A DNA stretch of 32,432 nucleotides, taken from NCBI GenBank assembly GCA_964363945.1, contig CAYIKF010000004.1, positions 1-32,432 on the forward strand, in the 5' to 3' direction. Source of the DNA: an uncultured Gammaproteobacteria bacterium (GTDB lineage: Bacteria; Patescibacteriota; Microgenomatia; UBA8517; JACQJR01). Positions 1-32,432 of this stretch are shown piece after piece; within the stretch, counting starts at the first letter, position 1, and every line of letters starts with the position of its first letter. The translations under genes were made by a program, and so were the position numbers. The notes beneath the pieces are model-generated. The model was not told the origin of the DNA. It did not search any database and was given only the letters and a program-made list of their open reading frames with translations.

Positions 1-2444
1 CTCCACGTAGGAAGCCAATAGTAGAAGTTGTCAAGCCAGCGGGGGACAAAAACGCCTGTCCAATGGGGGAAGAAGAAAATATAAATAATAAGTAATAAGG
101 AAAAAGTAATAAGTATGAAATCCTTTTTCTGGGTTGAGAGATACCAGCCGATGGCCAGCGAGAGGAAGGGAACTGCTGGCAAATAGTGGTAAAGGAACAT
201 AACGCGGGGAGAGAGTGCCCAGGGCAAGAAAAGGAGCCCCCAAGCCGCAACGACAGCCAAAAGCGGGTAGATACGCGCACGTATTCCTGCTACTGCGGCG
301 ATAGCCATTGTCACAATACCACCCCAGAACACAAACGGATTGCCCACTGCAAAAATGTTGGATACAAACCCGTCTTTCCCTTCCGCGAAGAACCACACAG
401 GGCGCAAGCTTAGCGGCCATGTCCACCAAGAAGATTGATACGCATGTGAAGCTTGGAGATTCGTGTGATACCACCACATCTGTTTCTGAAGCTCAATAAA
501 TTGGGACACTGAATGACCGCCTAAAAAGAACGGGATGTAGGAGGCAAGGTAAAGAGCAGGAGGAATTACTGCAAACCATACGATACGCCAGCGTGGCTTT
601 TGCTTAAAAAGGAGCATGAGAACAAACAAGAGAGGTACTACCCACACTGTGGTCCACTTTGATGCTGCAGCAAGTCCCAAAAAAACACTTGAGAAGAAAT
701 AGCGCTCTTTCAGAAAGAATAGTACCGAAAGGAGCGCAAAAAACAAAAAGTAGGTATCGTTCATGCCCACCCTAGACATCACAAGCGGTAAGCCATCAAG
801 CGCAAAGACGGCAGCAGCGAGGAGCCCTACCGTCTTGTTTCGAAATAATTGCACTCCCAGAAGATATACCAAAAAGATCACTCCTACCCCCAACAGTGCA
901 CCGGGCAATCGCCAGCCAAGAGGTCGCTCACCCAGGATAACCATACCCGCCACCATTCCCAGTTTGGCAAGCGGTGGATGGGTCCACTCATACGCAAAGC
1001 CCTTTGGGGGTGTATTCCACCATTCCCACGCAGCATTGTTACCTTGTAACATTTCTTTGGCTGTGAAGGCATGGTAAACCTCATCAAAATAAAAAGTTGG
1101 TGGGAACCAAAGGCCTGCAAGGCGAGACAAAAGTGCAAAGCCAAGAACACCTGCCAGCAAGGGTCTTATCAGTTTATCAGGTATCAGTTTTCGGGTGCCA
1201 GGTATCAGGTTTCGGTTATCAGTTGCCAGTAATTTTCGTTTTAAATAATTGAAAATTGAATGAAAATTTAAAATTGAAAATTGAAAATTCTTTGGTCGGA
1301 GAAAAACCACAACCATTAAACCTGCGGCAATCAAATTTATTACAACAAAAACATCTATTATTCCTTGAGAAAATATTTGGCGAAAACCTTCAGTTATCCA
1401 AACATATGAGTAGCGCAAGTTTGCAAGGTAGGTAGCGGAAAGTATGGCATAGGGCAACCACAGAAGTGGAAACTGGGCAGCCGCTATGGCGAGCGGGGCG
1501 AACGTGGGGAGAAGATGCCGTTCATGCATACGGGTTAAGAACAAAAATGAGACAACAAACCACAACGCAGTAACCAGCCATATGGTAGTCTTACTCTTCT
1601 CTTGCCGAACCCACCAGTATCGCAGGAGCAATGATAATACCGTTACCGCGACCACAATACCTCCTATTTGCAACCCCCCTCCATCCGGTTTCCACAATCC
1701 AGTGATGAGTGCCCAGAAGTTGAACGCATTAATACTACTATAGGGATACTGATTCGCAGTCGCACCTAGCCTTTCCACCACAAACGAGATGAATTCTCCG
1801 ATTCGGAGGATGAAAGGTACACCATGCGCAAATGGGACAAATCCGCCAAGAAAGATAAGTAGCGAGAAAATCGCGTAGCCTATCGTCTTTTTCAATCCAT
1901 AAGTCTTCCACAACAAAACTGCCACAATCGGTGCAATAAATCCTGCTTGGGGTTTGACGAGTGCGCCAGCGCCCAACGCAGCGGCGGAAAGGAGTGGAAG
2001 ATGCTTCGCAAAAAAGATGGAACTCAGTGCAAGAAATACTGTTATTCCATCAATTTGTCCCCACAAGGTTGAATTTGCAAAAACTGCGGGATTAAAAAGG
2101 TAAAGGGCGGCTGCAGGTAGAGCTAACTTCTTATTAAATCGGGAAACGGCAAAAAAGATAAGCGCACCTGTGGCTACATCAGCAAGGATTGCGGGAAGTT
2201 TGTAGAGCAACGTATCTGGTAGTGCTGGTAAGATGGTATTCACTTGACCCAAAAGCCAAAGAACATAAAGATACCCTGGCAGATAATCAGACCACCCATT
2301 GTAAAAATTACCAAGTCCATCCCTTACCAGTTGCTGACTCCACGCAACAAAAGTATTAAAATCAAGGGAAAGTGTACCGGTAGAAGAAAGAAAAAGCCGC
2401 AAAAGAAAACCAATAAGAAAAATAAAAACTATTATGCGTTTCAT
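1..2444 (-). CDS. Large two-module GT-C membrane glycosyltransferase (N-terminal GT-C module fused to a protein O-mannosyltransferase-like PMT module); 3'-partial, >=814 aa
   Basis: Absent from the ORF track because no stop falls inside the window. Manual translation from ATG at 2444 gives MKRIIVFIFLIGFFLRLF..DFNTFVAW..DYLPGYLY..NSTLWGQID..KPQ..FLTRMHERHL, a linker, then FYFDEVYHAF..EWTHPPLAK..WWYHTNLQASHAYQSSWWTWPLSLRPVWF..MFLYHYLP..YYWLPTW. The frame is the same at the start, at 1080-1320 and at the window edge. It was spot-checked, not read codon by codon. Confidence 0.88.
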   Translation of the reverse strand, partial: MKRIIVFIFLIGFLLRLFLSSTGTLSLDFNTFVAWSQQLVRDGLGNFYNGWSDYLPGYLYVLWLLGQVNTILPALPDTLLYKLPAILADVATGALIFFAVSRFNKKLALPAAALYLFNPAVFANSTLWGQIDGITVFLALSSIFFAKHLPLLSAAALGAGALVKPQAGFIAPIVAVLLWKTYGLKKTIGYAIFSLLIFLGGFVPFAHGVPFILRIGEFISFVVERLGATANQYPYSSINAFNFWALITGLWKPDGGGLQIGGIVVAVTVLSLLLRYWWVRQEKSKTTIWLVTALWFVVSFLFLTRMHERHLLPTFAPLAIAAAQFPLLWLPYAILSATYLANLRYSYVWITEGFRQIFSQGIIDVFVVINLIAAGLMVVVFLRPKNFQFSILNFHSIFNYLKRKLLATDNRNLIPGTRKLIPDKLIRPLLAGVLGFALLSRLAGLWFPPTFYFDEVYHAFTAKEMLQGNNAAWEWWNTPPKGFAYEWTHPPLAKLGMVAGMVILGERPLGWRLPGALLGVGVIFLVYLLGVQLFRNKTVGLLAAAVFALDGLPLVMSRVGMNDTYFLFFALLSVLFFLKERYFFSSVFLGLAAASKWTTVWVVPLLFVLMLLFKQKPRWRIVWFAVIPPALYLASYIPFFLGGHSVSQFIELQKQMWWYHTNLQASHAYQSSWWTWPLSLRPVWFFAEGKDGFVSNIFAVGNPFVFWGGIVTMAIAAVAGIRARIYPLLAVVAAWGLLFLPWALSPRVMFLYHYLPAVPFLSLAIGWYLSTQKKDFILITFSLLLIIYIFFFPHWTGVFVPRWLDNFYYWLPTW
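1174..1229. repeat. Degenerate heptamer tandem array (8 units, consensus KTATCAG) in the GT-C linker
   Basis: ttatcag gtatcag ttttcgg gtgccag gtatcag gtttcgg ttatcag ttgccag; read on the minus strand within LATDNRNLIPGTRKLIPDKL. Confidence 0.85.
1251..1291. repeat. GAAAATT heptamer array in the GT-C linker
   Basis: gaaaatt gaat gaaaatt taaaatt gaaaatt gaaaatt ct; 1259-1291 is identical to 7152-7184. Confidence 0.92.
1788..1814. repeat. Mini-hairpin with a 6-bp flanking direct repeat (21-nt in-frame insertion candidate)
   Basis: GATGAA-ttCTCCG att CGGAG-GATGAA; protein GVP-FI-LRIGE-FI-SF. Confidence 0.65.
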
Positions 2445-3543
2445 TCGTTCTAGTCTATTTCAACTCACCTTGTTTATTATTCTAATAAGAATTGCACTAC
2501 TAGTATTACCCTGGATTTTTACAATTCTCGTCTTCCCAGAAAAATCTAATCTGCCATTTTATCAGTTTATTGAAAACTCATGGATTGCCTGGGATGGGCG
2601 AATCTATCTTTATATTGCACAAAACGGTTATACGAATGTCGGCGATCCAGGTAATTTTATCGTATTTTACCCGTTTTATCCCCTCATGGCAAAACTAGGC
2701 TTACTACTTTTCAATAATCCAGTTTGGGTGGGAATTATCATCTCATTATTATTTTATATTGCAGCCATTTTCATCTTTTACCGCCTAATAAAATTTGATT
2801 TTTCAGAGAATGTAGCACGGTGGTCTCTTATCATGCTCTCTATTTTCCCAACAGCATATTTCTTTGGAGCACCATATACAGAATCCTTGTTCTTTTTGAC
2901 CGCTGTTCTAACCTTTTACTTTGCAAGAAGAGAAAATTGGTTATCGGCAGGCATTTGTTCAGGTTTGGCAACGTTCACTCGTCCATTTGGGGTACTGCTT
3001 GTTCCCTCACTCATTATTGAGTGGATATATACGAAAAAGAGAAAAGTCTTACACCTCGTCTTTTTGGTGATGCCATCTGTAGTGTCGGTTTTAATATACC
3101 TTTACATCAATCAGCTTGTCTATGACAACCCTCTTGCATTCCAAAAAATCCTTGAAAGTCATTGGCAAAAACAACTTGCTTTACCACTCACAGGGATATT
3201 GAGCTCTTGGCAAAGAGCGTTATTTGGCGAATTAAACAATTACACGCTTATGGTGGGGTGGGCGGAGGCAGTCTCTCTCACGGTTGCCTGGGCATTACTC
3301 CCAGTTGCTTTTGTAAAACTACGACGTTCTTGGGCTGTCTACTATTTTTTAAGTATTCTTTTGTTCTCTTCAACAACCTTTATTTTAAGTACTCCAAGAT
3401 ACCTTCTCTCAATACCACCATTTTTCGTACTTTTGGGAATAGCAGCACAAAATAACTTCTTTAGATCAGCCTGGGGATTTATATCAATAGTGCTTCTTTC
3501 TTACTTGACGCTCCTATATGTTCGGGGACAGTGGGCATTTTGA
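2434..3543 (+). CDS. GT-C membrane mannosyltransferase-like protein (PIG-V/Mannosyl_trans2-like)
   Basis: 369-aa polytopic membrane protein; motifs WDG..YLYIAQNGY, FYPFYP, YTESLF, PRY. Confidence 0.85.
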   Translation: MRFIRSSLFQLTLFIILIRIALLVLPWIFTILVFPEKSNLPFYQFIENSWIAWDGRIYLYIAQNGYTNVGDPGNFIVFYPFYPLMAKLGLLLFNNPVWVGIIISLLFYIAAIFIFYRLIKFDFSENVARWSLIMLSIFPTAYFFGAPYTESLFFLTAVLTFYFARRENWLSAGICSGLATFTRPFGVLLVPSLIIEWIYTKKRKVLHLVFLVMPSVVSVLIYLYINQLVYDNPLAFQKILESHWQKQLALPLTGILSSWQRALFGELNNYTLMVGWAEAVSLTVAWALLPVAFVKLRRSWAVYYFLSILLFSSTTFILSTPRYLLSIPPFFVLLGIAAQNNFFRSAWGFISIVLLSYLTLLYVRGQWAF

Positions 3544-3544
3544 G

Positions 3545-4645
3545 TTACCGCAATAACCCTTTTACCCAATCCCTTACCTCTCCCCATGTTCCGTCGCGGG
3601 GAGTGAGAACCCACTGGTTATCATACAGAGGAGAAATAGGAGGATGCACAAGAAAACCGGTTTGTGCATCACCCACTGCTCCACCGTCCAGAACCACACT
3701 TTTAATCTTCTCTTTATCAAGCCGTAGCATCATACGTGCGAGAATGGGGAGGTCATCCTCGGGTATGTCAGTTTCCACAGAACTCACGACCGTATCCCAT
3801 ACTTTTTTCAGTTTGCGAGGATTAAGCAAAATCTTCGGGGAAAGCAGTTTTTGTTTTATACTCAGGAGAACCTTTTGCTGCCTGCTACTCCTTGCAAAGT
3901 CAGTTCCTTCCTCACCTTCTGCGTTTCGGGAACGCACAAACTTGAGCGCTGTTTGTCCGTCCATAATTTGTTTGCCCTTCTCAAAGTGCACATGTTCATA
4001 CCGGCAGCGAAACTCTGGATCTCCGCCGCACTCATCAGTTTCTCGACCAGGAATAGGATACTTATTATCATCAAAGGTGCGCTCGACCTCAACTTCAGCA
4101 CCACCCAGCAGATCAACCAACTGCACAAATCCAGAAAAATCGACTGCTGCCCCGTAATGGACCGGTTGATCAATAATTTCGGTAACTGAAGCTTTTGCTA
4201 AAATCACTCCTCCGCCTTCTCTTTTTTGGTTGCCGTAGTAATAGGCAGTATTTAACTTCGCACGTAGTGATGAAATCCAAATATCTCGAGGCAAAGAAAG
4301 AAAGACTGGATTGCTACCCTTATGGTCCAAAGAGACAAATATCATGGTGTCGGTCAATTCTGGTGCTTCATGCCCTGCGCCACCAACTCCCAATAACAAG
4401 ATACTTGTGCGGCCACCCTGACTCTCAAGCATCGAGGGTGAACCAAAAAGAAAGAGTGTTGCCATCTTTGGGAGGAAGAACACGCGCACGCCAATATTAC
4501 CGAGTGGCTCCCTGAGAAGAACAAAGAGAGCTGCCAACAAAAGGAGTGCCCCGCCCACAAACACTACCCGTGCCAGCAGGACGTGTGAGAGAAGTTTTCG
4601 TTTTATTCGAGAAATAAGGCGAGAAAATGAGGTATAATTAACCAC
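3545..4645 (-). CDS. LytR-CpsA-Psr (LCP) family glycopolymer transferase
   Basis: N-terminal TM; LTDTMIF, SLPRDIW, KLNTAY, FVRSR, DFARSSRQQ motifs; GTG start with AAGGAG upstream (4654-4659, minus strand). Confidence 0.93.
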   Translation of the reverse strand: MVNYTSFSRLISRIKRKLLSHVLLARVVFVGGALLLLAALFVLLREPLGNIGVRVFFLPKMATLFLFGSPSMLESQGGRTSILLLGVGGAGHEAPELTDTMIFVSLDHKGSNPVFLSLPRDIWISSLRAKLNTAYYYGNQKREGGGVILAKASVTEIIDQPVHYGAAVDFSGFVQLVDLLGGAEVEVERTFDDNKYPIPGRETDECGGDPEFRCRYEHVHFEKGKQIMDGQTALKFVRSRNAEGEEGTDFARSSRQQKVLLSIKQKLLSPKILLNPRKLKKVWDTVVSSVETDIPEDDLPILARMMLRLDKEKIKSVVLDGGAVGDAQTGFLVHPPISPLYDNQWVLTPRDGTWGEVRDWVKGLLR

Positions 4646-4665
4646 GAAAGATACTCCTTTTGTTC

Positions 4666-6597
4666 ATGAGTACTATTGTAACGAATTTAAATCCCCGCCA
4701 ACAAGAGGCGGTCACTTTTTTTGGGGGACCATTACTTATCTTAGCAGGCGCGGGAAGCGGCAAAACACGCGTCCTCACCCACCGTGCAGCCTGGTTAATC
4801 AAAGAAAAAGGTATTCCTTCTGAAAATCTTATCTTGGTAACCTTCACCAATAAAGCAGCAGGCGAGATGAGAGAAAGAATAAAAAAATTACTAACCACTA
4901 ATCACCCCGCCGAAGGCGAGGCTCGCCAAGGGCGGCAATCACTAATCACTCCTCCCCTTGCCTGCACTTTCCATTCCTTTTGTGCACGAGTACTACGCTC
5001 TTATGGCGAGAATATCAGCGTCCCGCGTCACTTTGTCATTTATGATGAAAATGACCAGCAAGAGGCAATAAAAGAGGTACTCACAAAGCTCGGTATGGGA
5101 GTGACCGCCATTAAACCCTCTTCAGTGCTTACGGTAATTTCTCAAGCAAAGAATGAAATGGTAACTGCAGAAGAGTATGCGCAGCTTTCTCGGGGGGAAT
5201 GGCAGCGGCACGTTGCAGTGGTATATCAGGAGTATGAGAAACTGTTGCGCGAGGTGGGGGCGTGCGATTTCGATGATCTCCTGCTTTTGGTTATCAAACT
5301 CTTTGAAGAACACCCCGATATTCGTGAGCGGTATCAAAAAATTTATCAGTATGTACTTGTTGACGAATGGCAAGATACCAATCGCGCGCAATACCGCTTG
5401 ACAAAACTCCTTGCAAAAGAACACCACAATCTGACAGTGGTAGGCGATGCCGCACAAAGTATATACAGTTGGCGGGGCGCAGACTATCGAAATATCGAAT
5501 ACCTTATGCGCGACTTCCCGGACATCACCGTTATTAACCTTGAGCAAAACTACCGCTCAACCCAGACAATTCTTGATGCCGCCTTCCATGTCATATCAAA
5601 AAACAGAACCCATCCAATCCTTAAACTGTGGACAAAAAATGATAAAGGCGAAAAAATAACGCTCTACCAAGCGCATAGTGAGCTTGAGGAAGCAGCATTC
5701 GTGGTAAGCGAAATTGAAAACCTAATAACCTACTCACCTAATAGCCCAATAACCTCTTCCTATCGTGATTTCGCGGTATTGTATCGTACCAATGCCCAAT
5801 CACGCGTGCTTGAGGAAGCAATGCTGCACGCTGGTATTCCTTATGTATTAATCGGGGGAGTACGGTTTTATGAGCGCAAAGAAGTAAAGGACATGCTTGC
5901 ATACCTGCGTCTCTTGGTTAATCCAAAGGATTCTGTATCACAAAAAAGGGCCGAGAAACTAGGTAAAAATCGTCTGAAAAAATTCACAACACTACGCCAA
6001 TCATTAGATGATAACCTTACTACGCTCGAGATTCTCGACAGTGTACTTGACACCACCGGATATCTTAATCTTTACGACACGGATGACCCAGAAGATGCCG
6101 CCCGACTGGAAAATATCAAAGAGTTGCGCTCTGTTGCGGCGGAATTTCCCGATGTGTACGAATTCTTGGAACAAGTCGCCCTGGTTGAGACAGCACAGAC
6201 TAGTAAAGGAGTTATACGTGATGCGGACCACCTGCCAGCGTCTGAGCGCAGCAATGGCGGGCAGGTAACACTCATGACCGCCCATGCCGCAAAGGGACTG
6301 GAGTTTCCAATTGTTTTTATCGTTGGTTTAGAAGAAGGCCTTTTCCCCCATAGTCGGGCGTTTGAGAGAGTTGAGGAACTGGAAGAAGAGCGTCGACTTT
6401 GTTATGTGGGAATCACTCGGGCAAAACAAAAACTATTTCTTACCTTTGCTGACCGACGCTTACTTTTTGGTCAGCGAACCAGTAATATTCCTTCTCGTTT
6501 TTTATCAGATATTCCAGAGGAACTATTTGAACAACCCGTTTCTTTTACACAAACACCAACATGGTCATGGCTAGACAAAACGAGCTACGAGGATTAG
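4666..6597 (+). CDS. pcrA: ATP-dependent SF1A DNA helicase PcrA/UvrD
   Basis: LAGAGSGKT, TFTNKAA, VDEWQDTN, GDAAQSIYSWRGA, NYRS, TAHAAKGLEF, EEERRLCYVGITRA; ATG 4666 preferred over TTG 4660. Confidence 0.95.
   Translation: MSTIVTNLNPRQQEAVTFFGGPLLILAGAGSGKTRVLTHRAAWLIKEKGIPSENLILVTFTNKAAGEMRERIKKLLTTNHPAEGEARQGRQSLITPPLACTFHSFCARVLRSYGENISVPRHFVIYDENDQQEAIKEVLTKLGMGVTAIKPSSVLTVISQAKNEMVTAEEYAQLSRGEWQRHVAVVYQEYEKLLREVGACDFDDLLLLVIKLFEEHPDIRERYQKIYQYVLVDEWQDTNRAQYRLTKLLAKEHHNLTVVGDAAQSIYSWRGADYRNIEYLMRDFPDITVINLEQNYRSTQTILDAAFHVISKNRTHPILKLWTKNDKGEKITLYQAHSELEEAAFVVSEIENLITYSPNSPITSSYRDFAVLYRTNAQSRVLEEAMLHAGIPYVLIGGVRFYERKEVKDMLAYLRLLVNPKDSVSQKRAEKLGKNRLKKFTTLRQSLDDNLTTLEILDSVLDTTGYLNLYDTDDPEDAARLENIKELRSVAAEFPDVYEFLEQVALVETAQTSKGVIRDADHLPASERSNGGQVTLMTAHAAKGLEFPIVFIVGLEEGLFPHSRAFERVEELEEERRLCYVGITRAKQKLFLTFADRRLLFGQRTSNIPSRFLSDIPEELFEQPVSFTQTPTWSWLDKTSYED
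4890..4950. repeat. ACTAATC heptamer array interrupted by a 30-bp GC-rich palindromic element (4906-4935)
   Basis: actaacc actaatc ac[CCCGCCGAAGGCGAGGCTCGCCAAGGGCGG]caatc actaatc act; removing the bracket restores the 7-nt phase. Confidence 0.88.
5721..5755. repeat. Octamer tandem array (CCTAATAA-like, 4 units) in pcrA
   Basis: cctaataa cctactca cctaatag cccaataa cct; encodes NLITYSPNSPITS. Confidence 0.75.
6230..6266. repeat. CCTGCC-type palindromic insertion in pcrA
   Basis: ACCTGCC agcgtctgagcgcagcaatggcg GGCAGGT (7-bp perfect inverted repeat); encodes HLPASERSNGG just before VTLMT. Confidence 0.78.
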
Positions 6598-7577
6598 ACA
6601 AAGTCACTCACCCTTTACAATCGCGGGAGTGGGGAGAGTTTAGAGAGAAAACTGGTGTTGAAGTTGTAAGAGGTAAAGACCTGCCTGCGCAGGCAGGCTT
6701 TCAACTCACAATCCATAAAATCCCATATACCCCATGGTCAATTGGCTACCTTCCCAAAGGACCACTTCCGACAAAACAGACCATCGACGAATTAAAAAAG
6801 ATTGGAGAAGAAAATAGGTGTATTTTTATTCAGCTTGAACCCAATATAGAACGATTTAAGAATTATGATTTAAGATTTAAGAATTTAGGATTACGAACAT
6901 CAATCCGTCCACTTTTTACAAAATACAACTTCGTTATTGATTTGACAAAAAGCGAAGAAGAATTACTTGCAGCAATGCATCCGAAAACCCGATATAATAT
7001 CCGAGTTGCCCAAAAACATGGTGTAACGGTTAAAGAAAGAACAGACGACGAAGCGTTTAAAATTTACTTAAAGCTCTATTTCGAAACAACAAAACGCCAA
7101 AAATATTTCGGCCATACACCAGAGTATCATCGTTTGCTCTGGCAAACTCTAAATGAAAATTTAAAATTGAAAATTGAAAATTCTGATAGGGTTATTCCTC
7201 ATTTGCTAATCGCCTCCTACAAAGGCATTCCACTCACAGCATGGCTGCTCTTACAGTACAAGGATACCCTTTATTATCCCTATGGCGGCTCATCAGAAGA
7301 ACATAAAAACGTCATGGCAAGTAACCTTATTATGTGGGAAGCAATAAAACTTGGAAAAAAATTAGGTTGTAAAACGTTCGATCTCTGGGGCGCCCTCAGC
7401 CCAAATCCAGATCCAAAAGACCCATGGTATGGATTTCATCGATTTAAACAAGGTTATGGCGGGCGACTTGTAGAATATGTTGGAAGTTATGATCTCGTCT
7501 TAAATCCGCTTCTTTACTGGGGGTTTCATTTAATTGATAAACTGCGTTGGATAGTTTTACGCTTAAGGCCTCTCTAA
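6561..7577 (+). CDS. FemAB/FemX-family peptidoglycan bridge aminoacyltransferase
   Basis: HPLQSREWG, YLPKGP, KTRYNIRVA, YYPYGGS, FDLWG, GFHRFKQGYGG; start could be 6561 or 6567 and overlaps the pcrA 3' end. Confidence 0.9.
   Translation: MVMARQNELRGLDKVTHPLQSREWGEFREKTGVEVVRGKDLPAQAGFQLTIHKIPYTPWSIGYLPKGPLPTKQTIDELKKIGEENRCIFIQLEPNIERFKNYDLRFKNLGLRTSIRPLFTKYNFVIDLTKSEEELLAAMHPKTRYNIRVAQKHGVTVKERTDDEAFKIYLKLYFETTKRQKYFGHTPEYHRLLWQTLNENLKLKIENSDRVIPHLLIASYKGIPLTAWLLLQYKDTLYYPYGGSSEEHKNVMASNLIMWEAIKLGKKLGCKTFDLWGALSPNPDPKDPWYGFHRFKQGYGGRLVEYVGSYDLVLNPLLYWGFHLIDKLRWIVLRLRPL
6680..6697. repeat. Perfect 18-bp palindrome CCTGCCTGCGCAGGCAGG, in frame (LPAQAG)
   Basis: Self-reverse-complementary; 6677-6697 matches 8016-8036 with 1 mismatch. 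Confidence 0.93.
6853..6887. repeat. GATTTAA heptamer array (5 units) in the femAB-like gene
   Basis: gatttaa gaattat gatttaa gatttaa gaattta; encodes RFKNYDLRFKNL. Confidence 0.88.
7152..7184. repeat. GAAAATT heptamer array in the femAB-like gene
   Basis: aat gaaaatt taaaatt gaaaatt gaaaatt ct; encodes NENLKLKIENS; identical to 1259-1291. Confidence 0.92.
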
Positions 7578-7602
7578 TTCTATTTTTTATCTTACACTAT
7601 TA

Positions 7603-7639
7603 TCCGCCTTCGTCCGCCAGCTAGCGAACTTCGGCGGGA
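7603..7639. repeat. Nested GC-rich CCGCC..GGCGG hairpin between convergent genes (possible terminator)
   Basis: tCCGCC ttc[gtccgccagctagcgaac]ttc GGCGGga; the inner stem pairs on the minus strand with two G-U pairs; abuts the stop codon at 7640-7642. Confidence 0.7.
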
Positions 7640-10555
7640 TTACGGCTTGTAGCCTCCACAAAACATTTTATATTCACAATTTTGACATAAAATTGAGCCG
7701 GAGCAGGTAAAGTCACTTGTTGCGATTTCTTGGGATACTTTGAGTATCTCTTGTTTTGCAGCGTTAAGTTGCTCTTGCGTCCGTGTTGTTGTTAATTTCT
7801 TTCCTCCCTCGAAAAAATAAAGAGAAAGTGTGAGATCCTCCGGTCTTCTTGCAAACGGCTCCTCTTTTACCTCTGTGCCAGCTAGAGCATACACTGTTAA
7901 TTGTAAATCATCTGCTAATTCTTTATCGGACGGGAGTTTTGCTCCTGTTTTATAATCAATGATTTCTATGCCATTCTTAGTTTTATCCACTCTGTCAATC
8001 TTGCCGCCGATTTTCAGACCTGCCTGCGCAGGCGGGTTTTCTATACGAAACACAAAGGGATGTTCCATAAGAATTGGGACATGTCGAGGATTAAACTCAT
8101 CTTTAAAATACTCCTCAAGGTATCCATACCCTCTTTTTTTCATTAAGCTCTCATGTTGTTTGGAGGAGTAACCCTCACGAATCCAATTCCCCCCATATAA
8201 CTTCCTAAGCTCATCAAGCGTTCCCTTTTTTCGTGCTTTGACGGTGCTATAAAAATCAGCTATTGTTTTATGAAGTGTTATCCCAAAACTTTGTGCTGCT
8301 GAAGGAGTAACAGGAACTCGGACGATATATTTTAACTTGTAATGAAGCGGGCATACTTTAAATTCTTGTATTTGTGAATAGGAAAGATAGGTAACAGGAA
8401 TTCTCACTATTTTTTCTTGCTCAACTTCGTGATCGCCCTTTGCCCACTCAAGGAGTGAAAGCTGGGTAGTTGGTGATTGGTGATCAGTGATTGGTGATTG
8501 GTTAATTGCATCAGTACCCAATGCTTCAAGAACAAAGGGCGAAAGTTTTCTTTCGCGTTTTCCTTCACCGTAATAATTAGCAGCTGTTAAAAATAATCGG
8601 TCGCGTGCGCGTGTCATCCCGACATAAAAAAGTCTTCGTTCCTCCTCGATATGATAATCACCTACCGGCAAGTCTTCTTTGATTAACTCTTCAGGAATAG
8701 GAATTTGTTCTCTGCGCTCATAGGTCGGAAAACGACCGGCAACAAGATTAACTAAAAACACAATAGGAAATTCAAGGCCTTTTGAGGAGTGAACTGTTAA
8801 GATGTACACCGCGTTAAGTCTATCCCAATCAATATCAACTGCTTGCGGTGACTCTCCCAATTCCATTGAAAGCCCAATCCAATCAACGACCGCCGTAATA
8901 CTTGCGTCCTCATGTTCTGTTTCATATGTTTTAAGTTTGTCAAAAAAACGGCTAATATTCTGAGTGCGGCGTTCTTCGAGCTGACTTTCTGGTTTTGCCA
9001 ATTTAGCTAACAGTCCTGTATCCTCAAGAAAATAAAACAAAAGTTGTCCTGCAGTCTCGCGTCGGGCTGCCTTTAAGTGTCTATTGACCATTGCGATAAA
9101 TTTATCAATTGCTTCCTTTGTCTCTTTCCTAACAAAGATTTTGTTGACATCCTCACATGCCTCAAAGAGCGAAAGATTAAAACGCCTCGCATAGTTCATA
9201 ATCGCAGCCAAATCACGTGCAGGGATATCGAAATGGTCCATGGAGAGCACGCGGTAAAGTGATATTGAATCTTCAAAGTTGTATAAAACTTTAAGATAAG
9301 CAATTAAATCTTTTATTTCTTCTTGGCGGAATAACTGACCAGGACCCAAAAATTGGAAGGGAATACCGGCTCGAGAAAATGCACGAGTGAAGGCTTCTGC
9401 ATGGTTATTGGCCCGGACTAAAATAGCAAAATCAGAGAAACTCTTATCTCCTTTTTGGACCAAAGAAAGAATTGTTTTTGCCACACGATCTGCTTCGTTC
9501 TCAACTCTGTCTGTATATAAAAATTCAATCTGTTCCCCTTTTTTCTTTCGTGCAGAAACAAGTTTTTTATCAATCTTTTCTTTTACCTCAAGTCTGTCTG
9601 GATTGTTGTGTTGAACAAGTTGATATGCTCTGTCTAGAATCTCTTGGGTTGAACGATAATTCTCGGTTAGGGTAATAATCTTTGCTTTTGGAAAGTGTTT
9701 GCGAAATTGCATCACATTTGAAACCGCTGCGCCCCGAAATCTGTAAATGCTTTGGTCATCGTCTGCTACGGCTGTAATGTTCGCCCGTTTTCCCGCAAGT
9801 AAAATTGCTAACTCATTTTGAGCATAGTTTGTATCTTGGAATTCATCAACTAAAATGTATTTAAATTGTTCTTTATACCGTTTCAAAATGGCAGGACGAC
9901 GCCGAAAAAGGAGTAGTGCGTTGGTAATTAAATCACCGAAGTCCATAACTCCCTCTTTTACCTTTAACTCTGTGTATTTCTGATACGCTTTTGCCAACTC
10001 CACATACTTTTCAATTTCCTCTTTTTCATACTTTTCGCTTTTAGCTTTTCGCTTTTCGCCCACCCACTTTATGTAATCAGTGGGCGTCACATCCTCATCC
10101 TGGAGTCGAGAAAAATGCTGCAGCATTCCACCAACAAATTTTGTTGGATTGCCTAGAGGTCTAAAGTAGGAAAGCTCAAAAGAAAAAAGATTGGCTCGTA
10201 TAAGTTGTGTTGCTTCCGCTTCTGTTAAGAGGCGGTAATTCGTTGGCAATCCAATAGCAAGCGCTTCAGTACGCAAAATCCGATCGCAAAACGCATGGAA
10301 GGTTGATATCCACATTTGGGTATAGCCATAGGGGACTGCAATATCAACACGCTCCTCCATCTCACGTGCCGCCTTTTCAGTAAAGGTAAGAGCTAGAATC
10401 TCAGAGGGCAACGCTTGCTCTGTGACAATCAAATGTTTAATTCGTTCTGTTACAACCGTGGTCTTCCCCGTCCCCGCACCAGCAATAATCAACAGCGGCC
10501 CACCTTTGTAGGTCACTGCTTGTTGCTGCTCTTTATTAAGTTCAATATCATCCAT
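7640..10555 (-). CDS. UvrD-family helicase fused to a C-terminal PD-(D/E)XK (RecB/AddA/AdnAB-like) nuclease with a putative 4-Cys Fe-S site
   Basis: AGAGTGKT, VDEFQDTN, TVHSSKGLEF, EEERRLFYVGMTRA; C-terminus SYSQI..CPLHY, GKIDRVD, IIDYKTG, QLTVYA, CQNCEYKMFC. Confidence 0.93.
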   Translation of the reverse strand: MDDIELNKEQQQAVTYKGGPLLIIAGAGTGKTTVVTERIKHLIVTEQALPSEILALTFTEKAAREMEERVDIAVPYGYTQMWISTFHAFCDRILRTEALAIGLPTNYRLLTEAEATQLIRANLFSFELSYFRPLGNPTKFVGGMLQHFSRLQDEDVTPTDYIKWVGEKRKAKSEKYEKEEIEKYVELAKAYQKYTELKVKEGVMDFGDLITNALLLFRRRPAILKRYKEQFKYILVDEFQDTNYAQNELAILLAGKRANITAVADDDQSIYRFRGAAVSNVMQFRKHFPKAKIITLTENYRSTQEILDRAYQLVQHNNPDRLEVKEKIDKKLVSARKKKGEQIEFLYTDRVENEADRVAKTILSLVQKGDKSFSDFAILVRANNHAEAFTRAFSRAGIPFQFLGPGQLFRQEEIKDLIAYLKVLYNFEDSISLYRVLSMDHFDIPARDLAAIMNYARRFNLSLFEACEDVNKIFVRKETKEAIDKFIAMVNRHLKAARRETAGQLLFYFLEDTGLLAKLAKPESQLEERRTQNISRFFDKLKTYETEHEDASITAVVDWIGLSMELGESPQAVDIDWDRLNAVYILTVHSSKGLEFPIVFLVNLVAGRFPTYERREQIPIPEELIKEDLPVGDYHIEEERRLFYVGMTRARDRLFLTAANYYGEGKRERKLSPFVLEALGTDAINQSPITDHQSPTTQLSLLEWAKGDHEVEQEKIVRIPVTYLSYSQIQEFKVCPLHYKLKYIVRVPVTPSAAQSFGITLHKTIADFYSTVKARKKGTLDELRKLYGGNWIREGYSSKQHESLMKKRGYGYLEEYFKDEFNPRHVPILMEHPFVFRIENPPAQAGLKIGGKIDRVDKTKNGIEIIDYKTGAKLPSDKELADDLQLTVYALAGTEVKEEPFARRPEDLTLSLYFFEGGKKLTTTRTQEQLNAAKQEILKVSQEIATSDFTCSGSILCQNCEYKMFCGGYKP
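8019..8036. repeat. 18-bp near-perfect palindrome CCTGCCTGCGCAGGCGGG, in frame (PPAQAG on the minus strand)
   Basis: Second copy of 6680-6697; removal gives IENLKIGGKID. Confidence 0.92.
8463..8504. repeat. TTGGTGA heptamer array (6 units) in the helicase-nuclease linker
   Basis: tgggtag ttggtga ttggtga tcagtga ttggtga ttggtta; encodes NQSPITDHQSPTTQ; the reverse-complement unit TCACCAA matches the pcrA array unit. Confidence 0.9.
10031..10058. repeat. CTTTTCG heptamer array (4 units)
   Basis: cttttcg cttttag cttttcg cttttcg; encodes GEKRKAKSEK. Confidence 0.88.
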
Positions 10556-10613
10556 GTCTCGTAAAGTATACAGCAGCTGTCTTGTAGTTTGAAGCTATGT
10601 GTGAGGACTATTG

Positions 10614-10686
10614 CGGAGTTTTTGTTCTTTGCTGAATCAATTCGTGTGCAAAGCGAATAAGTTCTTTTGCTCCAACAAAACTACCG
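10614..10686. repeat. Structured intergenic element downstream of the putative DGR target gene
   Basis: Imperfect terminal inverted repeat cggagtttttgtt / aacaaaactaccg, inner ATTCG..CGAAT stem (10640-10658), direct repeat GTTCTTT(T)GCT at 10624 and 10661. Confidence 0.55.
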
Positions 10687-10695
10687 AGAAATCAA

Positions 10696-11481
10696 TTACC
10701 CAGTCTTTTTAACTTTCACTACCCAACGAGCGGCCCCGAGAAAGGCATCGGCCCTGTAAGCATTCCAGTCAGGGACGTAAGGACCATAAACGGCAAAGAA
10801 GTGGCCGACAATGGCAATGAAGGGGCCAGATTTATTGATAGGAGTATTAGTTCGAATGTAGCGCCAATATCGAGTTTCTGGATTTGGATCACGATAATCT
10901 TCGCCAAGTAAACGGACACCTGTGGCGTCAAAATGTTTAAACATGACTTCAGTAACCTCTGGAGCTTCAGGTAAAATCTCCTCTAAGCCTTCTATCCCAA
11001 GTCTTGCTTGCAGTTCTTGCCCATCTTTTTTTACTAGTTCCTCTTGTGTTGCTTTTAACTGACTAAAGGTACCAGGAACAAAAAATCTTTCTGGGTCAGG
11101 ATAAATAGCTACCTCCATTATTCTTGAAGGTGTAGTAAGTACTCTTTTTGCGGAAACCACATGCAAAAACCTTCTCCCACCTTCTTTTTGACCTTGGATT
11201 TTTTGTCCCTCCAAGGTATACACTAGTGCTCCATCTGTTCTGAGCTTTTCTTTATCCTCATCAGTAAATGGTTCAAAGCTAAATCCTGTTTCAACAGTAA
11301 CTAATCCTTCGCTTGTGGGAGATGAAGCTACTTTAGGTAATCTGGTAGAAAGCCAACCTTTTTTGACGGCAAAATCAATAGCTCTTCTTAAAGATTGTAA
11401 AATTGCAGCAGCTTCCAGACCTTCAAGTCCAGCTGCTCGTCTTTCGTCTTGAGCAATAATATCTCTTATTTCTTTTGCCAT
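10696..11481 (-). CDS. Hypothetical protein, candidate DGR target with a C-type-lectin-like variable C-terminus
   Basis: 261-aa ORF with its own promoter; C-terminus VGHFFAVYGPYVPDWNAYRADAFLGAARWVV; 32 of 35 codons in 10726-10830 end in C/T and none ends in A. Confidence 0.72.
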   Translation of the reverse strand: MAKEIRDIIAQDERRAAGLEGLEAAAILQSLRRAIDFAVKKGWLSTRLPKVASSPTSEGLVTVETGFSFEPFTDEDKEKLRTDGALVYTLEGQKIQGQKEGGRRFLHVVSAKRVLTTPSRIMEVAIYPDPERFFVPGTFSQLKATQEELVKKDGQELQARLGIEGLEEILPEAPEVTEVMFKHFDATGVRLLGEDYRDPNPETRYWRYIRTNTPINKSGPFIAIVGHFFAVYGPYVPDWNAYRADAFLGAARWVVKVKKTG

Positions 11482-11490
11482 ACGGCTTGT

Positions 11491-11520
11491 ATACTATCAC
11501 TCTCGTGGGTTCATTGTCAA
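11491..11520 (-). promoter_or_regulatory. Sigma70-type promoter for 10696-11481
   Basis: Minus strand TTGACA-18 nt-TAGTAT with a TGn extension, 9 nt before the ATG. Confidence 0.65.
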
Positions 11521-11540
11521 ATCTGGCAGGAACCTAACAC

Positions 11541-12650
11541 TCACGAGGGCATATCAAGCTGTTTTACTTCCCCCCGGGCCTTGGCTCCGCCCATTGAGGG
11601 GCTCTGCCCTGGAGGTAGGCCCTCTCCCCGAGTCTTGAGACTCTCTGAGCCGGAGACTGGGCTGGAGGCTTCTTTCGTCTCTCTACCGAGGGCTTGGGTT
11701 GATGAAATTTTCTGCCCCAACTGGGTAAAACTGCCTACCACTTGCGACATCATGTTGTATGAATTGGTAACATGGCGTCCAAGGGTAGTTAGATTATCCT
11801 CAACTTTGTTGTAATCTTTTTGAATTGCGCGAATAGCAGCTAAAATTTCTTTTGCCCGTTGCTCAATCTTCTGTCCTTCAAGTGACATTAAGATCGCCTT
11901 AAGGTATGCATAAAACGTTGAGGGGGAAACAGGCATCACTGCCTTTTTTGCTGCATAATCGAAGATGTCAGCGTTATTAACGACTTCGTAATAGACTGCT
12001 TCGGAGGGAAGATACATTAATGCAAACGGATATGTCCCTTCCTCATCAAGAATATATTTGGACGAGATTGCGTCGATATGTCCCTTCAAATCACGAATAA
12101 ATTCTTTCTCATATGTTTTCTTCTCTGCGTCTGTTTGTGCCCCCGCCATCTTCCTGAAATTCTCCATTGGGAATTTCGCATCAACCGGAATAATCCCGTT
12201 GCCGGTTTTAATAGCAGCATCAACGGTTGCACCAGAGCGGAAACTGTATTGTAAACTAAATGATTGCTTGGGAAGCATTTGTCCTAACAGCTCTTTCAAA
12301 ACCTGCTCCCCAATGTTTCCTCGCAATTTTGGACTTCGCAAGAATTCTGATAACTCACGCATATTCCGTCCAATCTCTGACATTTCACCGACTCCTTTTT
12401 GTACGCCTGCTATTACTCGTGCGGCAGCATCCAATCGTTCATTAAGTGAACGGGTATTTGCTTGAAGGGTTTGATGGAATGTTTTGCTCTGATCCTCTAA
12501 ACGTTGATTTGTACTCTTAAGCCATTCAACAAGCTCATCCGAGGGTTTTTGCTTTTCTGACAGTTCTTGGAGTCGCTTGTTTAAAAACAAAATAATAAGA
12601 CCAATCCCAGCTACAAACAAGATGATAAAAAGAAGAACATCCTGACTCAT
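11541..12650 (-). CDS. rmuC: DNA recombination protein RmuC family
   Basis: N-terminal TM plus coiled coil; KLRGNIGEQVL, PVDAKFP, FALMYLPSEAVY, PVSPST motifs. Confidence 0.92.
   Translation of the reverse strand: MSQDVLLFIILFVAGIGLIILFLNKRLQELSEKQKPSDELVEWLKSTNQRLEDQSKTFHQTLQANTRSLNERLDAAARVIAGVQKGVGEMSEIGRNMRELSEFLRSPKLRGNIGEQVLKELLGQMLPKQSFSLQYSFRSGATVDAAIKTGNGIIPVDAKFPMENFRKMAGAQTDAEKKTYEKEFIRDLKGHIDAISSKYILDEEGTYPFALMYLPSEAVYYEVVNNADIFDYAAKKAVMPVSPSTFYAYLKAILMSLEGQKIEQRAKEILAAIRAIQKDYNKVEDNLTTLGRHVTNSYNMMSQVVGSFTQLGQKISSTQALGRETKEASSPVSGSESLKTRGEGLPPGQSPSMGGAKARGEVKQLDMPS
11567..11672. mobile_element. 102-nt GC-rich structured in-frame insertion (MITE/REP-like candidate) in the rmuC 3' end
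   Basis: CTTC direct repeats at 11567-70 and 11669-72; about 69% GC between them (manual count 68/98); internal GAGTCT-tg-AGACTC hairpin; removal gives RETKEVKQLDM. Confidence 0.6.
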
Positions 12651-12657
12651 CCCTGAA

Positions 12658-12666
12658 ATTTTACCA
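12658..12666 (-). promoter_or_regulatory. Extended -10 for rmuC (leaderless candidate)
   Basis: Minus strand TGG-TAAAAT, 7 nt before the ATG at 12650; no SD. Confidence 0.6.
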
Positions 12667-12680
12667 GAATAGGATTAAAA

Positions 12681-12718
12681 TAACAATTAACCATATAGCT
12701 ATTTAACCATCAAACTAT
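12681..12718. repeat. Octamer array (AACCATnn-like) running into the start codon of the small membrane gene
   Basis: taacaatt aaccatat agctattt aaccatca aactAT(G). Confidence 0.6.
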
Positions 12719-12959
12719 GAAATATCGCCGAAACTTTCTCACGTCTCTTCTTATTACCGTCCTATTATGGATAGTAATTAGCGTAATCGTATTTTTTGTT
12801 TCTCCTGACACGTTTTGGGAACCTCCTTTATTTTTCGTTACTTTCTTTACTGCTACCTTATTTACAGTATCCTTGCTCACTAATCGAATGATAGGGCTCA
12901 TCACGAGCATCCTCGTTACTCTCATCCTCTTATTACGCTACTTTGGCTTCAGATTTTAA
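12717..12959 (+). CDS. Small membrane protein (80 aa, about 3 TM), unknown function
   Basis: ATG-start hydrophobic ORF that fills the gap between rmuC and the next promoter. Confidence 0.75.
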   Translation: MKYRRNFLTSLLITVLLWIVISVIVFFVSPDTFWEPPLFFVTFFTATLFTVSLLTNRMIGLITSILVTLILLLRYFGFRF

Positions 12960-12987
12960 TCAATTAAAACTATTCAGGACCTGGTCA

Positions 12988-13016
12988 TTGACTAATTAAA
13001 ACTCCTATGGTAAACT
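12988..13016 (+). promoter_or_regulatory. Sigma70-type promoter
   Basis: TTGACT-17 nt-TAAACT with a TGn extension, 9 nt before the ATG at 13026. Confidence 0.7.
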
Positions 13017-13025
13017 TCGCGCGAA

Positions 13026-13379
13026 ATGAGAGTGTCGAAGCGGAAAATAAACAGTGCTCTTGAACGTGAGCTTTTTGGGATGTTTTACCAGCTTATTGCC
13101 GATTTGAAAACCAAAGATGAGGCCAAACAGGTATTCGAAGATTTTCTTGGTAAGACAGAGGTTGAAACTTTTGTAAAACGACTCGGTATCATCTACTGGC
13201 TTTCAAAAGGACGCAGCGTATCAAATATAAGAGAAAATCTTGCTGTGTCATCTGCTACTATTGAATCGATGAAACACCAAATAAACAAATCAAATGGCCT
13301 GAAACTCGCACTTAAGAAAATCACTGCTGATGAATGGGCAACAAGGTGGGCGGAGAGAATAAAGAAGTTAGTTAAGTAA
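13026..13379 (+). CDS. TrpR/YerC-YecD-like helix-turn-helix protein
   Basis: F..FL..TE...KRL.I..WL..G.S...I...L.VSSATI pattern typical of the TrpR-like family. Confidence 0.8.
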   Translation: MRVSKRKINSALERELFGMFYQLIADLKTKDEAKQVFEDFLGKTEVETFVKRLGIIYWLSKGRSVSNIRENLAVSSATIESMKHQINKSNGLKLALKKITADEWATRWAERIKKLVK

Positions 13380-13426
13380 GAACCTTGCTTTTAGCAAGAA
13401 CCTTGTTTCTCGCGTTGCTCGAAATA
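13374..13426. repeat. AGAACC-hairpin element, copy 1 (starts over the TrpR-like stop codon, embedded in a TAGTTAAn octamer array 13369-13456)
   Basis: aagtaAGAACCTTGcttttagcaAGAACCTTGtttctcgcgttgctcgaaata; aligns with 27201-27253. Confidence 0.8.
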
Positions 13427-13453
13427 GCTAACTAGTTAATTAGTGAATTAGAT

Positions 13454-13475
13454 AAGCCCTGAAAAGGGCTTTTTT
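13454..13475 (+). terminator. Intrinsic terminator
   Basis: AAGCCCT-GAAA-AGGGCTT-TTTT. Confidence 0.8.
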
Positions 13476-13477
13476 AG

Positions 13478-13483
13478 TATAAT
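13478..13483 (+). promoter_or_regulatory. -10 box for leaderless metG
   Basis: TATAAT, 6 nt before the ATG at 13490; no SD. Confidence 0.65.
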
Positions 13484-13489
13484 AAAAAC

Positions 13490-14890
13490 ATGAACAAATT
13501 TTTTGTGACAACACCATTATATTATGTCAACGACGTTCCCCACGTGGGGCATGCATACACCACAATTACAGCAGATGTCATTGCTCGTTATTGGCGACAA
13601 AAATTAGGTAAAAAAAATGTATTCTTCTTAACAGGAACTGATGAACATGGATCGAATGTTGCCCAAGCAGCAGAAAAAGCTGGTAAATCACCCAAGGAAT
13701 ACGCAGACGAGATAGCTCCCAGATTTGCCGAAGCATGGAAACTTCTAAATATAGACTATGATTTCTTTATAAGAACTACTGATCCTCGCCACGAAAAAAT
13801 TGCTCGAGAAGTTTTGCAAAAAATCTATGATAACGGGTGGATTTATGAAGGGCTTTATGAAGGATTTTATTGCGTTGGTTGCGAGAAATTTTTAACAGAG
13901 GCAGATATCATAGATAAAAAATGTCCTTTACACCCAACAAGAAAATTAATCTATCAAAAAGAAAAAAATTATTTCTTTAAATTAAGTAGATTTGCTCCTG
14001 AGATTCTAAGTGAGATAAAAAGTGGCGAATACGAAATATTACCAGAAGCTCGAAAAAACGAGGTTATTGGTCGATTAGAACAAGGCGTTCAGGATATTTC
14101 AATAAGTCGTGCGGGCGTTGCTTGGGGAATTTCAGTCCCATGGAATAAATCACAAACCATTTACGTATGGGTCGAAGCCCTATTTAATTACTACACAGCA
14201 ACTCAATTTCTTGTCGGAAAGAAAAATTTTTGGCCAGCAGATCTTCATTTAATTGGTAAAGACATCCTCTGGTTTCATGCCGTTATTTGGCCAGCACTAC
14301 TCCTTGCAGCCAAACTTCCACTCCCAAAGCAGTTATTCGCCCACGGATTTTTTACAATTGATGGACAAAAGATGTCTAAGAGTCTCGGAAATGTCATCTC
14401 ACCAAAACAGTTAGTTGATAAGTATGGATTAGACGGCACGCGCTATCTTTTGCTTTCCGCCTATCAATTCGGCAGCGACGGAGATTTATCACTTCCTAAA
14501 TTTGACGAGAAATACAATGCTGATCTAGCCAATGGCCTAGGAAATTTAGTTGCTCGCGTTACTAAATTGTGTGATACAACCAACTTGTCCCTTCCAGATA
14601 AAGAATTAACAATATCTTCTCCCGTGGCCCAAAGAATAGAAGAATATAGATTTAACGATGCGTTAGGAGTTATATGGGCAGTCATTGCAGAAGCAAACAG
14701 AAGTTTCAATGAAGATAAACCTTGGGAATTAAAGGGAAAGCCCTTAAATGAAGTGTTAACCAAGCAAATTATAAGAATTGGACAAGTGGCTACTGACCTC
14801 CAACCATTCCTTCCGGAAACTTCAGAAAAAATCCTTAAACAATTTTCTGGTAAAATTAAATCACAACCACCGCTTTTCCCTCGAATTTAG
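13490..14890 (+). CDS. metG: Methionine--tRNA ligase (short form without the C-terminal dimerisation domain)
   Basis: YYVNDVPHVGHAY, TGTDEHG, CVGCE..CPLH knuckle, IGKDILWFH, KMSKSLGN. Confidence 0.96.
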   Translation: MNKFFVTTPLYYVNDVPHVGHAYTTITADVIARYWRQKLGKKNVFFLTGTDEHGSNVAQAAEKAGKSPKEYADEIAPRFAEAWKLLNIDYDFFIRTTDPRHEKIAREVLQKIYDNGWIYEGLYEGFYCVGCEKFLTEADIIDKKCPLHPTRKLIYQKEKNYFFKLSRFAPEILSEIKSGEYEILPEARKNEVIGRLEQGVQDISISRAGVAWGISVPWNKSQTIYVWVEALFNYYTATQFLVGKKNFWPADLHLIGKDILWFHAVIWPALLLAAKLPLPKQLFAHGFFTIDGQKMSKSLGNVISPKQLVDKYGLDGTRYLLLSAYQFGSDGDLSLPKFDEKYNADLANGLGNLVARVTKLCDTTNLSLPDKELTISSPVAQRIEEYRFNDALGVIWAVIAEANRSFNEDKPWELKGKPLNEVLTKQIIRIGQVATDLQPFLPETSEKILKQFSGKIKSQPPLFPRI

Positions 14891-14898
14891 ACGATTAT

Positions 14899-14927
14899 TT
14901 GCAAGAAAAGGCCAATAAGATTACAAT
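14899..14927 (+). promoter_or_regulatory. Sigma70-type promoter
   Basis: TTGCAA-17 nt-TACAAT, which implies the true start is ATG 14938 rather than TTG 14899. Confidence 0.6.
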
Positions 14928-14937
14928 TACACTTGAT

Positions 14938-16443
14938 ATGGTACGTCAATTACTTGACCATCATGAAAGTAAATTTCAACGAATGCTCGAAATTTTGCCG
15001 GGGAGCTTGGCGTGGGGAATCATCTTCTTTCCAGCAATAGGCGGATTCTTCATACCTGAAGTCGTTGCATATGCTGTAATAATTTTCCTTGCTTATTGGT
15101 TCTACCGTTCTTTCCAGTCGGCAATCTTGGGAGTGAGAGGCTATTTTTTACTAAAAACTTGGGAAAAGACTAATTGGCAAAAAAAATGGCAAAGCTTTAA
15201 GGGTTATAAAGTTGCTTGGGATGAAATTAAACACGTAATCCTTATCCCAAATTATAACGAATCGGCAGAAAAAATAGCCGGGACGCTAAACTCACTCGCT
15301 AGTCAAAAACAAATCGACCTTAAAAGTTTACTCGTGTTTTTAGCGATGGAGGAAAGGGCTCAGGACTCCCCAGAGCGAGCAAAAAAACTTCTGAAGGAAT
15401 TTCGTGGCAAGTTTGGAGGACTTTACACGACATTTCATCCTGACGGAATAGTCGGCGAAGTGCGAGGAAAGGCCTCAAATGAAGCATGGGCGGCAAAGGA
15501 AGCTAAAAAAATTCTTGATAAAGGAAGTATTGATATTAAAAATGTAACCGCGACCTCCTGTGATGCCGACACAAACTTTCATTCGCTCTATTTTGCTAGC
15601 CTAACTTATTATTTTGCGACAAATAGTTCTCGTTACCTTCGCTTCTGGCAATCGCCTATCTTTTGGTACAACAACCTAGCACGCATCCCCTTCCCAATCA
15701 GGATTGTTGGTGTAATTGGACACGCAATTCACTTGGCGTCGCTTCAGGAACCTACAAGGCTTATTTTTAACTATTCTTGTTATTCGCTCTCATTTAAATT
15801 ACTAAACGATGTTGGCTACTGGCACACAGATATTATTCCTGAAGACTGGCACCTTTTCTTACAAACATTTTTTGCGAAGAAAGGGAAAATTGAGGTAGAA
15901 CCACTTTTTTTGCCAACAAGCATTGATGCGGCAGAATCAAAAACGTGGCTTGGTTCTTTGAAGAACAGATACGAGCAATGCAAACGCCATGCGTGGGGAG
16001 CAACAGACATCGCATATGCTGTCAAAGAGGCAATAAGACATCCTGAGATACCCCGTTTAACTCGCTTTCTTCGCATTTATAAATTAATTGAAACCCATCT
16101 TATTTGGTCAACAAATTGGTTTATACTAACGCTTGGTGCCACCTTGCCCGTAATCCTTAATCCTGCATTTTCTCGCACAGCGCTTGGATACAACTTACCA
16201 AAGCTTGCAGAAAGTGTACTTACTATTTGTTTGGTGGCACTTTTGGTTATGATTGCACTTGACTTCTTGCTACGACCTCAACACGCACGACCCAAAAATT
16301 TCTTTGCCGTAGTGCGAGAAGTACTTCAGTGGGTAACGCTTCCTCTCTCAACACTGACTATGTCAGTCATCCCCGGTCTTGACTCCCAAACCCGTCTCAT
16401 GTTCGGCCGCCGCCTCGAATATAGAGTAACTGAGAAGGTGTAA
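14938..16443 (+). CDS. Membrane GT2-family glycosyltransferase (cellulose-synthase-like catalytic motifs)
   Basis: IPNYNE, GKASN, CDADT, IIPEDW, QCKRHAWG (a QxxRW variant); TMs at both ends. Confidence 0.88.
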   Translation: MVRQLLDHHESKFQRMLEILPGSLAWGIIFFPAIGGFFIPEVVAYAVIIFLAYWFYRSFQSAILGVRGYFLLKTWEKTNWQKKWQSFKGYKVAWDEIKHVILIPNYNESAEKIAGTLNSLASQKQIDLKSLLVFLAMEERAQDSPERAKKLLKEFRGKFGGLYTTFHPDGIVGEVRGKASNEAWAAKEAKKILDKGSIDIKNVTATSCDADTNFHSLYFASLTYYFATNSSRYLRFWQSPIFWYNNLARIPFPIRIVGVIGHAIHLASLQEPTRLIFNYSCYSLSFKLLNDVGYWHTDIIPEDWHLFLQTFFAKKGKIEVEPLFLPTSIDAAESKTWLGSLKNRYEQCKRHAWGATDIAYAVKEAIRHPEIPRLTRFLRIYKLIETHLIWSTNWFILTLGATLPVILNPAFSRTALGYNLPKLAESVLTICLVALLVMIALDFLLRPQHARPKNFFAVVREVLQWVTLPLSTLTMSVIPGLDSQTRLMFGRRLEYRVTEKV

Positions 16444-16458
16444 ACTCTATTTCACTTT

Positions 16459-16467
16459 TGCTACAAT
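16459..16467 (+). promoter_or_regulatory. Extended -10 (leaderless candidate)
   Basis: TGC-TACAAT, 6 nt before the ATG at 16474. Confidence 0.65.
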
Positions 16468-16473
16468 AAATTA

Positions 16474-17772
16474 ATGCCCAATCAATTTACTGCTAGTCTT
16501 TGGGGAGATGAGGCATTTTCGGCAATTTTGGCACAAAAACCCCTTTGGGAAATTGTAACAACCTTAGTTCGCGACACATCACCTCCTGGATACTATTTTG
16601 TTGAACATTTCTGGCTGCAGGTTTTCGGAACTTCGGAAGTTGCAATCCGCAGCCTTTCCTTTGTTTTATTTTTAATAACTGTCTTTTTTGTCTACAAAAT
16701 TGGCGCCCTCGTCTGGGATAAAAAAACAGGGATTGTGGCCGCCATGCTCACATTTCTTAATCCATTCTTATTTATTTATGCTTTTGAAGGACGAATGTAC
16801 ATGATTATGACAGCAGGAGTCACTGCTTCAATGTATTTTTTCCTCACACGGAATTGGGTCTTTTATATTATCGCAACAACTATCGCTCTTTATTCTCACC
16901 ACTTTGCCATCTTTGCCGTCTTTGTCCAGGGATTATGGTTCTTAAAGGAATTGGCAATTGGAAATTGGAAATTGGTAATTCCAATGCTTAAGGCATTTTT
17001 AGTCATAGCATTGGCTTACCTCCCTTGGGTTTATCCGCTCTATTCACAGACACGCATGGTAGGAGCTGGTTTCTGGTTAGGTAAACCGAGCCTCCGAGAC
17101 GCGTGGGAACTCATTCGCAAGTTCTTAACTGAGGCCTCACCTCATAAACTTGCGACGCCTATCCTTTACCTTTTTTGGGTTACTCTTCTTTTCCGTCGTT
17201 GGGAGCGCAACAAGGAAATGACTCTATTTTTCCTCGCGTGGTTCTTGATACCCATAGCACTAACGTATCTTATATCGCAACAGTTTCAATCAATATTTTT
17301 TGACAGATACATGCTTTATACTATTCCTGGCGCGATGCTTGTCCTGGCATCCAATAGGCGACGGATATCAGAGGCACTTCTGGTCTTTGCAGTAATTCTC
17401 CTTTTTATAATTAATTGGTTCTACTTTACACATCCTACAAAACGTCCATTTCGGGAGCTTGCAACGTATGTAAAACAAACCCAAAAACCAGGCGATTTCT
17501 TAGTAAACCATAACGCTGCCGCCCACCATCTTTGGGAATCAAAGTATTACGGTATCCCAGCACCACTTTGGGTTCCTGAAGGAGAGCTTCCCTTTTATGT
17601 GGGCACCGCTTTAATGGAAAAAGAGGATACCGTTCGCACTATTCCCGACGCTACACGTATTGGCATCATTACGAGTGGCAATCTTGCAGAGATAAATCTT
17701 GTAGGCTATACTCAAAAAGAGACGAAATCGTTTGGGCCACTAACCTTTGCATGGTATGAAAAACATCCTTAA
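16474..17772 (+). CDS. GT-C glycosyltransferase (PMT_2/ArnT-like)
   Basis: SLWGDEAFS, DTSPPGYY, EVAIRSLS, EGRMY; polytopic. Confidence 0.88.
   Translation: MPNQFTASLWGDEAFSAILAQKPLWEIVTTLVRDTSPPGYYFVEHFWLQVFGTSEVAIRSLSFVLFLITVFFVYKIGALVWDKKTGIVAAMLTFLNPFLFIYAFEGRMYMIMTAGVTASMYFFLTRNWVFYIIATTIALYSHHFAIFAVFVQGLWFLKELAIGNWKLVIPMLKAFLVIALAYLPWVYPLYSQTRMVGAGFWLGKPSLRDAWELIRKFLTEASPHKLATPILYLFWVTLLFRRWERNKEMTLFFLAWFLIPIALTYLISQQFQSIFFDRYMLYTIPGAMLVLASNRRRISEALLVFAVILLFIINWFYFTHPTKRPFRELATYVKQTQKPGDFLVNHNAAAHHLWESKYYGIPAPLWVPEGELPFYVGTALMEKEDTVRTIPDATRIGIITSGNLAEINLVGYTQKETKSFGPLTFAWYEKHP
16949..16980. repeat. AATTGGN heptamer array (4.5 units)
   Basis: aattggc aattgga aattgga aattggt aatt; encodes ELAIGNWKLVI. 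Confidence 0.88.
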
Positions 17773-19249
17773 CAACATATCTAGGGAAATCCACCTTCCT
17801 ATCTGGCTTATTACCCTCCTTGTCATTGTATTTCTTCTGCGCATTCCCTCATTTTTTGAACCTTACTGGTATGGAGATGAACAAATTTACTTGACACTTG
17901 GTCAGGGCATCGGGAAAGAACTCCTTCTATATCGTGACCTCTACGATAACAAACCACCGCTCTTGTATCTTGTCGCCGCGATAGCAGGCAACCTCTTTTG
18001 GTTCAAAGTCATTCTTGGCTTTTGGAGTATTACCACAATTGTGCTCTTTTATAAACTTGCGCAACTACTTTGGGCAGGGAACGAGCGGGTAGTGCGGTAC
18101 GCGACCATTACTCTTACCCTCCTTACCACCATCCCTCTTCTTGAAGGAAACATTGCAAACGCAGAACTCTTTATGATACTTCCTACTATTGCAAGCTTTC
18201 TTATTCTTCTGTCAGGAAGGATAAACCCTCGCCGAGTATTCATTGCGGGAATGGTCGCAGGCATTGGCGTGCTCTTTAAAGTACCCTCACTCATTGACAT
18301 AGGCGTACCGGTTGTACTTTGGTATGCAATATGGACCCTCCGTCGCATGAAGTTTAGCCAGTGGGTAGCGCAGAGCGGCCTCTTTGTCGCAGGGGCGGTT
18401 TCGCCCATCCTCTTATCTGTCATTTTCTTTGCAATTGCTGGCGCAGCCCGTGAATACATCAGTGCGGCGTTCCTGCAAACAGTGGGGTACTTGTCAAGTT
18501 GGCGGGTAGCCGAGGGAGGCTTCTTTACTCGTAATCAACCTCTTATTATGCGATTGGCCATTGGTGCTGTTGTCATCGCGATGCTACTTAGGCTCTATCA
18601 GCGGCATCGTGTCTCCCGGTCTTTTCTTTTTGCGAGCACATGGTTTGTCCTCTCTCTTTTTGCCGCATTACTCTCTGAGCGTCCCTATCCACACTACCTC
18701 ATCCAGGTAGTTCCCAGTTTTTCGCTGCTTGTCGGAGTAACCCTTGCCGCCAACGCAAGAGAACAGTTTTATCCCTACCCTCTCTTTGCGCTCTTGGGCG
18801 CCGCACTTATATTCTATAAGTTCACCTATTACGCCGTGTTTCCGTACTATGAGAATTTCCTCGGGTGGGTAATGAAGCGACAAACTGATACACAGTTCTT
18901 CTCACGCTTTGACCAGCGCACGCCCCGCAATTATGAAATTGCGCAATTTCTTACCCAAAGTGCGCAAGAGGATGACCGGCTGTTTGTATGGGGAGACGAG
19001 CCAGAGCTCTATGCACTCTCTCACCTCACGCCTGCTACACGGTATGTCGCCAGCTATCATGTGAAGGATTTAAGGGTATTTGATGAAGTTGCAGAGTCGC
19101 TACAATCCAACCCTCCTCGATTTATTGTCACTACTGGAAGTGAGTTAGAATTCCCTCAACTTGCCACGCTCCTAAACCTTCAGTATGTGCTGGTAAACTA
19201 CGTCCAGAATGCGCGTATCTGGCTTCATGTTGCCATCAACAAAGAATGA
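17756..19249 (+). CDS. GT-C glycosyltransferase (ArnT/PMT-like)
   Basis: WYGDEQIY, LYRDLYDNKPPLLY, NAELF, YPHY, LFVWG; ATG 17756 preferred. Confidence 0.87.
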   Translation: MKNILNNISREIHLPIWLITLLVIVFLLRIPSFFEPYWYGDEQIYLTLGQGIGKELLLYRDLYDNKPPLLYLVAAIAGNLFWFKVILGFWSITTIVLFYKLAQLLWAGNERVVRYATITLTLLTTIPLLEGNIANAELFMILPTIASFLILLSGRINPRRVFIAGMVAGIGVLFKVPSLIDIGVPVVLWYAIWTLRRMKFSQWVAQSGLFVAGAVSPILLSVIFFAIAGAAREYISAAFLQTVGYLSSWRVAEGGFFTRNQPLIMRLAIGAVVIAMLLRLYQRHRVSRSFLFASTWFVLSLFAALLSERPYPHYLIQVVPSFSLLVGVTLAANAREQFYPYPLFALLGAALIFYKFTYYAVFPYYENFLGWVMKRQTDTQFFSRFDQRTPRNYEIAQFLTQSAQEDDRLFVWGDEPELYALSHLTPATRYVASYHVKDLRVFDEVAESLQSNPPRFIVTTGSELEFPQLATLLNLQYVLVNYVQNARIWLHVAINKE

Positions 19250-19599
19250 AAATTGCGCTCACCAGACATGCTGACCCCTTACTCAAAAGAGTGCTCATCA
19301 TTTCTCTCTTCTTGGATATCTTTCTCATTGCAGGCATAGGAGCAGTGTATCGCTATCTCCCCCCCGAAGTTCCTCTTCTCTATAGTGCGCCGTGGGGGAA
19401 AGCACAAATAGTTCCACGGAGTTTTCTCTTTTTGGTACCCGCCGCTGCAGTATTCTTTCTTGGATGTACCGTACTCATCGAACGCGTTCTCACAGATAAA
19501 GATACGCTAGTATTGAAAGTTCTCTGGGGTGGTTGCGCATTTGCAACATTCTTGGGAACTATCACTGTTATGCGTGTGATATTCTTGTTCTTATGGTAG
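19246..19599 (+). CDS. Small membrane protein (DUF1648-like)
   Basis: 3 TMs with LPPEVPLLYSAPWG; ATGA overlap with the upstream stop codon. Confidence 0.75.
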   Translation: MKIALTRHADPLLKRVLIISLFLDIFLIAGIGAVYRYLPPEVPLLYSAPWGKAQIVPRSFLFLVPAAAVFFLGCTVLIERVLTDKDTLVLKVLWGGCAFATFLGTITVMRVIFLFLW

Positions 19600-20648
19600 A
19601 AGGAGAATTTCTTTCATTCCTTCCGTTTGTCCTCTCCGCAATCATTGCGGCACTGGTCACCGCACTGGTTATTCGGACAGCTCCTTCTTTTGGTATCGTT
19701 GATAACCCAAGAAAAAGACAACATCCCGCAATCTTACATACGACACCGACTCCTCGCGGAGGGGGTATCCCTATCTTTGTAGCACTTCTCATTAGCACAC
19801 TTTTCTTTCTGCCTTTAAATCTCAAACTGGCGGGGATTATGGGAGGAGCGCTGTTGCTACTCGTGGTAGGAATAGCTGACGACCGACGGGATGTATCGCC
19901 ACTTTTTAGGTTAGTTGCGAATATTGTCGCTGCAGGAGCGGTGGTAGCAACAGGCATTACCATCCCTTTTATCACCAATCCCTTTGGGGGTATTATCAAT
20001 CTCAGTGTGAGCCCACTAATAGCTGCAATTGGCACAGTGGTGTGGATTGTTGCTATTACCAACATCGTCTCGTGGTCATCAGGAGTTGATGGACAACTTT
20101 CAGGATTTGTTCCCATAGCCGCTGCAACAATTGGAGGACTCTCTTTGCGATTCACGCAGGATATCACCGCGTGGCCTGCCGTCACCCTCTCGCTTATTGT
20201 GGGCGGGGCATACCTTGGTTTTTTGCTCTTTAGTGTTTATCCGCAACGTATTATGCCCGGCTACAGCGGGGGTGCACTGGCAGGATATCTACTCGCTGTT
20301 CTTGCCATCATTTCAGGAGCAAAGCTAGCAACTGCAATAATTGTGCTAGGCATTCCGGTGATGGACGCGCTGTTTGTCATTCTTCGACGCGTAGTTGGTG
20401 GAAAATCGCCTCTTTGGGCAGACGCGGGACACCTTCACCACCGCCTCCTTGCGGCTGGGTGGAACAAACCCCAAGTCGCCGCATTCTATTGGGGAGTTGC
20501 GGTAATCTTGGGTTTTTTAGTACTTCATTTGAATAGTCAAGCCAAATTCTATACAATCGTAATGCTTGCTGTAGTTACTGGAGGATTACTTTTGTGGTTA
20601 ACAAGATTAAGGCTCTTATTGCGTCAGCCCGGCCAACCCACTGGGTAA
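19593..20648 (+). CDS. WecA/TagO/MraY-family polyprenyl-phosphate sugar-1-phosphate transferase
   Basis: TPRGGG, GIADDR, SGVDGQ, ADAGHLHHRL; ATG 19593 preferred. Confidence 0.92.
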   Translation: MVEGEFLSFLPFVLSAIIAALVTALVIRTAPSFGIVDNPRKRQHPAILHTTPTPRGGGIPIFVALLISTLFFLPLNLKLAGIMGGALLLLVVGIADDRRDVSPLFRLVANIVAAGAVVATGITIPFITNPFGGIINLSVSPLIAAIGTVVWIVAITNIVSWSSGVDGQLSGFVPIAAATIGGLSLRFTQDITAWPAVTLSLIVGGAYLGFLLFSVYPQRIMPGYSGGALAGYLLAVLAIISGAKLATAIIVLGIPVMDALFVILRRVVGGKSPLWADAGHLHHRLLAAGWNKPQVAAFYWGVAVILGFLVLHLNSQAKFYTIVMLAVVTGGLLLWLTRLRLLLRQPGQPTG

Positions 20649-21508
20649 AAAATCTACTTCTGTTTGCGCCCCTTATTTTTTCCGGCAATCTCACAAATAG
20701 AGAACTCTTTATAGCGACCCTAGAGGCAGTCGCCATCTTCTCACTCGCGGTAAGCGGCATCTATATGTTCAATGACATTGTTGATAGAAACCGTGATCGT
20801 CTTCACCCTGTAAAACGTCGTCGGCCCATAGCACAGGGAACGCTCTCGCTTCCCATTGCGCTCTTTACAGCAACAGTATTTATCGTCAGTGCCCTTTTCT
20901 TAGCCTCATTTATCTCATTTTTCTTTCTTTTTGCACTTGTCGTTTATTTATTGCTCCAAGTAGGGTACACACTACTGTTTAAACACATTCCAGTCGCTGA
21001 CATTTTGGCAATTGCCGCAGGATTTGTGCTACGAGTATGGGCGGGTGCATTTGTCATTGATGTCCATCTCTCGGTGTGGTTTTTGTTGTGCGTCATTTCT
21101 ACCTCGCTTTTCTTGGCTGCAGGCAAGCGGAAAGCCGAACTTGCAATTCTTCACCAGTTTGGGAAAGTTCGGGAATTTGTGTATGAAACCACGCTACTGG
21201 ACGCCTTTCTTACTATGTTTGGAACGGCAACGTGGTTGTCCTGGGCATTGTTCACCTTCTTTGAACCATCACCTAATATTGGACTGCTCCCGTTATCATC
21301 CGATCTTCCTCTCACACTTGGAGGAATTGGGAAATGGCTCATGTTGACTATTCCCGTAGTCATCTTCGGTATTATGCGTTACCTCTTTATTGCGATGACG
21401 TTGACGCCGCTTGCTGAATCACCAGAGAGAACACTCATTCGTGACCGACAGTTACTCGGTGCAGTGGTGCTGTGGGGAGTGTTGTTAATACTTGTCCTCT
21501 ATTCCTAA
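20594..21508 (+). CDS. UbiA-family prenyltransferase, decaprenyl-phosphate phosphoribosyltransferase-like
   Basis: RPTHWVKNLL, YMFNDIVDRNRDRLHPVKRRRPIA, GFVLRV..G, GKRKAE, GIMRY, PE. Confidence 0.88.
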   Translation: MVNKIKALIASARPTHWVKNLLLFAPLIFSGNLTNRELFIATLEAVAIFSLAVSGIYMFNDIVDRNRDRLHPVKRRRPIAQGTLSLPIALFTATVFIVSALFLASFISFFFLFALVVYLLLQVGYTLLFKHIPVADILAIAAGFVLRVWAGAFVIDVHLSVWFLLCVISTSLFLAAGKRKAELAILHQFGKVREFVYETTLLDAFLTMFGTATWLSWALFTFFEPSPNIGLLPLSSDLPLTLGGIGKWLMLTIPVVIFGIMRYLFIAMTLTPLAESPERTLIRDRQLLGAVVLWGVLLILVLYS

Positions 21509-22336
21509 CTACTGCTCCACCTTTTTCGTATATTGGGCTGAAATCCAACCGGTTTTGCCTTCTTCGTACTCAATTTTGTACCAACTTTTATCTTCATTTT
21601 CTTCCAAGAGCGTGTACCGTTTTCCGGGCGTTACGCGTGCGCTCTCTGTAGCAGTAGTTGAAGGCTCTGTCCTCACTCGCAAAAACCCAGTCGGCGTTGT
21701 CAAAATCTCAACAAGCTGGATTTTTTGTTGGGTTGTCTCTTCCACCTTTTTCTCTTCTTGCGCTTCTGGGAGCTTGGCAAGCTTAGCAATAATGGTAAGT
21801 TTATATCCTGCTACTGTTTGAATGTTCATTTCGCGAGGGCTATACCCTTCAGCGCTTAACCGAAGCGTGTGTTGCCCCGGTTCGGCTTCTTCAATCTTCC
21901 GTGGGGTAAATCCAATTGTCTTGCCATCCAGTGAAATTTGTGCGGCATCAGGAGTTGATACAATTGCCACAGTTGCCACTCTTCCACCCATTTTTTCAAA
22001 AAGAAGCACTTCGCCAGACGATTCATCCTCTGTTGGGCCAAAACTTCGTTTAATTACCGTCTCTATGCCTGATACGAGCGTCACTTTTGTTTCAAAGGGC
22101 ACAAGCGGAGACCCTTGCGCAAAAGGAATGAGTTTGACCGTCACCTCGCTGGGACGTCTTTGCGCTCTGAAAGGGGTGGTACCCACTTGCTCTCCATCCA
22201 GAAAAACCGTTGCAGTCGGTTCTGTCTCAATTAAAATACCTGCCGAAGCTTGTGCAATCCTGCTACGGATAAAAAATAGTGCTGCCAACGCACCTGCTAG
22301 GAGTATTATCCCAATGAGAATAACCTTACGAGACAT
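21509..22336 (-). CDS. Membrane-anchored PEGA-domain protein with a C-terminal SH3-like domain
   Basis: TM; ETEPTATVFLDG..GTTP and STPDAAQISLDG..GFTP (two PEGA domains); GFLRVR..WYKI..GWIS (SH3b-like). Confidence 0.88.
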   Translation of the reverse strand: MSRKVILIGIILLAGALAALFFIRSRIAQASAGILIETEPTATVFLDGEQVGTTPFRAQRRPSEVTVKLIPFAQGSPLVPFETKVTLVSGIETVIKRSFGPTEDESSGEVLLFEKMGGRVATVAIVSTPDAAQISLDGKTIGFTPRKIEEAEPGQHTLRLSAEGYSPREMNIQTVAGYKLTIIAKLAKLPEAQEEKKVEETTQQKIQLVEILTTPTGFLRVRTEPSTTATESARVTPGKRYTLLEENEDKSWYKIEYEEGKTGWISAQYTKKVEQ

Positions 22337-22363
22337 ACAAAAACCCCAGTTCTACGGGGATAA

Positions 22364-22405
22364 CCTGCCTCGCTCGCCTCGCGTCGAAGCGGGCCGGCAG
22401 GCAGG
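22364..22405. repeat. 20-bp palindrome CCTGCCTGCCGGCAGGCAGG interrupted by a 22-bp GC-rich insert
   Basis: CCTGCCT[cgctcgcctcgcgtcgaagcgg]GCCGGCAGGCAGG, between the putative promoter and the ATG of the PEGA gene. Confidence 0.85.
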
Positions 22406-22484
22406 ATGAGGAAACTATAGCAAAAAGGAGGTCAGCTGTCTAGGGTGTAAGATTGCACACAGGTCTTACAGTAAGGAGCTTTGC

Positions 22485-22504
22485 CAGGTACCATATGGTA
22501 CCTG
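22485..22504. repeat. Perfect 20-bp palindrome upstream of the tRNA promoter
   Basis: CAGGTACCATATGGTACCTG; a second stem, TGTAAGA..TCTTACA, lies at 22446-22470. Confidence 0.85.
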
Positions 22505-22545
22505 ATTTTGTGTTTTGAAATTGAGATGGTACAATAGGCTTATAG

Positions 22546-22617
22546 GGCCTGGTAGCCAAGAGGTAAGGCTGGAGTCTGCAAAACTCCTATGCGCGGGTTC
22601 GAATCCCGCCCAGGCCT
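22546..22617 (+). tRNA. tRNA-Cys (GCA); CCA not encoded
   Basis: Acceptor GGCCTGG/CCAGGCC, discriminator U; anticodon arm GGAGT-CT-GCA-AA-ACTCC; T arm GCGGG-TTCGAAT-CCCGC; upstream TGG-TACAAT (22527-22535). Confidence 0.97.
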
Positions 22618-22668
22618 CAAAAGAGTCATTACTATATTATAGGATGTTTGTGAATATTGTACCGTCCC

Positions 22669-22697
22669 TTGACTTTTAACATCTCATAGTATATACT
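22669..22697 (+). promoter_or_regulatory. Sigma70-type promoter for the M23 gene
   Basis: TTGACT-17 nt-TATACT. Confidence 0.72.
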
Positions 22698-22770
22698 ATT
22701 GACCATCTCCGTCCAGAAAAGCGGAGATTTTTTATGCCCTGATTTGTACACTTCTAGGGCATTTTTGTAT

Positions 22771-23439
22771 ATGGTTAAACTTACTCTCAATTTAGCTCGG
22801 TACCGCATACGGGTTGCACTTACCTCAGCGCGGCCGGGTCGTCGTGACAAGTTGCTTACGGCACTTGAGGAGATTTTAAAAGTCCGCGTGGGAAGCCGAA
22901 TAAGCCGATTATTCCGATTAATTCTTAACAGAAAGAGACTTCAACGTTTACTTGGAGGTATTCTTGCTGTACTCATTATGACAACCAATCTCTTTCCTCC
23001 TACTTCAGCTGTATTCTCAGCACAGCCAGAGACAATCACCTTACCTGCTACAGAGCAGCCCGTTTTGACAGAAGTGGTACGAAGATACCCAGTGAACGGA
23101 CAACCGCGCATTACGCAAGGATATACTCGCTTTCATGGGGGAATAGACATTGACGGTGTGACAGGAGATCCTGTATATCCAGTAATGAATGGAAAAGTAA
23201 GCTCTTCAGGAGTGGAGTTCTTTCTTGGAAAAACGGTACGCGTGAGCCACGAGGACGGGTACCAAACTGTTTATGCTCACTTAAACACGATTAACGTGCG
23301 TGTAGGACAAGAGGTAAATACGAGCACTAAAATTGGTGCTATGGGAGCAACTGGACATGCATTTGGCGATCACCTTCACCTTGAGGCGTACAAAAACGGT
23401 CGAAATGTGAGCCCATATACTATCCTGCCACCTAGGTAA
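22771..23439 (+). CDS. M23-family peptidoglycan endopeptidase with an N-terminal membrane anchor
   Basis: HGGID, YAHL, HLHLE zinc motifs; ATG 22771 preferred because TTG 22699 lies immediately after the -10 box. Confidence 0.92.
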   Translation: MVKLTLNLARYRIRVALTSARPGRRDKLLTALEEILKVRVGSRISRLFRLILNRKRLQRLLGGILAVLIMTTNLFPPTSAVFSAQPETITLPATEQPVLTEVVRRYPVNGQPRITQGYTRFHGGIDIDGVTGDPVYPVMNGKVSSSGVEFFLGKTVRVSHEDGYQTVYAHLNTINVRVGQEVNTSTKIGAMGATGHAFGDHLHLEAYKNGRNVSPYTILPPR

Positions 23440-23905
23440 CATTAAGGCCATTGAGTCTTGCTTTTGCTGCAGCAATAAATTCTTTACTCTCTGTGAGTGA
23501 AGCTCGATCTTCTGCTTCGCTTAATGGAACCCACTCGTGTTCATGTTTACCCTCTTTATTTACAACCTCACCTGCCCATCGTGTAATAAGAAACACTCTG
23601 GATCTGTAAAAATGTTGATTGGGTGTGGTAAATTCCGTCTCAATTAGAAAAGTTATTGACTCTGGAACAACTCCAAACTCTTCTCCCGCCTCTCGGAATA
23701 AAGCATTAATAAAAGGGTCCCCTCCTTGAAGATAATCTTCTGGTTCTAATTTACCCGCAGGAACAACCACAAAACCCGCCATTTTATCGCCCTTAAATTT
23801 AGCTCGTCTTTCTTCTAACAGAAACTCATTTGTATTTGGATCGTAAAGAAGAAAAATTGCTAACTCATGAGTAGGAGGTGGTGACCCTTCTGTTTTCTCA
23901 ATCAT
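23432..23905 (-). CDS. NUDIX hydrolase
   Basis: PAGKLEPED..ALFREAGEEFG Nudix box with a lengthened loop. Confidence 0.85.
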   Translation of the reverse strand: MIEKTEGSPPPTHELAIFLLYDPNTNEFLLEERRAKFKGDKMAGFVVVPAGKLEPEDYLQGGDPFINALFREAGEEFGVVPESITFLIETEFTTPNQHFYRSRVFLITRWAGEVVNKEGKHEHEWVPLSEAEDRASLTESKEFIAAAKARLNGLNVT

Positions 23906-23909
23906 CAAA

Positions 23910-24914
23910 CTATTTTACCATAAAAAAGTACCTCTCTCCCTTTGTTTTAAATGGAAATTTTACTACTCCATATACTATCAACACTCCTATTCCCAAAAAC
24001 CCTACCAACAGATGTCGAACACGCAAAATGAGTGTCAAACCTACTCCTAACGCCGCACTATAGCCCAACAAACTAAGAGTATACGCGCCTGCTGCCTCAG
24101 CAGTCCCAAGAGCTTGGGAAATAGGAGTAAGAAAAGCAAATGTATAGCCTGTTTCAATGATTGCCGGCTCAAGAATCCCCACAACATTACCTAAAAAGAG
24201 AAGAATCAGAAAAATCTCAAGAAGTACCCCTGCGTGACCGAGTAAACTTACCGCGAGCAGCACCCCGACTCCTCTCTTGTTGTTTTTGAAAAAATCCGAG
24301 AAAGCAAGCACTAAATCACGGAGCGCGAGAGCTGTGCGTTCCCAAAAAGAAACCTTCTTTTTCTCTTTAATGGATGGTTCTATTCTTAGAGCAAACAAAA
24401 AGGCAAGAAGAAATAATAAGAGTATCAAGAAGGTCAAAAGCACCAATGTCGTCACCGGGCCATTTGAAAATCGTGTGAGTAAAAAGGCTGTTGTTGCTAC
24501 AAAGCTTACCGTCATGGTTACAAACGATGTTGTTACCGAATCAACAACCATTACTGCCACTCCCACGCGCGTTGGTACACGCTCTCCCCGAAGCAGTACA
24601 ACCCCGGTAACCTGCCCTCCCACAACCGTAACCTGTGTAAAGTACTCAACCGCAAACGAAGCAAGTTTAAAAAGATACAGCTTCCAGAAAGACACGCTGT
24701 ATTGATAAAACTCAAGAATAATACGCCACTTAATCGCACCTAAAGTCCATAAAAGCAACCGCAATGCAACGAGTGCCATGAACTGTCCTACTGTAATCTT
24801 TCGAAGTGAAGCGATAATTTCACCAGGATTAATAACCGAGAAGACGATAAAAAGAAAGACTATACCAAGCAAAAACGATACGAAGGAGATAAATGCGCCG
24901 CCCTTGCGCACCAT
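23910..24914 (-). CDS. Lysylphosphatidylglycerol-synthase TM-like (UPF0104, flippase-like) membrane protein
   Basis: Polytopic; KWRIIL, VGGQ, P..LGTAEA, LRVRHL pattern; TACAAT 8 nt upstream of the start. Confidence 0.78.
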   Translation of the reverse strand: MVRKGGAFISFVSFLLGIVFLFIVFSVINPGEIIASLRKITVGQFMALVALRLLLWTLGAIKWRIILEFYQYSVSFWKLYLFKLASFAVEYFTQVTVVGGQVTGVVLLRGERVPTRVGVAVMVVDSVTTSFVTMTVSFVATTAFLLTRFSNGPVTTLVLLTFLILLLFLLAFLFALRIEPSIKEKKKVSFWERTALALRDLVLAFSDFFKNNKRGVGVLLAVSLLGHAGVLLEIFLILLFLGNVVGILEPAIIETGYTFAFLTPISQALGTAEAAGAYTLSLLGYSAALGVGLTLILRVRHLLVGFLGIGVLIVYGVVKFPFKTKGERYFFMVK

Positions 24915-24941
24915 ACTTTATAATTGTACTACAAATCCACT

Positions 24942-26570
<1,629 letters not shown>

Positions 26571-26888
26571 TTATGCGTTTTCTACCGCTAATATATCCTC
26601 AAATCTCACAAACAAATAGTCTTTTCCGTCAATTTTAATCTCATTTCCTCCCCATTTTTTGTAATAGACCTTGTCACCTACTTTACAAGGTGCAGGTTTT
26701 TTTGCCCCTGAATCTGTAGTATCTGGATCACCTACTGCCAATACTTTTCCTTTTTGTGGTTTTTCTTCTGCAGACTCAGGAAGCACAATACCCGAAGGTG
26801 TTTGACGAACCGCTTCTTGCGGCTCAAGTAAAACATTACCCGCTGTTGGGCGAATGTTTAATTTTGAACTTGTTTTTGTTCTTGGCAT
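26571..26888 (-). CDS. groS: Co-chaperonin GroES
   Basis: SGIVLPESAEEKPQKGKVLAVG, KVGDKV, EDILA; ATG 26888 preferred. Confidence 0.96.
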   Translation of the reverse strand: MPRTKTSSKLNIRPTAGNVLLEPQEAVRQTPSGIVLPESAEEKPQKGKVLAVGDPDTTDSGAKKPAPCKVGDKVYYKKWGGNEIKIDGKDYLFVRFEDILAVENA

Positions 26889-26896
26889 ATAATTTA

Positions 26897-26920
26897 ACCA
26901 ATCGCGTTGAACGCGACCAA
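26897..26920. repeat. 15-bp inverted repeat flanked by direct repeats in the groES leader
   Basis: aCCAA-TCGCGTTgAACGCGA-CCAA. Confidence 0.65.
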
Positions 26921-26929
26921 CAGAAAAGG

Positions 26930-26956
26930 CTATCACTTGATAACCTCGACTGCTAT
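26930..26956 (-). promoter_or_regulatory. Degenerate CIRCE-like operator (HrcA)
   Basis: Minus strand ATAGCAGTC-N9-AAGTGATAG versus consensus TTAGCACTC-N9-GAGTGCTAA, at the groES transcription start. Confidence 0.6.
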
Positions 26957-26983
26957 TTTATGGGACAGCTATCACTTTGTCAA
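26955..26983 (-). promoter_or_regulatory. groESL sigma70-type promoter
   Basis: TTGACA-17 nt-TAAAAT on the minus strand. Confidence 0.8.
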
Positions 26984-27952
26984 GGGGTAGGGTAAAAGAC
27001 GTGGCTCACGGAGTTTTCGTTTTTCCGATTTTGCTCTCCTCTCGAATTCCCCAAGCACAATTCCCCCCCAGTCAATAGGATGGAAAAAGGCGCGACCTGG
27101 TTCGATAAGCTCACGAGTATGGCGATTTCGCATGTACCACTGCTGAAGGCGGTACGCTAAAGGTTCTAAAACTACTAAGAGCTTCGATGTAAGATTTAAA
27201 AAGTAAGAACCTATGCTTCGCATAGAACCTTGTTTTTCACTTTGCTTTAAATAAGATTTAAAAAAAATTTTATTCCTAAATCCTAAATCATAAATCTTAG
27301 ATCTTGGCTTCGCTGAGGGCCAATAGTTTCTTGCCCATTCATTTGCACGCAAGAACCTCTCGAACGTATTGTCTTTATTAACTAACGGTACGACCTGCAA
27401 CACCTCATGAGCGGTATAGCGAGTGTTAATAACATGTGGAATACGGAGATTCTCTTCATCCATCCACATATTAAGGCAGAGAGAGTCTTTGTGTTCACTC
27501 CCACCTACCTTGCGTAACTTTACACCGCCCAATAACGAAACTACTCTTACAAGAAGCCGAGTTATCCAGAGTGTCCCTGCTGTTGTGATAATGAAAAGGT
27601 CAATGTCGCTCTTTTTGTCGGCATTGCCCATCGCCAAACTACCTGTAATACCAATAAATCGAACCATAGGAATACGCGAAAAAACATGTGCTCCGTGCTG
27701 CGCAATCACATGCTTATTGGAAGAAACGACTTCCCTTTCCTTCCTCAAAAGCACAAGATACGCTCTGCCCACCATGTGGTAATATTCTCCTGTCTTTTCC
27801 GCAGGAAATACCCCCTCCTGGCGAGGAGTAGCCCATCGCACAAGCTCTTTCCTTGTCAGTGGATACCCAAAGACATCATGATATACCAAAGACAAAAACC
27901 AGTGCGCGGGAACGTGCACTCTCTTTGTAGTTCGTTCTCTAACGTGCCCCAT
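26972..27952 (-). CDS. Pol-beta-superfamily nucleotidyltransferase-domain protein
   Basis: ITGSLAMGNA..SDIDLFII motif; YPLT..EL, CLNMWMDE, YTAHE. Confidence 0.8.
   Translation of the reverse strand: MGHVRERTTKRVHVPAHWFLSLVYHDVFGYPLTRKELVRWATPRQEGVFPAEKTGEYYHMVGRAYLVLLRKEREVVSSNKHVIAQHGAHVFSRIPMVRFIGITGSLAMGNADKKSDIDLFIITTAGTLWITRLLVRVVSLLGGVKLRKVGGSEHKDSLCLNMWMDEENLRIPHVINTRYTAHEVLQVVPLVNKDNTFERFLRANEWARNYWPSAKPRSKIYDLGFRNKIFFKSYLKQSEKQGSMRSIGSYFLNLTSKLLVVLEPLAYRLQQWYMRNRHTRELIEPGRAFFHPIDWGGIVLGEFERRAKSEKRKLREPRLLPYPLTK
27201..27253. repeat. AGAACC-hairpin element, copy 2 (inside a CDS, in frame)
   Basis: aagtaAGAACCTatgcttcgcatAGAACCTtgtttttcactttgctttaaata; read on the minus strand as YLKQSEKQGSMRSIGSYF. 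Confidence 0.8.
27274..27305. repeat. TCCTAAA heptamer array, facing TAAGATTTAA tracts at 27190 and 27252
   Basis: tcctaaa tcctaaa tcataaa tcttaga tctt; encodes RSKIYDLGFRN. Confidence 0.85.
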
Positions 27953-29345
27953 AAGATGAGAGTACCTGGCTCACTCCTTGCTCTACGGTCTTCAATGCCT
28001 CTGTTGGCGTACTCCCTTTAAGTACCTTATTAACAGCATCTTCAAAGTATTTTGAGATACGAGAATTAATACCGGTTGGGCCATCAAACGTACGTCCCGC
28101 AAGGTACCAGGAATGAGCGGTTGACGCTTCTCTCACATATGCTCCTGCTAGCGAATCGTTTGCAAGTAACTCCGCCATATCAGGCCGTGGATAGGGCTCA
28201 CCGAACAATCGTGTCTGCGCGGCAGTGCGGTAGAGCTTCTCTAAACTTTCTTTCTCACTCATGAACTTCAAGAATTCAAATGCCTCCTTCGGGTGCTTAC
28301 TCCTTGCCCATACTCCTTCTGCCCAATAGCTTGCCCAGGTAATGTCTTCCTCTCCCGGTGTCGACTTGGGAAGCTGGGGCACGGGTACGATGTGGAAGGA
28401 AAGGGAAGGATTTTTGGCTTTAACCTCGAATACTTCCCAACTTGGTGCAAAGTACATTGCCACCTTACCAGAGGCGAAACTCAGCGTTGAGGGCGGCAAC
28501 GTTTCGTCCCAAACTTTATCAGCCGTAGCAAAAATAGTGTAGAATGCAAGTGCATCCTCTGCGCGCTTGTCAGTAGGACGAGCGGGATTTGCACTATTTT
28601 GAAGCATCATAAGGGAGAGAATATCTTGCCAGTGGTCAACATTATTTACAGTTCCCAACGCAACTCCTGCTTGCGTAATACTCCCCTGTTGGTCACGGGT
28701 GGTAAGCGCAAGTGCAGCTCGTCTTAACTCATCCCAGGTAGTGGGGGAAGTCAAATTTGCTGCTTTGAAGAGTGCATCATTTACATACAGCCCTAACCCA
28801 TCAATCTCAAGCGGTATACCCACGATGCGACCGTTATGAGTGAGATCAGATGCGGCAATAGGATAAAATCGTGACTGGAACTCGGAAGCACTCAAAACCT
28901 CGGGGAGAAGTGTTGTAAGATCGTTTGCAAACAAAGGAACCCACGTATTATGAAATCGAAAGATATCAGGACCCGCGTTCCTTGCGAGTGAGGAAGTTAA
29001 CCGCTCTCGGTAATCCTGGGGAGATTGCCGCACATAGGTAATTTTGACATTCGGATGTGTTTTCTGATACTCCTCAATGAGCGGCTGGACAATTCCCCCA
29101 TCCTCCCATAGTCCCCACCACGCAAGTGTAACAGGTTCATTTTGCTGTCTTCCTCCAACTAGGCGCATTGCGCCTATAACTCCCCCGCCAATCAAAAGCA
29201 CAAGAAGAAGCACAACACCGAATGCTTTGAGTGGAATCTTTTTGTAAAACGGGGTGCTCTCACCCGCTCCAAACTGTGACACACCTTCTGGCTGAGGTGA
29301 TTGTGGAGGCGTGGGCTGCTTATATGTACTCGGATTTTGGTCCAT
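27939..29345 (-). CDS. ABC-type sugar extracellular solute-binding protein with a TM anchor
   Basis: WWGLWE, GPDIF..HNTW, GLYVN..LF, PTTWDEL, FASGKVAMYF; SD AAGGAG upstream. Confidence 0.9.
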   Translation of the reverse strand: MDQNPSTYKQPTPPQSPQPEGVSQFGAGESTPFYKKIPLKAFGVVLLLVLLIGGGVIGAMRLVGGRQQNEPVTLAWWGLWEDGGIVQPLIEEYQKTHPNVKITYVRQSPQDYRERLTSSLARNAGPDIFRFHNTWVPLFANDLTTLLPEVLSASEFQSRFYPIAASDLTHNGRIVGIPLEIDGLGLYVNDALFKAANLTSPTTWDELRRAALALTTRDQQGSITQAGVALGTVNNVDHWQDILSLMMLQNSANPARPTDKRAEDALAFYTIFATADKVWDETLPPSTLSFASGKVAMYFAPSWEVFEVKAKNPSLSFHIVPVPQLPKSTPGEEDITWASYWAEGVWARSKHPKEAFEFLKFMSEKESLEKLYRTAAQTRLFGEPYPRPDMAELLANDSLAGAYVREASTAHSWYLAGRTFDGPTGINSRISKYFEDAVNKVLKGSTPTEALKTVEQGVSQVLSSYGAR

Positions 29346-29395
29346 AGCTCCTTCTGGGATTTAACAGTACTTTGATGATATCATATGCAAAAGTT

Positions 29396-31171
29396 ATGGT
29401 AAAAGGGAAAGAAATAAAGAAAAGGATAAGAGACGCAATTGCTCTTGCACGCACAATACATCCTGCACTCAAAACCGCAGGACTTCTCATGTTGTCTGCA
29501 ACCGCCGTGCTCGTGTCCTTTCACCTCCTCTTTTGGCAGCGCATTTACCCGGGAGTGACAGTTGCCGGAATCTATCTGGGCGGCAAGACGGAATATGAAG
29601 CTGTACAACTTCTCTCTACCGTTACTCCCCCACCTGCCATAACAGCAAGCCATGAGAACAAAGTATTCACCCTTACTACCTCAGAAATCTCCCTTTCCTA
29701 TAGGTATAGGGCAAGCGCTCGTACTGCATTTCTTGTCGGAAGGAGAGGTACTCTGGAAGAACGAGTTGTAGCACAATGGCACGCACTGCGCTACGGAACC
29801 AACCTTGGGCTTGTCGCCTCATATGATAAAGAAAAACTCGTGCAGTTTGTTACCTCTATTACAGAAGCACTCTCTATCCCCTCTATACCACCAAAGATAG
29901 AACTACAGGGCAACAGTGTCGTAATTGACCCTGGTAAAACAGGCCAAGAAGTTGACCTCCCCTTGCTTGAAAAACGAATAAAACATGCGCTCAGCGAACC
30001 ACAAACGCACGTAGATATTCCTGTTAAAACACCTGCAACCCAACTCACTCCTGCCCAAGTCAAAGAACTCACCGCTCGTGCACAAAAGTTTATCGGAGCC
30101 GTTATTTCAGTCTCGCTTGATGATGAGACGGTTGCGACTCGGGATAGTGAGCTGGTGACACTACTTGCCCCAGATGGCGTATATAACTTAGAAAAGATAG
30201 CCCACTTGGTGGAGCAGTTTTCCCAACAATTCTCGCAACCAGTACAGGAACCCACGTTTCGTTTCGAGAATGGGAGAGTCCAAGAGTTTAAACCCGCAGA
30301 AGACGGGATAGTGCTTGAGAAAGAAAAACTTACGAGTGCACTCCTTGACGCGCTCTCTAGCATTGAAACGGGAGAGGAACTAGAGATTACCCTTGCCGCT
30401 CCTGTTATCAGAACCCCACCCGCCATTAGCACGGGCGATGTAAATAACTTAGGAATTAAGGAACTCGTGGGCCGTGGCACTTCACGCTTCCGGGGCTCCA
30501 TTCCATCCCGTGTCCATAACATTGCACTCGCTGCAAACCGTCTCTCGGGGATTCTTATTCCCCCGGGAGAAGTACTCTCATTTAATCAGGCACTGGGGGA
30601 TGTATCGGCATTCACCGGATATCAACAAGCCTATATAATTCGCGACGGTAAAACAATTTTGGGAGACGGCGGAGGAGTATGCCAGGTATCCACCACACTC
30701 TTTCGTGCGGCATTGAATGCGGGGCTACCCATTGTTGAGCGACGTGCCCACTCTTACCGTGTCGGCTATTATGAACAGAACTCAGGCCCGGGATTTGACG
30801 CAACAGTATATGACCCAACAACTGACTTAAAAATTAAAAATGATACACCTGCGTACATTCTTATCCAATCCTCTGTTGACCGGAAAACAATGACGCTCAC
30901 TTTTGAACTATACGGTACAAAAGACGGTAGAGCGGCAACTACCAGTAAACCACGGGTTTGGGATGTAGTCGAACCACCACCAGATCTTTATCAGGACGAT
31001 CCTACTTTGCCTCTTGGTACCATTAAACAGGTTGATTTTAAAGCCTGGGGGGCAAAGTCTGCATTTGACTACAAGGTTGTCAGAGGTAATGAAACCTTGC
31101 AGCAAAGAACATTTTATTCTGTCTACCGCCCCTGGCAGGCAGTTTACCTTCGGGGCATAGCCCCTCAGTAA
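29396..31171 (+). CDS. VanW-family protein with peptidoglycan-binding (PG_binding_4-like) domains
   Basis: IYPGVTVAG, RVHNI..A, SFNQALG, GGGVCQVSTTLFRAALNAGLPIVER..HSYRVGYYE, DATVY; ATG 29396 preferred. Confidence 0.92.
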   Translation: MVKGKEIKKRIRDAIALARTIHPALKTAGLLMLSATAVLVSFHLLFWQRIYPGVTVAGIYLGGKTEYEAVQLLSTVTPPPAITASHENKVFTLTTSEISLSYRYRASARTAFLVGRRGTLEERVVAQWHALRYGTNLGLVASYDKEKLVQFVTSITEALSIPSIPPKIELQGNSVVIDPGKTGQEVDLPLLEKRIKHALSEPQTHVDIPVKTPATQLTPAQVKELTARAQKFIGAVISVSLDDETVATRDSELVTLLAPDGVYNLEKIAHLVEQFSQQFSQPVQEPTFRFENGRVQEFKPAEDGIVLEKEKLTSALLDALSSIETGEELEITLAAPVIRTPPAISTGDVNNLGIKELVGRGTSRFRGSIPSRVHNIALAANRLSGILIPPGEVLSFNQALGDVSAFTGYQQAYIIRDGKTILGDGGGVCQVSTTLFRAALNAGLPIVERRAHSYRVGYYEQNSGPGFDATVYDPTTDLKIKNDTPAYILIQSSVDRKTMTLTFELYGTKDGRAATTSKPRVWDVVEPPPDLYQDDPTLPLGTIKQVDFKAWGAKSAFDYKVVRGNETLQQRTFYSVYRPWQAVYLRGIAPQ

Positions 31172-31300
31172 ACTCCAATTACCAAGCACCAAATCACAAA
31201 TAATATCAAAATCCCAAATAACAAATTAAAAACGTTTTGTATTTTGAGATTTCGGTAATTATAATTTGTTTGCTATTTGGAATTTGTGATTTGAAATTTT
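31172..31300. repeat. Intergenic inverted pair of CAAATnn heptamer arrays
   Basis: Left arm is C/A-rich (CAAATCACAAAT 31190-31201). Right arm carries its exact reverse complement (31282-31293). A central AAAACGTTTT palindrome lies at 31229-31238. The element ends at the tsaD ATG. Confidence 0.85.
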
Positions 31301-32389
31301 ATGGTGATACTAGGTATAGAGACTAGCTGCGATGAGACTGCGGCAAGTGTTGTGGAAGACGGGCGAAAAGTTTTATCACATGTACTTGCTTCATCAGCTG
31401 ATATGCATGCAAAAACAGGAGGTATTATTCCTGAAGTTGCAGCGCGTGAACAGGTAAAAGCAATTTTACCAGTAATTAATGAAGCAATTGAAAATTGTAA
31501 ATTGAAAATTGAAAATTTAGATGCCATAGCAGTAACAGCCGGTCCAGGGTTAATTGGTTCTCTCTTAGTGGGAGTTGAAACCGCACGAACGCTCGCGTAC
31601 GTCTGGAATAAGCCAATCGTGCCTGTTAATCACCTTGTTGGACACATATACGCGAATTGGCTGGTAGCAGGTAGCACGTGGCATGTAGAAAAACCACAAG
31701 CCACAAGCTATAAACCACACGCTCCAGAATTTCCTGCTTTGGCGTTAGTAGTATCGGGCGGGCATACAGACTTAGTTTTAATGACAGCTCATGGAAAAAT
31801 GAAATGGATTGGAGGAACACGAGACGATGCGGCAGGAGAAGCATTCGACAAGACAGCACGGCTTTTAGGACTCCCCTATCCCGGAGGGCCAGCTATAGCC
31901 GCCGAAGCGGCTAAATTCGAAGCACGAAATTCGAAGCACGAAAAATTACACATGTTTCCAAGACCAATGATGGATGAGAAAAACTTTGATTGGAGTTTTT
32001 CGGGGCTCAAAACTGCGGTTCTTAGGGAAACTGAAAAACTTAAAAACAAAAAGACTAAAAAACTCTCAGGAGAAGAAATCTCTTGCTTGGCAGCAGAGAT
32101 TCAGGAAGCGATTGTTGATGTACTGGTAACAAAAACTATTCGCGCCGTCAAGAAATTTAAACCACAGTCTCTGCTACTGGGTGGGGGCGTTGCAGCCAAC
32201 CAACGGCTGTGTGAAGAATTTAAATTGAAAATTGAAAATTTAAAATTGAAAATTAACCTACATGTCCCTCCACCACTTCTTTGTACTGATAATGCCAGCT
32301 ATATTGCAGCAGCTGCATACTATAACTACAAACCTGTCGACTGGAGAAAGATAACAGTAAAACCAGAGTTAACGATTATGGGAGAATGA
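31301..32389 (+). CDS. tsaD: tRNA N6-adenosine threonylcarbamoyltransferase TsaD
   Basis: LGIETSCDET, GPGLIGSL, HLVGH, VSGGHT, DDAAGEAFDK, YPGGP, SFSGLKT, GGVAAN, CTDNA. Confidence 0.97.
   Translation: MVILGIETSCDETAASVVEDGRKVLSHVLASSADMHAKTGGIIPEVAAREQVKAILPVINEAIENCKLKIENLDAIAVTAGPGLIGSLLVGVETARTLAYVWNKPIVPVNHLVGHIYANWLVAGSTWHVEKPQATSYKPHAPEFPALALVVSGGHTDLVLMTAHGKMKWIGGTRDDAAGEAFDKTARLLGLPYPGGPAIAAEAAKFEARNSKHEKLHMFPRPMMDEKNFDWSFSGLKTAVLRETEKLKNKKTKKLSGEEISCLAAEIQEAIVDVLVTKTIRAVKKFKPQSLLLGGGVAANQRLCEEFKLKIENLKLKINLHVPPPLLCTDNASYIAAAAYYNYKPVDWRKITVKPELTIMGE
31486..31518. repeat. GAAAATT heptamer array in tsaD
   Basis: aatt gaaaatt gtaaatt gaaaatt gaaaatt t; encodes IENCKLKIENL. Confidence 0.9.
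31663..31721. repeat. Inverted pair of heptamer arrays in tsaD
   Basis: ggtagca ggtagca cgtggca tgtagaa / ccacaag ccacaag ctataaa ccacacg; encodes VAGSTWHVEKPQATSYKPH. Confidence 0.8.
31913..31940. repeat. Perfect 14-bp (7+7) tandem duplication in tsaD
   Basis: AAATTCGAAGCACG x2; encodes KFEARNSKHE. Confidence 0.9.
32028..32064. repeat. AAACTnAA octamer array in tsaD
   Basis: aaactgaa aaacttaa aaacaaaa agactaaa aaact; encodes TEKLKNKKTKKL. Confidence 0.7.
32214..32254. repeat. GAAAATT heptamer array in tsaD
   Basis: aagaatt taaatt gaaaatt gaaaatt taaaatt gaaaatt; encodes EFKLKIENLKLKI. Confidence 0.9.
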
Positions 32390-32432
32390 TAAGAAATCTA
32401 CACCTATTAATTTTAATGACATCCTCCCCGCT

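Follow-up and report, generated by a model that had tools for sequence, protein, structure and literature searches.

A 33-nt heptamer tract common to a FemAB-like and a GT-C glycosyltransferase gene of a Microgenomates genome: evidence for a probable recent DNA copy

Two non-homologous genes of a Microgenomates genome, one encoding a FemAB-family peptidyltransferase-like protein and the other a GT-C membrane glycosyltransferase, contain an identical 33-nt tract built of GAAAATT heptamers. Our analysis of its irregularities, phylogenetic distribution and genomic context indicates that the tract was probably copied as DNA in recent times from the FemAB-like into the GT-C gene, by ectopic conversion or template switching, as one instance of the turnover that such arrays undergo in genes across the genome. 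The comparisons below show the identity, the part that the variant plays in FemAB but not in GT-C, the greater age of the FemAB copy and further array-plus-flank copies in the genus; the direction of copying, its enzymology and the presence of a target array prior to it are inferred.

The genome studied (G000; 66 contigs, 645,885 nt, i.e. 0.65 Mb) is a short-read metagenome bin with contig ends overlapping by 55 nt, and the window is the whole stretch of 32,432 nt analysed here. It was compared with a sister species (G001) and with a further genome (G002), the completeness of the three being 88-97%. The host is an ultra-small groundwater bacterium of the Microgenomates (CPR) lineage. The features involved (coordinates of the window) are as follows.

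1259..1291, + strand: copy A of the 33-mer, in the GT-C interdomain linker, read on the - strand as NFQFSILNFH
1269, + strand: G-to-T variant of copy A, third base of TTA (Leu) on the - strand
1247..1289, + strand: whole GAAAATT array at the GT-C site (TRF, 6.6 units)
1166..1229, + strand: degenerate heptamer array, TATCAGG / TATCAGT, in the same GT-C linker
3..2444, - strand: GT-C / PMT-type membrane glycosyltransferase (Pfam PMT_4TMC, PMT_2, PMT)
7152..7184, + strand: second 33-mer copy (B), sense translation NENLKLKIENS (N198-S208)
7162, + strand: G-to-T variant of copy B, at the middle position of TTA (codon 7161-7163)
6561..7577, + strand: FemAB-family peptidyltransferase-like gene, 338 aa (Pfam FemAB)

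The sequence-only reading of this DNA had reported the identical 33-mer, its two translations and near copies in tsaD (31486-31517 and 32219-32254), all of which we could reproduce. The copies show 0 mismatches, both on the + strand, and the identity ends sharply at 33 nt (1258 g vs 7151 a on one side, 1292 t vs 7185 g on the other). An exact k-mer search of the whole assembly (k=25), which that reading had proposed, found the k-mers of the tract confined to these two places; a third site at ≤3 mismatches was absent from the window, and none of 100 dinucleotide shuffles yielded any match. The copies are 5,893 bp apart on the same DNA strand and replichore, GC skew being uniformly negative across 1-8000, a region that spans both of them. 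TRF reports 4.1-6.6 copies of period 7 at the two sites, and (GAAAATT)2 at ≤1 mismatch gives 12 matches vs 0.13 expected. The tract forms no hairpin (fold z of +1.0, +0.64 and -0.31), and the sole match of Rfam covariance models to the window is a tRNA at 22546-22617, with none at the tract.

The assembly at both sites is sound. The read data consulted for it (X1, X3 and X4) are k=31 Logan contigs, from which rare variants are lost and which are interrupted at the tract, and they list no indel at either copy. On the GT-C side, X1 contigs covering 248-1288 and 1262-2138 are joined to the variant-bearing tract with 0 other letters, thus tying the variant T to bases specific to GT-C at either end; on the FemAB side, 5880-7181 is covered with 1 other letter and 7155-8000 with 0. 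The X3 contig covers 928-1288, including the GT-C flank and the variant T, and all four flanks are in the same order in G001 and in the X4 contig (17,351 nt, from another study). An assembly artefact, in which a short repeat was collapsed or traversed chimerically and the FemAB array ended up in the GT-C gene, could appeal to the short-read origin of the bin, its 55-nt contig-end overlaps and the breaks of Logan contigs at the tract. Given the X1 contigs, the collinear flanks and a repeat of 33 nt, shorter than the final assembly k of 55, we regard its probability as practically negligible.

In the FemAB-like gene, the tract occupies a loop after the LMWxxL motif (ortholog alignment), at a junction where S. 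aureus FmhB (6snr) has ~60 extra residues in the alignment. A G at 7162 would turn the FemAB codon into an in-frame TGA, whereas the pure array at 1269 would give TTC (Phe) in the GT-C frame; the variant has a stop-avoiding role in FemAB and none in GT-C. A single copy of the FemAB array is kept in G001 at 32/33 nt, and the GAAAATT array is absent from the FemAB gene of G002 and of 27 other genomes of the order. At the GT-C site, G001 has no counterpart of the copy. The FemAB copy therefore predates the split of G000 and G001 and the GT-C copy is young, which suggests that copy B was the donor and copy A the recipient. The right edge of the 33-mer, CT, fits the codon TCT of the G000 FemAB gene, where G001 has TCC.

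The recipient protein (814 aa, two domains, its ORF open at the window end) corresponds to a single ORF of ~810 aa in G000, G001 and G002, and NFQFSILNFH falls at about residues 386-395 of this ORF. The alignment shows no conservation in its linker, which separates VFLRPK from RPxLxxILGFALLSRL. The GT-C array has an out-of-phase junction, AATTGAAAATTGA followed by ATGAAAATT..., and 12 nt at its upstream end are not common to FemAB. The entire linker (1148-1368) is unalignable with G001, well beyond the 33 nt, so the history of this site must be more complex than that of one patch. Deletion of the 33 nt from the linker does not restore the G001 sequence, in which AAAATTG-like seeds are present at the site. 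In the X4 contig, which represents a strain closer to G000 than G001 is, 205 other letters replace 1148-1372, with just 68 other letters in the ~4,330 nt of adjoining 1372-5702. The degenerate units TATCAGG / TATCAGT of the same linker are the reverse complement of TAACTGA-type units.

The reading from sequence had also concluded that the tract was copied or templated as DNA, with a caution that low complexity raises the chance expectation. The caution was right and even understated: among independent four-unit GAAAATT arrays of other genomes, 212 of 4950 pairs are identical over 3+28+2 nt because these arrays are perfectly periodic, so that the 33-nt identity alone is weak evidence. What sustains the conclusion are three irregularities common to both copies, namely AAT at the left edge, the G-to-T change in unit 2 and CT at the right edge. 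In independent arrays, they occur in 2/118, 6/118 and 2/118 cases, respectively, and all three together in 0/118; the joint frequency is ~1.5e-5 per array, or ~1e-4 when summed over the genome's 7 other members of the family, although the flank frequencies behind it rest on small counts (2/118). The variant is further set apart by orientation. All four sense-read GAAAATT arrays in G000 are fixed at the in-frame TGA (to TTA in three and to TGT in one), while two of the three antisense-read arrays are perfect (C1:3870 and C9:9738); the third is the GT-C copy, which, although antisense, bears the stop-avoiding change of FemAB. The same tendency is seen genome-wide in G000, where imperfect arrays make up 15/16 of the coding arrays with a sense stop in the unit vs 25/41 of those without.

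An independent origin of the two copies by local heptamer slippage or in-place homogenisation would require the irregularities to be common by chance or through an array "grammar". Besides the identical pairs counted above, 32 of 6328 array pairs taken from other genomes share at least 30 nt including at least 5 non-periodic positions; flanks of GAAAATT arrays are thus non-random even between species, and chance combined with such a grammar is not negligible. The T variant itself recurs elsewhere, one of the six arrays (L057) being probably read antisense, the seeds in G001 offer a starting point at the GT-C site, and separate arrays arise repeatedly at the same loops. Against this stand the low joint frequency, a variant that selection would not favour in the GT-C reading, and an edge that matches the FemAB codon of G000 itself rather than that of G001, and we consider an independent origin very unlikely.

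Arrays copied together with flanks occur elsewhere in the genus, in at least 2 other unrelated gene pairs of G000. For example, a 40-nt stretch at C1:14576 recurs in reverse complement at C1:30217, and one of 34 nt at C7:21212 recurs in reverse complement at C9:8831, the ORFs being non-homologous in both pairs. A stretch of 38 nt is shared by G000 paralogues of just 36% aa identity, and a 49-nt identity with unrelated flanks is found in G001.

The 33-mers belong to a large class of repeats. Period-7 arrays number 51, as compared with 0-3 for periods 5, 6 and 8-12, and this excess is lineage-wide; GAAAATT arrays are also found in Cyanobacteria, Bacteroidota and others. In G000, 57 of 69 arrays are inside genes, the 69 fall into 39 unit families, and 42 of the 57 coding arrays are 29-36 nt long, with a peak at ~4.6 units (all 8 arrays in 28 other genomes measure 29-37 nt). 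Other arrays of the window are listed below.

31486..31517, + strand: tsaD site 1, GAAAATT array, residues 62-74, AIENCKLKIENLD; TGA changed to TGT
32219..32254, + strand: tsaD site 2, GAAAATT array, residues 305-321; TGA changed to TTA
10031..10059, + strand: heptamer array of CTTTTCG units in an AddA-like helicase-nuclease ORF
16947..16980, + strand: heptamer array of the GGAAATT family in a PMT_2 glycosyltransferase ORF
27274..27305, + strand: in-gene heptamer array, TAAATCC / TAAATCA / TAAATCT

The comparison of 57 orthologous sites in G000 and G001 (7 identical, 43 lost or replaced) shows that arrays turn over between sister species in an all-or-none manner. Single-unit length differences were seen at none of these sites, and at two of them (C1:43945 and C14:3582) the species differ by exactly three repeats of one unit. 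Elsewhere, sister-species arrays at orthologous sites have different units and equal length, one being inverted (C40:1929). In the window, the site at 10031..10059 has AATTTCG units in G001, and the one at 16947..16980 has no array there. The seven identical arrays, a set of sites chosen after the fact, show 1 mismatch in 216 nt vs 278 in 1604 nt of their flanks. Both tsaD arrays are identical in G001 and take over existing codons with unchanged length; site 1 with its TGT is kept even in a genome of another family (G011), and site 2 has a 32-nt twin at C1:50234 of G000. The 27274..27305 array shares 23 nt with C38:4171 of G000, the variant units being in the same order. In uvrD, a 30-nt hairpin is inserted in a heptamer array (4912-4941).

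A scenario that accommodates these observations would run as follows. Both 33-mers are members of a class of ~32-nt heptanucleotide arrays, canonically AATT(GAAAATT)4, which are read in frame as parts of protein loops and linkers that tolerate them. The FemAB array arose first, before the sister-species split, and selection would have fixed the G-to-T change that converts the in-frame TGA to TTA. Then, in the G000 lineage only, a non-reciprocal copy of this array, with 2-3 nt per side, would have replaced a GAAAATT array of the GT-C linker, a remnant of which, AATTGAAAATTGA, may persist directly upstream and out of phase. Most probably, the two short homologous arrays underwent short-patch ectopic gene conversion, or a template switch during replication, and this may have been favoured by RecA (present in 3/3 genomes) and by an apparent lack of MutS-dependent mismatch repair (MutS_V in 0/3 genomes, a count that comes from one Pfam model and genomes 88-97% complete). 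The GT-C copy would have survived because the reverse strand of the array is open in 3/3 frames and the linker tolerates any sequence. In line with ectopic conversion, an identical stretch lies inside non-homologous flanks of hosts from different Pfam families, the donor is the older copy and the variant is sensible in the donor frame only. Counting against the simplest form of it, donor bases are found on both sides of the homologous array, as would not be predicted from a simple one-ended switch, and ~10 arrays in other genomes likewise have an out-of-phase 3-4-nt junction before four perfect units, which hints at block-wise addition rather than conversion.

This last feature also speaks for another explanation, in which each array is a mobile or "written" cassette of small size, comparable to the cyanobacterial small dispersed repeats (SDRs) discussed below: a dedicated putative activity would place blocks of ~31-40 nt, by insertion or overwriting in either orientation and with no homology-driven conversion, so that the 33-mer pair would reflect one transposition. 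The sharp length peak, the copies in both orientations with few non-periodic flank bases on each side, the equal-length or inverted arrays of the sister species and the codon replacement in TsaD all fit this picture; the uvrD hairpin shows that small elements move here, and Y1-transposase-like genes (3/3 genomes) as well as 23S_rRNA_IVP genes (1, 10 and 7 matches in the three genomes) are at hand. On the other hand, the tract has no terminal inverted repeats, target duplication or secondary structure, a single template explains none of the diversity of 39 unit families, an array lies within 400 nt of just 3 of 10 IVP genes, the Y1 genes are flanked by other, unrelated hairpins, and the exact three-unit differences at C1:43945 and C14:3582 are what slippage predicts. 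Reverse transcriptase (RVT_1) was found in 0/3 genomes (88-97% complete), which also speaks against diversity-generating retroelements and RT-templated repeats. We hold cassettes to be unlikely. A transposon or MITE is not supported, as no direct repeat flanks either copy, no fold was found and the Y1_Tnp genes are beside unrelated hairpins. Still less credible, and in our judgement highly improbable, is selection for a DNA- or RNA-level function of the arrays (e.g. a regulator binding site) that would keep the identity in place of recent copying. The near-perfect conservation of the seven selected arrays, the retention of the tsaD site-1 array in G011 and the regulator binding proposed for TAACTGA repeats (MacGregor 2015, PMC4679880) speak for it; the loss or replacement of arrays at 43 of 57 orthologous sites, the multitude of unit families, the absence of the GT-C copy from close relatives and the lack of structure or an Rfam family at the tract speak against it.

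A broader version of block-wise placement is a doubtful proposition, namely that an unrecognised DNA writing or copy-paste process is common to CPR bacteria, Cyanobacteria and Bacteroidota and that the arrays are not ordinary microsatellites. If so, gene patches of ~30 nt, including those in essential genes such as tsaD and uvrD, would be overwritten, often with no change in length and in either orientation; the new content would be a 7-nt word repeated 4.6 times or the sequence of another array. The 33-mer pair would then be a case caught in the act, with a "fossil" stop-avoiding base on the wrong strand, and this machinery would also have produced the uvrD hairpin.

Recent copying by ectopic conversion or template switching, the reading that we favour, has precedents in RecA-dependent ectopic conversion and in the misalignment or template-switch models of Ripley and Lovett, which operate between short or quasi-repeats and are expected to rise in frequency when mismatch repair is missing. 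The 33-mer pair resembles them as a non-reciprocal short transfer within one chromosome that includes a private variant; it differs in that the genes are otherwise unrelated and their homology amounts to just ~31 nt of low-complexity array, the patch extends a few bases past the homology on both sides, and orientation is inverted in other G000 pairs. SDRs are dispersed repeats of ~20-30 nt that lie in genes and heptamer arrays and have no transposase of their own. By description, the uvrD hairpin is like them, whereas the 33-mer is itself an array and not a hairpin element. Elhai et al., in Genome Research in 2008, are said to have described cyanobacterial STRR heptamers and small dispersed repeats in Nostocales, SDR families of 21-27 nt reportedly being inserted in the STRR heptamers. 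As for phase-variable contingency loci (Haemophilus, Neisseria), whose coding simple sequence repeats often serve surface glycosylation, they share with the G000 arrays a location inside genes and a unit that is not a multiple of 3. Unlike such loci, the tsaD and FemAB arrays have identical lengths in G000 and G001, length differences between the two species come in three-unit steps, with no variation by single units seen, and the cases at hand do not appear to act as on/off switches.

Heptanucleotide long simple sequence repeats (LSSRs), as summarised in PMC4679880 and PMC4692102, are reported to have been described by Mrazek, Guo and Shah in 2007; the cause proposed for them is polymerase slippage in 7-nt steps. 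The 33-mer sites consist, as LSSRs do, of units in the 1-11-nt range in head-to-tail tandem, over a length greater than expected by chance, and the G000 arrays share with the LSSRs so described the head-to-tail 7-nt units far above other periods. The in-gene, all-or-none and flank-copied behaviour of the G000 arrays differs from that of such LSSRs: they are mostly in genes, where units that are not a multiple of 3 would be expected outside, their lengths peak at ~4.6 units rather than being graded, they turn over as wholes and can replace codons at constant length, and they are copied between loci together with their flanks. The TAACTGA direct repeats of Beggiatoaceae, Cyanobacteria and Bacteroidetes (MacGregor 2015, PMC4679880) have a single type of unit and lie for the most part between genes, directly before start codons; a role as regulator sites has been proposed for them. 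As TAACTGA has forward stops in all frames, copies inside genes are read in reverse or lie at gene ends. Like these repeats (2-6 copies), the G000 arrays are dispersed heptamer arrays, with a similar phyletic spread for GAAAATT, and G000 even contains a TAACTGA-type array (C19:4424) in addition to the degenerate one at 1166-1229. Unlike them, the G000 arrays comprise 39 unit families and lie mostly in frame inside genes, and where they are sense-oriented, a point change has removed the in-frame stop.

The 33-nt sequence AATGAAAATTTAAAATTGAAAATTGAAAATTCT lies twice in the window, on the plus strand both times, and the identity of the two copies stops exactly at its borders. The observation made in the sequence-only reading (an identical 33-mer in two genes on opposite strands) is real: its positions and both translations were confirmed, and the near copies that it placed in tsaD are GAAAATT arrays at 31486-31517 and 32219-32254. 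No third site was found in the window at up to 3 mismatches, 100 dinucleotide shuffles gave 0 matches, and the exact k-mer search confined the 25-nt words of the 33-mer to the same two places in the whole assembly (G000; 66 contigs, 645,885 nt, 87.7% complete, the window being its contig C4).

Copies of the 33-mer in the window
1259-1291, plus strand: copy A, within ORF 3..2444 (minus strand), a two-domain GT-C/PMT-type glycosyltransferase; translates to NFQFSILNFH
7152-7184, plus strand: copy B, within ORF 6561..7577 (plus strand), a FemAB-family protein; translates to NENLKLKIENS (N198-S208)

The pair is not an assembly artefact. Contigs (k=31) from the sequencing run X1 span 248-1288 and 1262-2138 with 0 differences and therefore connect the array, with its variant T at 1269, to the GT-C sequence on either side; a second run (X3) contributes a k=31 contig over 928-1288, and the FemAB flanks are likewise joined to the array by k=31 contigs (5880-7181 and 7155-8000). 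The read support consists of such contigs only, which break at the tract, so that neither single molecules across it nor population variants are visible; the depth and the loose ends at the tract reflect only identical 31-mers in many other community contexts. The order of all four flanks is conserved in the sister species (G001) and in a 17,351-nt contig from a different study (run X4). The final assembly k was evidently 55, because the contig-end overlaps are 55 nt, and thus exceeds the 33-nt repeat length. Many G000 contigs terminate in such overlaps with other contigs (e.g. C4:1-55 equals C29:5446-5500), and on this basis further joining of the assembly graph would be possible.

With the pattern GAAAATT(G/T)AAAATTGAAAATTGAAAATT, a search that took one genome for each species gave at least 118 loci. 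Arrays of at least four GAAAATT units occur in at least 118 species genomes of many phyla, and the loci listed come from Patescibacteria, Bacteroidales, Cyanobacteria, Thermoanaerobaculia, Saprospiraceae and others (hosts include many Patescibacteria, rumen Bacteroidales/Prevotella, Microcoleus, Nostoc and Trichormus). Of the listed loci (L033-L150), 81 hold arrays of 28-34 nt, 20 hold arrays of 35-41 nt and 17 hold longer ones. For the 100 four-core-unit loci among the matches listed, 212 of 4950 pairs are identical over 3+28+2 nt because the arrays are perfectly periodic; the identity of 33 nt is by itself weak evidence for copying, which bears out the caution on low complexity in the sequence-only reading. 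A stretch of at least 30 nt with at least 5 non-periodic positions is shared by 32 of 6328 pairs among the matches listed; recurring flanks include TTT and degenerate extra units, and some of the listed loci are probably orthologous. Both edges of the 33-mer are rare among the 118 matches listed (AAT on the left in 2, CT on the right in 2), T in the second unit occurs in 6, and all three together in none, albeit near relatives possibly lie outside these matches. Calculated from the matches listed, the three states would coincide in a given array at a joint frequency of about 1.5e-5, which becomes about 1e-4 when the seven other family members in G000 are counted; the inputs are small counts, and generous upper bounds keep the figure near 3e-3 by our own arithmetic.

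The variant base is meaningful only in the reading frame of the donor and offers a marker for the direction in which arrays are copied as DNA. As seen directly in the sequence, TGA interrupts all frames of a pure (GAAAATT)n read on its own strand, while the opposite strand is stop-free. All four sense-read GAAAATT arrays (FemAB, two in tsaD and C1:50234) are altered exactly at the in-frame TGA, which is replaced by TTA three times and by TGT once. Two of the three antisense-read arrays are perfect (C1:3870 and C9:9738); the third is the GT-C copy, which bears the G-to-T change of FemAB, although on the GT-C coding strand this merely turns TTC (Phe) into TTA (Leu). Among the 57 coding arrays of G000, 15 of 16 with a sense stop in the consensus unit are imperfect versus 25 of 41 without such a stop, and where only one orientation contains a stop, 25 arrays of this genome avoid it and 6 do not.

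FemAB orthologues were examined in 29 other genomes of the order (30 loci with G000). The loop that follows the LMWxxL motif is short in 20 loci and has extra residues in 10, six of them heptamer arrays of five unit types and the other four non-periodic. In an alignment with S. aureus FmhB (6snr), the loop site falls at a junction at which FmhB carries about 60 additional residues, the coiled-coil arm of FemA.

Heptamer arrays in the FemAB loop, by unit and genome
GAAAATT: G000, G001
AAAAATC/AAAAGTC: G013
CACCAAT: G026
AAAGTCA: G030
AGATAAA (partial): G033

The FemAB gene of G001, which belongs to the genus of G000, retains 32 of the 33 nt (TCC for TCT), with 34 differences at 239 positions of the ±120-nt flanks, and the FemAB-type array is single-copy in that genome. 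In G000, G001 and a further genome of the order (G002), one ORF of about 810 aa encodes the GT-C protein, whose linker of about 40 residues is not conserved. The G001 GT-C site has no array, and its linker (window 1148-1368) is unalignable, at 206 nt vs 221. An array that is present in G001 FemAB and missing at G001 GT-C implies an old array in FemAB and a young copy in GT-C, from which we infer that copying went from FemAB to GT-C; the right edge CT of the GT-C copy fits the FemAB codon TCT of G000 itself. Plain insertion at the GT-C site was rejected: deleting the 33 nt does not restore the G001 sequence, and the linker is dissimilar along about 220 nt (net difference +15 nt). In the X4 contig, 68 other letters are found over about 4,330 nt (1372-5702), while 205 other letters replace 1148-1372 and 69 replace 7133-7209, both of them array regions. 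Relative to the window this strain is a mosaic, with 83 other letters in 1-1148, 68 in 1372-5702, 14 in 5782-6841, 30 in 6912-7133 and 72 in 7209-8000, a pattern that suggests recombination between lineages. In a scan of metagenome contigs with the LytR-like neighbour, nothing exceeded 54% identity, which is too distant for reading empty or filled sites at strain level.

The two copies belong to a much larger population of arrays. G000 has 51 arrays of period 7, as against 0, 0, 2, 3, 0, 0 and 1 for periods 5, 6, 8, 9, 10, 11 and 12. A laxer threshold raised the count to 69, spread over 39 unit families and led by GGAAATT (9) and GAAAATT (8); 29 of the 69 have AATT-containing units, and 57 lie well within ORFs of at least 150 aa, 42 of these being 29-36 nt long. 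The whole genome of G001 (772,756 nt) has 31 period-7 arrays vs 0-6 for other periods, and a sample of 108,797 nt, drawn from 28 further genomes of this order, contains 8 (29-37 nt) and none of periods 4-6 and 8-12. For 57 arrays of G000 the orthologous place in G001 could be identified, and their fate is bimodal.

Mismatch to G001 at 57 array sites of G000
0-3% (identical): 7 arrays
3-15%: 3 arrays
15-30%: 4 arrays
over 30% (unrelated): 43 arrays

The seven identical arrays, a set picked after the fact, have 1 mismatch in 216 nt vs 278 in 1604 nt of their flanks. By a strict test 8 of the 43 unrelated sites hold another period-7 array in G001, and by eye more do, often of equal length (e.g. 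G000 C2:27488, C15:5729, C52:2229 and C40:1929). At the last of these (C40:1929-1961 vs G001 C3:91660-91718, equal length), G001 has AATT(GAAAATT)4 and G000 approximately its reverse complement with C/G changes, which looks like an in-place inversion or overwriting by an inverted copy. Two further sites (C1:43945 and C14:3582) differ between the genomes by exactly three identical units.

The two array sites of tsaD, normally an essential gene, were examined in 30 loci of the order (L221-L250), with all 669 windows of the gene scored. Site 1 has a lag-7 identity of 0.8 or more in 9 of 30 loci, and site 2 in 7 of 28, with units that vary by lineage (GAAAATT, AATTAAC, GAGTCAC, GTAAATA, TTGCAAA, GATACAA, GGAAATT and others); over the gene, lag 7 attains this level in 19 of 669 windows, vs 3-4 for other lags. 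The segment length is mostly equal to that of non-periodic orthologues (39 nt and 51 nt), and therefore arrays are not just inserted but also occupy existing codons. The site-1 GAAAATT array, including TGT, is also present in a genome of another family (G011).

Further pairs show that array copying is general in these genomes. In G000, C1:14576 and the reverse complement of C1:30217 have 40 nt in common (GCGAG, four AATTTCC units and AATTTTT), and BLASTP found no similarity between their host ORFs; C7:21212 and the reverse complement of C9:8831, in unrelated ORFs, have 34 nt in common including a variant unit and a GAA edge; and 38 nt are common to two G000 GT-C paralogues of 36% amino-acid identity. 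A non-coding AGAAATT-type array with one variant unit has three copies in G001 (C2:113123, C4:74616 in reverse, and C3:14606), two of which face opposite ways and agree over 49 nt, of which 15 nt are non-periodic flank; the DNA beyond is unrelated. The third shares 34 nt.

The rare shared edges and variant, the role of the variant in FemAB only and the age contrast support the proposal of the sequence-only reading that the tract was copied as DNA, which, by some route, is very likely. The full explanation, by which the FemAB array passed to GT-C when two GAAAATT arrays underwent short-patch ectopic conversion or template switching during replication, we regard as probable; the out-of-phase AATTGAAAATTGA at 1247-1259 would then be a leftover of the GT-C recipient array. 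It is favored by the following features: the tract lacks secondary structure (z-scores +1.0, +0.64 and -0.31), direct or inverted repeats flank neither copy, a search of Rfam matched no family to the tract, RecA is found in G000, G001 and G002, MutS_V (PF00488) was not found in these genomes (completeness 88, 96 and 97%), and both copies are on one strand. GC skew is negative in every 1-kb window of 1-8000, which we read as placing both copies on one replichore. Lack of mismatch repair would ease conversion or template switching between arrays, and may be at the root of array instability and short-homology conversion alike.

Against a simple conversion, donor bases flank the homology on both sides and the entire GT-C linker differs from that of G001. 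Moreover, in about 10 of the listed arrays of other genomes, a perfect block of four units is preceded by an out-of-phase junction of 3-4 nt (TTG(A/T)TT), which looks like block-wise addition. The main rival is a dedicated "cassette" mechanism behind the arrays, in favor of which are the sharply peaked array lengths, the occurrence of inverted copies and replacement at unchanged length. Conversion or template switching nevertheless remains our preferred reading. Templating by a retroelement was rejected, RVT_1 not being found in the same three genomes at the completeness given, and so was REP/RAYT mobilization, as the tract is hairpin-free and the Y1_Tnp genes are bordered by different hairpins. 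Y1_Tnp (IS200/RAYT-like) ORFs of about 220-230 aa are found in all three genomes (G000 C11:18289-18981; G001 C7:1150-1386 and C7:51335-51586; G002 C1). Genes for 23S_rRNA_IVP, the four-helix-bundle "intervening sequence" protein, are multi-copy in these 0.8-Mb genomes (10 matches in G001, 7 in G002 and 1 in G000, C1:868-1182); their link to arrays (3 of 10 with an array within 400 nt vs about 1 expected) is not supported as it stands.

As cited in PMC4679880 and PMC4692102, Mrazek et al. (2007) found that, among long simple repeats, those with heptanucleotide units predominate in most bacterial genomes, and proposed a 7-nt polymerase contact as the cause of their excess; detailed literature on such repeats is stated to be unavailable by Rehm 2015 (PMC4692102). 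Among the best matches of our literature search no paper treated heptamer repeats together with CPR/Patescibacteria. The copying event itself is small; its value is that of a directional marker in the turnover of in-gene 7-nt arrays across the lineage, a process as yet poorly understood. The sister-species comparison shows this turnover to be all-or-none, with arrays recurring at identical protein loops with different units and able to replace existing codons at unchanged length. If homology drives it, it would show how far low-complexity homologies of 30 nt can reshape proteins of a genome in which no gene for mismatch repair was found; a dedicated activity would instead represent very small mobile DNA of a new kind. 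In both cases it has a bearing on how ultra-small bacteria are annotated and how their proteins evolve.

Other small repeats were seen alongside these arrays. TAACTGA repeats of Beggiatoaceae, Cyanobacteria and Bacteroidetes are described in PMC4679880 as mostly intergenic, with stops in all forward frames. In G000, TAACTGA-type heptamers form five perfect reverse units at C19:4424-4459 and a degenerate run in the GT-C linker (window 1166-1229), and other dispersed repeats include GCCTGCCTGCGCAGGCAGGC palindromes between heptamers, repeats of the AAGCAGAGCTTGTTTCTCAC type and, at C2:24988, a unit about 100 nt long. Elhai reportedly described small dispersed repeats of Nostoc in 2008; among the matches to our search for SDR/STRR repeats, nothing concerned CPR.

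A 30-nt GC-rich hairpin (CCCGCC...GGCGG; window 4912-4941, -10.7 kcal/mol, z -2.7) lies in frame within a UvrD/PcrA-like helicase ORF (4660..6597, plus strand), between the TFTNKAAGEM and TFHSF motifs, where it interrupts a heptamer array (ACTAATCAC then CAATCACTAATCACT around the insertion). The uvrD gene of G001 is without exactly these 30 nt, its flanks being nearly identical, and the hairpin with its AATCAC flanks is also found at G000 C3:13464 and C3:23409 and at the non-orthologous G001 C5:32812. The Y1_Tnp ORFs of G001 are bordered on both sides by short hairpins (CACCTnnAAGGTG) unlike this one. The uvrD hairpin looks like a very small mobile element targeting heptamer arrays.

Follow-up and report, generated by a model that had tools for sequence, protein, structure and literature searches.

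Dispersed AT-rich heptanucleotide arrays, mostly translated in frame, in the genome of a groundwater Microgenomates bacterium

The metagenome-assembled genome of a groundwater bacterium of the Microgenomates group (0.65 Mb, fragmented into 66 contigs, 87.7% complete) contains about a hundred short tandem arrays of 7-nt units, which are mostly translated in frame and are found inside essential genes, too. A long-known class of heptamer repeats is thereby extended to a small CPR genome in which their origin could be tested. We see an approximately even chance that the arrays represent a lineage-wide AT-rich heptanucleotide class on which local misalignment and copying between arrays act together.

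Heptanucleotide periodicity in the window and in the genome

In the window (the whole stretch of 32,432 nucleotides analysed) Tandem Repeats Finder (TRF) called approximately 18 short tandem arrays which, apart from the intergenic ones, are all in frame within long ORFs, in agreement with the dispersed arrays proposed in the initial annotation. Genome-wide, TRF (score of at least 40) called 189 non-redundant arrays, including 79 of period 7, 27 of period 14, seven of period 21, seven each of periods 8 and 9 and 11 of period 12. In genomes shuffled in three ways (five replicates each), period 7 was called 0-1 times and period 8 0-0.4 times, which ruled out an origin by chance or composition. 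A second, independent caller, a lag test with a threshold of at least 19 of 24 self-matches, found 118 arrays at lag 7, eight at lag 8, ten at lag 9 and six at lag 12, none genome-wide at lags 5, 10, 11 and 13, and 0-0.3 in shuffled sequences. The 105-118 period-7 arrays of the whole 0.65-Mb genome correspond to a density of 163 per Mb; the period-8 class comprises 7-11 arrays. In G001, a genome of the same genus, the lag test gave 79 arrays at lag 7, 23 at lag 8, none at lag 5 and one at lag 10. Period 7 is overwhelmingly enriched, and period 8 is real but minor and clearer in G001; the predicted excess of both periods over 5, 10 and 11 and over shuffled controls held genome-wide. A general prokaryotic heptamer excess was also observed, with 34 lag-7 arrays versus 0-10 at other lags in 1.28 Mb from 80 diverse loci.

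The period is constant among 49 different units, and the arrays (73% A+T) occur in both orientations relative to the genes and in part between them. Their origin lies at the level of the DNA and depends neither on orientation nor on context. The fixed period with varying unit and the DNA-level nature of the periodicity had both been recognised initially, as had the recurrence of units in unrelated genes: GAAAATT-type arrays account for 12 and GGAAATT-type arrays for 10 of the 105, and identical imperfect arrays of 32-33 nt recur. Many units contain AATT or AAAT.

For the comparison of sites we used the genomes G000, G001 and G002 and the metagenome run X3, which provides contigs of an approximately 98% identical strain. 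According to Pfam the host ORFs in the window encode two PMT-type GT-C proteins, UvrD/PcrA, FemAB, UvrD + PD-(D/E)XK, NTP_transf_2 and TsaD. On the minus strand, TRF detected an ATAAGTA array (81..115) that is read in frame within the membrane portion at the C-terminus of a PMT-type GT-C; it is equal in length in G001 and G002, with a different unit in G002. It was followed by a period-7/14/28 array of TATCAGG/TATCAGT at 1166..1229, in frame in the GT-C and read by TRF as period 7 (1175-1222) and also as period 14/28 (1167-1229), and by a GAAAATT-type array at 1247..1289 whose antisense reading is NFQFSILNFHS and which exceeds its G001 counterpart by 18 nt. Positions 1259-1291 are 100% identical over 33 nt to 7152-7184. 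The UvrD/PcrA gene (plus strand) contains a period-8 array (AACCTAAT) in frame at 5719..5755, where G001 has period-8 arrays with other units (+42 nt). In the FemAB-family gene (plus strand) the in-frame GATTTAA array at 6853..6892 corresponds to AAAGTTC in G001 and AATTTCC in G002 at unchanged site and length; the GAAAATT array at 7154..7182 (NLKLKIEN), in which a G>T variant abolishes an in-frame TGA, is identical in G001 and equal in length and non-periodic in G002.

The helicase-nuclease gene (UvrD + PD-(D/E)XK, minus strand) carries TCACCAA (gene strand) at 8470..8502, whose counterparts in G001 and G002 have other units and differ in length by 3 and 12 nt, and CGAAAAG (gene strand) at 10031..10059, the counterparts of which are AATTTCG in G001 and GATTTCG in G002. 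An intergenic period-8 array of TAGTTAAn is located at 13420..13451 (TRF 13433-13451); in the X3 strain 13379-13453 is swapped for 30 other letters. The AATTGGA array at 16949..16980 (plus strand, ELAIGNWKLVI) in the second PMT-type GT-C is non-periodic in G001, and metagenome contigs end there, as they tend to do at arrays. In the NTP_transf_2 gene (minus strand) a TCCTAAA array with an A/T run spans 27246..27296 (TRF 27274-27296), a segment mostly missing from G001; it adjoins a copy (27224-27253) of a dispersed repeat that is also present at 13397-13426. Finally, the 129-bp spacer upstream of tsaD (31172..31300), consisting of an A-rich half and then a T-rich half, is 7-periodic throughout, as initially described: its lag-7 self-match of 0.53 lies above all 500 shuffles (mean 0.31, maximum 0.43). 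TRF called period 7 at 31190-31226, and in the X3 strain a different heptamer array replaces 31202-31264.

Coding location, protein structure and persistence of sites

With a genome coding fraction of 0.917, 78 of the 105 arrays lie wholly within ORFs, and 66 lie 25 aa or more from both ends of ORFs that encode 150 aa or more. Stop-prone units were found on the sense strand in 23 of these 66 internal arrays and on the antisense strand in 39, compared with 56% of random heptamers of matched composition. Translation filters the arrays, the sense strand favouring stop-free units, and one variant base removes the stop expected in every third unit of a perfect array. Most arrays survive in frame at tolerant places, namely the C-terminal ends of surface helices with the next turn, and variable loops; the encoded peptides, rich in K, L, I, S and N, are located on helix ends. 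Essential single-copy hosts include tsaD, pcrA and LeuRS.

Five arrays are located in tsaD (plus strand). Array 1 (31486..31517; GAAAATT, NCKLKIENL) corresponds to the end of helix 44-66 and its turn, has the same length as in orthologues and is identical in G001. Array 2 (31663..31719; GGTAGCA, then CCACAAG), called by TRF as period 7 at 31663-31688 and 31694-31719, encodes a 17-20-aa insertion loop which is disordered in the model (pLDDT <50 at residues 128-138) and is 21 nt longer than in G001 and G002. Array 3 (31913..31943; period 14, AAATTCGAAGCACG) lies at the end of helix 195-209 with unchanged length, and array 4 (32028..32064; period 8, AAACTAAA) at the end of helix 234-251 with 15 nt more than in G002. 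Array 5 (32212..32254, TRF 32222-32254; GAAAATT, EFKLKIENLKLKIN) comprises helix 301-313 and its turn. Its length is equal in 19 of 19 aligned orthologues, its unit in G002 is AAGATCT, and 32 nt of it are identical to an array on contig C1. The TsaD model places four of the five arrays on helix ends (pLDDT 84-96) and one on the disordered loop; these four encode native helix ends and turns with the length found in distant orthologues. The proposed seeding of 10-20-aa loop insertions is only partly borne out: within tsaD array 2 alone is an insertion loop, and length is unchanged relative to G001 at 18 of the 43 comparable coding sites.

At 53 sites compared between G000 and G001, G001 holds the same array (4), another unit at the same length (7), an array of different length (5) or non-periodic sequence (37; 8 of the same and 29 of different length). 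Orthologous sites in G000, G001 and G002 hold equal-length arrays of differing units, and the array site persists over family-level divergence while its unit is replaced, often in a length-neutral manner. Clean differences relative to G001 amount to +21 nt at two coding sites, with 1-2 seed units kept, and to +28 nt at one intergenic site. No copy-number differences were detected in the coding arrays covered by the X3 strain, the contigs of which hide rare variants.

Origin of the arrays

The arrays have a characteristic size of approximately 4-5 units, or 27-33 nt. Among 98 of the 99 period-7 rows, TRF gave 3-4 copies in 11, 4-5 in 62, 5-6 in 18, 6-7 in six and 8-9 in one, and the distribution of total lengths has peaks at 27 and 32-33 nt and extends to 39 nt. 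Exact words of at least 24 nt are shared by 41 array pairs, 29 words being imperfectly periodic, and AATT(GGAAATT)4 is identical at seven loci. Such identical imperfect arrays at unrelated genes favour some copying between loci; conversion between loci would rest on this identity, in which some shared variants are forced by stop avoidance. Since the clean +21-nt and +28-nt differences make slippage likely alongside copying, both processes have probably contributed. The initial annotation had assumed a dedicated writing or copying process rather than local slippage, of which the copying between loci is favoured by the recurring arrays but the exclusion of slippage is contradicted by these differences.

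In the explanation we prefer, this array class, with its octanucleotide minority, would be shared by the CPR genomes of many Microgenomates (Woesebacteria-like). During replication or repair, strands would misalign locally in 7-nt steps, and a gene would tolerate only net changes divisible by 3, typically 21 nt. Arrays at separate loci would also be copied or converted from one to another, which would homogenise them and spread favoured units such as GAAAATT and GGAAATT. However, 3-copy arrays should outnumber 4-copy arrays under simple stepwise slippage, and the reverse was observed. Furthermore, densities range from 0 to ~450-730 per Mb across the genomes of a single order and from ~50 to 448 per Mb within one genus, which a universal polymerase property fails to explain.

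It is possible, though doubtful, that an element-like machinery, either a RAYT-like Y1 HUH family or another enzyme, copies or writes arrays of ~32 nt and mosaic elements into new sites in lineage-specific bursts and mobilises them along with 16-18-nt palindromes. This would be consistent with the size peak at 27-33 nt and with the array at 1259-1291, which is novel compared with G001, agrees with 7152-7184 in 33 of 33 nt and shares with it a variant that is unneeded on its own coding strand. Likewise, one GAAAATT array, identical to a tsaD array at 32 of 32 nt, replaced a degenerate array of another unit in a length-neutral manner. Array density was 0 in the stretches examined of five sampled relatives versus 448 per Mb in the whole single-contig genome G008, where non-periodic inter-array junctions recur in 29-46 copies scattered across 90 of the 623 intergenic gaps; in 400 kb of its congener G010 these junctions were all absent. 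The palindromes show clean 18-nt presence or absence and are enriched in 7-periodic flanks. As initially stated, no candidate enzyme is encoded in the window. Elsewhere in the genome, a RAYT-like HUH gene (Y1_Tnp) was found on another contig, with AAGGGG[AT]CCCCTT palindromes just upstream of and within it. Across the order, 78 of 139 genomes have Y1_Tnp, and it is associated with an array-richness proxy (odds ratio ~4.3, Fisher p ~1e-4, not corrected for phylogeny). However, G017 has 133 arrays per Mb and eight genomes are array-rich by the proxy despite lacking Y1_Tnp, whereas G074, G020 and G129 encode it and contain 0 arrays in 60-100 kb each. The gene is thus neither necessary nor sufficient for arrays. 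Furthermore, the genome (87.7% complete) yielded no reverse transcriptase, RVT_1 giving no match, neither target-site duplications nor defined element ends were observed, and the +21/+28-nt differences retaining seed units fit local expansion. HUH Y1 transposases are not known to generate tandem heptamers.

It seems improbable that the periodicity itself is selected. The arrays would then be functional, for example as RNA elements, as amphipathic peptide modules of 7 residues or as sites for a protein that binds single strands or the minor groove, each subunit covering 7 nt; selection would keep the periodicity despite drift of the unit. The family-wide conserved position and length with changing unit, the narrow array length, AATT or AAAT in many units, the K/L/I/S/N-rich peptides on helix ends and the CspB protein, described in the excerpted part of PMC4679880 as binding heptamer repeats with one protein per heptamer, would agree with it. 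Against it stand 49 units in both orientations, which are found within and outside coding DNA and in disordered loops and membrane segments alike, as well as 37 of 53 sites non-periodic in the congener G001, genomes of the same order without arrays in sampled stretches, and the failure to find a common flanking signal. Contingency loci, in which one-unit slippage would frameshift genes on and off, are very unlikely. A period indivisible by 3 and the lack of MutS_V in this genome and in 130 of the order's 139 genomes would be consistent with them, but the hosts are essential single-copy genes, every host frame is intact, the arrays are interrupted by variant units and lie mid-gene instead of 5'-proximal, and no indel was listed at coding arrays covered by the X3 strain. 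Chance, composition or an assembly artefact retains virtually no probability: contig breaks tend to fall at arrays in this fragmented metagenome assembly, but besides the shuffles, open reading frames across the arrays, several arrays identical in the independently assembled G001 and the same phenomenon in the single-contig genomes G008 and G010 refute it.

Related repeats and mobile palindromes

As far as the cited excerpts describe them, the heptanucleotide long simple sequence repeats of prokaryotes and the cyanobacterial STRR (short tandemly repeated repetitive sequences) come closest to the arrays and belong to one general kind with them. The former (Mrazek, Guo and Shah 2007, PNAS, via PMC4679880 and PMC4692102) likewise consist of 7-nt units repeated head to tail beyond the length expected by chance; among 5-11-nt units those of period 7 are most abundant, with an excess scattered across phyla, and polymerase slippage with a 7-nt contact length is said there to have been proposed but never shown (PMC4679880, PMC4692102). 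In contrast to the present genome, where 78 of 105 arrays lie in ORFs and are translated, units that are not multiples of 3 are described as mostly non-coding (PMC4679880, PMC4692102); 163 arrays per Mb in 0.65 Mb, the peaked size and length-neutral unit replacement also set our arrays apart from those described. Dispersed heptamer arrays also occur as STRR in heterocystous cyanobacteria and as GGGNATC repeats in Xanthomonas and Nostoc, the G-rich GGGNATC repeats likewise preferring approximately four units (PMC4692102). STRR are mainly intergenic (PMC4692102), as are the arrays of G008 (337 of 367 outside or only partly within ORFs). The arrays reported here differ from both by 73% A+T, 49 units and a mostly coding location in this genome. 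The TAACTGA direct repeats of marine Beggiatoaceae (2-6 copies, ~170 sets per genome) are described with a patchy phylogenetic distribution, no known mechanism and placement limited by stop codons in the unit, but they have a single unit and are almost all intergenic just upstream of start codons (PMC4679880).

Arrays act as preferred landing sites for mobile palindromes: these perfect 16-18-nt palindromes, which are translated in frame to LPAQAG, PPAGG or SASWR, have 7-periodic flanks at 5-6 of 24 sites, compared with 0.24 expected. Elhai et al. in 2008 (Genome Res) reportedly described the SDR of Nostoc punctiforme as very small mobile elements inserting into tandem heptamer arrays and genes. 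SDR and the palindromes are both small, mobile and array-associated but differ in sequence and phylum, and are linked by analogy only. Rickettsia palindromic elements are selfish palindromic DNA of ~100-150 bp, inserted in frame at tolerant surface positions of conserved protein genes, and are not tandem heptamers; they resemble the arrays in this placement and differ in size and in lacking heptamers. In the window an 18-nt perfect palindrome (CCTGCCTGCGCAGGCAGG) is located at 6677..6702 (plus strand), in frame as LPAQAG in the FemAB-family gene, and is also present in G001. A second copy at 8016..8041 (minus strand) reads PPAQAG in the helicase-nuclease, and the site shows a clean 18-nt gap in G001.

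Heptanucleotide arrays and their reading frames

The assembly that includes the window comprises 645,885 bp in 66 contigs with 43% G+C and is 87.7% complete, the window being one entire contig of 32,432 bp (C4). According to a GroEL comparison, in which the nearest named relatives were 'Candidatus Microgenomates' and 'Candidatus Woesebacteria' with an identity of 78-91%, the host is a Microgenomates/Woesebacteria-like CPR bacterium. Near-identical DNA is contained in groundwater metagenome runs of five studies. The gene names of the initial annotation agree with Pfam (two PMT-type GT-C proteins, UvrD/PcrA, a FemAB family protein, a UvrD plus PD-(D/E)XK nuclease, NTP_transf_2 and TsaD), and TRF recovered the arrays at the positions assigned to them there. 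Period-7 arrays were detected at 81-115, 1175-1222, 1247-1289, 6853-6892, 7154-7182, 8470-8502, 10031-10059, 16949-16980, 27274-27296, 31190-31226, 31486-31517, 31663-31688, 31694-31719 and 32222-32254, period-8 arrays at 5719-5755, 13433-13451 and 32028-32064, and a period-14 array at 31913-31943. Every array located in an ORF of the window is read through in frame, for instance as NLKLKIENS, NFQFSILNFHS, ELAIGNWKLVI or EFKLKIENLKLKIN. The 129-bp spacer 31172-31300 is 7-periodic from end to end, its self-match at an offset of 7 nt (lag 7) being 0.53 versus a maximum of 0.43 in 500 shuffles.

In the whole genome TRF identified 189 non-redundant arrays, 79 of which have period 7, 27 period 14 and seven each periods 21, 8 and 9, while the 15 controls (tri-nucleotide block shuffle, order-3 Markov and order-5 Markov, five replicates each) contained 0-1 period-7 arrays. 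In the lag test lag 7 stood out with 118 runs, compared with 8, 10 and 6 at lags 8, 9 and 12, respectively, and none at lags 5, 10, 11 and 13, with 0-0.3 in shuffles; a stricter threshold retained 39 runs at lag 7 and one at lag 8. The lag-7 total thus amounts to 105-118 (105 after merging) versus 0 in shuffles. Since the counts at period 7 lie far above those of the shuffles and of other lags (118 versus 0 at lags 5, 10 and 11), the objection that the initial annotation had raised against its own claim, a lack of enrichment over other periods or shuffles, can be dismissed for period 7. The period of 8 nt claimed beside it is a genuine class but a small one here, and is seen more clearly in the same-genus genome G001 (lag 8 = 23, lag 7 = 79, lag 5 = 0, lag 10 = 1). 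At the pcrA site both genomes carry period-8 arrays with different units. Among 80 diverse bacterial tsaD loci (1.28 Mb) lag 7 gave 34 runs versus 0-10 for other lags; the heptamer density of 26.6 per Mb in this control set, which consists of loci matched by a TsaD alignment search and covers mainly distant bacteria without close relatives, derives mostly from CPR loci.

The 105 merged lag-7 arrays are located wholly (78) or partly (14) in ORFs or between them (13), at a coding fraction of 0.917, ORFs having been called by a greedy longest-ORF rule without a gene finder. Sixty-six of them lie in ORFs of 150 aa or more, at a distance of at least 25 aa from both ends. The units have an A+T content of 73% versus 57% genome-wide and are found in either orientation with respect to the gene. 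We distinguished 49 canonical units, the most frequent of which is present in 12 of the 105 arrays. Among the 66 internal arrays, units that would generate a stop codon if perfectly repeated are found in 23 in the sense and in 39 in the antisense reading, the stop-prone fraction among random heptamers of equal composition being 56%. In sense-read GAAAATT arrays one base change, G>T or A>T, abolishes the in-frame TGA. Array survival is filtered by translation.

In the LeuRS gene (contig C40, 3-2825) six arrays, five of period 7 and one of period 8, are in frame, as are two palindromes of the LPAQAG type. Array counts are uneven among contigs, with 18 in 56 kb of C1, 10 in 32 kb of C4 and none in C8 (22 kb) and C12 (17 kb).

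Array size and turnover at orthologous sites

Array size follows a peaked and not a geometric distribution. Of 99 period-7 TRF rows 98 fell in the bins used, 11 of them with a copy number of 3-4, 62 with 4-5, 18 with 5-6, six with 6-7 and one with 8-9, the highest value being 8.3. Perfect self-match runs show two modes separated by a trough at 15-20. The lengths of near-perfect arrays, none of which exceeds 39 nt, have their peaks at 27 and 32-33 nt, G001 and the relative G008 being similar.

Exact words of 24 nt or more are common to 41 pairs of distinct arrays, and 29 of these words are imperfectly periodic. The 32-nt sequence AATT(GGAAATT)4 is identical at seven loci, and a stretch of 32 nt, variant included, is the same in the array at C1:50232 and in that of tsaD at 32215. 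Positions 1259-1291 and 7152-7184 are identical over 33 nt on opposite coding strands; the former array is new relative to G001, and the variant it has in common with the latter is not needed on its coding strand. Since identical arrays, including imperfect ones, occur at separate loci, the sequences point to copying or conversion between arrays.

In the syntenic regions of G001 (82-93% nucleotide identity) and of the relative G002 (65-73%) the same sites carry arrays of equal length with different units. In the order source genome, G001 and G002 the unit is GATTTAA, AAAGTTC and AATTTCC at 6853, and CTTTTCG, AATTTCG and GATTTCG at 10031; at 32212 GAAAATT corresponds to AAGATCT in G002. Of the 93 arrays testable across the genome, 73 were anchored in G001; 53 of these had a flank identity of at least 0.6 and were kept, and 20 were discarded. 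At the G001 site these 53 are matched by the same array (4), by an array with another unit and the same length (7), by an array of different length (5), or by non-periodic DNA of the same (8) or different length (29), array borders and alignments being approximate in diverged segments. The sites are therefore long-lived while their units turn over, and the loop insertions proposed in the initial annotation account for only part of the arrays: they fit array 2 of tsaD but not the 18 of 43 coding sites without a length difference from G001. The same annotation had argued against local slippage, which fits poorly with some changes that are local and multiples of 7. Clean differences of 21 nt were detected at two coding sites, with one or two seed units retained in G001, and a clean difference of 28 nt at one intergenic site; most of the other length differences from G001 are not multiples of 7, and the data on strains consist of contigs.

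The alignment of TsaD with 19 relatives revealed an unchanged length at arrays 1 (31486-31517), 3 (31913-31943) and 5 (32212-32254), even in comparison with the 40%-identical family f3, and an insertion of 17-20 aa at array 2 (31663-31719). The relatives have their own insertions in the same two or three places, and their tsaD genes carry lag-7 arrays with other units at those sites. In the structural model (mean pLDDT 88.2) arrays 1, 3, 4 (32028-32064) and 5 correspond to the C-terminal ends of the helices predicted at residues 44-66, 195-209, 234-251 and 301-313, respectively, and the turns following them, and array 2 to a loop modelled as disordered, pLDDT being below 50 for residues 128-138. 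The case demonstrates that the helix ends of conserved, essential enzymes (TsaD, PcrA, LeuRS) can be overwritten repeatedly by peptides originating from repeats and that this is tolerated, a point that bears on annotating, aligning and folding CPR proteins.

The metagenome run X3 contains a strain of ~98% identity that is gap-free over 31490-31935, including array 2 of tsaD. No indel at 27246-27296 is among the differences listed for this strain, the run data being contigs, in which rare length variants are not visible and only covered stretches are informative. Its intergenic segments 13379-13453 and 31202-31264 are substituted by other letters, the second substitute being another heptamer array.

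Palindromes, candidate enzymes and array density in relatives

Twelve copies of CCTGCCTGCGCAGGCAGG, an 18-nt perfect palindrome, were found in the source genome, two of them in the window (6677-6702 and 8016-8041) and others on contigs C1, C6, C9, C12, C17, C20, C29, C40 and C44. Nine of the ten copies in ORFs are read as LPAQAG, one of them in LeuRS, which also has a variant copy. G001 has nine copies and G008 none. Comparison with G001 revealed presence or absence as clean 18-nt gaps at C4:8022, C17:9953 and C44:1257 and two more near-clean cases. A second perfect palindrome, TCCGCCAGCTGGCGGA, is also present in 12 copies (contigs C1, C2, C9, C11, C12, C13, C19, C25 and C48), 11 of which lie in ORFs and encode PPAGG (6), SASWR (4) or RQLA (1). 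The flanks of 5-6 of the 24 palindrome sites exceed the 99th percentile of 7-periodicity (expected 0.24), and in G001 other GC-rich palindromes are located inside arrays. The small dispersed repeats (SDR) of Nostoc land in heptamer arrays. The 16-18-nt palindromes analysed here appear SDR-like in both their clean-bordered presence or absence and their preference for heptamer arrays.

GC-rich hairpins adjoin 17 of the 105 arrays versus 5.95 +/- 1.9 at random positions. Their interpretation as intrinsic terminators with a repeat-derived U-tract was rejected because the best examples sit within long PMT, GT2 and LeuRS ORFs. Furthermore, a dispersed repeat of ~30-55 nt occurs at 13397-13426 (intergenic) and 27224-27253 (within the NTP_transf_2 gene) in copies that are 83% identical and both adjoin an array, with further copies on several contigs of G001.

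The search for candidate enzymes yielded no RVT_1 match, and hence no reverse transcriptase as required for a diversity-generating retroelement, in the 87.7%-complete genome; the TR/VR pairs of such elements moreover measure ~100 nt, whereas the arrays are 30-nt tandem repeats. MutS_V is absent from the source genome, as from all but 9 of the 139 genomes of the order. These nine are not array-rich according to our order-wide proxy (GAAAATT x3 with up to 2 mismatches, which counts one unit only), and three that were sampled directly had no arrays. Since the MutS-less relatives G060 and G074 also have no arrays in the stretches sampled, loss of MutS is at most permissive for arrays.

A RAYT-like Y1 HUH gene encoding at least 222 aa with an HFH motif is located on contig C11 (18316-18983), where it is truncated by the contig end. 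It matches Y1_Tnp with 40.5 bits versus a cut-off of 23 and represents the RAYT gene expected of a REP/REPIN-RAYT system. Of six copies of the palindrome AAGGGG[AT]CCCCTT one lies 28 nt upstream of this gene and one inside it, the other four being located in other parts of the genome. Neither of the two palindrome families with 12 copies flanks the gene, within which the contig ends. With 1-8 and in one case 29 members, the multi-copy Y1_Tnp family was detected in 78 of the 139 genomes; its odds ratio for array-richness by the proxy is ~4.3, uncorrected for phylogeny. Eight array-rich genomes by the proxy have no Y1_Tnp, and G017 is devoid of it yet has 133 arrays per Mb; G074, G020 and G129 encode it but had no arrays in the stretches sampled. 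A dependence of the heptamer arrays on RAYT was thus rejected, Y1_Tnp being neither necessary nor sufficient.

The proxy pattern was present in 71 of the 139 genomes, the reversed-pattern control giving mostly 0 and 52, 21 and 21 in three genomes that prefer other units. The lag-7 density per Mb was 730 in 100 kb sampled of G008 and 448 in its whole genome, 163 in the source genome, 152 in G002, 133 in G017, 100 in G001, 50 in G004, 50 in G010 (400 kb), 30 in G013 and 17 in G012, and no arrays were found within the 60-100 kb sampled of each of G020, G060, G074, G129 and G127; the relatives are not independent of one another and some were sampled over 60-100 kb only. In G008, a single contig, 30 of 367 arrays lie inside ORFs. 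The remainder occupy 90 of its 623 intergenic gaps, each gap holding at most 10, and there different heptamer arrays form mosaics in recurring order with short fixed linkers (e.g. 5516-5792, 7298-7932 and 28684-29269). They are spread unevenly over the chromosome, with 0-8 per 50 kb at 400-600 kb versus 38-63 per 50 kb at 0-150 kb. The non-periodic junctions of the mosaics are present in 29-46 copies in G008 and absent from the 400 kb (half of the genome) searched in its congener G010, the two sharing ~71% identity in aligned DNA. In G008 neither replichore shows a preference between A-rich and T-rich orientation, and a strand-specific mechanism such as fixed-polarity primer realignment was therefore dropped.

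Known heptamer systems and the origin of the arrays

An excess of heptanucleotide repeats has been noted since 2007 in prokaryotes and since 1990 in cyanobacteria, and we know of no tested mechanism for it. A passage of PMC4679880 on Mrazek et al. 2007 names heptanucleotide repeats as the most abundant class and polymerase slippage as the proposed origin. Passages of PMC4692102 describe heptamers as G-rich and mostly intergenic with four preferred units, and state that no detailed literature on heptameric repeats existed. In our searches, part of which named CPR, Patescibacteria or Microgenomates, no paper was listed that connects these groups with such arrays. The arrays share with the heptanucleotide long simple sequence repeats (LSSR) the tandem 7-nt units beyond chance, as found in the source genome, and the dominance of period 7 among 5-11-nt units, as found there, in G001, in G008 and in the 80 control loci. 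With the cyanobacterial STRR they share the genome-wide dispersal. STRR are mainly intergenic, as are the arrays of G008, whereas those of the source genome are not. STRR consist of few fixed consensus units (STRR1-3) in heterocystous cyanobacteria, in contrast to the 49 units in a CPR host described here. What is novel in the present case is that the arrays lie in frame, that units at fixed sites are replaced without a change in length, and that mobile 16-18-nt palindromes are linked to them in sub-megabase genomes.

We give an even chance to the reading that these are heptanucleotide arrays of the known, unexplained prokaryotic kind. They would change by local misalignment in 7-nt steps as well as by copying between arrays, with translation selecting which arrays survive, and those within genes would be tolerated in this lineage. 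The main rival, an active element-like process that makes the arrays, would account better for the bursts, for the peaks in array size and for the dispersal of mosaics, but no enzyme for it was found, and we regard it as possible though doubtful. Phase variation seems unlikely: the arrays are interrupted and lie mid-gene in essential genes, all host frames are open, and no indel was listed at the covered coding arrays in the contigs of another strain. It also seems unlikely that the arrays reflect selection for the periodicity itself or an artefact.

Misalignment and copying between arrays apart, a wider reading, which we put forward as speculative and rather improbable, would see one ultra-small mobile DNA system in CPR, made up of the arrays, the palindromes for which they serve as landing sites and perhaps also the RAYT-like HUH genes with their multiple copies. 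Such a system would proliferate in bursts, giving 0 to ~450-730 arrays per Mb among relatives and mosaics over 90 of the intergenic gaps of G008, and in some lineages would replace short stretches of essential proteins, preserving both frame and length. If true, surface segments of proteins in minimal genomes would be turned over by a process driven at the DNA level, and the unexplained heptamer/SDR phenomenon of cyanobacteria would gain a tractable model. The genomes are smaller than 1 Mb, arrays number from none to hundreds among close relatives, step sizes are readable at orthologous sites and translation provides a built-in survival filter; the questions of why 7 and what generates the arrays thereby become testable by comparative genomics and reporter assays.

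Contigs of public metagenomes end at arrays (16961/16966, 27274-27303 and 31515), and short-read assemblies of such genomes are fragmented by these repeats, which matters for metagenome assembly. The depth in array-holding bins is 142-644 versus ~2-18 in most others, a 10-100-fold rise, and the same arrays are therefore abundant in the community. The depth was also raised in four of four runs at the bin of the tRNA-Cys (GCA) gene at 22546-22618, the sole RNA gene found in the window, as expected because this gene is conserved.

Follow-up and report, generated by a model that had tools for sequence, protein, structure and literature searches.

Clean gain and loss of GC-rich palindromes of 16-30 bases between near relatives of a small groundwater bacterium suggests ultra-small insertion elements

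Introduction

Elements of the IS200/IS605 type move by 'peel and paste', a seamless single-strand insertion and excision that depends on hairpins and leaves no target duplication; they and their miniature derivatives need hairpins close to both ends, and integration takes place 3' of a fixed target of 4-5 nt. Rickettsia palindromic elements (RPE) are about 100-150 bp long and add tens of residues, and Ogata et al. 2000 are said to have found them in frame in protein-coding genes, without destroying these. The SDR4-6 repeats of the cyanobacterial family Nostocaceae, reportedly described by Elhai et al. 2008 (Genome Res 18:1484), are said to be hairpin-forming dispersed repeats of 21-27 nt, too small to encode anything, which are nested, are associated with heptamer tandem repeats, and whose mobility was inferred from insertion into otherwise conserved sequence.

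Among the genomes of HIP1-enriched cyanobacteria that a later paper considers, it reports no SDR-like repeat outside Nostocaceae. REP sequences are extragenic according to PMC3733652 and bear on one side a terminal tag, GTAG or CGTC; PMC3116915 proposes a doublet, the REPIN, as their mobile unit and cites work on IS1397 and its relatives, IS elements that insert into REP centres.

Here we analyse a window of 32,432 nt, the whole stretch studied, from the genome (G000, 645,885 b, ~646 kb) of a small groundwater bacterium, whose GC-rich palindromes of 16-30 bases are gained or lost cleanly between near relatives and are frequently intragenic. They appear to be among the smallest mobile DNAs yet encountered, and no published description of them was found in the literature. 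All evidence is comparative, and the carrier genomes are mostly metagenome bins.

Sequence families and their sites in the window

An earlier note on this DNA had listed six related palindromic elements, and all six sequences are found where it placed them. They do share arms of the CC(Y)GCC...GGC(R)GG type, but fall into four or more sequence families instead of one. The features of the window are:

1792..1812, minus strand: 21-nt hairpin CTCCGATTCGGAG, in frame in ORF 3-2444 (-), adds ILRIGEF
4896..4949, plus strand: heptamer (AATCACN) repeat tract, read as CACTAATCAC / 30-mer / CAATCACTAATCAC
4906..4935, plus strand: family C two-tier hairpin CCCGCCGAAGGCGAGGCTCGCCAAGGGCGG, 30 nt, in frame in the UvrD/PcrA-type helicase gene (4660-6597, +), adds PAEGEARQGR
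6231..6265, plus strand: GC-rich CCTGCC...GGCAGG hairpin within the PcrA-type gene, read as LPASERSNGGQ
6680..6697: family A, exact CCTGCCTGCGCAGGCAGG, in frame in the FemAB-family gene (6561-7577, +), adds LPAQAG
7603..7639, no strand: CCGCC...GGCGG hairpin in the intergenic space on which the FemAB and helicase-nuclease genes converge
8019..8036: family A with 1 mismatch, CCTGCCTGCGCAGGCGGG, in frame in gene 7640-10555 (-), adds PPAQAG
22364..22405, no strand: intergenic A-like palindrome CCTGCCT...CCGGCAGGCAGG with a nested 23-nt hairpin at 22371-22393 (CGCTCGCCTCGCGTCGAAGCGGG)
26903..26921, no strand: 19-nt hairpin CGCGTTGAACGCG..., ahead of where a small minus-strand gene probably starts

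The hairpins at 1792 and 26903 lie beyond the earlier list. Gene 7640-10555 joins a UvrD-type helicase to a PD-(D/E)XK nuclease, and the FemAB, PcrA and helicase-nuclease hosts named in the earlier note are confirmed as this gene, the FemAB-family gene and the UvrD/PcrA-type helicase. The near-identity claimed for the two 18-mers also holds: upstream AGA included, the 6680 and 8019 copies agree at 20 of 21 nt, and they read LPAQAG and PPAQAG in genes on opposite strands. Within the 7603 hairpin, 7613-7628 (TCCGCCAGCTAGCGAA) is a P2 copy with 2 mismatches.

Family A is an 18-nt perfect palindrome, P2 a 16-nt palindrome and C a 30-mer distinct from A. Eleven exact copies of A (23 at up to 3 mismatches), 12-13 exact copies of P2 and 4 copies of C occur in G000, where P2 and A have the top copy number among 74 perfect palindromes (stem >=8), so that the 18-mer is, as had been supposed, a dispersed repeat. 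The reversed pattern of the 18-mer gave 0 copies in all 41 genomes searched, and the reversed-pattern controls of the P2 search and of the phylum-wide A search gave 0 matches as well. In the window, CCTGCC-N(6-30)-GGCRGG has 8 matches over both strands at 5 loci (6231, 6680, 8019, 20175 and 22364), against 0.03 expected from 100 shuffles, and the 18-mer at up to 3 mismatches has 2 against 0.01 expected. Five of the six listed elements beat shuffles in single-strand folding (z -2.0 to -2.7); the 7603-7639 element folds no better than they do (z -0.64).

Occupied and empty sites among relatives

The relative G001 belongs to the same genus as G000 and is 86% identical to it across 491,666 b. Clean occupied/empty pairs between the two genomes comprise insertions of 18 nt (C4:8018, C8:21350, C14:9007, C16:4298, C44:1256 and C5:29889), 21 nt (C35:1670, C51:2857, C21:7559 and C7:21229) and 30 nt (C4:4906 and C25:4810), and target duplication was found at none of them, nor at 22371. 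The in-frame excisions proposed earlier are borne out at 4906 and 8019, where G001 has gaps of exactly 30 and 18 nt. For the 33 nt proposed at 6231, no empty allele of exactly element length was found among the relatives compared; G001 has there a hairpin of equal length and diverged sequence, and the region is a linker of variable length in all 29 relatives compared (about 14 residues shorter in G002). This hairpin is possibly an old, decayed insertion. At 22371-22393 the 23 nt are missing in G001 and the outer palindrome alone is kept, and at 7603 G001 keeps the outer arms, with the interior 10 nt shorter.

The 6680 site is occupied in G001 and empty in the other 28 of 30 aligned FemAB loci. 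A contig from another study (X3, 17,351 nt) lacks the 18 nt at both 6680 and 8019 and has no gap at 4906. The residues of the 8019 element are missing from the G001 and G002 proteins; orthologues lack such residues altogether, and the synonymous drift which would speak against insertion was not what we found.

Strong hairpins (past the 1% tail) make up 37 of the 145 G000/G001 indels of 15-48 nt, against 8 of 725 controls; 18 of the 37 are in G000 and 19 in G001, and 26 are multiples of 3. One of them is the 26903..26921 hairpin, missing in G001. The 1792..1812 hairpin is likewise missing there and belongs to the CCTCCGAGTCGGAGG group, which forms indels of 21-36 nt at other loci, and a 21-mer related to the 22371-22393 hairpin is the indel at C7:21229. 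Polarity could be read for 16 events spanned by the available part of the G002 sequence, of which 12 are gapped in G002 (>=60% of element columns), in agreement with the FemAB and helicase-nuclease alignments. Compared with G001, the 20 A/B copies of G000 divide into 5 shared, 6 cleanly absent, 4 diverged or replaced and 5 unalignable. The FemAB copy, common to G000 and G001, is missing from X3, which is ~99% identical to G000 there, and at site C20:5079 G000 has no element, G001 a CCGG-centred variant and G002 a copy that reads LPAQAG; precise loss, repeated hot-spot hits or allele exchange must therefore also occur.

It would be logical to suggest from these comparisons that the palindromes are insertion elements likely to move as units. 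The very short non-autonomous mobile palindrome envisaged in the earlier note is supported to this extent, but its mobility and non-autonomy stay comparative inferences: neither a transposition event nor an enzyme was observed.

Reading frame and encoded peptides

None of the frames of families A, P2 and C is interrupted by a stop codon, and the element lengths are mostly multiples of three, so copies inside genes leave the protein unbroken and would add a few harmless amino acids. Intragenic copies account for 48 of 60 in family A. LPAQAG is read by 43 of 48 coding A/B copies (5 of these being shared orthologous sites), PPAGG by 14 of 21 coding P2 copies and PAEGEARQGR by 8 of the 12 C copies that lie in coding DNA of other species. 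Polymorphic copies, presumably the young ones, show a frame bias of equal strength.

Such a bias could also mean that the palindromes, or the peptides they encode, are of use to the cell, the DNA as a site of protein binding or of uptake, the RNA as hairpins or the protein through an advantageous LPAQAG loop, and were kept and spread by selection and recombination between strains. Both changes that define variant B of A are synonymous in the LPAQAG frame, as this reading would have it, whereas another common A variant, CCTGTCTGCGCAGGCAGG, is non-synonymous. Strains do recombine, since the X3 contig is a mosaic of identity levels; recombination, however, moves alleles and cannot make a copy at a new site, and the exact blocks of 18-30 nt stand in unrelated proteins, variable loops, non-coding DNA and each other. 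DNA uptake sequences have a density far above that of the palindromes (~1 per 30-40 kb), which counts against this role. The distribution of A and C, letter-perfect (the 18-mer and a 29-mer) in many distant lineages of the candidate phyla radiation (Patescibacteria), would suit a selected motif, but A is not present in 31 of 41 relatives. We regard such selection as quite improbable.

The spread is patchy: of the 41 relatives, 10 carry A and 12 carry P2, the two patterns being different, and in a phylum-wide sample of 401 genomes 10 have exact A. Exact A was met in at least 113 stretches from other species, mostly Patescibacteria, and the 29-nt core of the 4906 element is exact in 17. Palindromes can disturb sequencing and assembly, and the bins mentioned above might invite an explanation by library chemistry, assembly or chance-alike GC-rich loops. 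Chance is excluded by the shuffles and reversed-pattern controls, one copy occupies an identical site in two separate genomes of one genus, copies are in frame, nested and with variants, and many separately deposited assemblies carry them, two titled as strains; artefact or coincidence is extremely improbable and refuted as far as present data reach.

Nesting, insertion targets and the moving unit

Nested copies lie at the exact centre of a palindrome at 4 G000 loci, and two nestings, C14:312 and C26:4188, are polymorphic between G000 and G001. The heptamer tract at 4896..4949 is uninterrupted in G001, and in-silico excision restores a junction with a period-7 score of 18, where scores of at least 14 occur at 0.1% of random sites. 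Such junctions were obtained for all 6 C copies and for 5 of 37 A copies (random sites 0.1%), and in 7 of 17 C copies from other species. Left flanks of the G000/G001 insertions vary (ATGA, GAGA, GCGA, TTTG, CAGA, AACT), and no fixed target of the IS200/IS605 kind was found among them. These sites show elements apparently landing anywhere, genes included, with a preference for DNA already able to fold or slip: the preferred spots are other copies, at their exact centre, heptamer tracts, and tRNA-like DNA in the region of its D-arm.

Nesting exactly at palindrome centres and the lack of target duplication would also be expected from de novo repair, in which each 3' end of a double-strand break would be extended by an enzyme with an identical 8-10 nt before joining; an even-length perfect palindrome would result without a mobile copy or transposase. 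A (2x9), P2 (2x8) and the CCGG-centred variant (2x10) have this form, and no cognate transposase adjoins a copy in the genomes examined. However, asymmetric, non-mirror variants of A, CTTGCCTGCGCAAGCAGG and CCTGTCTGCGCAGGCAGG among them, are met repeatedly as complete 18-mers, at many loci and in several genomes, largely always as the same unit, which indicates units copied whole; similar behaviour is seen in family C (30 nt) and in the hairpins of 21-23 nt, which lack symmetry; and reverse transcriptase (PF00078) was found in 0 of 5 carrier genomes. We consider break repair unlikely.

As the best explanation, and a probable one, we propose several families of ultra-small hairpin insertion elements filtered by selection in coding DNA. 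Those of the window would be GC-rich, hairpin-forming units of 16-36 nt without coding capacity, which would arrive, and at times leave, as exact units without target-site duplication. Selection would remove copies in other frames, and copies with bland peptides (LPAQAG for A, PPAGG for P2, PAEGEARQGR for C) are almost the only ones seen. The moving form may be a single-stranded hairpin handled in trans by a structure-specific enzyme, for which the leading candidates would be IS200/RAYT-like Y1 (HUH) tyrosine transposases.

IS200-like Y1 genes (PF01797) occur in 24 of the 41 relatives and 4 of 5 distant carriers, and Y1 is the sole family found in most carriers out of six mobile-element families searched; besides PF00078, TnpB, Cas1 and DDE_Tnp_1 were found in 0 of 5 carrier genomes. 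The sole NCBIfam match (E <=0.01) of a CPR Y1 protein is REP-associated tyrosine transposase, at 26.9 bits with a cut-off of 80. Each Y1 gene is bracketed by its own short palindrome, similar in size to the elements: CACCTnnnAGGTG in G001 and G002, AAGGGGnCCCCTT in G000, others elsewhere, and one in G077 that occurs 14 times, in 12 cases away from the Y1 gene. The REP/RAYT link suggested earlier was not borne out, as none of the Y1 genes examined in the host genome and relatives is flanked by A, P2 or C. Y1 genes also occur in 16 of the 31 relatives without A and were not found in G101 (6 A copies, 100% complete), G026 and G030, and HUH transposases are not known to move any unit as small as an 18-nt single hairpin. 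We name Y1 enzymes only tentatively as the movers of these elements.

Relation to described systems

Palindromic repeats in frame inside genes, with the protein not destroyed, are what the present elements have in common with RPEs as these are reportedly described. In contrast to RPEs, they measure 16-36 nt, add 6-12 residues and belong to another host phylum, and we know of no RPE for which exact nesting at palindrome centres is described. With IS200/IS605 they share seamless, hairpin-dependent insertion and excision, no target duplication, and the only transposase family found across most carriers; unlike those, they are a single palindrome with no shared left flank.

The resemblance to SDR4-6 lies in short hairpins, nesting and heptamer tracts, all measured directly for the present elements. 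The commonest units here, however, are perfect palindromes of 16-18 nt and not the 21-27 nt given for SDRs, the host is one of the Patescibacteria, and copies are mostly intragenic and in a single frame.

REPs and REPINs are, similarly, short GC-rich palindromes dispersed in many copies, and the Y1 genes of the present genomes, bracketed by a palindrome of their own that is dispersed in G077, recall the RAYT arrangement. Unlike REPs as PMC3733652 describes them, A, P2 and C lack the end tag, are mostly intragenic and flank none of the Y1 genes examined, and the unit is a single 18-mer where PMC3116915 has the doublet. The palindrome centre as an insertion target, as in our nested copies, recalls the IS1397 kind mentioned there, which are full-size and bring their own transposase, whereas the incoming element here is another palindrome of 18 nt.

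Elements in the window and their families

The earlier note had read six palindromes, at 4906, 6231, 6680, 7603, 8019 and 22364, as one short mobile family. All six are present at these positions, and the pattern CCTGCC-N(6-30)-GGCRGG is enriched (5 loci and 8 matches over both strands in 32 kb, against 0.03 expected from shuffles), but according to our analysis they represent more than one family: A, P2, C and others. The host genes had been guessed correctly.

Genes and elements of the window
1792-1812: hairpin indel in addition to the six palindromes, in frame
4660-6597, + strand: UvrD/PcrA-type helicase gene
4906: 30-mer of family C
6561-7577, + strand: FemAB-family protein gene
6680: family A, exact copy
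7613-7628: P2 copy with 2 mismatches, within the intergenic hairpin
7640-10555, - strand: UvrD helicase fused to PD-(D/E)XK nuclease
8019: family A, copy with 1 mismatch
26903-26921: hairpin indel in addition to the six palindromes

Family A is an 18-nt perfect palindrome, CCTGCCTGCGCAGGCAGG, found in the genome of the window (G000; 645,885 b, 66 contigs, 43% G+C) in 11 exact copies and in 23 at no more than 3 mismatches; family P2 is a 16-nt palindrome, TCCGCCAGCTGGCGGA, with 12-13 exact copies, and family C, the two-tier hairpin at 4906, has 4. A census of G000 counted 74 perfect palindromes whose stem is 8 or longer and whose loop does not exceed 1; by far the most repeated were P2 (11) and A (10). 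Terminal bases differ between the families (A, CCTG...CAGG; P2, TCCG...CGGA; C, CCCG...GCGG), and unit lengths range over 16-36 nt. At 22364 an A-like palindrome is centred on CCGG and encloses a further hairpin of 23 nt; the element at 6231 has A-like ends and was counted in no family. When folded as single strands, all of the six do better than their shuffled versions except the intergenic element at 7603. The inserts of the window encode the peptides LPAQAG, PPAQAG, PAEGEARQGR and LPASERSNGGQ. Another match to the pattern, CCTGCC...GGCGGG at 20175-20207 in coding DNA, has no obvious palindrome and is probably due to chance.

Occupied and empty sites

The whole genome of G001, of the same genus, was aligned to G000 (491,666 of 645,885 b covered, 86% identity), and it does contain empty sites: at 8019, 4906 and 22371 it is shorter by exactly 18, 30 and 23 nt, respectively, and the FemAB copy at 6680 is common to both genomes.

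Clean occupied/empty pairs, G000 versus G001 (contig:position)
18 nt: window 8019, C8:21350, C14:9007, C16:4298, C44:1256, C5:29889
21 nt: C35:1670, C51:2857, C21:7559, C7:21229
30 nt: window 4906, C25:4810

None of the 12 clean pairs has a target-site duplication, and no target consensus was found on the left flank of the clean insertions of A and its variant B (ATGA, GAGA, GCGA, TTTG, CAGA, AACT). Strongly folding hairpins, meaning those beyond the 1% tail of random controls (8/725), make up 37 of the 145 indels of 15-48 nt between the two genomes; the additional DNA is in G000 for 18 of them and in G001 for 19, and the length is a multiple of three in 26. When the 20 A/B copies of G000 are compared with G001, 5 are shared, 6 cleanly absent and 4 diverged or replaced; the other 5 fall in DNA that could not be aligned.

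One site within a heptamer tract carries an 18-mer in G000 (C9:2201) and a different 39-nt palindrome, CCCGCCCGC...GCGGGCG, in G001 (C6:2755), one hot spot with two different elements. Between the FemAB gene and the intergenic hairpin, G001 (C8) has about 350 extra bases which are absent between 7577 and 7603 of the window. G000 also has about 27 copies of another repeat, an intergenic unit of 33 nt, TAAGCAGAGCTTGTTTCTCAC....TCAAAA, often in tandem arrays of 2-3 immediately upstream of start codons (for instance C3:27515-27568, C13:5776-5829, C13:9330-9410, C17:9984-10037); it is a frequent indel between G000 and G001, with one such indel in G001 opposite window 24705, and may be a promoter/leader module or another mobile repeat.

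Direction of change

The FemAB insert was found in 2 of 30 loci, those of G000 and G001, and after its removal the protein has the same length as that of G002, a member of the same family, residue for residue. The helicase-nuclease insert is absent from both G001 and G002. Comparison with 42% of G002 covered 16 of 45 GC-rich indels, and in 12 of these 16 G002 is gapped over at least 60% of the element columns, with 2 intermediate and 2 without a gap. Taken together, these states argue that insertion is the usual direction, though not the sole one.

A 17,351-nt contig from a sequencing run of a different study (X3) has about 99% identity to the window over 4500-6841 and yet lacks the 18 nt at the FemAB site, although the more distant G001 has them; it also lacks the 18 nt at 8019 and retains the 30-mer at 4906. 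Past 6912 its identity falls to 86-93%, which shows recombination. At C20:5079 three states are seen, empty in G000, a CCGG-centred variant in G001 and LPAQAG in G002. The states of the X3 contig and of C20:5079 also require precise loss, repeated hits on one site, or exchange of alleles among strains.

Places of insertion

The elements nest: at four loci of G000 one 18-mer sits at the exact centre of another, two such nestings (C14:312 and C26:4188) are polymorphic between G000 and G001, and in G002 an A is nested within an A-like palindrome whose left half has decayed. After in-silico removal of the element, a period-7 junction, a score reached by 0.1% of random sites, was left by 6/6 copies of C, 5/37 of A, 1/30 of P2 and 1/5 of a 21-nt hairpin, as well as by 7/17 C copies of other species. 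The window tract made up of CACTAATCAC and CAATCACTAATCAC, which the 4906 element splits, is uninterrupted in G001. By a criterion that was too strict, almost no perfect heptamer runs were found directly beside elements.

Tandem heptamer repeats within genes (AAAATTG, GGTGATT/AATCACC, CCTAATA) occur at 7160-7185, 8457-8500 and 5720-5760 of the window and genome-wide, differ in copy number from G001, and are the commonest 12-mers of G000. A run depth of 300-1700 over window 7046-7179 indicates that the repeat there is common to many contigs.

Several unrelated genomes have the 18-mer within a 5' tRNA fragment, partial or duplicate, that lies close to an intact tRNA gene, and there the 18-mer occupies the D-arm region (C6:2263-2280 of G000, and stretches L137, L146, L147, L151, L201, L215 and L225 from other species). 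A tRNA-Gln-like context recurs in five records, and removal of the 18-mer from L147 brings back a second tRNA-Gln call; for the fragment at C6:2263, ARAGORN gave no tRNA call with or without in-silico excision. Nested centres, heptamer tracts and tRNA-like DNA are all able to fold or slip, which suggests targeting directed by structure. The association with repeat tracts would also be explained by linker regions that tolerate insertions.

Reading frame and proteins

Read directly off the sequences, A, P2 and C have no stop codon in any frame. We considered A/B copies at no more than 2 mismatches in G000, G001 and 42% of G002: 48 of 60 are located well within ORFs of 120 codons or more, and 43 of these 48 are read as LPAQAG (5 of the 43 being orthologous sites in both G000 and G001), 3 as PACAG(R/K) and 2 as CLRRQ. 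In other species, among the 113 A-bearing loci listed, LPAQAG was found 45 times, PACAGR-type 10 and CLRRQ-type 8, and 55 copies were not confidently coding. For P2, 21 of 31 copies are inside ORFs of at least 120 codons, 14 of the 21 in the PPAGG frame, and for C the PAEGEARQGR frame is used by 8 of 12 coding copies in other species. Since ORFs of at least 120 codons span 86-92% of these genomes, coding DNA is not avoided.

In A, only two frames are rare, those whose peptides are rich in Cys and Arg. Whichever strand a gene uses, a perfect palindrome yields the same three peptides, and an element with one bland frame is therefore tolerated in both orientations. We read the frame bias as selection; targeting could produce it instead, since the polymorphic copies, presumably young, show an equal bias. 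The fixed peptides that the elements add change helicases, cell-wall enzymes, pilins and a primase-like protein; one 611-codon ORF of G002, primase-like by its residues, holds two copies.

Distribution

At no more than one mismatch, A is present in 10 of 41 relatives (22 copies in G002, 15 in G000, 12 in G001 and 11 in G024), and the reversed-pattern control gave 0 in all genomes searched. The presence of P2, in 12 of the 41, follows a different pattern: G015 has 13 P2 and 0 A, and G002 has 1 P2 and 22 A. Of 401 genomes sampled evenly across the phylum, 10 carry exact A, and scattered families show blooms of 15, 7, 6 and 4 copies. With each species represented by one genome, exact A turned up in at least 113 stretches; among the matches listed, most are from many named Patescibacteria groups and some are in Bacteroidota bins, in which A is the central part of longer non-coding palindromes. 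In one such bin (L124, L142, L178, L184, L190 and L208; for instance GCGTGTTA-18mer-TAACACGC) this suggests a separate bloom beyond Patescibacteria, while a few single A hits in GC-rich genomes may be chance. Other species carry exact copies of the 29-nt core of C in 17 stretches. Asymmetric variants are found repeatedly, over loci and genomes, as whole units, which implies that units are copied whole and not assembled half by half, and the letter-perfect copies in patchy blooms look like horizontally spreading elements.

Viral contigs yielded 25 stretches with exact A, mostly of 58-67% GC, which makes chance matches likelier; their frames are mixed (LPAQAG 11, CLRRQ 9, PACAGR 4, non-coding 5), and none of the 25 has a Y1 gene, that is, a gene for an IS200/RAYT-like HUH tyrosine transposase (PF01797). 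In two viral stretches of about 60% G+C (L252:5704-6377 and L253:5599-6272), a segment of 656 nt lies between two 18-mers, each of which is extended to 29 nt as an inverted repeat; the 220-codon ORF of this segment matched no Pfam, PHROGs or NCBIfam family; the segment could be an autonomous relative or a coincidence.

Candidate mobilisers

An enzyme of RAYT/IS200 type, the idea of the earlier note, is our best lead for the mover and stays a candidate. Y1 genes occur in 24 of 41 relatives, G000 among them, and in 4 of 5 distant carriers. In five carriers (G000, G001, G002, G024 and G077) we found no RVT_1 reverse transcriptase, no TnpB-type PF07282, no Cas1 and no DDE_Tnp_1, and rve in G002 alone. 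The expectation that a Y1 gene would be flanked by the same palindromes was not borne out: in G000, G001, G002, G037, G077, G271, G325, G361, L138 and L140 none is bracketed by A, P2 or C, and every Y1 gene examined has its own short bracketing palindrome. In G077 this palindrome, of 17 nt, is present 14 times, 12 times away from the gene and mostly in non-coding DNA, and a dispersed palindrome of this kind indicates that genuine REP/RAYT-like pairs with very short GC-rich palindromes exist in this phylum.

G000 is 88% complete and its Y1 gene (C11:18289-18984, 231 codons) runs off the contig end; it has AAGGGGTCCCCTT at its start and AAGGGGACCCCTT within its 3' part, and its 13-nt palindrome has about 6 copies in the genome.

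A Y1 gene is present in 10 of 11 relatives with at least 3 A or P2 copies versus 14 of 30 others, a tally which is only a hint because these genomes are kin. Y1 genes are also seen in relatives without A, and none was found in G101, a carrier of 6 A copies. A tblastn search with 14 Y1 proteins against the 113 A-bearing loci listed (830 kb) returned 3 Y1 genes; two lie about 200 nt or less from an A copy, each with 25-nt palindromes of its own and A inside the neighbouring gene (n=3).

Overall reading and significance

The elements are very small hairpin repeats, notable for their size, their clean presence and absence, their frame-filtered life in essential genes and their radiation-wide spread. 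The evidence for mobility is all comparative and comes chiefly from metagenome bins, from which we infer the mechanism of movement. We suggest, tentatively and with somewhat more doubt than confidence, that they may be minimal mobile DNA of a new class, made up of single perfect palindromes (16-20 bp) and slightly larger two-tier hairpins, inserted and excised seamlessly by a mechanism that would recognise structure and not target sequence, spread horizontally through the candidate phyla radiation and into other phyla, and acting as a standing source of protein length variation through fixed hexa- to decapeptides (LPAQAG, PPAGG, PAEGEARQGR) in loops of essential proteins.

If palindromes of 16-30 nt move as units, the lower size limit of mobile DNA would be little more than one hairpin, and if so small a unit moves without a scar, the question becomes which enzyme does it. 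Of the mid-size differences in length between two congeners of about 0.7 Mb, one in four is a hairpin of this kind, which makes the hairpins a main source of microdiversity in a lineage regarded as streamlined and as having few mobile elements. The 18-mer and the 29-mer, letter-perfect across many uncultured lineages, could serve as strain-tracking markers, and they also call for caution in homology-based alignment and protein annotation of these organisms.

Comparison with known systems

In the part of the literature covered, we found no published description of the 18-mer, of LPAQAG or of in-frame palindromes in this phylum. REP sequences have a GTAG or CGTC tetranucleotide conserved at one end (PMC3733652). 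No such end tag is present in A, P2 or C; the repeats of REP/RAYT systems are extragenic, whereas the A/B and P2 copies are mostly inside ORFs, and the Y1 gene of those systems is flanked by its own repeats, while no gene so flanked by A, P2 or C was found in the genomes examined. On location, end tag and cognate flanked gene, the elements therefore fall outside REP/RAYT (REPIN).

Rickettsia palindromic elements are likewise inserted in frame into protein genes; they are about 100-150 bp long, and size separates them from the units described here. DNA uptake sequences are of high density and arise by point mutation and not by block insertion, a profile that does not fit 15-23 copies per 0.65-0.8 Mb that arise as exact 18-nt blocks. 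Membership among MITEs fails on the lack of target-site duplication in the clean pairs. IS200/IS605-derived miniatures share seamless presence and absence without target duplication, but they insert 3' of one fixed tetra- or pentanucleotide, and the elements differ from them in fixed target and two-ended structure.

The small dispersed repeats (SDR) of Nostoc and its relatives are hairpin repeats of about 20-30 nt, inserted in conserved sequence, mutually nested and tied to heptamer repeats. The elements described here are likewise tiny, dispersed, nested hairpins in conserved sequence, with some units shorter (16-18 nt), and by this analogy the SDR appear to be the closest match in behaviour.

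What the first reader, a model, noticed from the sequence alone, without database searches (positions are those of the whole stretch)
4890..4950. Palindrome nested precisely inside a heptamer array in pcrA
Seen: deleting 4906-4935 rejoins ac+caatc into a perfect in-phase unit (actaacc actaatc accaatc actaatc). The insert has CCGCC/GGCGG ends and an inner GGCGAG/CTCGCC stem. Inference: the array came first and the palindrome landed in it later. Either one element class targets the other, or both accumulate at tolerant loops.
Basis: partly seen in the sequence, partly recalled or inferred. Interest (0 to 1): 0.7.

Follow-up and report, generated by a model that had tools for sequence, protein, structure and literature searches.

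The report
Mobile palindrome inside heptamer repeat array
A 30-base palindromic mini-element has been inserted cleanly into a seven-base repeat array inside a DNA helicase gene, and the same element sits in such arrays in many other bacterial groups.

Summary
Window 4890-4950 reads ACTAACC ACTAATC AC[30 nt]CAATC ACTAATC ACT. It lies in frame in a length-variable loop of a PcrA/UvrD helicase gene of a small (646 kb) Microgenomates-like (CPR) genome.

The same-genus genome G001 has the same array with exactly these 30 nt missing and the same number of units. So the array came first, and the insertion duplicated at most one C.

The insert belongs to a dispersed family, C-CCGCC-N3-GGCGAG-G-CTCGCC-N3-GGCGG-C.
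- It has 4 copies here and 2-8 per genome elsewhere.
- It occurs in 6 of 41 relatives and in at least 113 stretches of a species-wide genome scan, including non-CPR genomes of 1.6-4.7 Mb.
- In 92 of 92 copies the central G goes with a C on both flanks.
- 26 of 92 copies sit exactly in phase in heptamer arrays of many different units.
- A second palindrome family in the same two genomes is rarely in arrays (3 of 33 against 6 of 7).

My reading is a tiny non-autonomous, strand-specific mobile hairpin that prefers tandem heptamer arrays. No enzyme was identified. The nearest precedent is the small dispersed repeats of Nostoc, whose paper I could not read. I rate it a new variant of a known kind.

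The parts
4660..6597 (+). PcrA/UvrD-type superfamily-1 DNA helicase gene. It has a TTG start at 4660, and database clusters start at the ATG at 4666. This is the host gene of the array and the palindrome.
   Evidence: ORF. Pfam UvrD-helicase 5e-88 and UvrD_C 2e-67. PDB PcrA 1PJR E 4.9e-155. Orthologs in 41 of 41 related genomes.
4890..4905 (+). Left part of the heptamer array: ACTAACC ACTAATC AC. It encodes ..L T T N H.
   Evidence: Also present in G001 as ACTAACC ACTCGTC AC.
4906..4935 (+). 30-nt insert: one C plus a 29-nt palindromic core (4907-4935). The outer stem is 4907-4911 with 4931-4935. The triplets 4912-4914 (GAA) and 4928-4930 (AAG) are unpaired. The inner stem is 4915-4920 with 4922-4927, and the central G is at 4921. 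It is translated in frame as PAEGEARQGR.
   Evidence: Exactly absent from the G001 allele. Fold. Other copies in G000 at C3:13455, C3:23401 and C25:4809. Family found in 6 of 41 relatives and in at least 113 stretches of the GTDB species scan. In metagenome contigs from other loci, the part that matches the window ends at 4906 and at 4937/4938.
4936..4950 (+). Right part of the heptamer array: CAATC ACTAATC ACT. It encodes Q S L I T. Its first C is the flanking C of the family signature. The unit ACCAATC formed across the insert avoids the in-frame TAA that a run of ACTAATC units would give.
   Evidence: Reading frame. The stop-codon argument is read directly from the sequence.

Best explanation
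Positions 4906-4935 are one copy of a very small, non-autonomous, GC-rich palindromic element. Its signature is 5'-C CCGCC NNN GGCGAG G CTCGCC NNN GGCGG C-3'. It was inserted into an ACTAATC/ACCAATC heptamer array that already existed. That array occupies a length-tolerant surface loop of PcrA, between the helicase motifs TFTNKAAxEMxxR and TFHSFC. The insertion was clean: exactly 30 nt were added, there is no target duplication beyond at most one C, and the array's phase and the reading frame are kept. The 30-mer has no stop codon in any of its six frames.

Shown here:
- the empty array-only allele in the sister species;
- near-identical copies elsewhere in the genome;
- no copy at a shared orthologous site in G000 and G001;
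- a strict strand asymmetry, in which the central G always goes with a C on both flanks;
- a strong, family-specific excess of copies inside tandem heptamer arrays of many unit sequences, in several phyla.

Inferred:
- The element moves as a single-stranded hairpin. It can fold as one long hairpin with a 3x3 bubble, or as two CGCC-N3-GGCG mini-hairpins.
- It is integrated next to a C, usually in the context T-C^...C-A/T, by a strand-specific enzyme acting in trans.
- Arrays are preferred because slipped tandem repeats expose single-stranded or structured DNA.
- Related small palindromes in these genomes also insert into the centres of other palindromes, which fits that idea.

The enzyme is not identified. 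Copying between arrays of the same unit may add to spread within a genome.
For: Empty site:
- The G001 pcrA allele is ACTAACC ACTCGTC AC|CAATC ACTAATC ACT, with an exact 30-nt gap and the same unit count.
- A second exact 30-nt presence/absence lies in an array inside a DNA ligase gene: G000 C25:4810 against G001, which reads CGAATTT CGTGCTT|CGTGCTT CGAATTT.

Recent spread:
- G000 has 4 copies. The C3:13455 copy matches the window without mismatch over a 43-nt alignment, and the C3:23401 copy matches at 49 of 50 with flanks.
- The two genomes are only 86% identical over 492 kb.
- None of the 7 copies in G000 and G001 is at a shared orthologous site.

Family:
- The 21-nt core, with up to 2 mismatches, occurs in 6 of 41 relatives, against 0 hits for the reversed-pattern control.
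- Five genomes of 1.6-4.7 Mb hold 2-7 copies each, control 0.

Asymmetry: 92 of 92 distinct copies oriented by the central G have a C on both sides.

Phase: the 7 nt left of the insert match the 7 nt right of it at 6 of 7 or better in 26 of 92 copies. This happens only at period 7 (0 copies at periods 4-6 and 8-11) and only at the stated boundary (0-2 copies at shifts of 1-4 nt). Arrays of many different units flank the copies, also in non-CPR genomes.

Enrichment:
- A period-7 mask covers 2.1% of G000.
- 4 of 60 GC-rich palindromes in G000 have arrays on both sides, against a null mean of 0.14 and a maximum of 2 in 1000 randomisations.
- Family A is array-adjacent in 6 of 7 copies, against 3 of 33 for the CCTGCCTGCGCAGGCAGG family (p = 1.4e-4).

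Independent assemblies:
- A 17-kb contig from another study spans 4600-5400 with 3 differences and no gap.
- Another study holds a 1,115-nt contig with 31 gap letters and the G001-type changes at 4900 and 4901.
- Summed contig depth over 4897-4950 is 148-255, against 4-7 beside it, in three runs.

PcrA tree: the palindrome-bearing allele is sister (support 100) to the array-only allele, and the second bearer, P0008, lies in a distant clade.

Nested insertions into palindrome centres are seen at window 22371 and at G001 C6:2746.
Against: - No enzyme is linked to the element. Y1 (IS200/RAYT-like) genes occur in 24 of 41 relatives, including G000 and G001, but in none of G017 (8 copies, 98% complete) or G021.
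- No family core lies within about 1.5 kb of 14 Y1 loci or anywhere on G000 contig C11.
- The 111 ORFs scanned around copies are mostly housekeeping genes, with no recurrent mobile-element gene.
- A copy number of 2-8 per genome is low for a selfish repeat.
- No exact match was found in 2.9 million viral contigs, so a vector for spread between phyla is not evident.
- Most copies, 60 to 66 of 92, are not in arrays.
- Copies within one genome tend to sit in arrays of one unit type and share flanks. They may therefore be duplicates of a composite module and not independent hits, which weakens the statistics.
- The test restricted to G000/G001 indels was not significant: hairpin inserts 2 of 48 in arrays, other inserts 1 of 133, p = 0.17.
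- Polarity rests on unit counts and parsimony, not on a DNA-level outgroup.
- Stem conservation in the wide scan is partly by construction, because the search pattern was exact.
Confidence: 0.6

Rival explanations
1. No dedicated enzyme is involved. The palindrome spreads by homology-guided copying (short-patch gene conversion or template switching during replication) between arrays that share the same heptamer unit. The arrays act as portable homology arms, which would give in-phase copies without duplication.
For: 3 of 4 G000 copies lie in AATCAC-type arrays, which are 14 of 236 period-7 arrays (p = 8e-4). The window and the C3:23401 copy agree at 49 of 50 nt including flanks. The same peptide module ITNH-PAEGEAR(Q/H)GRQ-SLIT appears in PcrA, a GT4 glycosyltransferase and TrmD. 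Copies within other genomes also share unit types: three in CAGCGTT arrays on one contig, CTGAYYT arrays in G044 and CTGCACT arrays in G042.
Against: The family sits in arrays of well over a dozen different units, and most copies (60-66 of 92) are outside arrays. Even so, it keeps the same boundaries and the C...G...C rule in 92 of 92 copies. The fourth G000 copy is in an unrelated CGAATTT/CGTGCTT array with a clean empty site in G001. Homology alone does not explain a 23-nt core that is identical in several phyla.
Confidence: 0.2
2. The palindrome and the array are ancestral at pcrA, and the G001 lineage lost the palindrome by precise deletion.
For: Palindromes are unstable in replication (general knowledge, not tested here). 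P0008, a PcrA at 58% identity, carries the same peptide at the same place, which could be read as shared ancestry.
Against: Slippage between the flanking 7-nt repeats would remove 37 nt, yet both genomes have four units plus ACT, and only one C is repeated at the junction. None of the 7 copies in G000 and G001 is at a shared orthologous site. In the PcrA tree the two bearers are far apart and need two changes.
Confidence: 0.06
3. Arrays and palindromes accumulate independently at the few sites that tolerate indels. Their co-occurrence is a side effect of both being confined to tolerant loops and spacers.
For: The PcrA loop is very variable, at 12-46 aa in 118 parsed homologs, with many different arrays and inserts. 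Of 151 aligned G000 arrays, 24 have a different-unit array at the same site in G001. The indel-only test was not significant.
Against: A control family of similar size and G+C in the same genomes is rarely next to arrays: 3 of 33, against 6 of 7 for this family. 26 of 92 copies across phyla are in arrays, whereas arrays cover about 2% of G000.
Confidence: 0.06
4. The 29-nt palindrome is kept by selection for a cellular function, such as a binding site or an RNA or DNA structure, and is not mobile.
For: The core is identical across phyla and the copy number is low. In a neighbouring palindrome family, the two arms differ between G000 and G001 by compensating changes.
Against: Presence differs between sister species at sites that are otherwise conserved. 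Copies lie inside unrelated genes in different frames and orientations. No Rfam family matches. Neighbouring genes have nothing in common.
Confidence: 0.06
5. It is an assembly or sequencing artefact.
For: None found.
Against: The same filled allele is in a contig assembled from a different study (3 differences in 801 nt), and the empty allele is in another. The reading frame is kept. The family is present in hundreds of independent assemblies.
Confidence: 0.01

Closest known systems
Small dispersed repeats (SDR) of Nostoc punctiforme and relatives (Elhai et al. 2008, Genome Res 18:1484)
   Same: Very small (21-27 nt) dispersed elements, some of them inverted repeats, regarded as mobile and inserted precisely. 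As I recall the paper, they are often nested in tandem heptameric repeats with the phase kept, and nested in one another. Passages in citing papers confirm their size, their restriction to Nostocaceae and the precise insertion of SDR5 into HIP1.
   Different: This family has a different sequence. It is 30 nt long and is found in CPR bacteria and several other phyla. In a sample of 401 genomes of the phylum of G041 (a record labelled Melainabacteria), only 3 small genomes (1.9-2.5 Mb) hold it, and none of those listed at 5 Mb or more. The paper itself is not held, so the point about heptamer nesting is recalled and not checked.
REP/REPIN elements and their RAYT (Y1 HUH) transposases
   Same: A short imperfect palindrome with a mismatched middle, strand-specific features, no target duplication and non-autonomous. 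Y1_Tnp-like genes exist in G000 and G001, and the G001 genes are flanked by their own hairpins. REPINs are described as miniature mobile DNA in PMC3116915 (passages).
   Different: REPs are extragenic and number in the hundreds. Here there are 2-8 copies, and 5 of the 7 in G000 and G001 are inside genes. No Y1 gene is flanked by this palindrome. Two carrier genomes show no Y1 gene. The G000 protein scores 37 bits against a cut-off of 80 for NCBIfam REP_Tyr_transpos.
Rickettsia palindromic elements (RPE; Ogata et al. 2000, recalled)
   Same: Palindromic selfish DNA inserted in frame into protein-coding genes, adding a peptide to a tolerant part of the protein.
   Different: RPEs are about 100-150 bp, are restricted to Rickettsia and are not tied to tandem heptamers (recalled).
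Tandem heptanucleotide repeats (cyanobacterial STRR; TAACTGA repeats of Beggiatoaceae, cyanobacteria and Bacteroidetes)
   Same: The host array is of this kind. Period 7 dominates in G000, with 236 TRF rows against 49 for period 6 and 61 for period 8. Heptanucleotide repeats are reported as the commonest long simple repeats in many genomes (PMC4679880, passages). Heptanucleotide elements also occur inside genes in Geobacter (PMC2700814, passages).
   Different: The passages I read from those two papers do not describe a conserved palindrome nested in the arrays. The term 'palindrom' has 0 occurrences in the main text of PMC4679880.
IS200/IS605-type single-strand transposition and its miniature derivatives (recalled)
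   Same: Hairpin ends, strand-specific insertion next to a short target, no target duplication and precise excision.
   Different: Those elements have two different ends and are more than 100 nt long. Here a single 29-nt palindrome would have to provide both ends, and the only fixed flank is a C.

Membership tests
Nostoc-type small dispersed repeats (SDR) | Dispersed element of about 21-27 nt | tested here: inconclusive
   30 nt, so slightly longer. The size range comes from citing passages and from recall.
Nostoc-type small dispersed repeats (SDR) | Nested in tandem heptameric repeats with the phase preserved (feature recalled, paper not held) | tested here: met
   Window copy. 26 of 92 copies are in phase, only at period 7 and at shift 0.
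Nostoc-type small dispersed repeats (SDR) | Present in one genome and absent at the orthologous site of a relative | tested here: met
   Two exact 30-nt presence/absence sites between G000 and G001.
Nostoc-type small dispersed repeats (SDR) | Restricted to Nostocaceae, and sequence identity with one of SDR1-8 | tested here: not met
   The host is Microgenomates-like. Only 3 of 401 genomes in the phylum of G041 carry the family, and all three are small. The SDR sequences themselves could not be compared because the paper is not held.
REP/REPIN-RAYT system | Imperfect palindrome of 20-40 nt | tested here: met
   29-nt core, 11 of 14 positions paired.
REP/REPIN-RAYT system | Extragenic and highly repeated (tens to hundreds of copies) | tested here: not met
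   4 copies in G000 and 2-8 elsewhere. 5 of the 7 copies in G000 and G001 are inside genes.
REP/REPIN-RAYT system | Cognate RAYT gene flanked by the repeats | tested here: not met
   Y1_Tnp genes are present in some carriers, but none of 14 Y1 loci has the core within about 1.5 kb. G017 and G021 have copies but no Y1 match.
MITE | Terminal inverted repeats plus a target-site duplication of 2-10 bp | tested here: not met
   The filled site equals the empty site plus 30 nt, and at most 1 nt (C) is repeated.
Rickettsia palindromic elements | In-frame insertion into protein-coding genes | tested here: met
   PcrA, two GT4 glycosyltransferases, an ATP-dependent DNA ligase and TrmD.
Rickettsia palindromic elements | Element of about 100-150 bp in Rickettsia (recalled) | tested here: not met
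   30 nt, in a CPR host.
Tandem heptanucleotide repeat arrays (STRR-like) | Head-to-tail 7-nt units, abundant in the genome | tested here: met
   21 of 24 lag-7 matches after rejoining. 236 period-7 TRF rows in G000.
Rfam RNA families | Match at the gathering threshold | tested here: not met
   Only a tRNA in the whole window. Nothing better than E = 1.2 at 4800-5050.

The most novel reading that the evidence does not exclude
The 31-nt signature marks a previously unrecognised class of minimal mobile DNA that depends on an enzyme and occurs in many bacterial phyla. It integrates strand-specifically, beside a C, into slipped tandem heptamer arrays. The arrays (STRR-type repeats, whose role has been unexplained since about 1990) would be its landing pads. 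The same machinery may also write or replace the arrays, which would explain why 24 of 151 array sites carry a different-unit array in the sister species.
Probability: 0.25. Interest if true: 0.85.

Novelty: new variant of a known kind. Interest (0 to 1): 0.72.

Why it matters
If the reading holds, this is among the smallest mobile DNAs known, at 30 nt. Its core is identical in CPR bacteria, Omnitrophota, Ignavibacteriota, Melainabacteria and Elusimicrobia (taxa by submitters' record labels). It links two unexplained repeat classes, tandem heptamers and short GC-rich palindromes.

It shows how essential genes in tiny CPR genomes (a helicase, a ligase, TrmD, glycosyltransferases) gain and swap in-frame peptide insertions over the time in which sister species diverge.

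The strict strand rule (central G with a C on both flanks) and the lack of target duplication point to a single-strand integration chemistry. Finding its enzyme would be worthwhile, and it could be of use as a small-insert integration tool. In practice, filled and empty sites are sharp strain markers in groundwater metagenomes.

Tried and rejected
**7-bp target-site duplication as the origin of arrays.** Rejected. The filled site equals the empty site plus 30 nt, with equal unit counts, at two loci.

**Arrays grown around the palindrome by stalling and slippage.** Rejected. The left and right units match each other across the insert, and array-only alleles exist.

**RAYT/IS200 link.**
- Searched PF01797 in 41 relatives (24 with a match) and in 5 further carriers (5 with a match).
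- Looked for the core near 14 Y1 loci and on G000 C11, and found none.
- The G000 protein is below the NCBIfam cut-off.
- No association was shown.

**Neighbour-gene search.** Pfam scan of 111 ORFs from 37 loci around copies found no recurrent mobile-element gene. Six ORFs of L042 and L052 were dropped from the 117 listed because they duplicate the window and L050.

**Indel-restricted Fisher test.** Not significant, p = 0.17. Its 21+21-nt flank rule missed short arrays.

**Viral vector.** 0 exact matches in viral contigs.

**Rfam.** No family.

**Literature.**
- Four strings taken from the palindrome were in none of the papers searched.
- 'small mobile repeated elements' together with 'heptam' found 0 papers.
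- 'Candidate Phyla Radiation' with heptam, palindrom and repeat listed nothing on such elements among the 12 titles shown.
- Elhai 2008 is not held.

**Other.**
- The first tree run did not finish in time and was redone with FastTree.
- Parts of the read laying stretch without contig cover in X3 and X5 are not interpreted.
Full report
**What is there**

Window 4890-4950 reads ACTAACC ACTAATC AC | CCCGCCGAAGGCGAGGCTCGCCAAGGGCGG | CAATC ACTAATC ACT. Removing 4906-4935 restores four in-phase heptamers plus ACT. Removing 4907-4936 gives the same result, because one C is ambiguous.
- The rejoined array has 21 of 24 matches at lag 7. Only 1 of 32,352 window positions reaches that value with a 30-nt gap removed.
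- The insert is 80% G+C in a window of 43.7% G+C.
- As single-stranded DNA either strand folds to about -10.7 kcal/mol: a 5-bp stem, a 3x3 internal loop, a 5-bp stem and a 3-nt loop.

**The host gene**

The gene at 4660-6597(+) is a PcrA/UvrD-type helicase: Pfam PF00580 at 5e-88 and PcrA 1PJR at E 4.9e-155. The array and insert are translated in frame as LLTTNH-PAEGEARQGR-QSLIT. They lie between TFTNKAAGEMRER and TFHSFC, where the query is 14 residues longer than the solved PcrA.

**The genome**

The window is contig C4 of a 645,885-bp, 66-contig assembly with 42.9% G+C. It is 88% complete and its relatives are listed at about 0.6-1.1 Mb. The closest named PcrA proteins are labelled Candidatus Microgenomates, Blackburnbacteria and Shapirobacteria, so this is a CPR bacterium by submitters' labels. 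Tandem Repeats Finder on the genome gives 624 rows: 236 have period 7, against 49 for period 6, 61 for period 8 and 74 for period 9. Heptamer arrays are therefore a feature of the whole genome.

**The three states in pcrA**

I took pcrA loci from 30 genomes, counting G000 itself.
- Most have a short loop without an array.
- The same-genus genome G001 (92% protein identity) has ACTAACC ACTCGTC AC|CAATC ACTAATC ACT. This is the array with exactly the 30 nt missing.
- Both genomes have four units plus ACT, and only one C is repeated at the junction.

A slippage deletion between the flanking 7-nt repeats would have removed 37 nt. A clean 30-nt insertion in the G000 lineage is therefore the simpler reading.

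Among 121 PcrA homologs, 118 could be parsed and 3 could not. Their loop is 12-46 aa long.
- Many loops are translated heptamer arrays, such as TNHQSLTT, ITNSQLPITN, VNSVNSVNS and HNSKFIIHNS.
- Some carry palindrome peptides inside the array: PPAGG in four, and GEARQGR in the window's protein and in P0008, which is 58% identical.

A FastTree of 114 homologs with the loop masked gave three results.
- The window's allele is sister, with support 100, to the array-only allele P0003. P0008 sits in a distant clade.
- The AATCAC-type array label needs 13 changes for 14 rows, against a shuffled mean of 13.4, so it is scattered over the tree.
- One tight group (branches 0.014-0.044) holds short loops, an array-only loop and an array with another palindrome.

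The loop is a hotspot with fast turnover.

**The insert is one copy of a family**

G000 has three more copies.
- C3:23401 lies in an ACTAATC array and matches the window at 49 of 50 nt including flanks.
- C3:13455 lies in an ACCAATC array.
- C25:4809 lies in a CGAATTT/CGTGCTT array.

I fetched all of G001 and aligned the two genomes: 492,109 nt in 281 kept alignments, at 86% identity.
- The C25 copy is a second exact 30-nt presence/absence, with the array in both genomes.
- At the sites of the other two G000 copies and of G001 C5:32812, the other genome carries a different heptamer array.
- The G001 C2:93352 array and copy are absent from G000.

So none of the 7 copies (4 in G000, 3 in G001, one of them diverged) is shared at an orthologous site. 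Even so, the G001 C5 copy is identical to the window's copy.

Five of the 7 copies lie inside genes: pcrA, two GT4 glycosyltransferases, an ATP-dependent DNA ligase and TrmD. The 30-mer has no stop codon in any frame, which I read directly from the sequence.

**Wider distribution**

- The 21-nt core with up to 2 mismatches occurs in 6 of 41 related genomes, in two families, with 0 hits for the reversed pattern.
Of these, 80 loci were listed.
- Record titles name many CPR lineages, and also Omnitrophota, Ignavibacteriota/Melioribacter, Melainabacteria, Elusimicrobia, Bacteroidetes and others. These are submitters' labels and some are likely wrong.
- Five such genomes are listed at 1.6-4.7 Mb, too large for CPR. 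They hold 2-7 copies each, with control 0.
- In the phylum of one of them (G041), 3 of 401 sampled genomes carry it. All three are 1.9-2.5 Mb, and none listed at 5 Mb or more carries it.
- No exact match exists in the viral contig collection.

**Anatomy across 92 distinct copies**

The copies come from the relatives and from the species scan. Copies lacking 30 nt of flank were left out.
- Oriented by the central base G, 92 of 92 have a C immediately on both sides. The element is therefore strand-asymmetric, with C, G, C at positions 1, 16 and 31.
- The base before the left C is T in 60 of 92 by my count of the 3-mer table. The right flank starts CA in 42 and CT in 31.
- The two internal triplets are mostly not complementary: AAA/AAA 10, CTT/TTC 7, GAA/AAG 6, GAA/TCT 5, AGA/AAA 5.
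- Each half, CGCC-N3-GGCG, can therefore also fold as its own mini-hairpin with a triloop. I recall C-GAA-G as the very stable DNA mini-hairpin type described by Hirao and colleagues. This was not checked.

**Phase**

The 7 nt left of 'C plus core' match the 7 nt right of it at 6 of 7 or better in 26 of 92 copies.
- This happens only at period 7, with 0 copies at periods 4-6 and 8-11.
- It happens only at that boundary, with 0-2 copies at shifts of 1-4 nt.
- By a looser rule, 32 of 92 copies are in arrays. By a stricter rule, 18 are.

The units differ from locus to locus: AATCACT, CAATTTT, CAAAAGT, CAAAAAT, CAGCGTT, CAATTTC, CAACCAT, CACGGAT, CTGCACT, CTGAYYT, CAGAGTT and more. Arrays also flank copies in the large genomes.

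Phase preservation follows from a clean insertion into an existing array, so it does not by itself show targeting. What shows a preference is the excess of copies in arrays.

**Targeting against tolerant sites**

- A period-7 mask covers 2.1% of G000 and 2.0% of G001.
- Of 60 GC-rich palindromes in G000, 4 have arrays on both sides. The null mean is 0.14 and the maximum is 2 in 1000 placements. In G001 the figure is 1 of 66, against a null of 0.12.
- The effect is specific to this family. It abuts arrays in 6 of 7 copies, and on both sides in 4 of 7. The CCTGCCTGC(CG)GCAGGCAGG family does so in 3 of 33, and on both sides in 1 of 33. Fisher p is 1.4e-4 and 1.8e-3 respectively.
- An unbiased scan for in-phase interrupted arrays recovered the family copies at gap 30. 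It also found other small palindromes at gaps 18, 19, 21, 24, 28, 33 and 39.

Results that weaken this reading:
- A test on G000/G001 indels of 12 nt or more was not significant: hairpin inserts 2 of 48 in arrays, others 1 of 133, p = 0.17.
- Most copies, 60-66 of 92, are not in arrays.
- Copies within one genome cluster in one unit type. In G000, 3 of 4 lie in AATCAC-type arrays, which are 14 of 236 (p = 8e-4). They may therefore not be independent events.

**Independent assemblies** (contigs only)

- A 17-kb contig from another study spans 4600-5400 with 3 differences and no gap. This is the filled allele.
- A 1,115-nt contig from a further study lies on 4600-5358 with 41 differences and 31 gap letters, and has the G001-type changes at 4900 and 4901. 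It is consistent with the empty allele, but the position of the gap was not printed.
- In three runs the summed contig depth over 4897-4950 is 148-255, against 4-7 beside it.
- Contigs from other places stop matching at 4906 and at 4937/4938. Their flanks have heptamer-like consensus such as CAAAAGT and CAAAAAT.
- This sets the element's boundaries independently and shows that it is common in these communities.

**Mechanism**

Shown:
- clean 30-nt gain;
- no duplication beyond at most one C;
- strand asymmetry;
- recent spread;
- array preference;
- non-autonomy, since the 111 ORFs around copies are mostly housekeeping genes with no recurrent mobile-element gene.

Also seen are nested insertions of other small palindromes. 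One lies in the centre of a CCTGCCT...GGCAGG palindrome at window 22371-22393. Another lies in the centre of the palindrome at G001 C6:2746, whose arms differ from the G000 copy by compensating changes.

Inferred: the element is integrated as a hairpin by a strand-specific enzyme acting in trans on single-stranded or structured DNA. Slipped arrays and hairpin tips expose such DNA. The logic resembles IS200/IS605 and REP/RAYT systems (recalled).

The enzyme is not found.
- Y1_Tnp genes occur in 24 of 41 relatives and in 5 of 5 further carriers.
- They are missing in two carriers, G017 and G021, and are never next to a copy.
- The G000 Y1-like protein (222 aa, with HFH and YIHRNP motifs) is below the NCBIfam cut-off.

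Homology-guided copying between like arrays is the main rival and may contribute within genomes.

**Known relatives and novelty**

- The nearest described case is the small dispersed repeats of Nostoc (Elhai et al. 2008). I could not read the paper. Citing passages give their size, their restriction to Nostocaceae and the precise insertion of SDR5 into HIP1. That they nest in phase in tandem heptameric repeats is my recollection.
- Heptanucleotide repeats as such are well known (PMC4679880 and PMC2700814, passages only).
- Strings of this palindrome were in none of the searched papers.
- REP/RAYT, MITE and RPE membership each fail at least one defining feature, as the membership table shows.

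I therefore rate it a new variant of a known kind. It shares small size, precise insertion and non-autonomy with Nostoc SDRs, and as I recall their nesting in heptamer arrays. It is a different sequence family, has a strict strand rule, sits in frame in essential genes of CPR bacteria, and has a distribution that crosses phyla.

Noticed in passing
window 5719-5755: A period-8 array (AACCTAAT, 4.6 copies) lies inside pcrA and encodes ..LITYSPNSPITSS.. At this place the G001-type protein P0003 has a longer, different insertion. This is a second variable loop in the same gene.
   Followed up: partly
window 6680-6697 (also 8018-8037): A perfect 18-nt palindrome, CCTGCCTGCGCAGGCAGG, is conserved at the orthologous site of G001 (C8:6730). 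The family has 33 copies in G000 plus G001, and nearly all are outside heptamer arrays.
   Followed up: partly
window 22371-22393: A 23-nt palindromic insert (CGCTCGCCTCGCGTCGAAGCGGG) sits in the centre of another palindrome (CCTGCCT..GGCAGG) and is absent from G001. It lies 150 nt upstream of a tRNA gene at 22546-22617.
   Followed up: partly
window 6853-6892, 8470-8502, 10031-10059, 31694-31719: At these heptamer arrays, the orthologous site in G001 holds an array of a different unit. Genome-wide, of 151 aligned G000 arrays, 69 are the same in G001, 24 have a different unit, 54 are diverged and 4 are absent. Arrays behave like exchangeable cassettes at fixed slots.
   Followed up: partly
G000 contig C11:18316-18983: A Y1 (IS200/RAYT-like) transposase homolog of 222 aa with HFH and YIHRNP motifs runs into the contig end. 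The two G001 homologs are each flanked by their own hairpins, CCACCTCGAAGGTGG and GACACCTTAAAGGTGT.
   Followed up: partly
G000 C9:2201-2218 against G001 C6:2746-2784: An orthologous palindrome lies inside an AATCAC array in both genomes. Its arms differ by compensating changes (CCTGCCTGC/GCAGGCAGG against CCCGCCCGC/GCGGGCG), and G001 has 20 extra nt in its centre.
   Followed up: partly
L048 (G011) and L035 (G021): Copies of the CCGCC...GGCGG family appear to be interrupted in their right arm by a second small palindrome (..TCGCCTCGC..GCGAAGCGGG..), so the elements are nested in one another.
   Followed up: no
G000 contig C63: This contig shows many long GC-rich stretches, unlike the rest of the 43% G+C assembly. 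It may be a binning contaminant.
   Followed up: no
P0080, P0097, P0098; G006 and G011 pcrA matches: Some PcrA homologs are about 1000 aa long and carry Hint/intein-type Pfam domains (PF01079, PF14890). In G006 and G011 the helicase match is split within one open frame of about 1000 aa. They are probably intein-bearing alleles.
   Followed up: no
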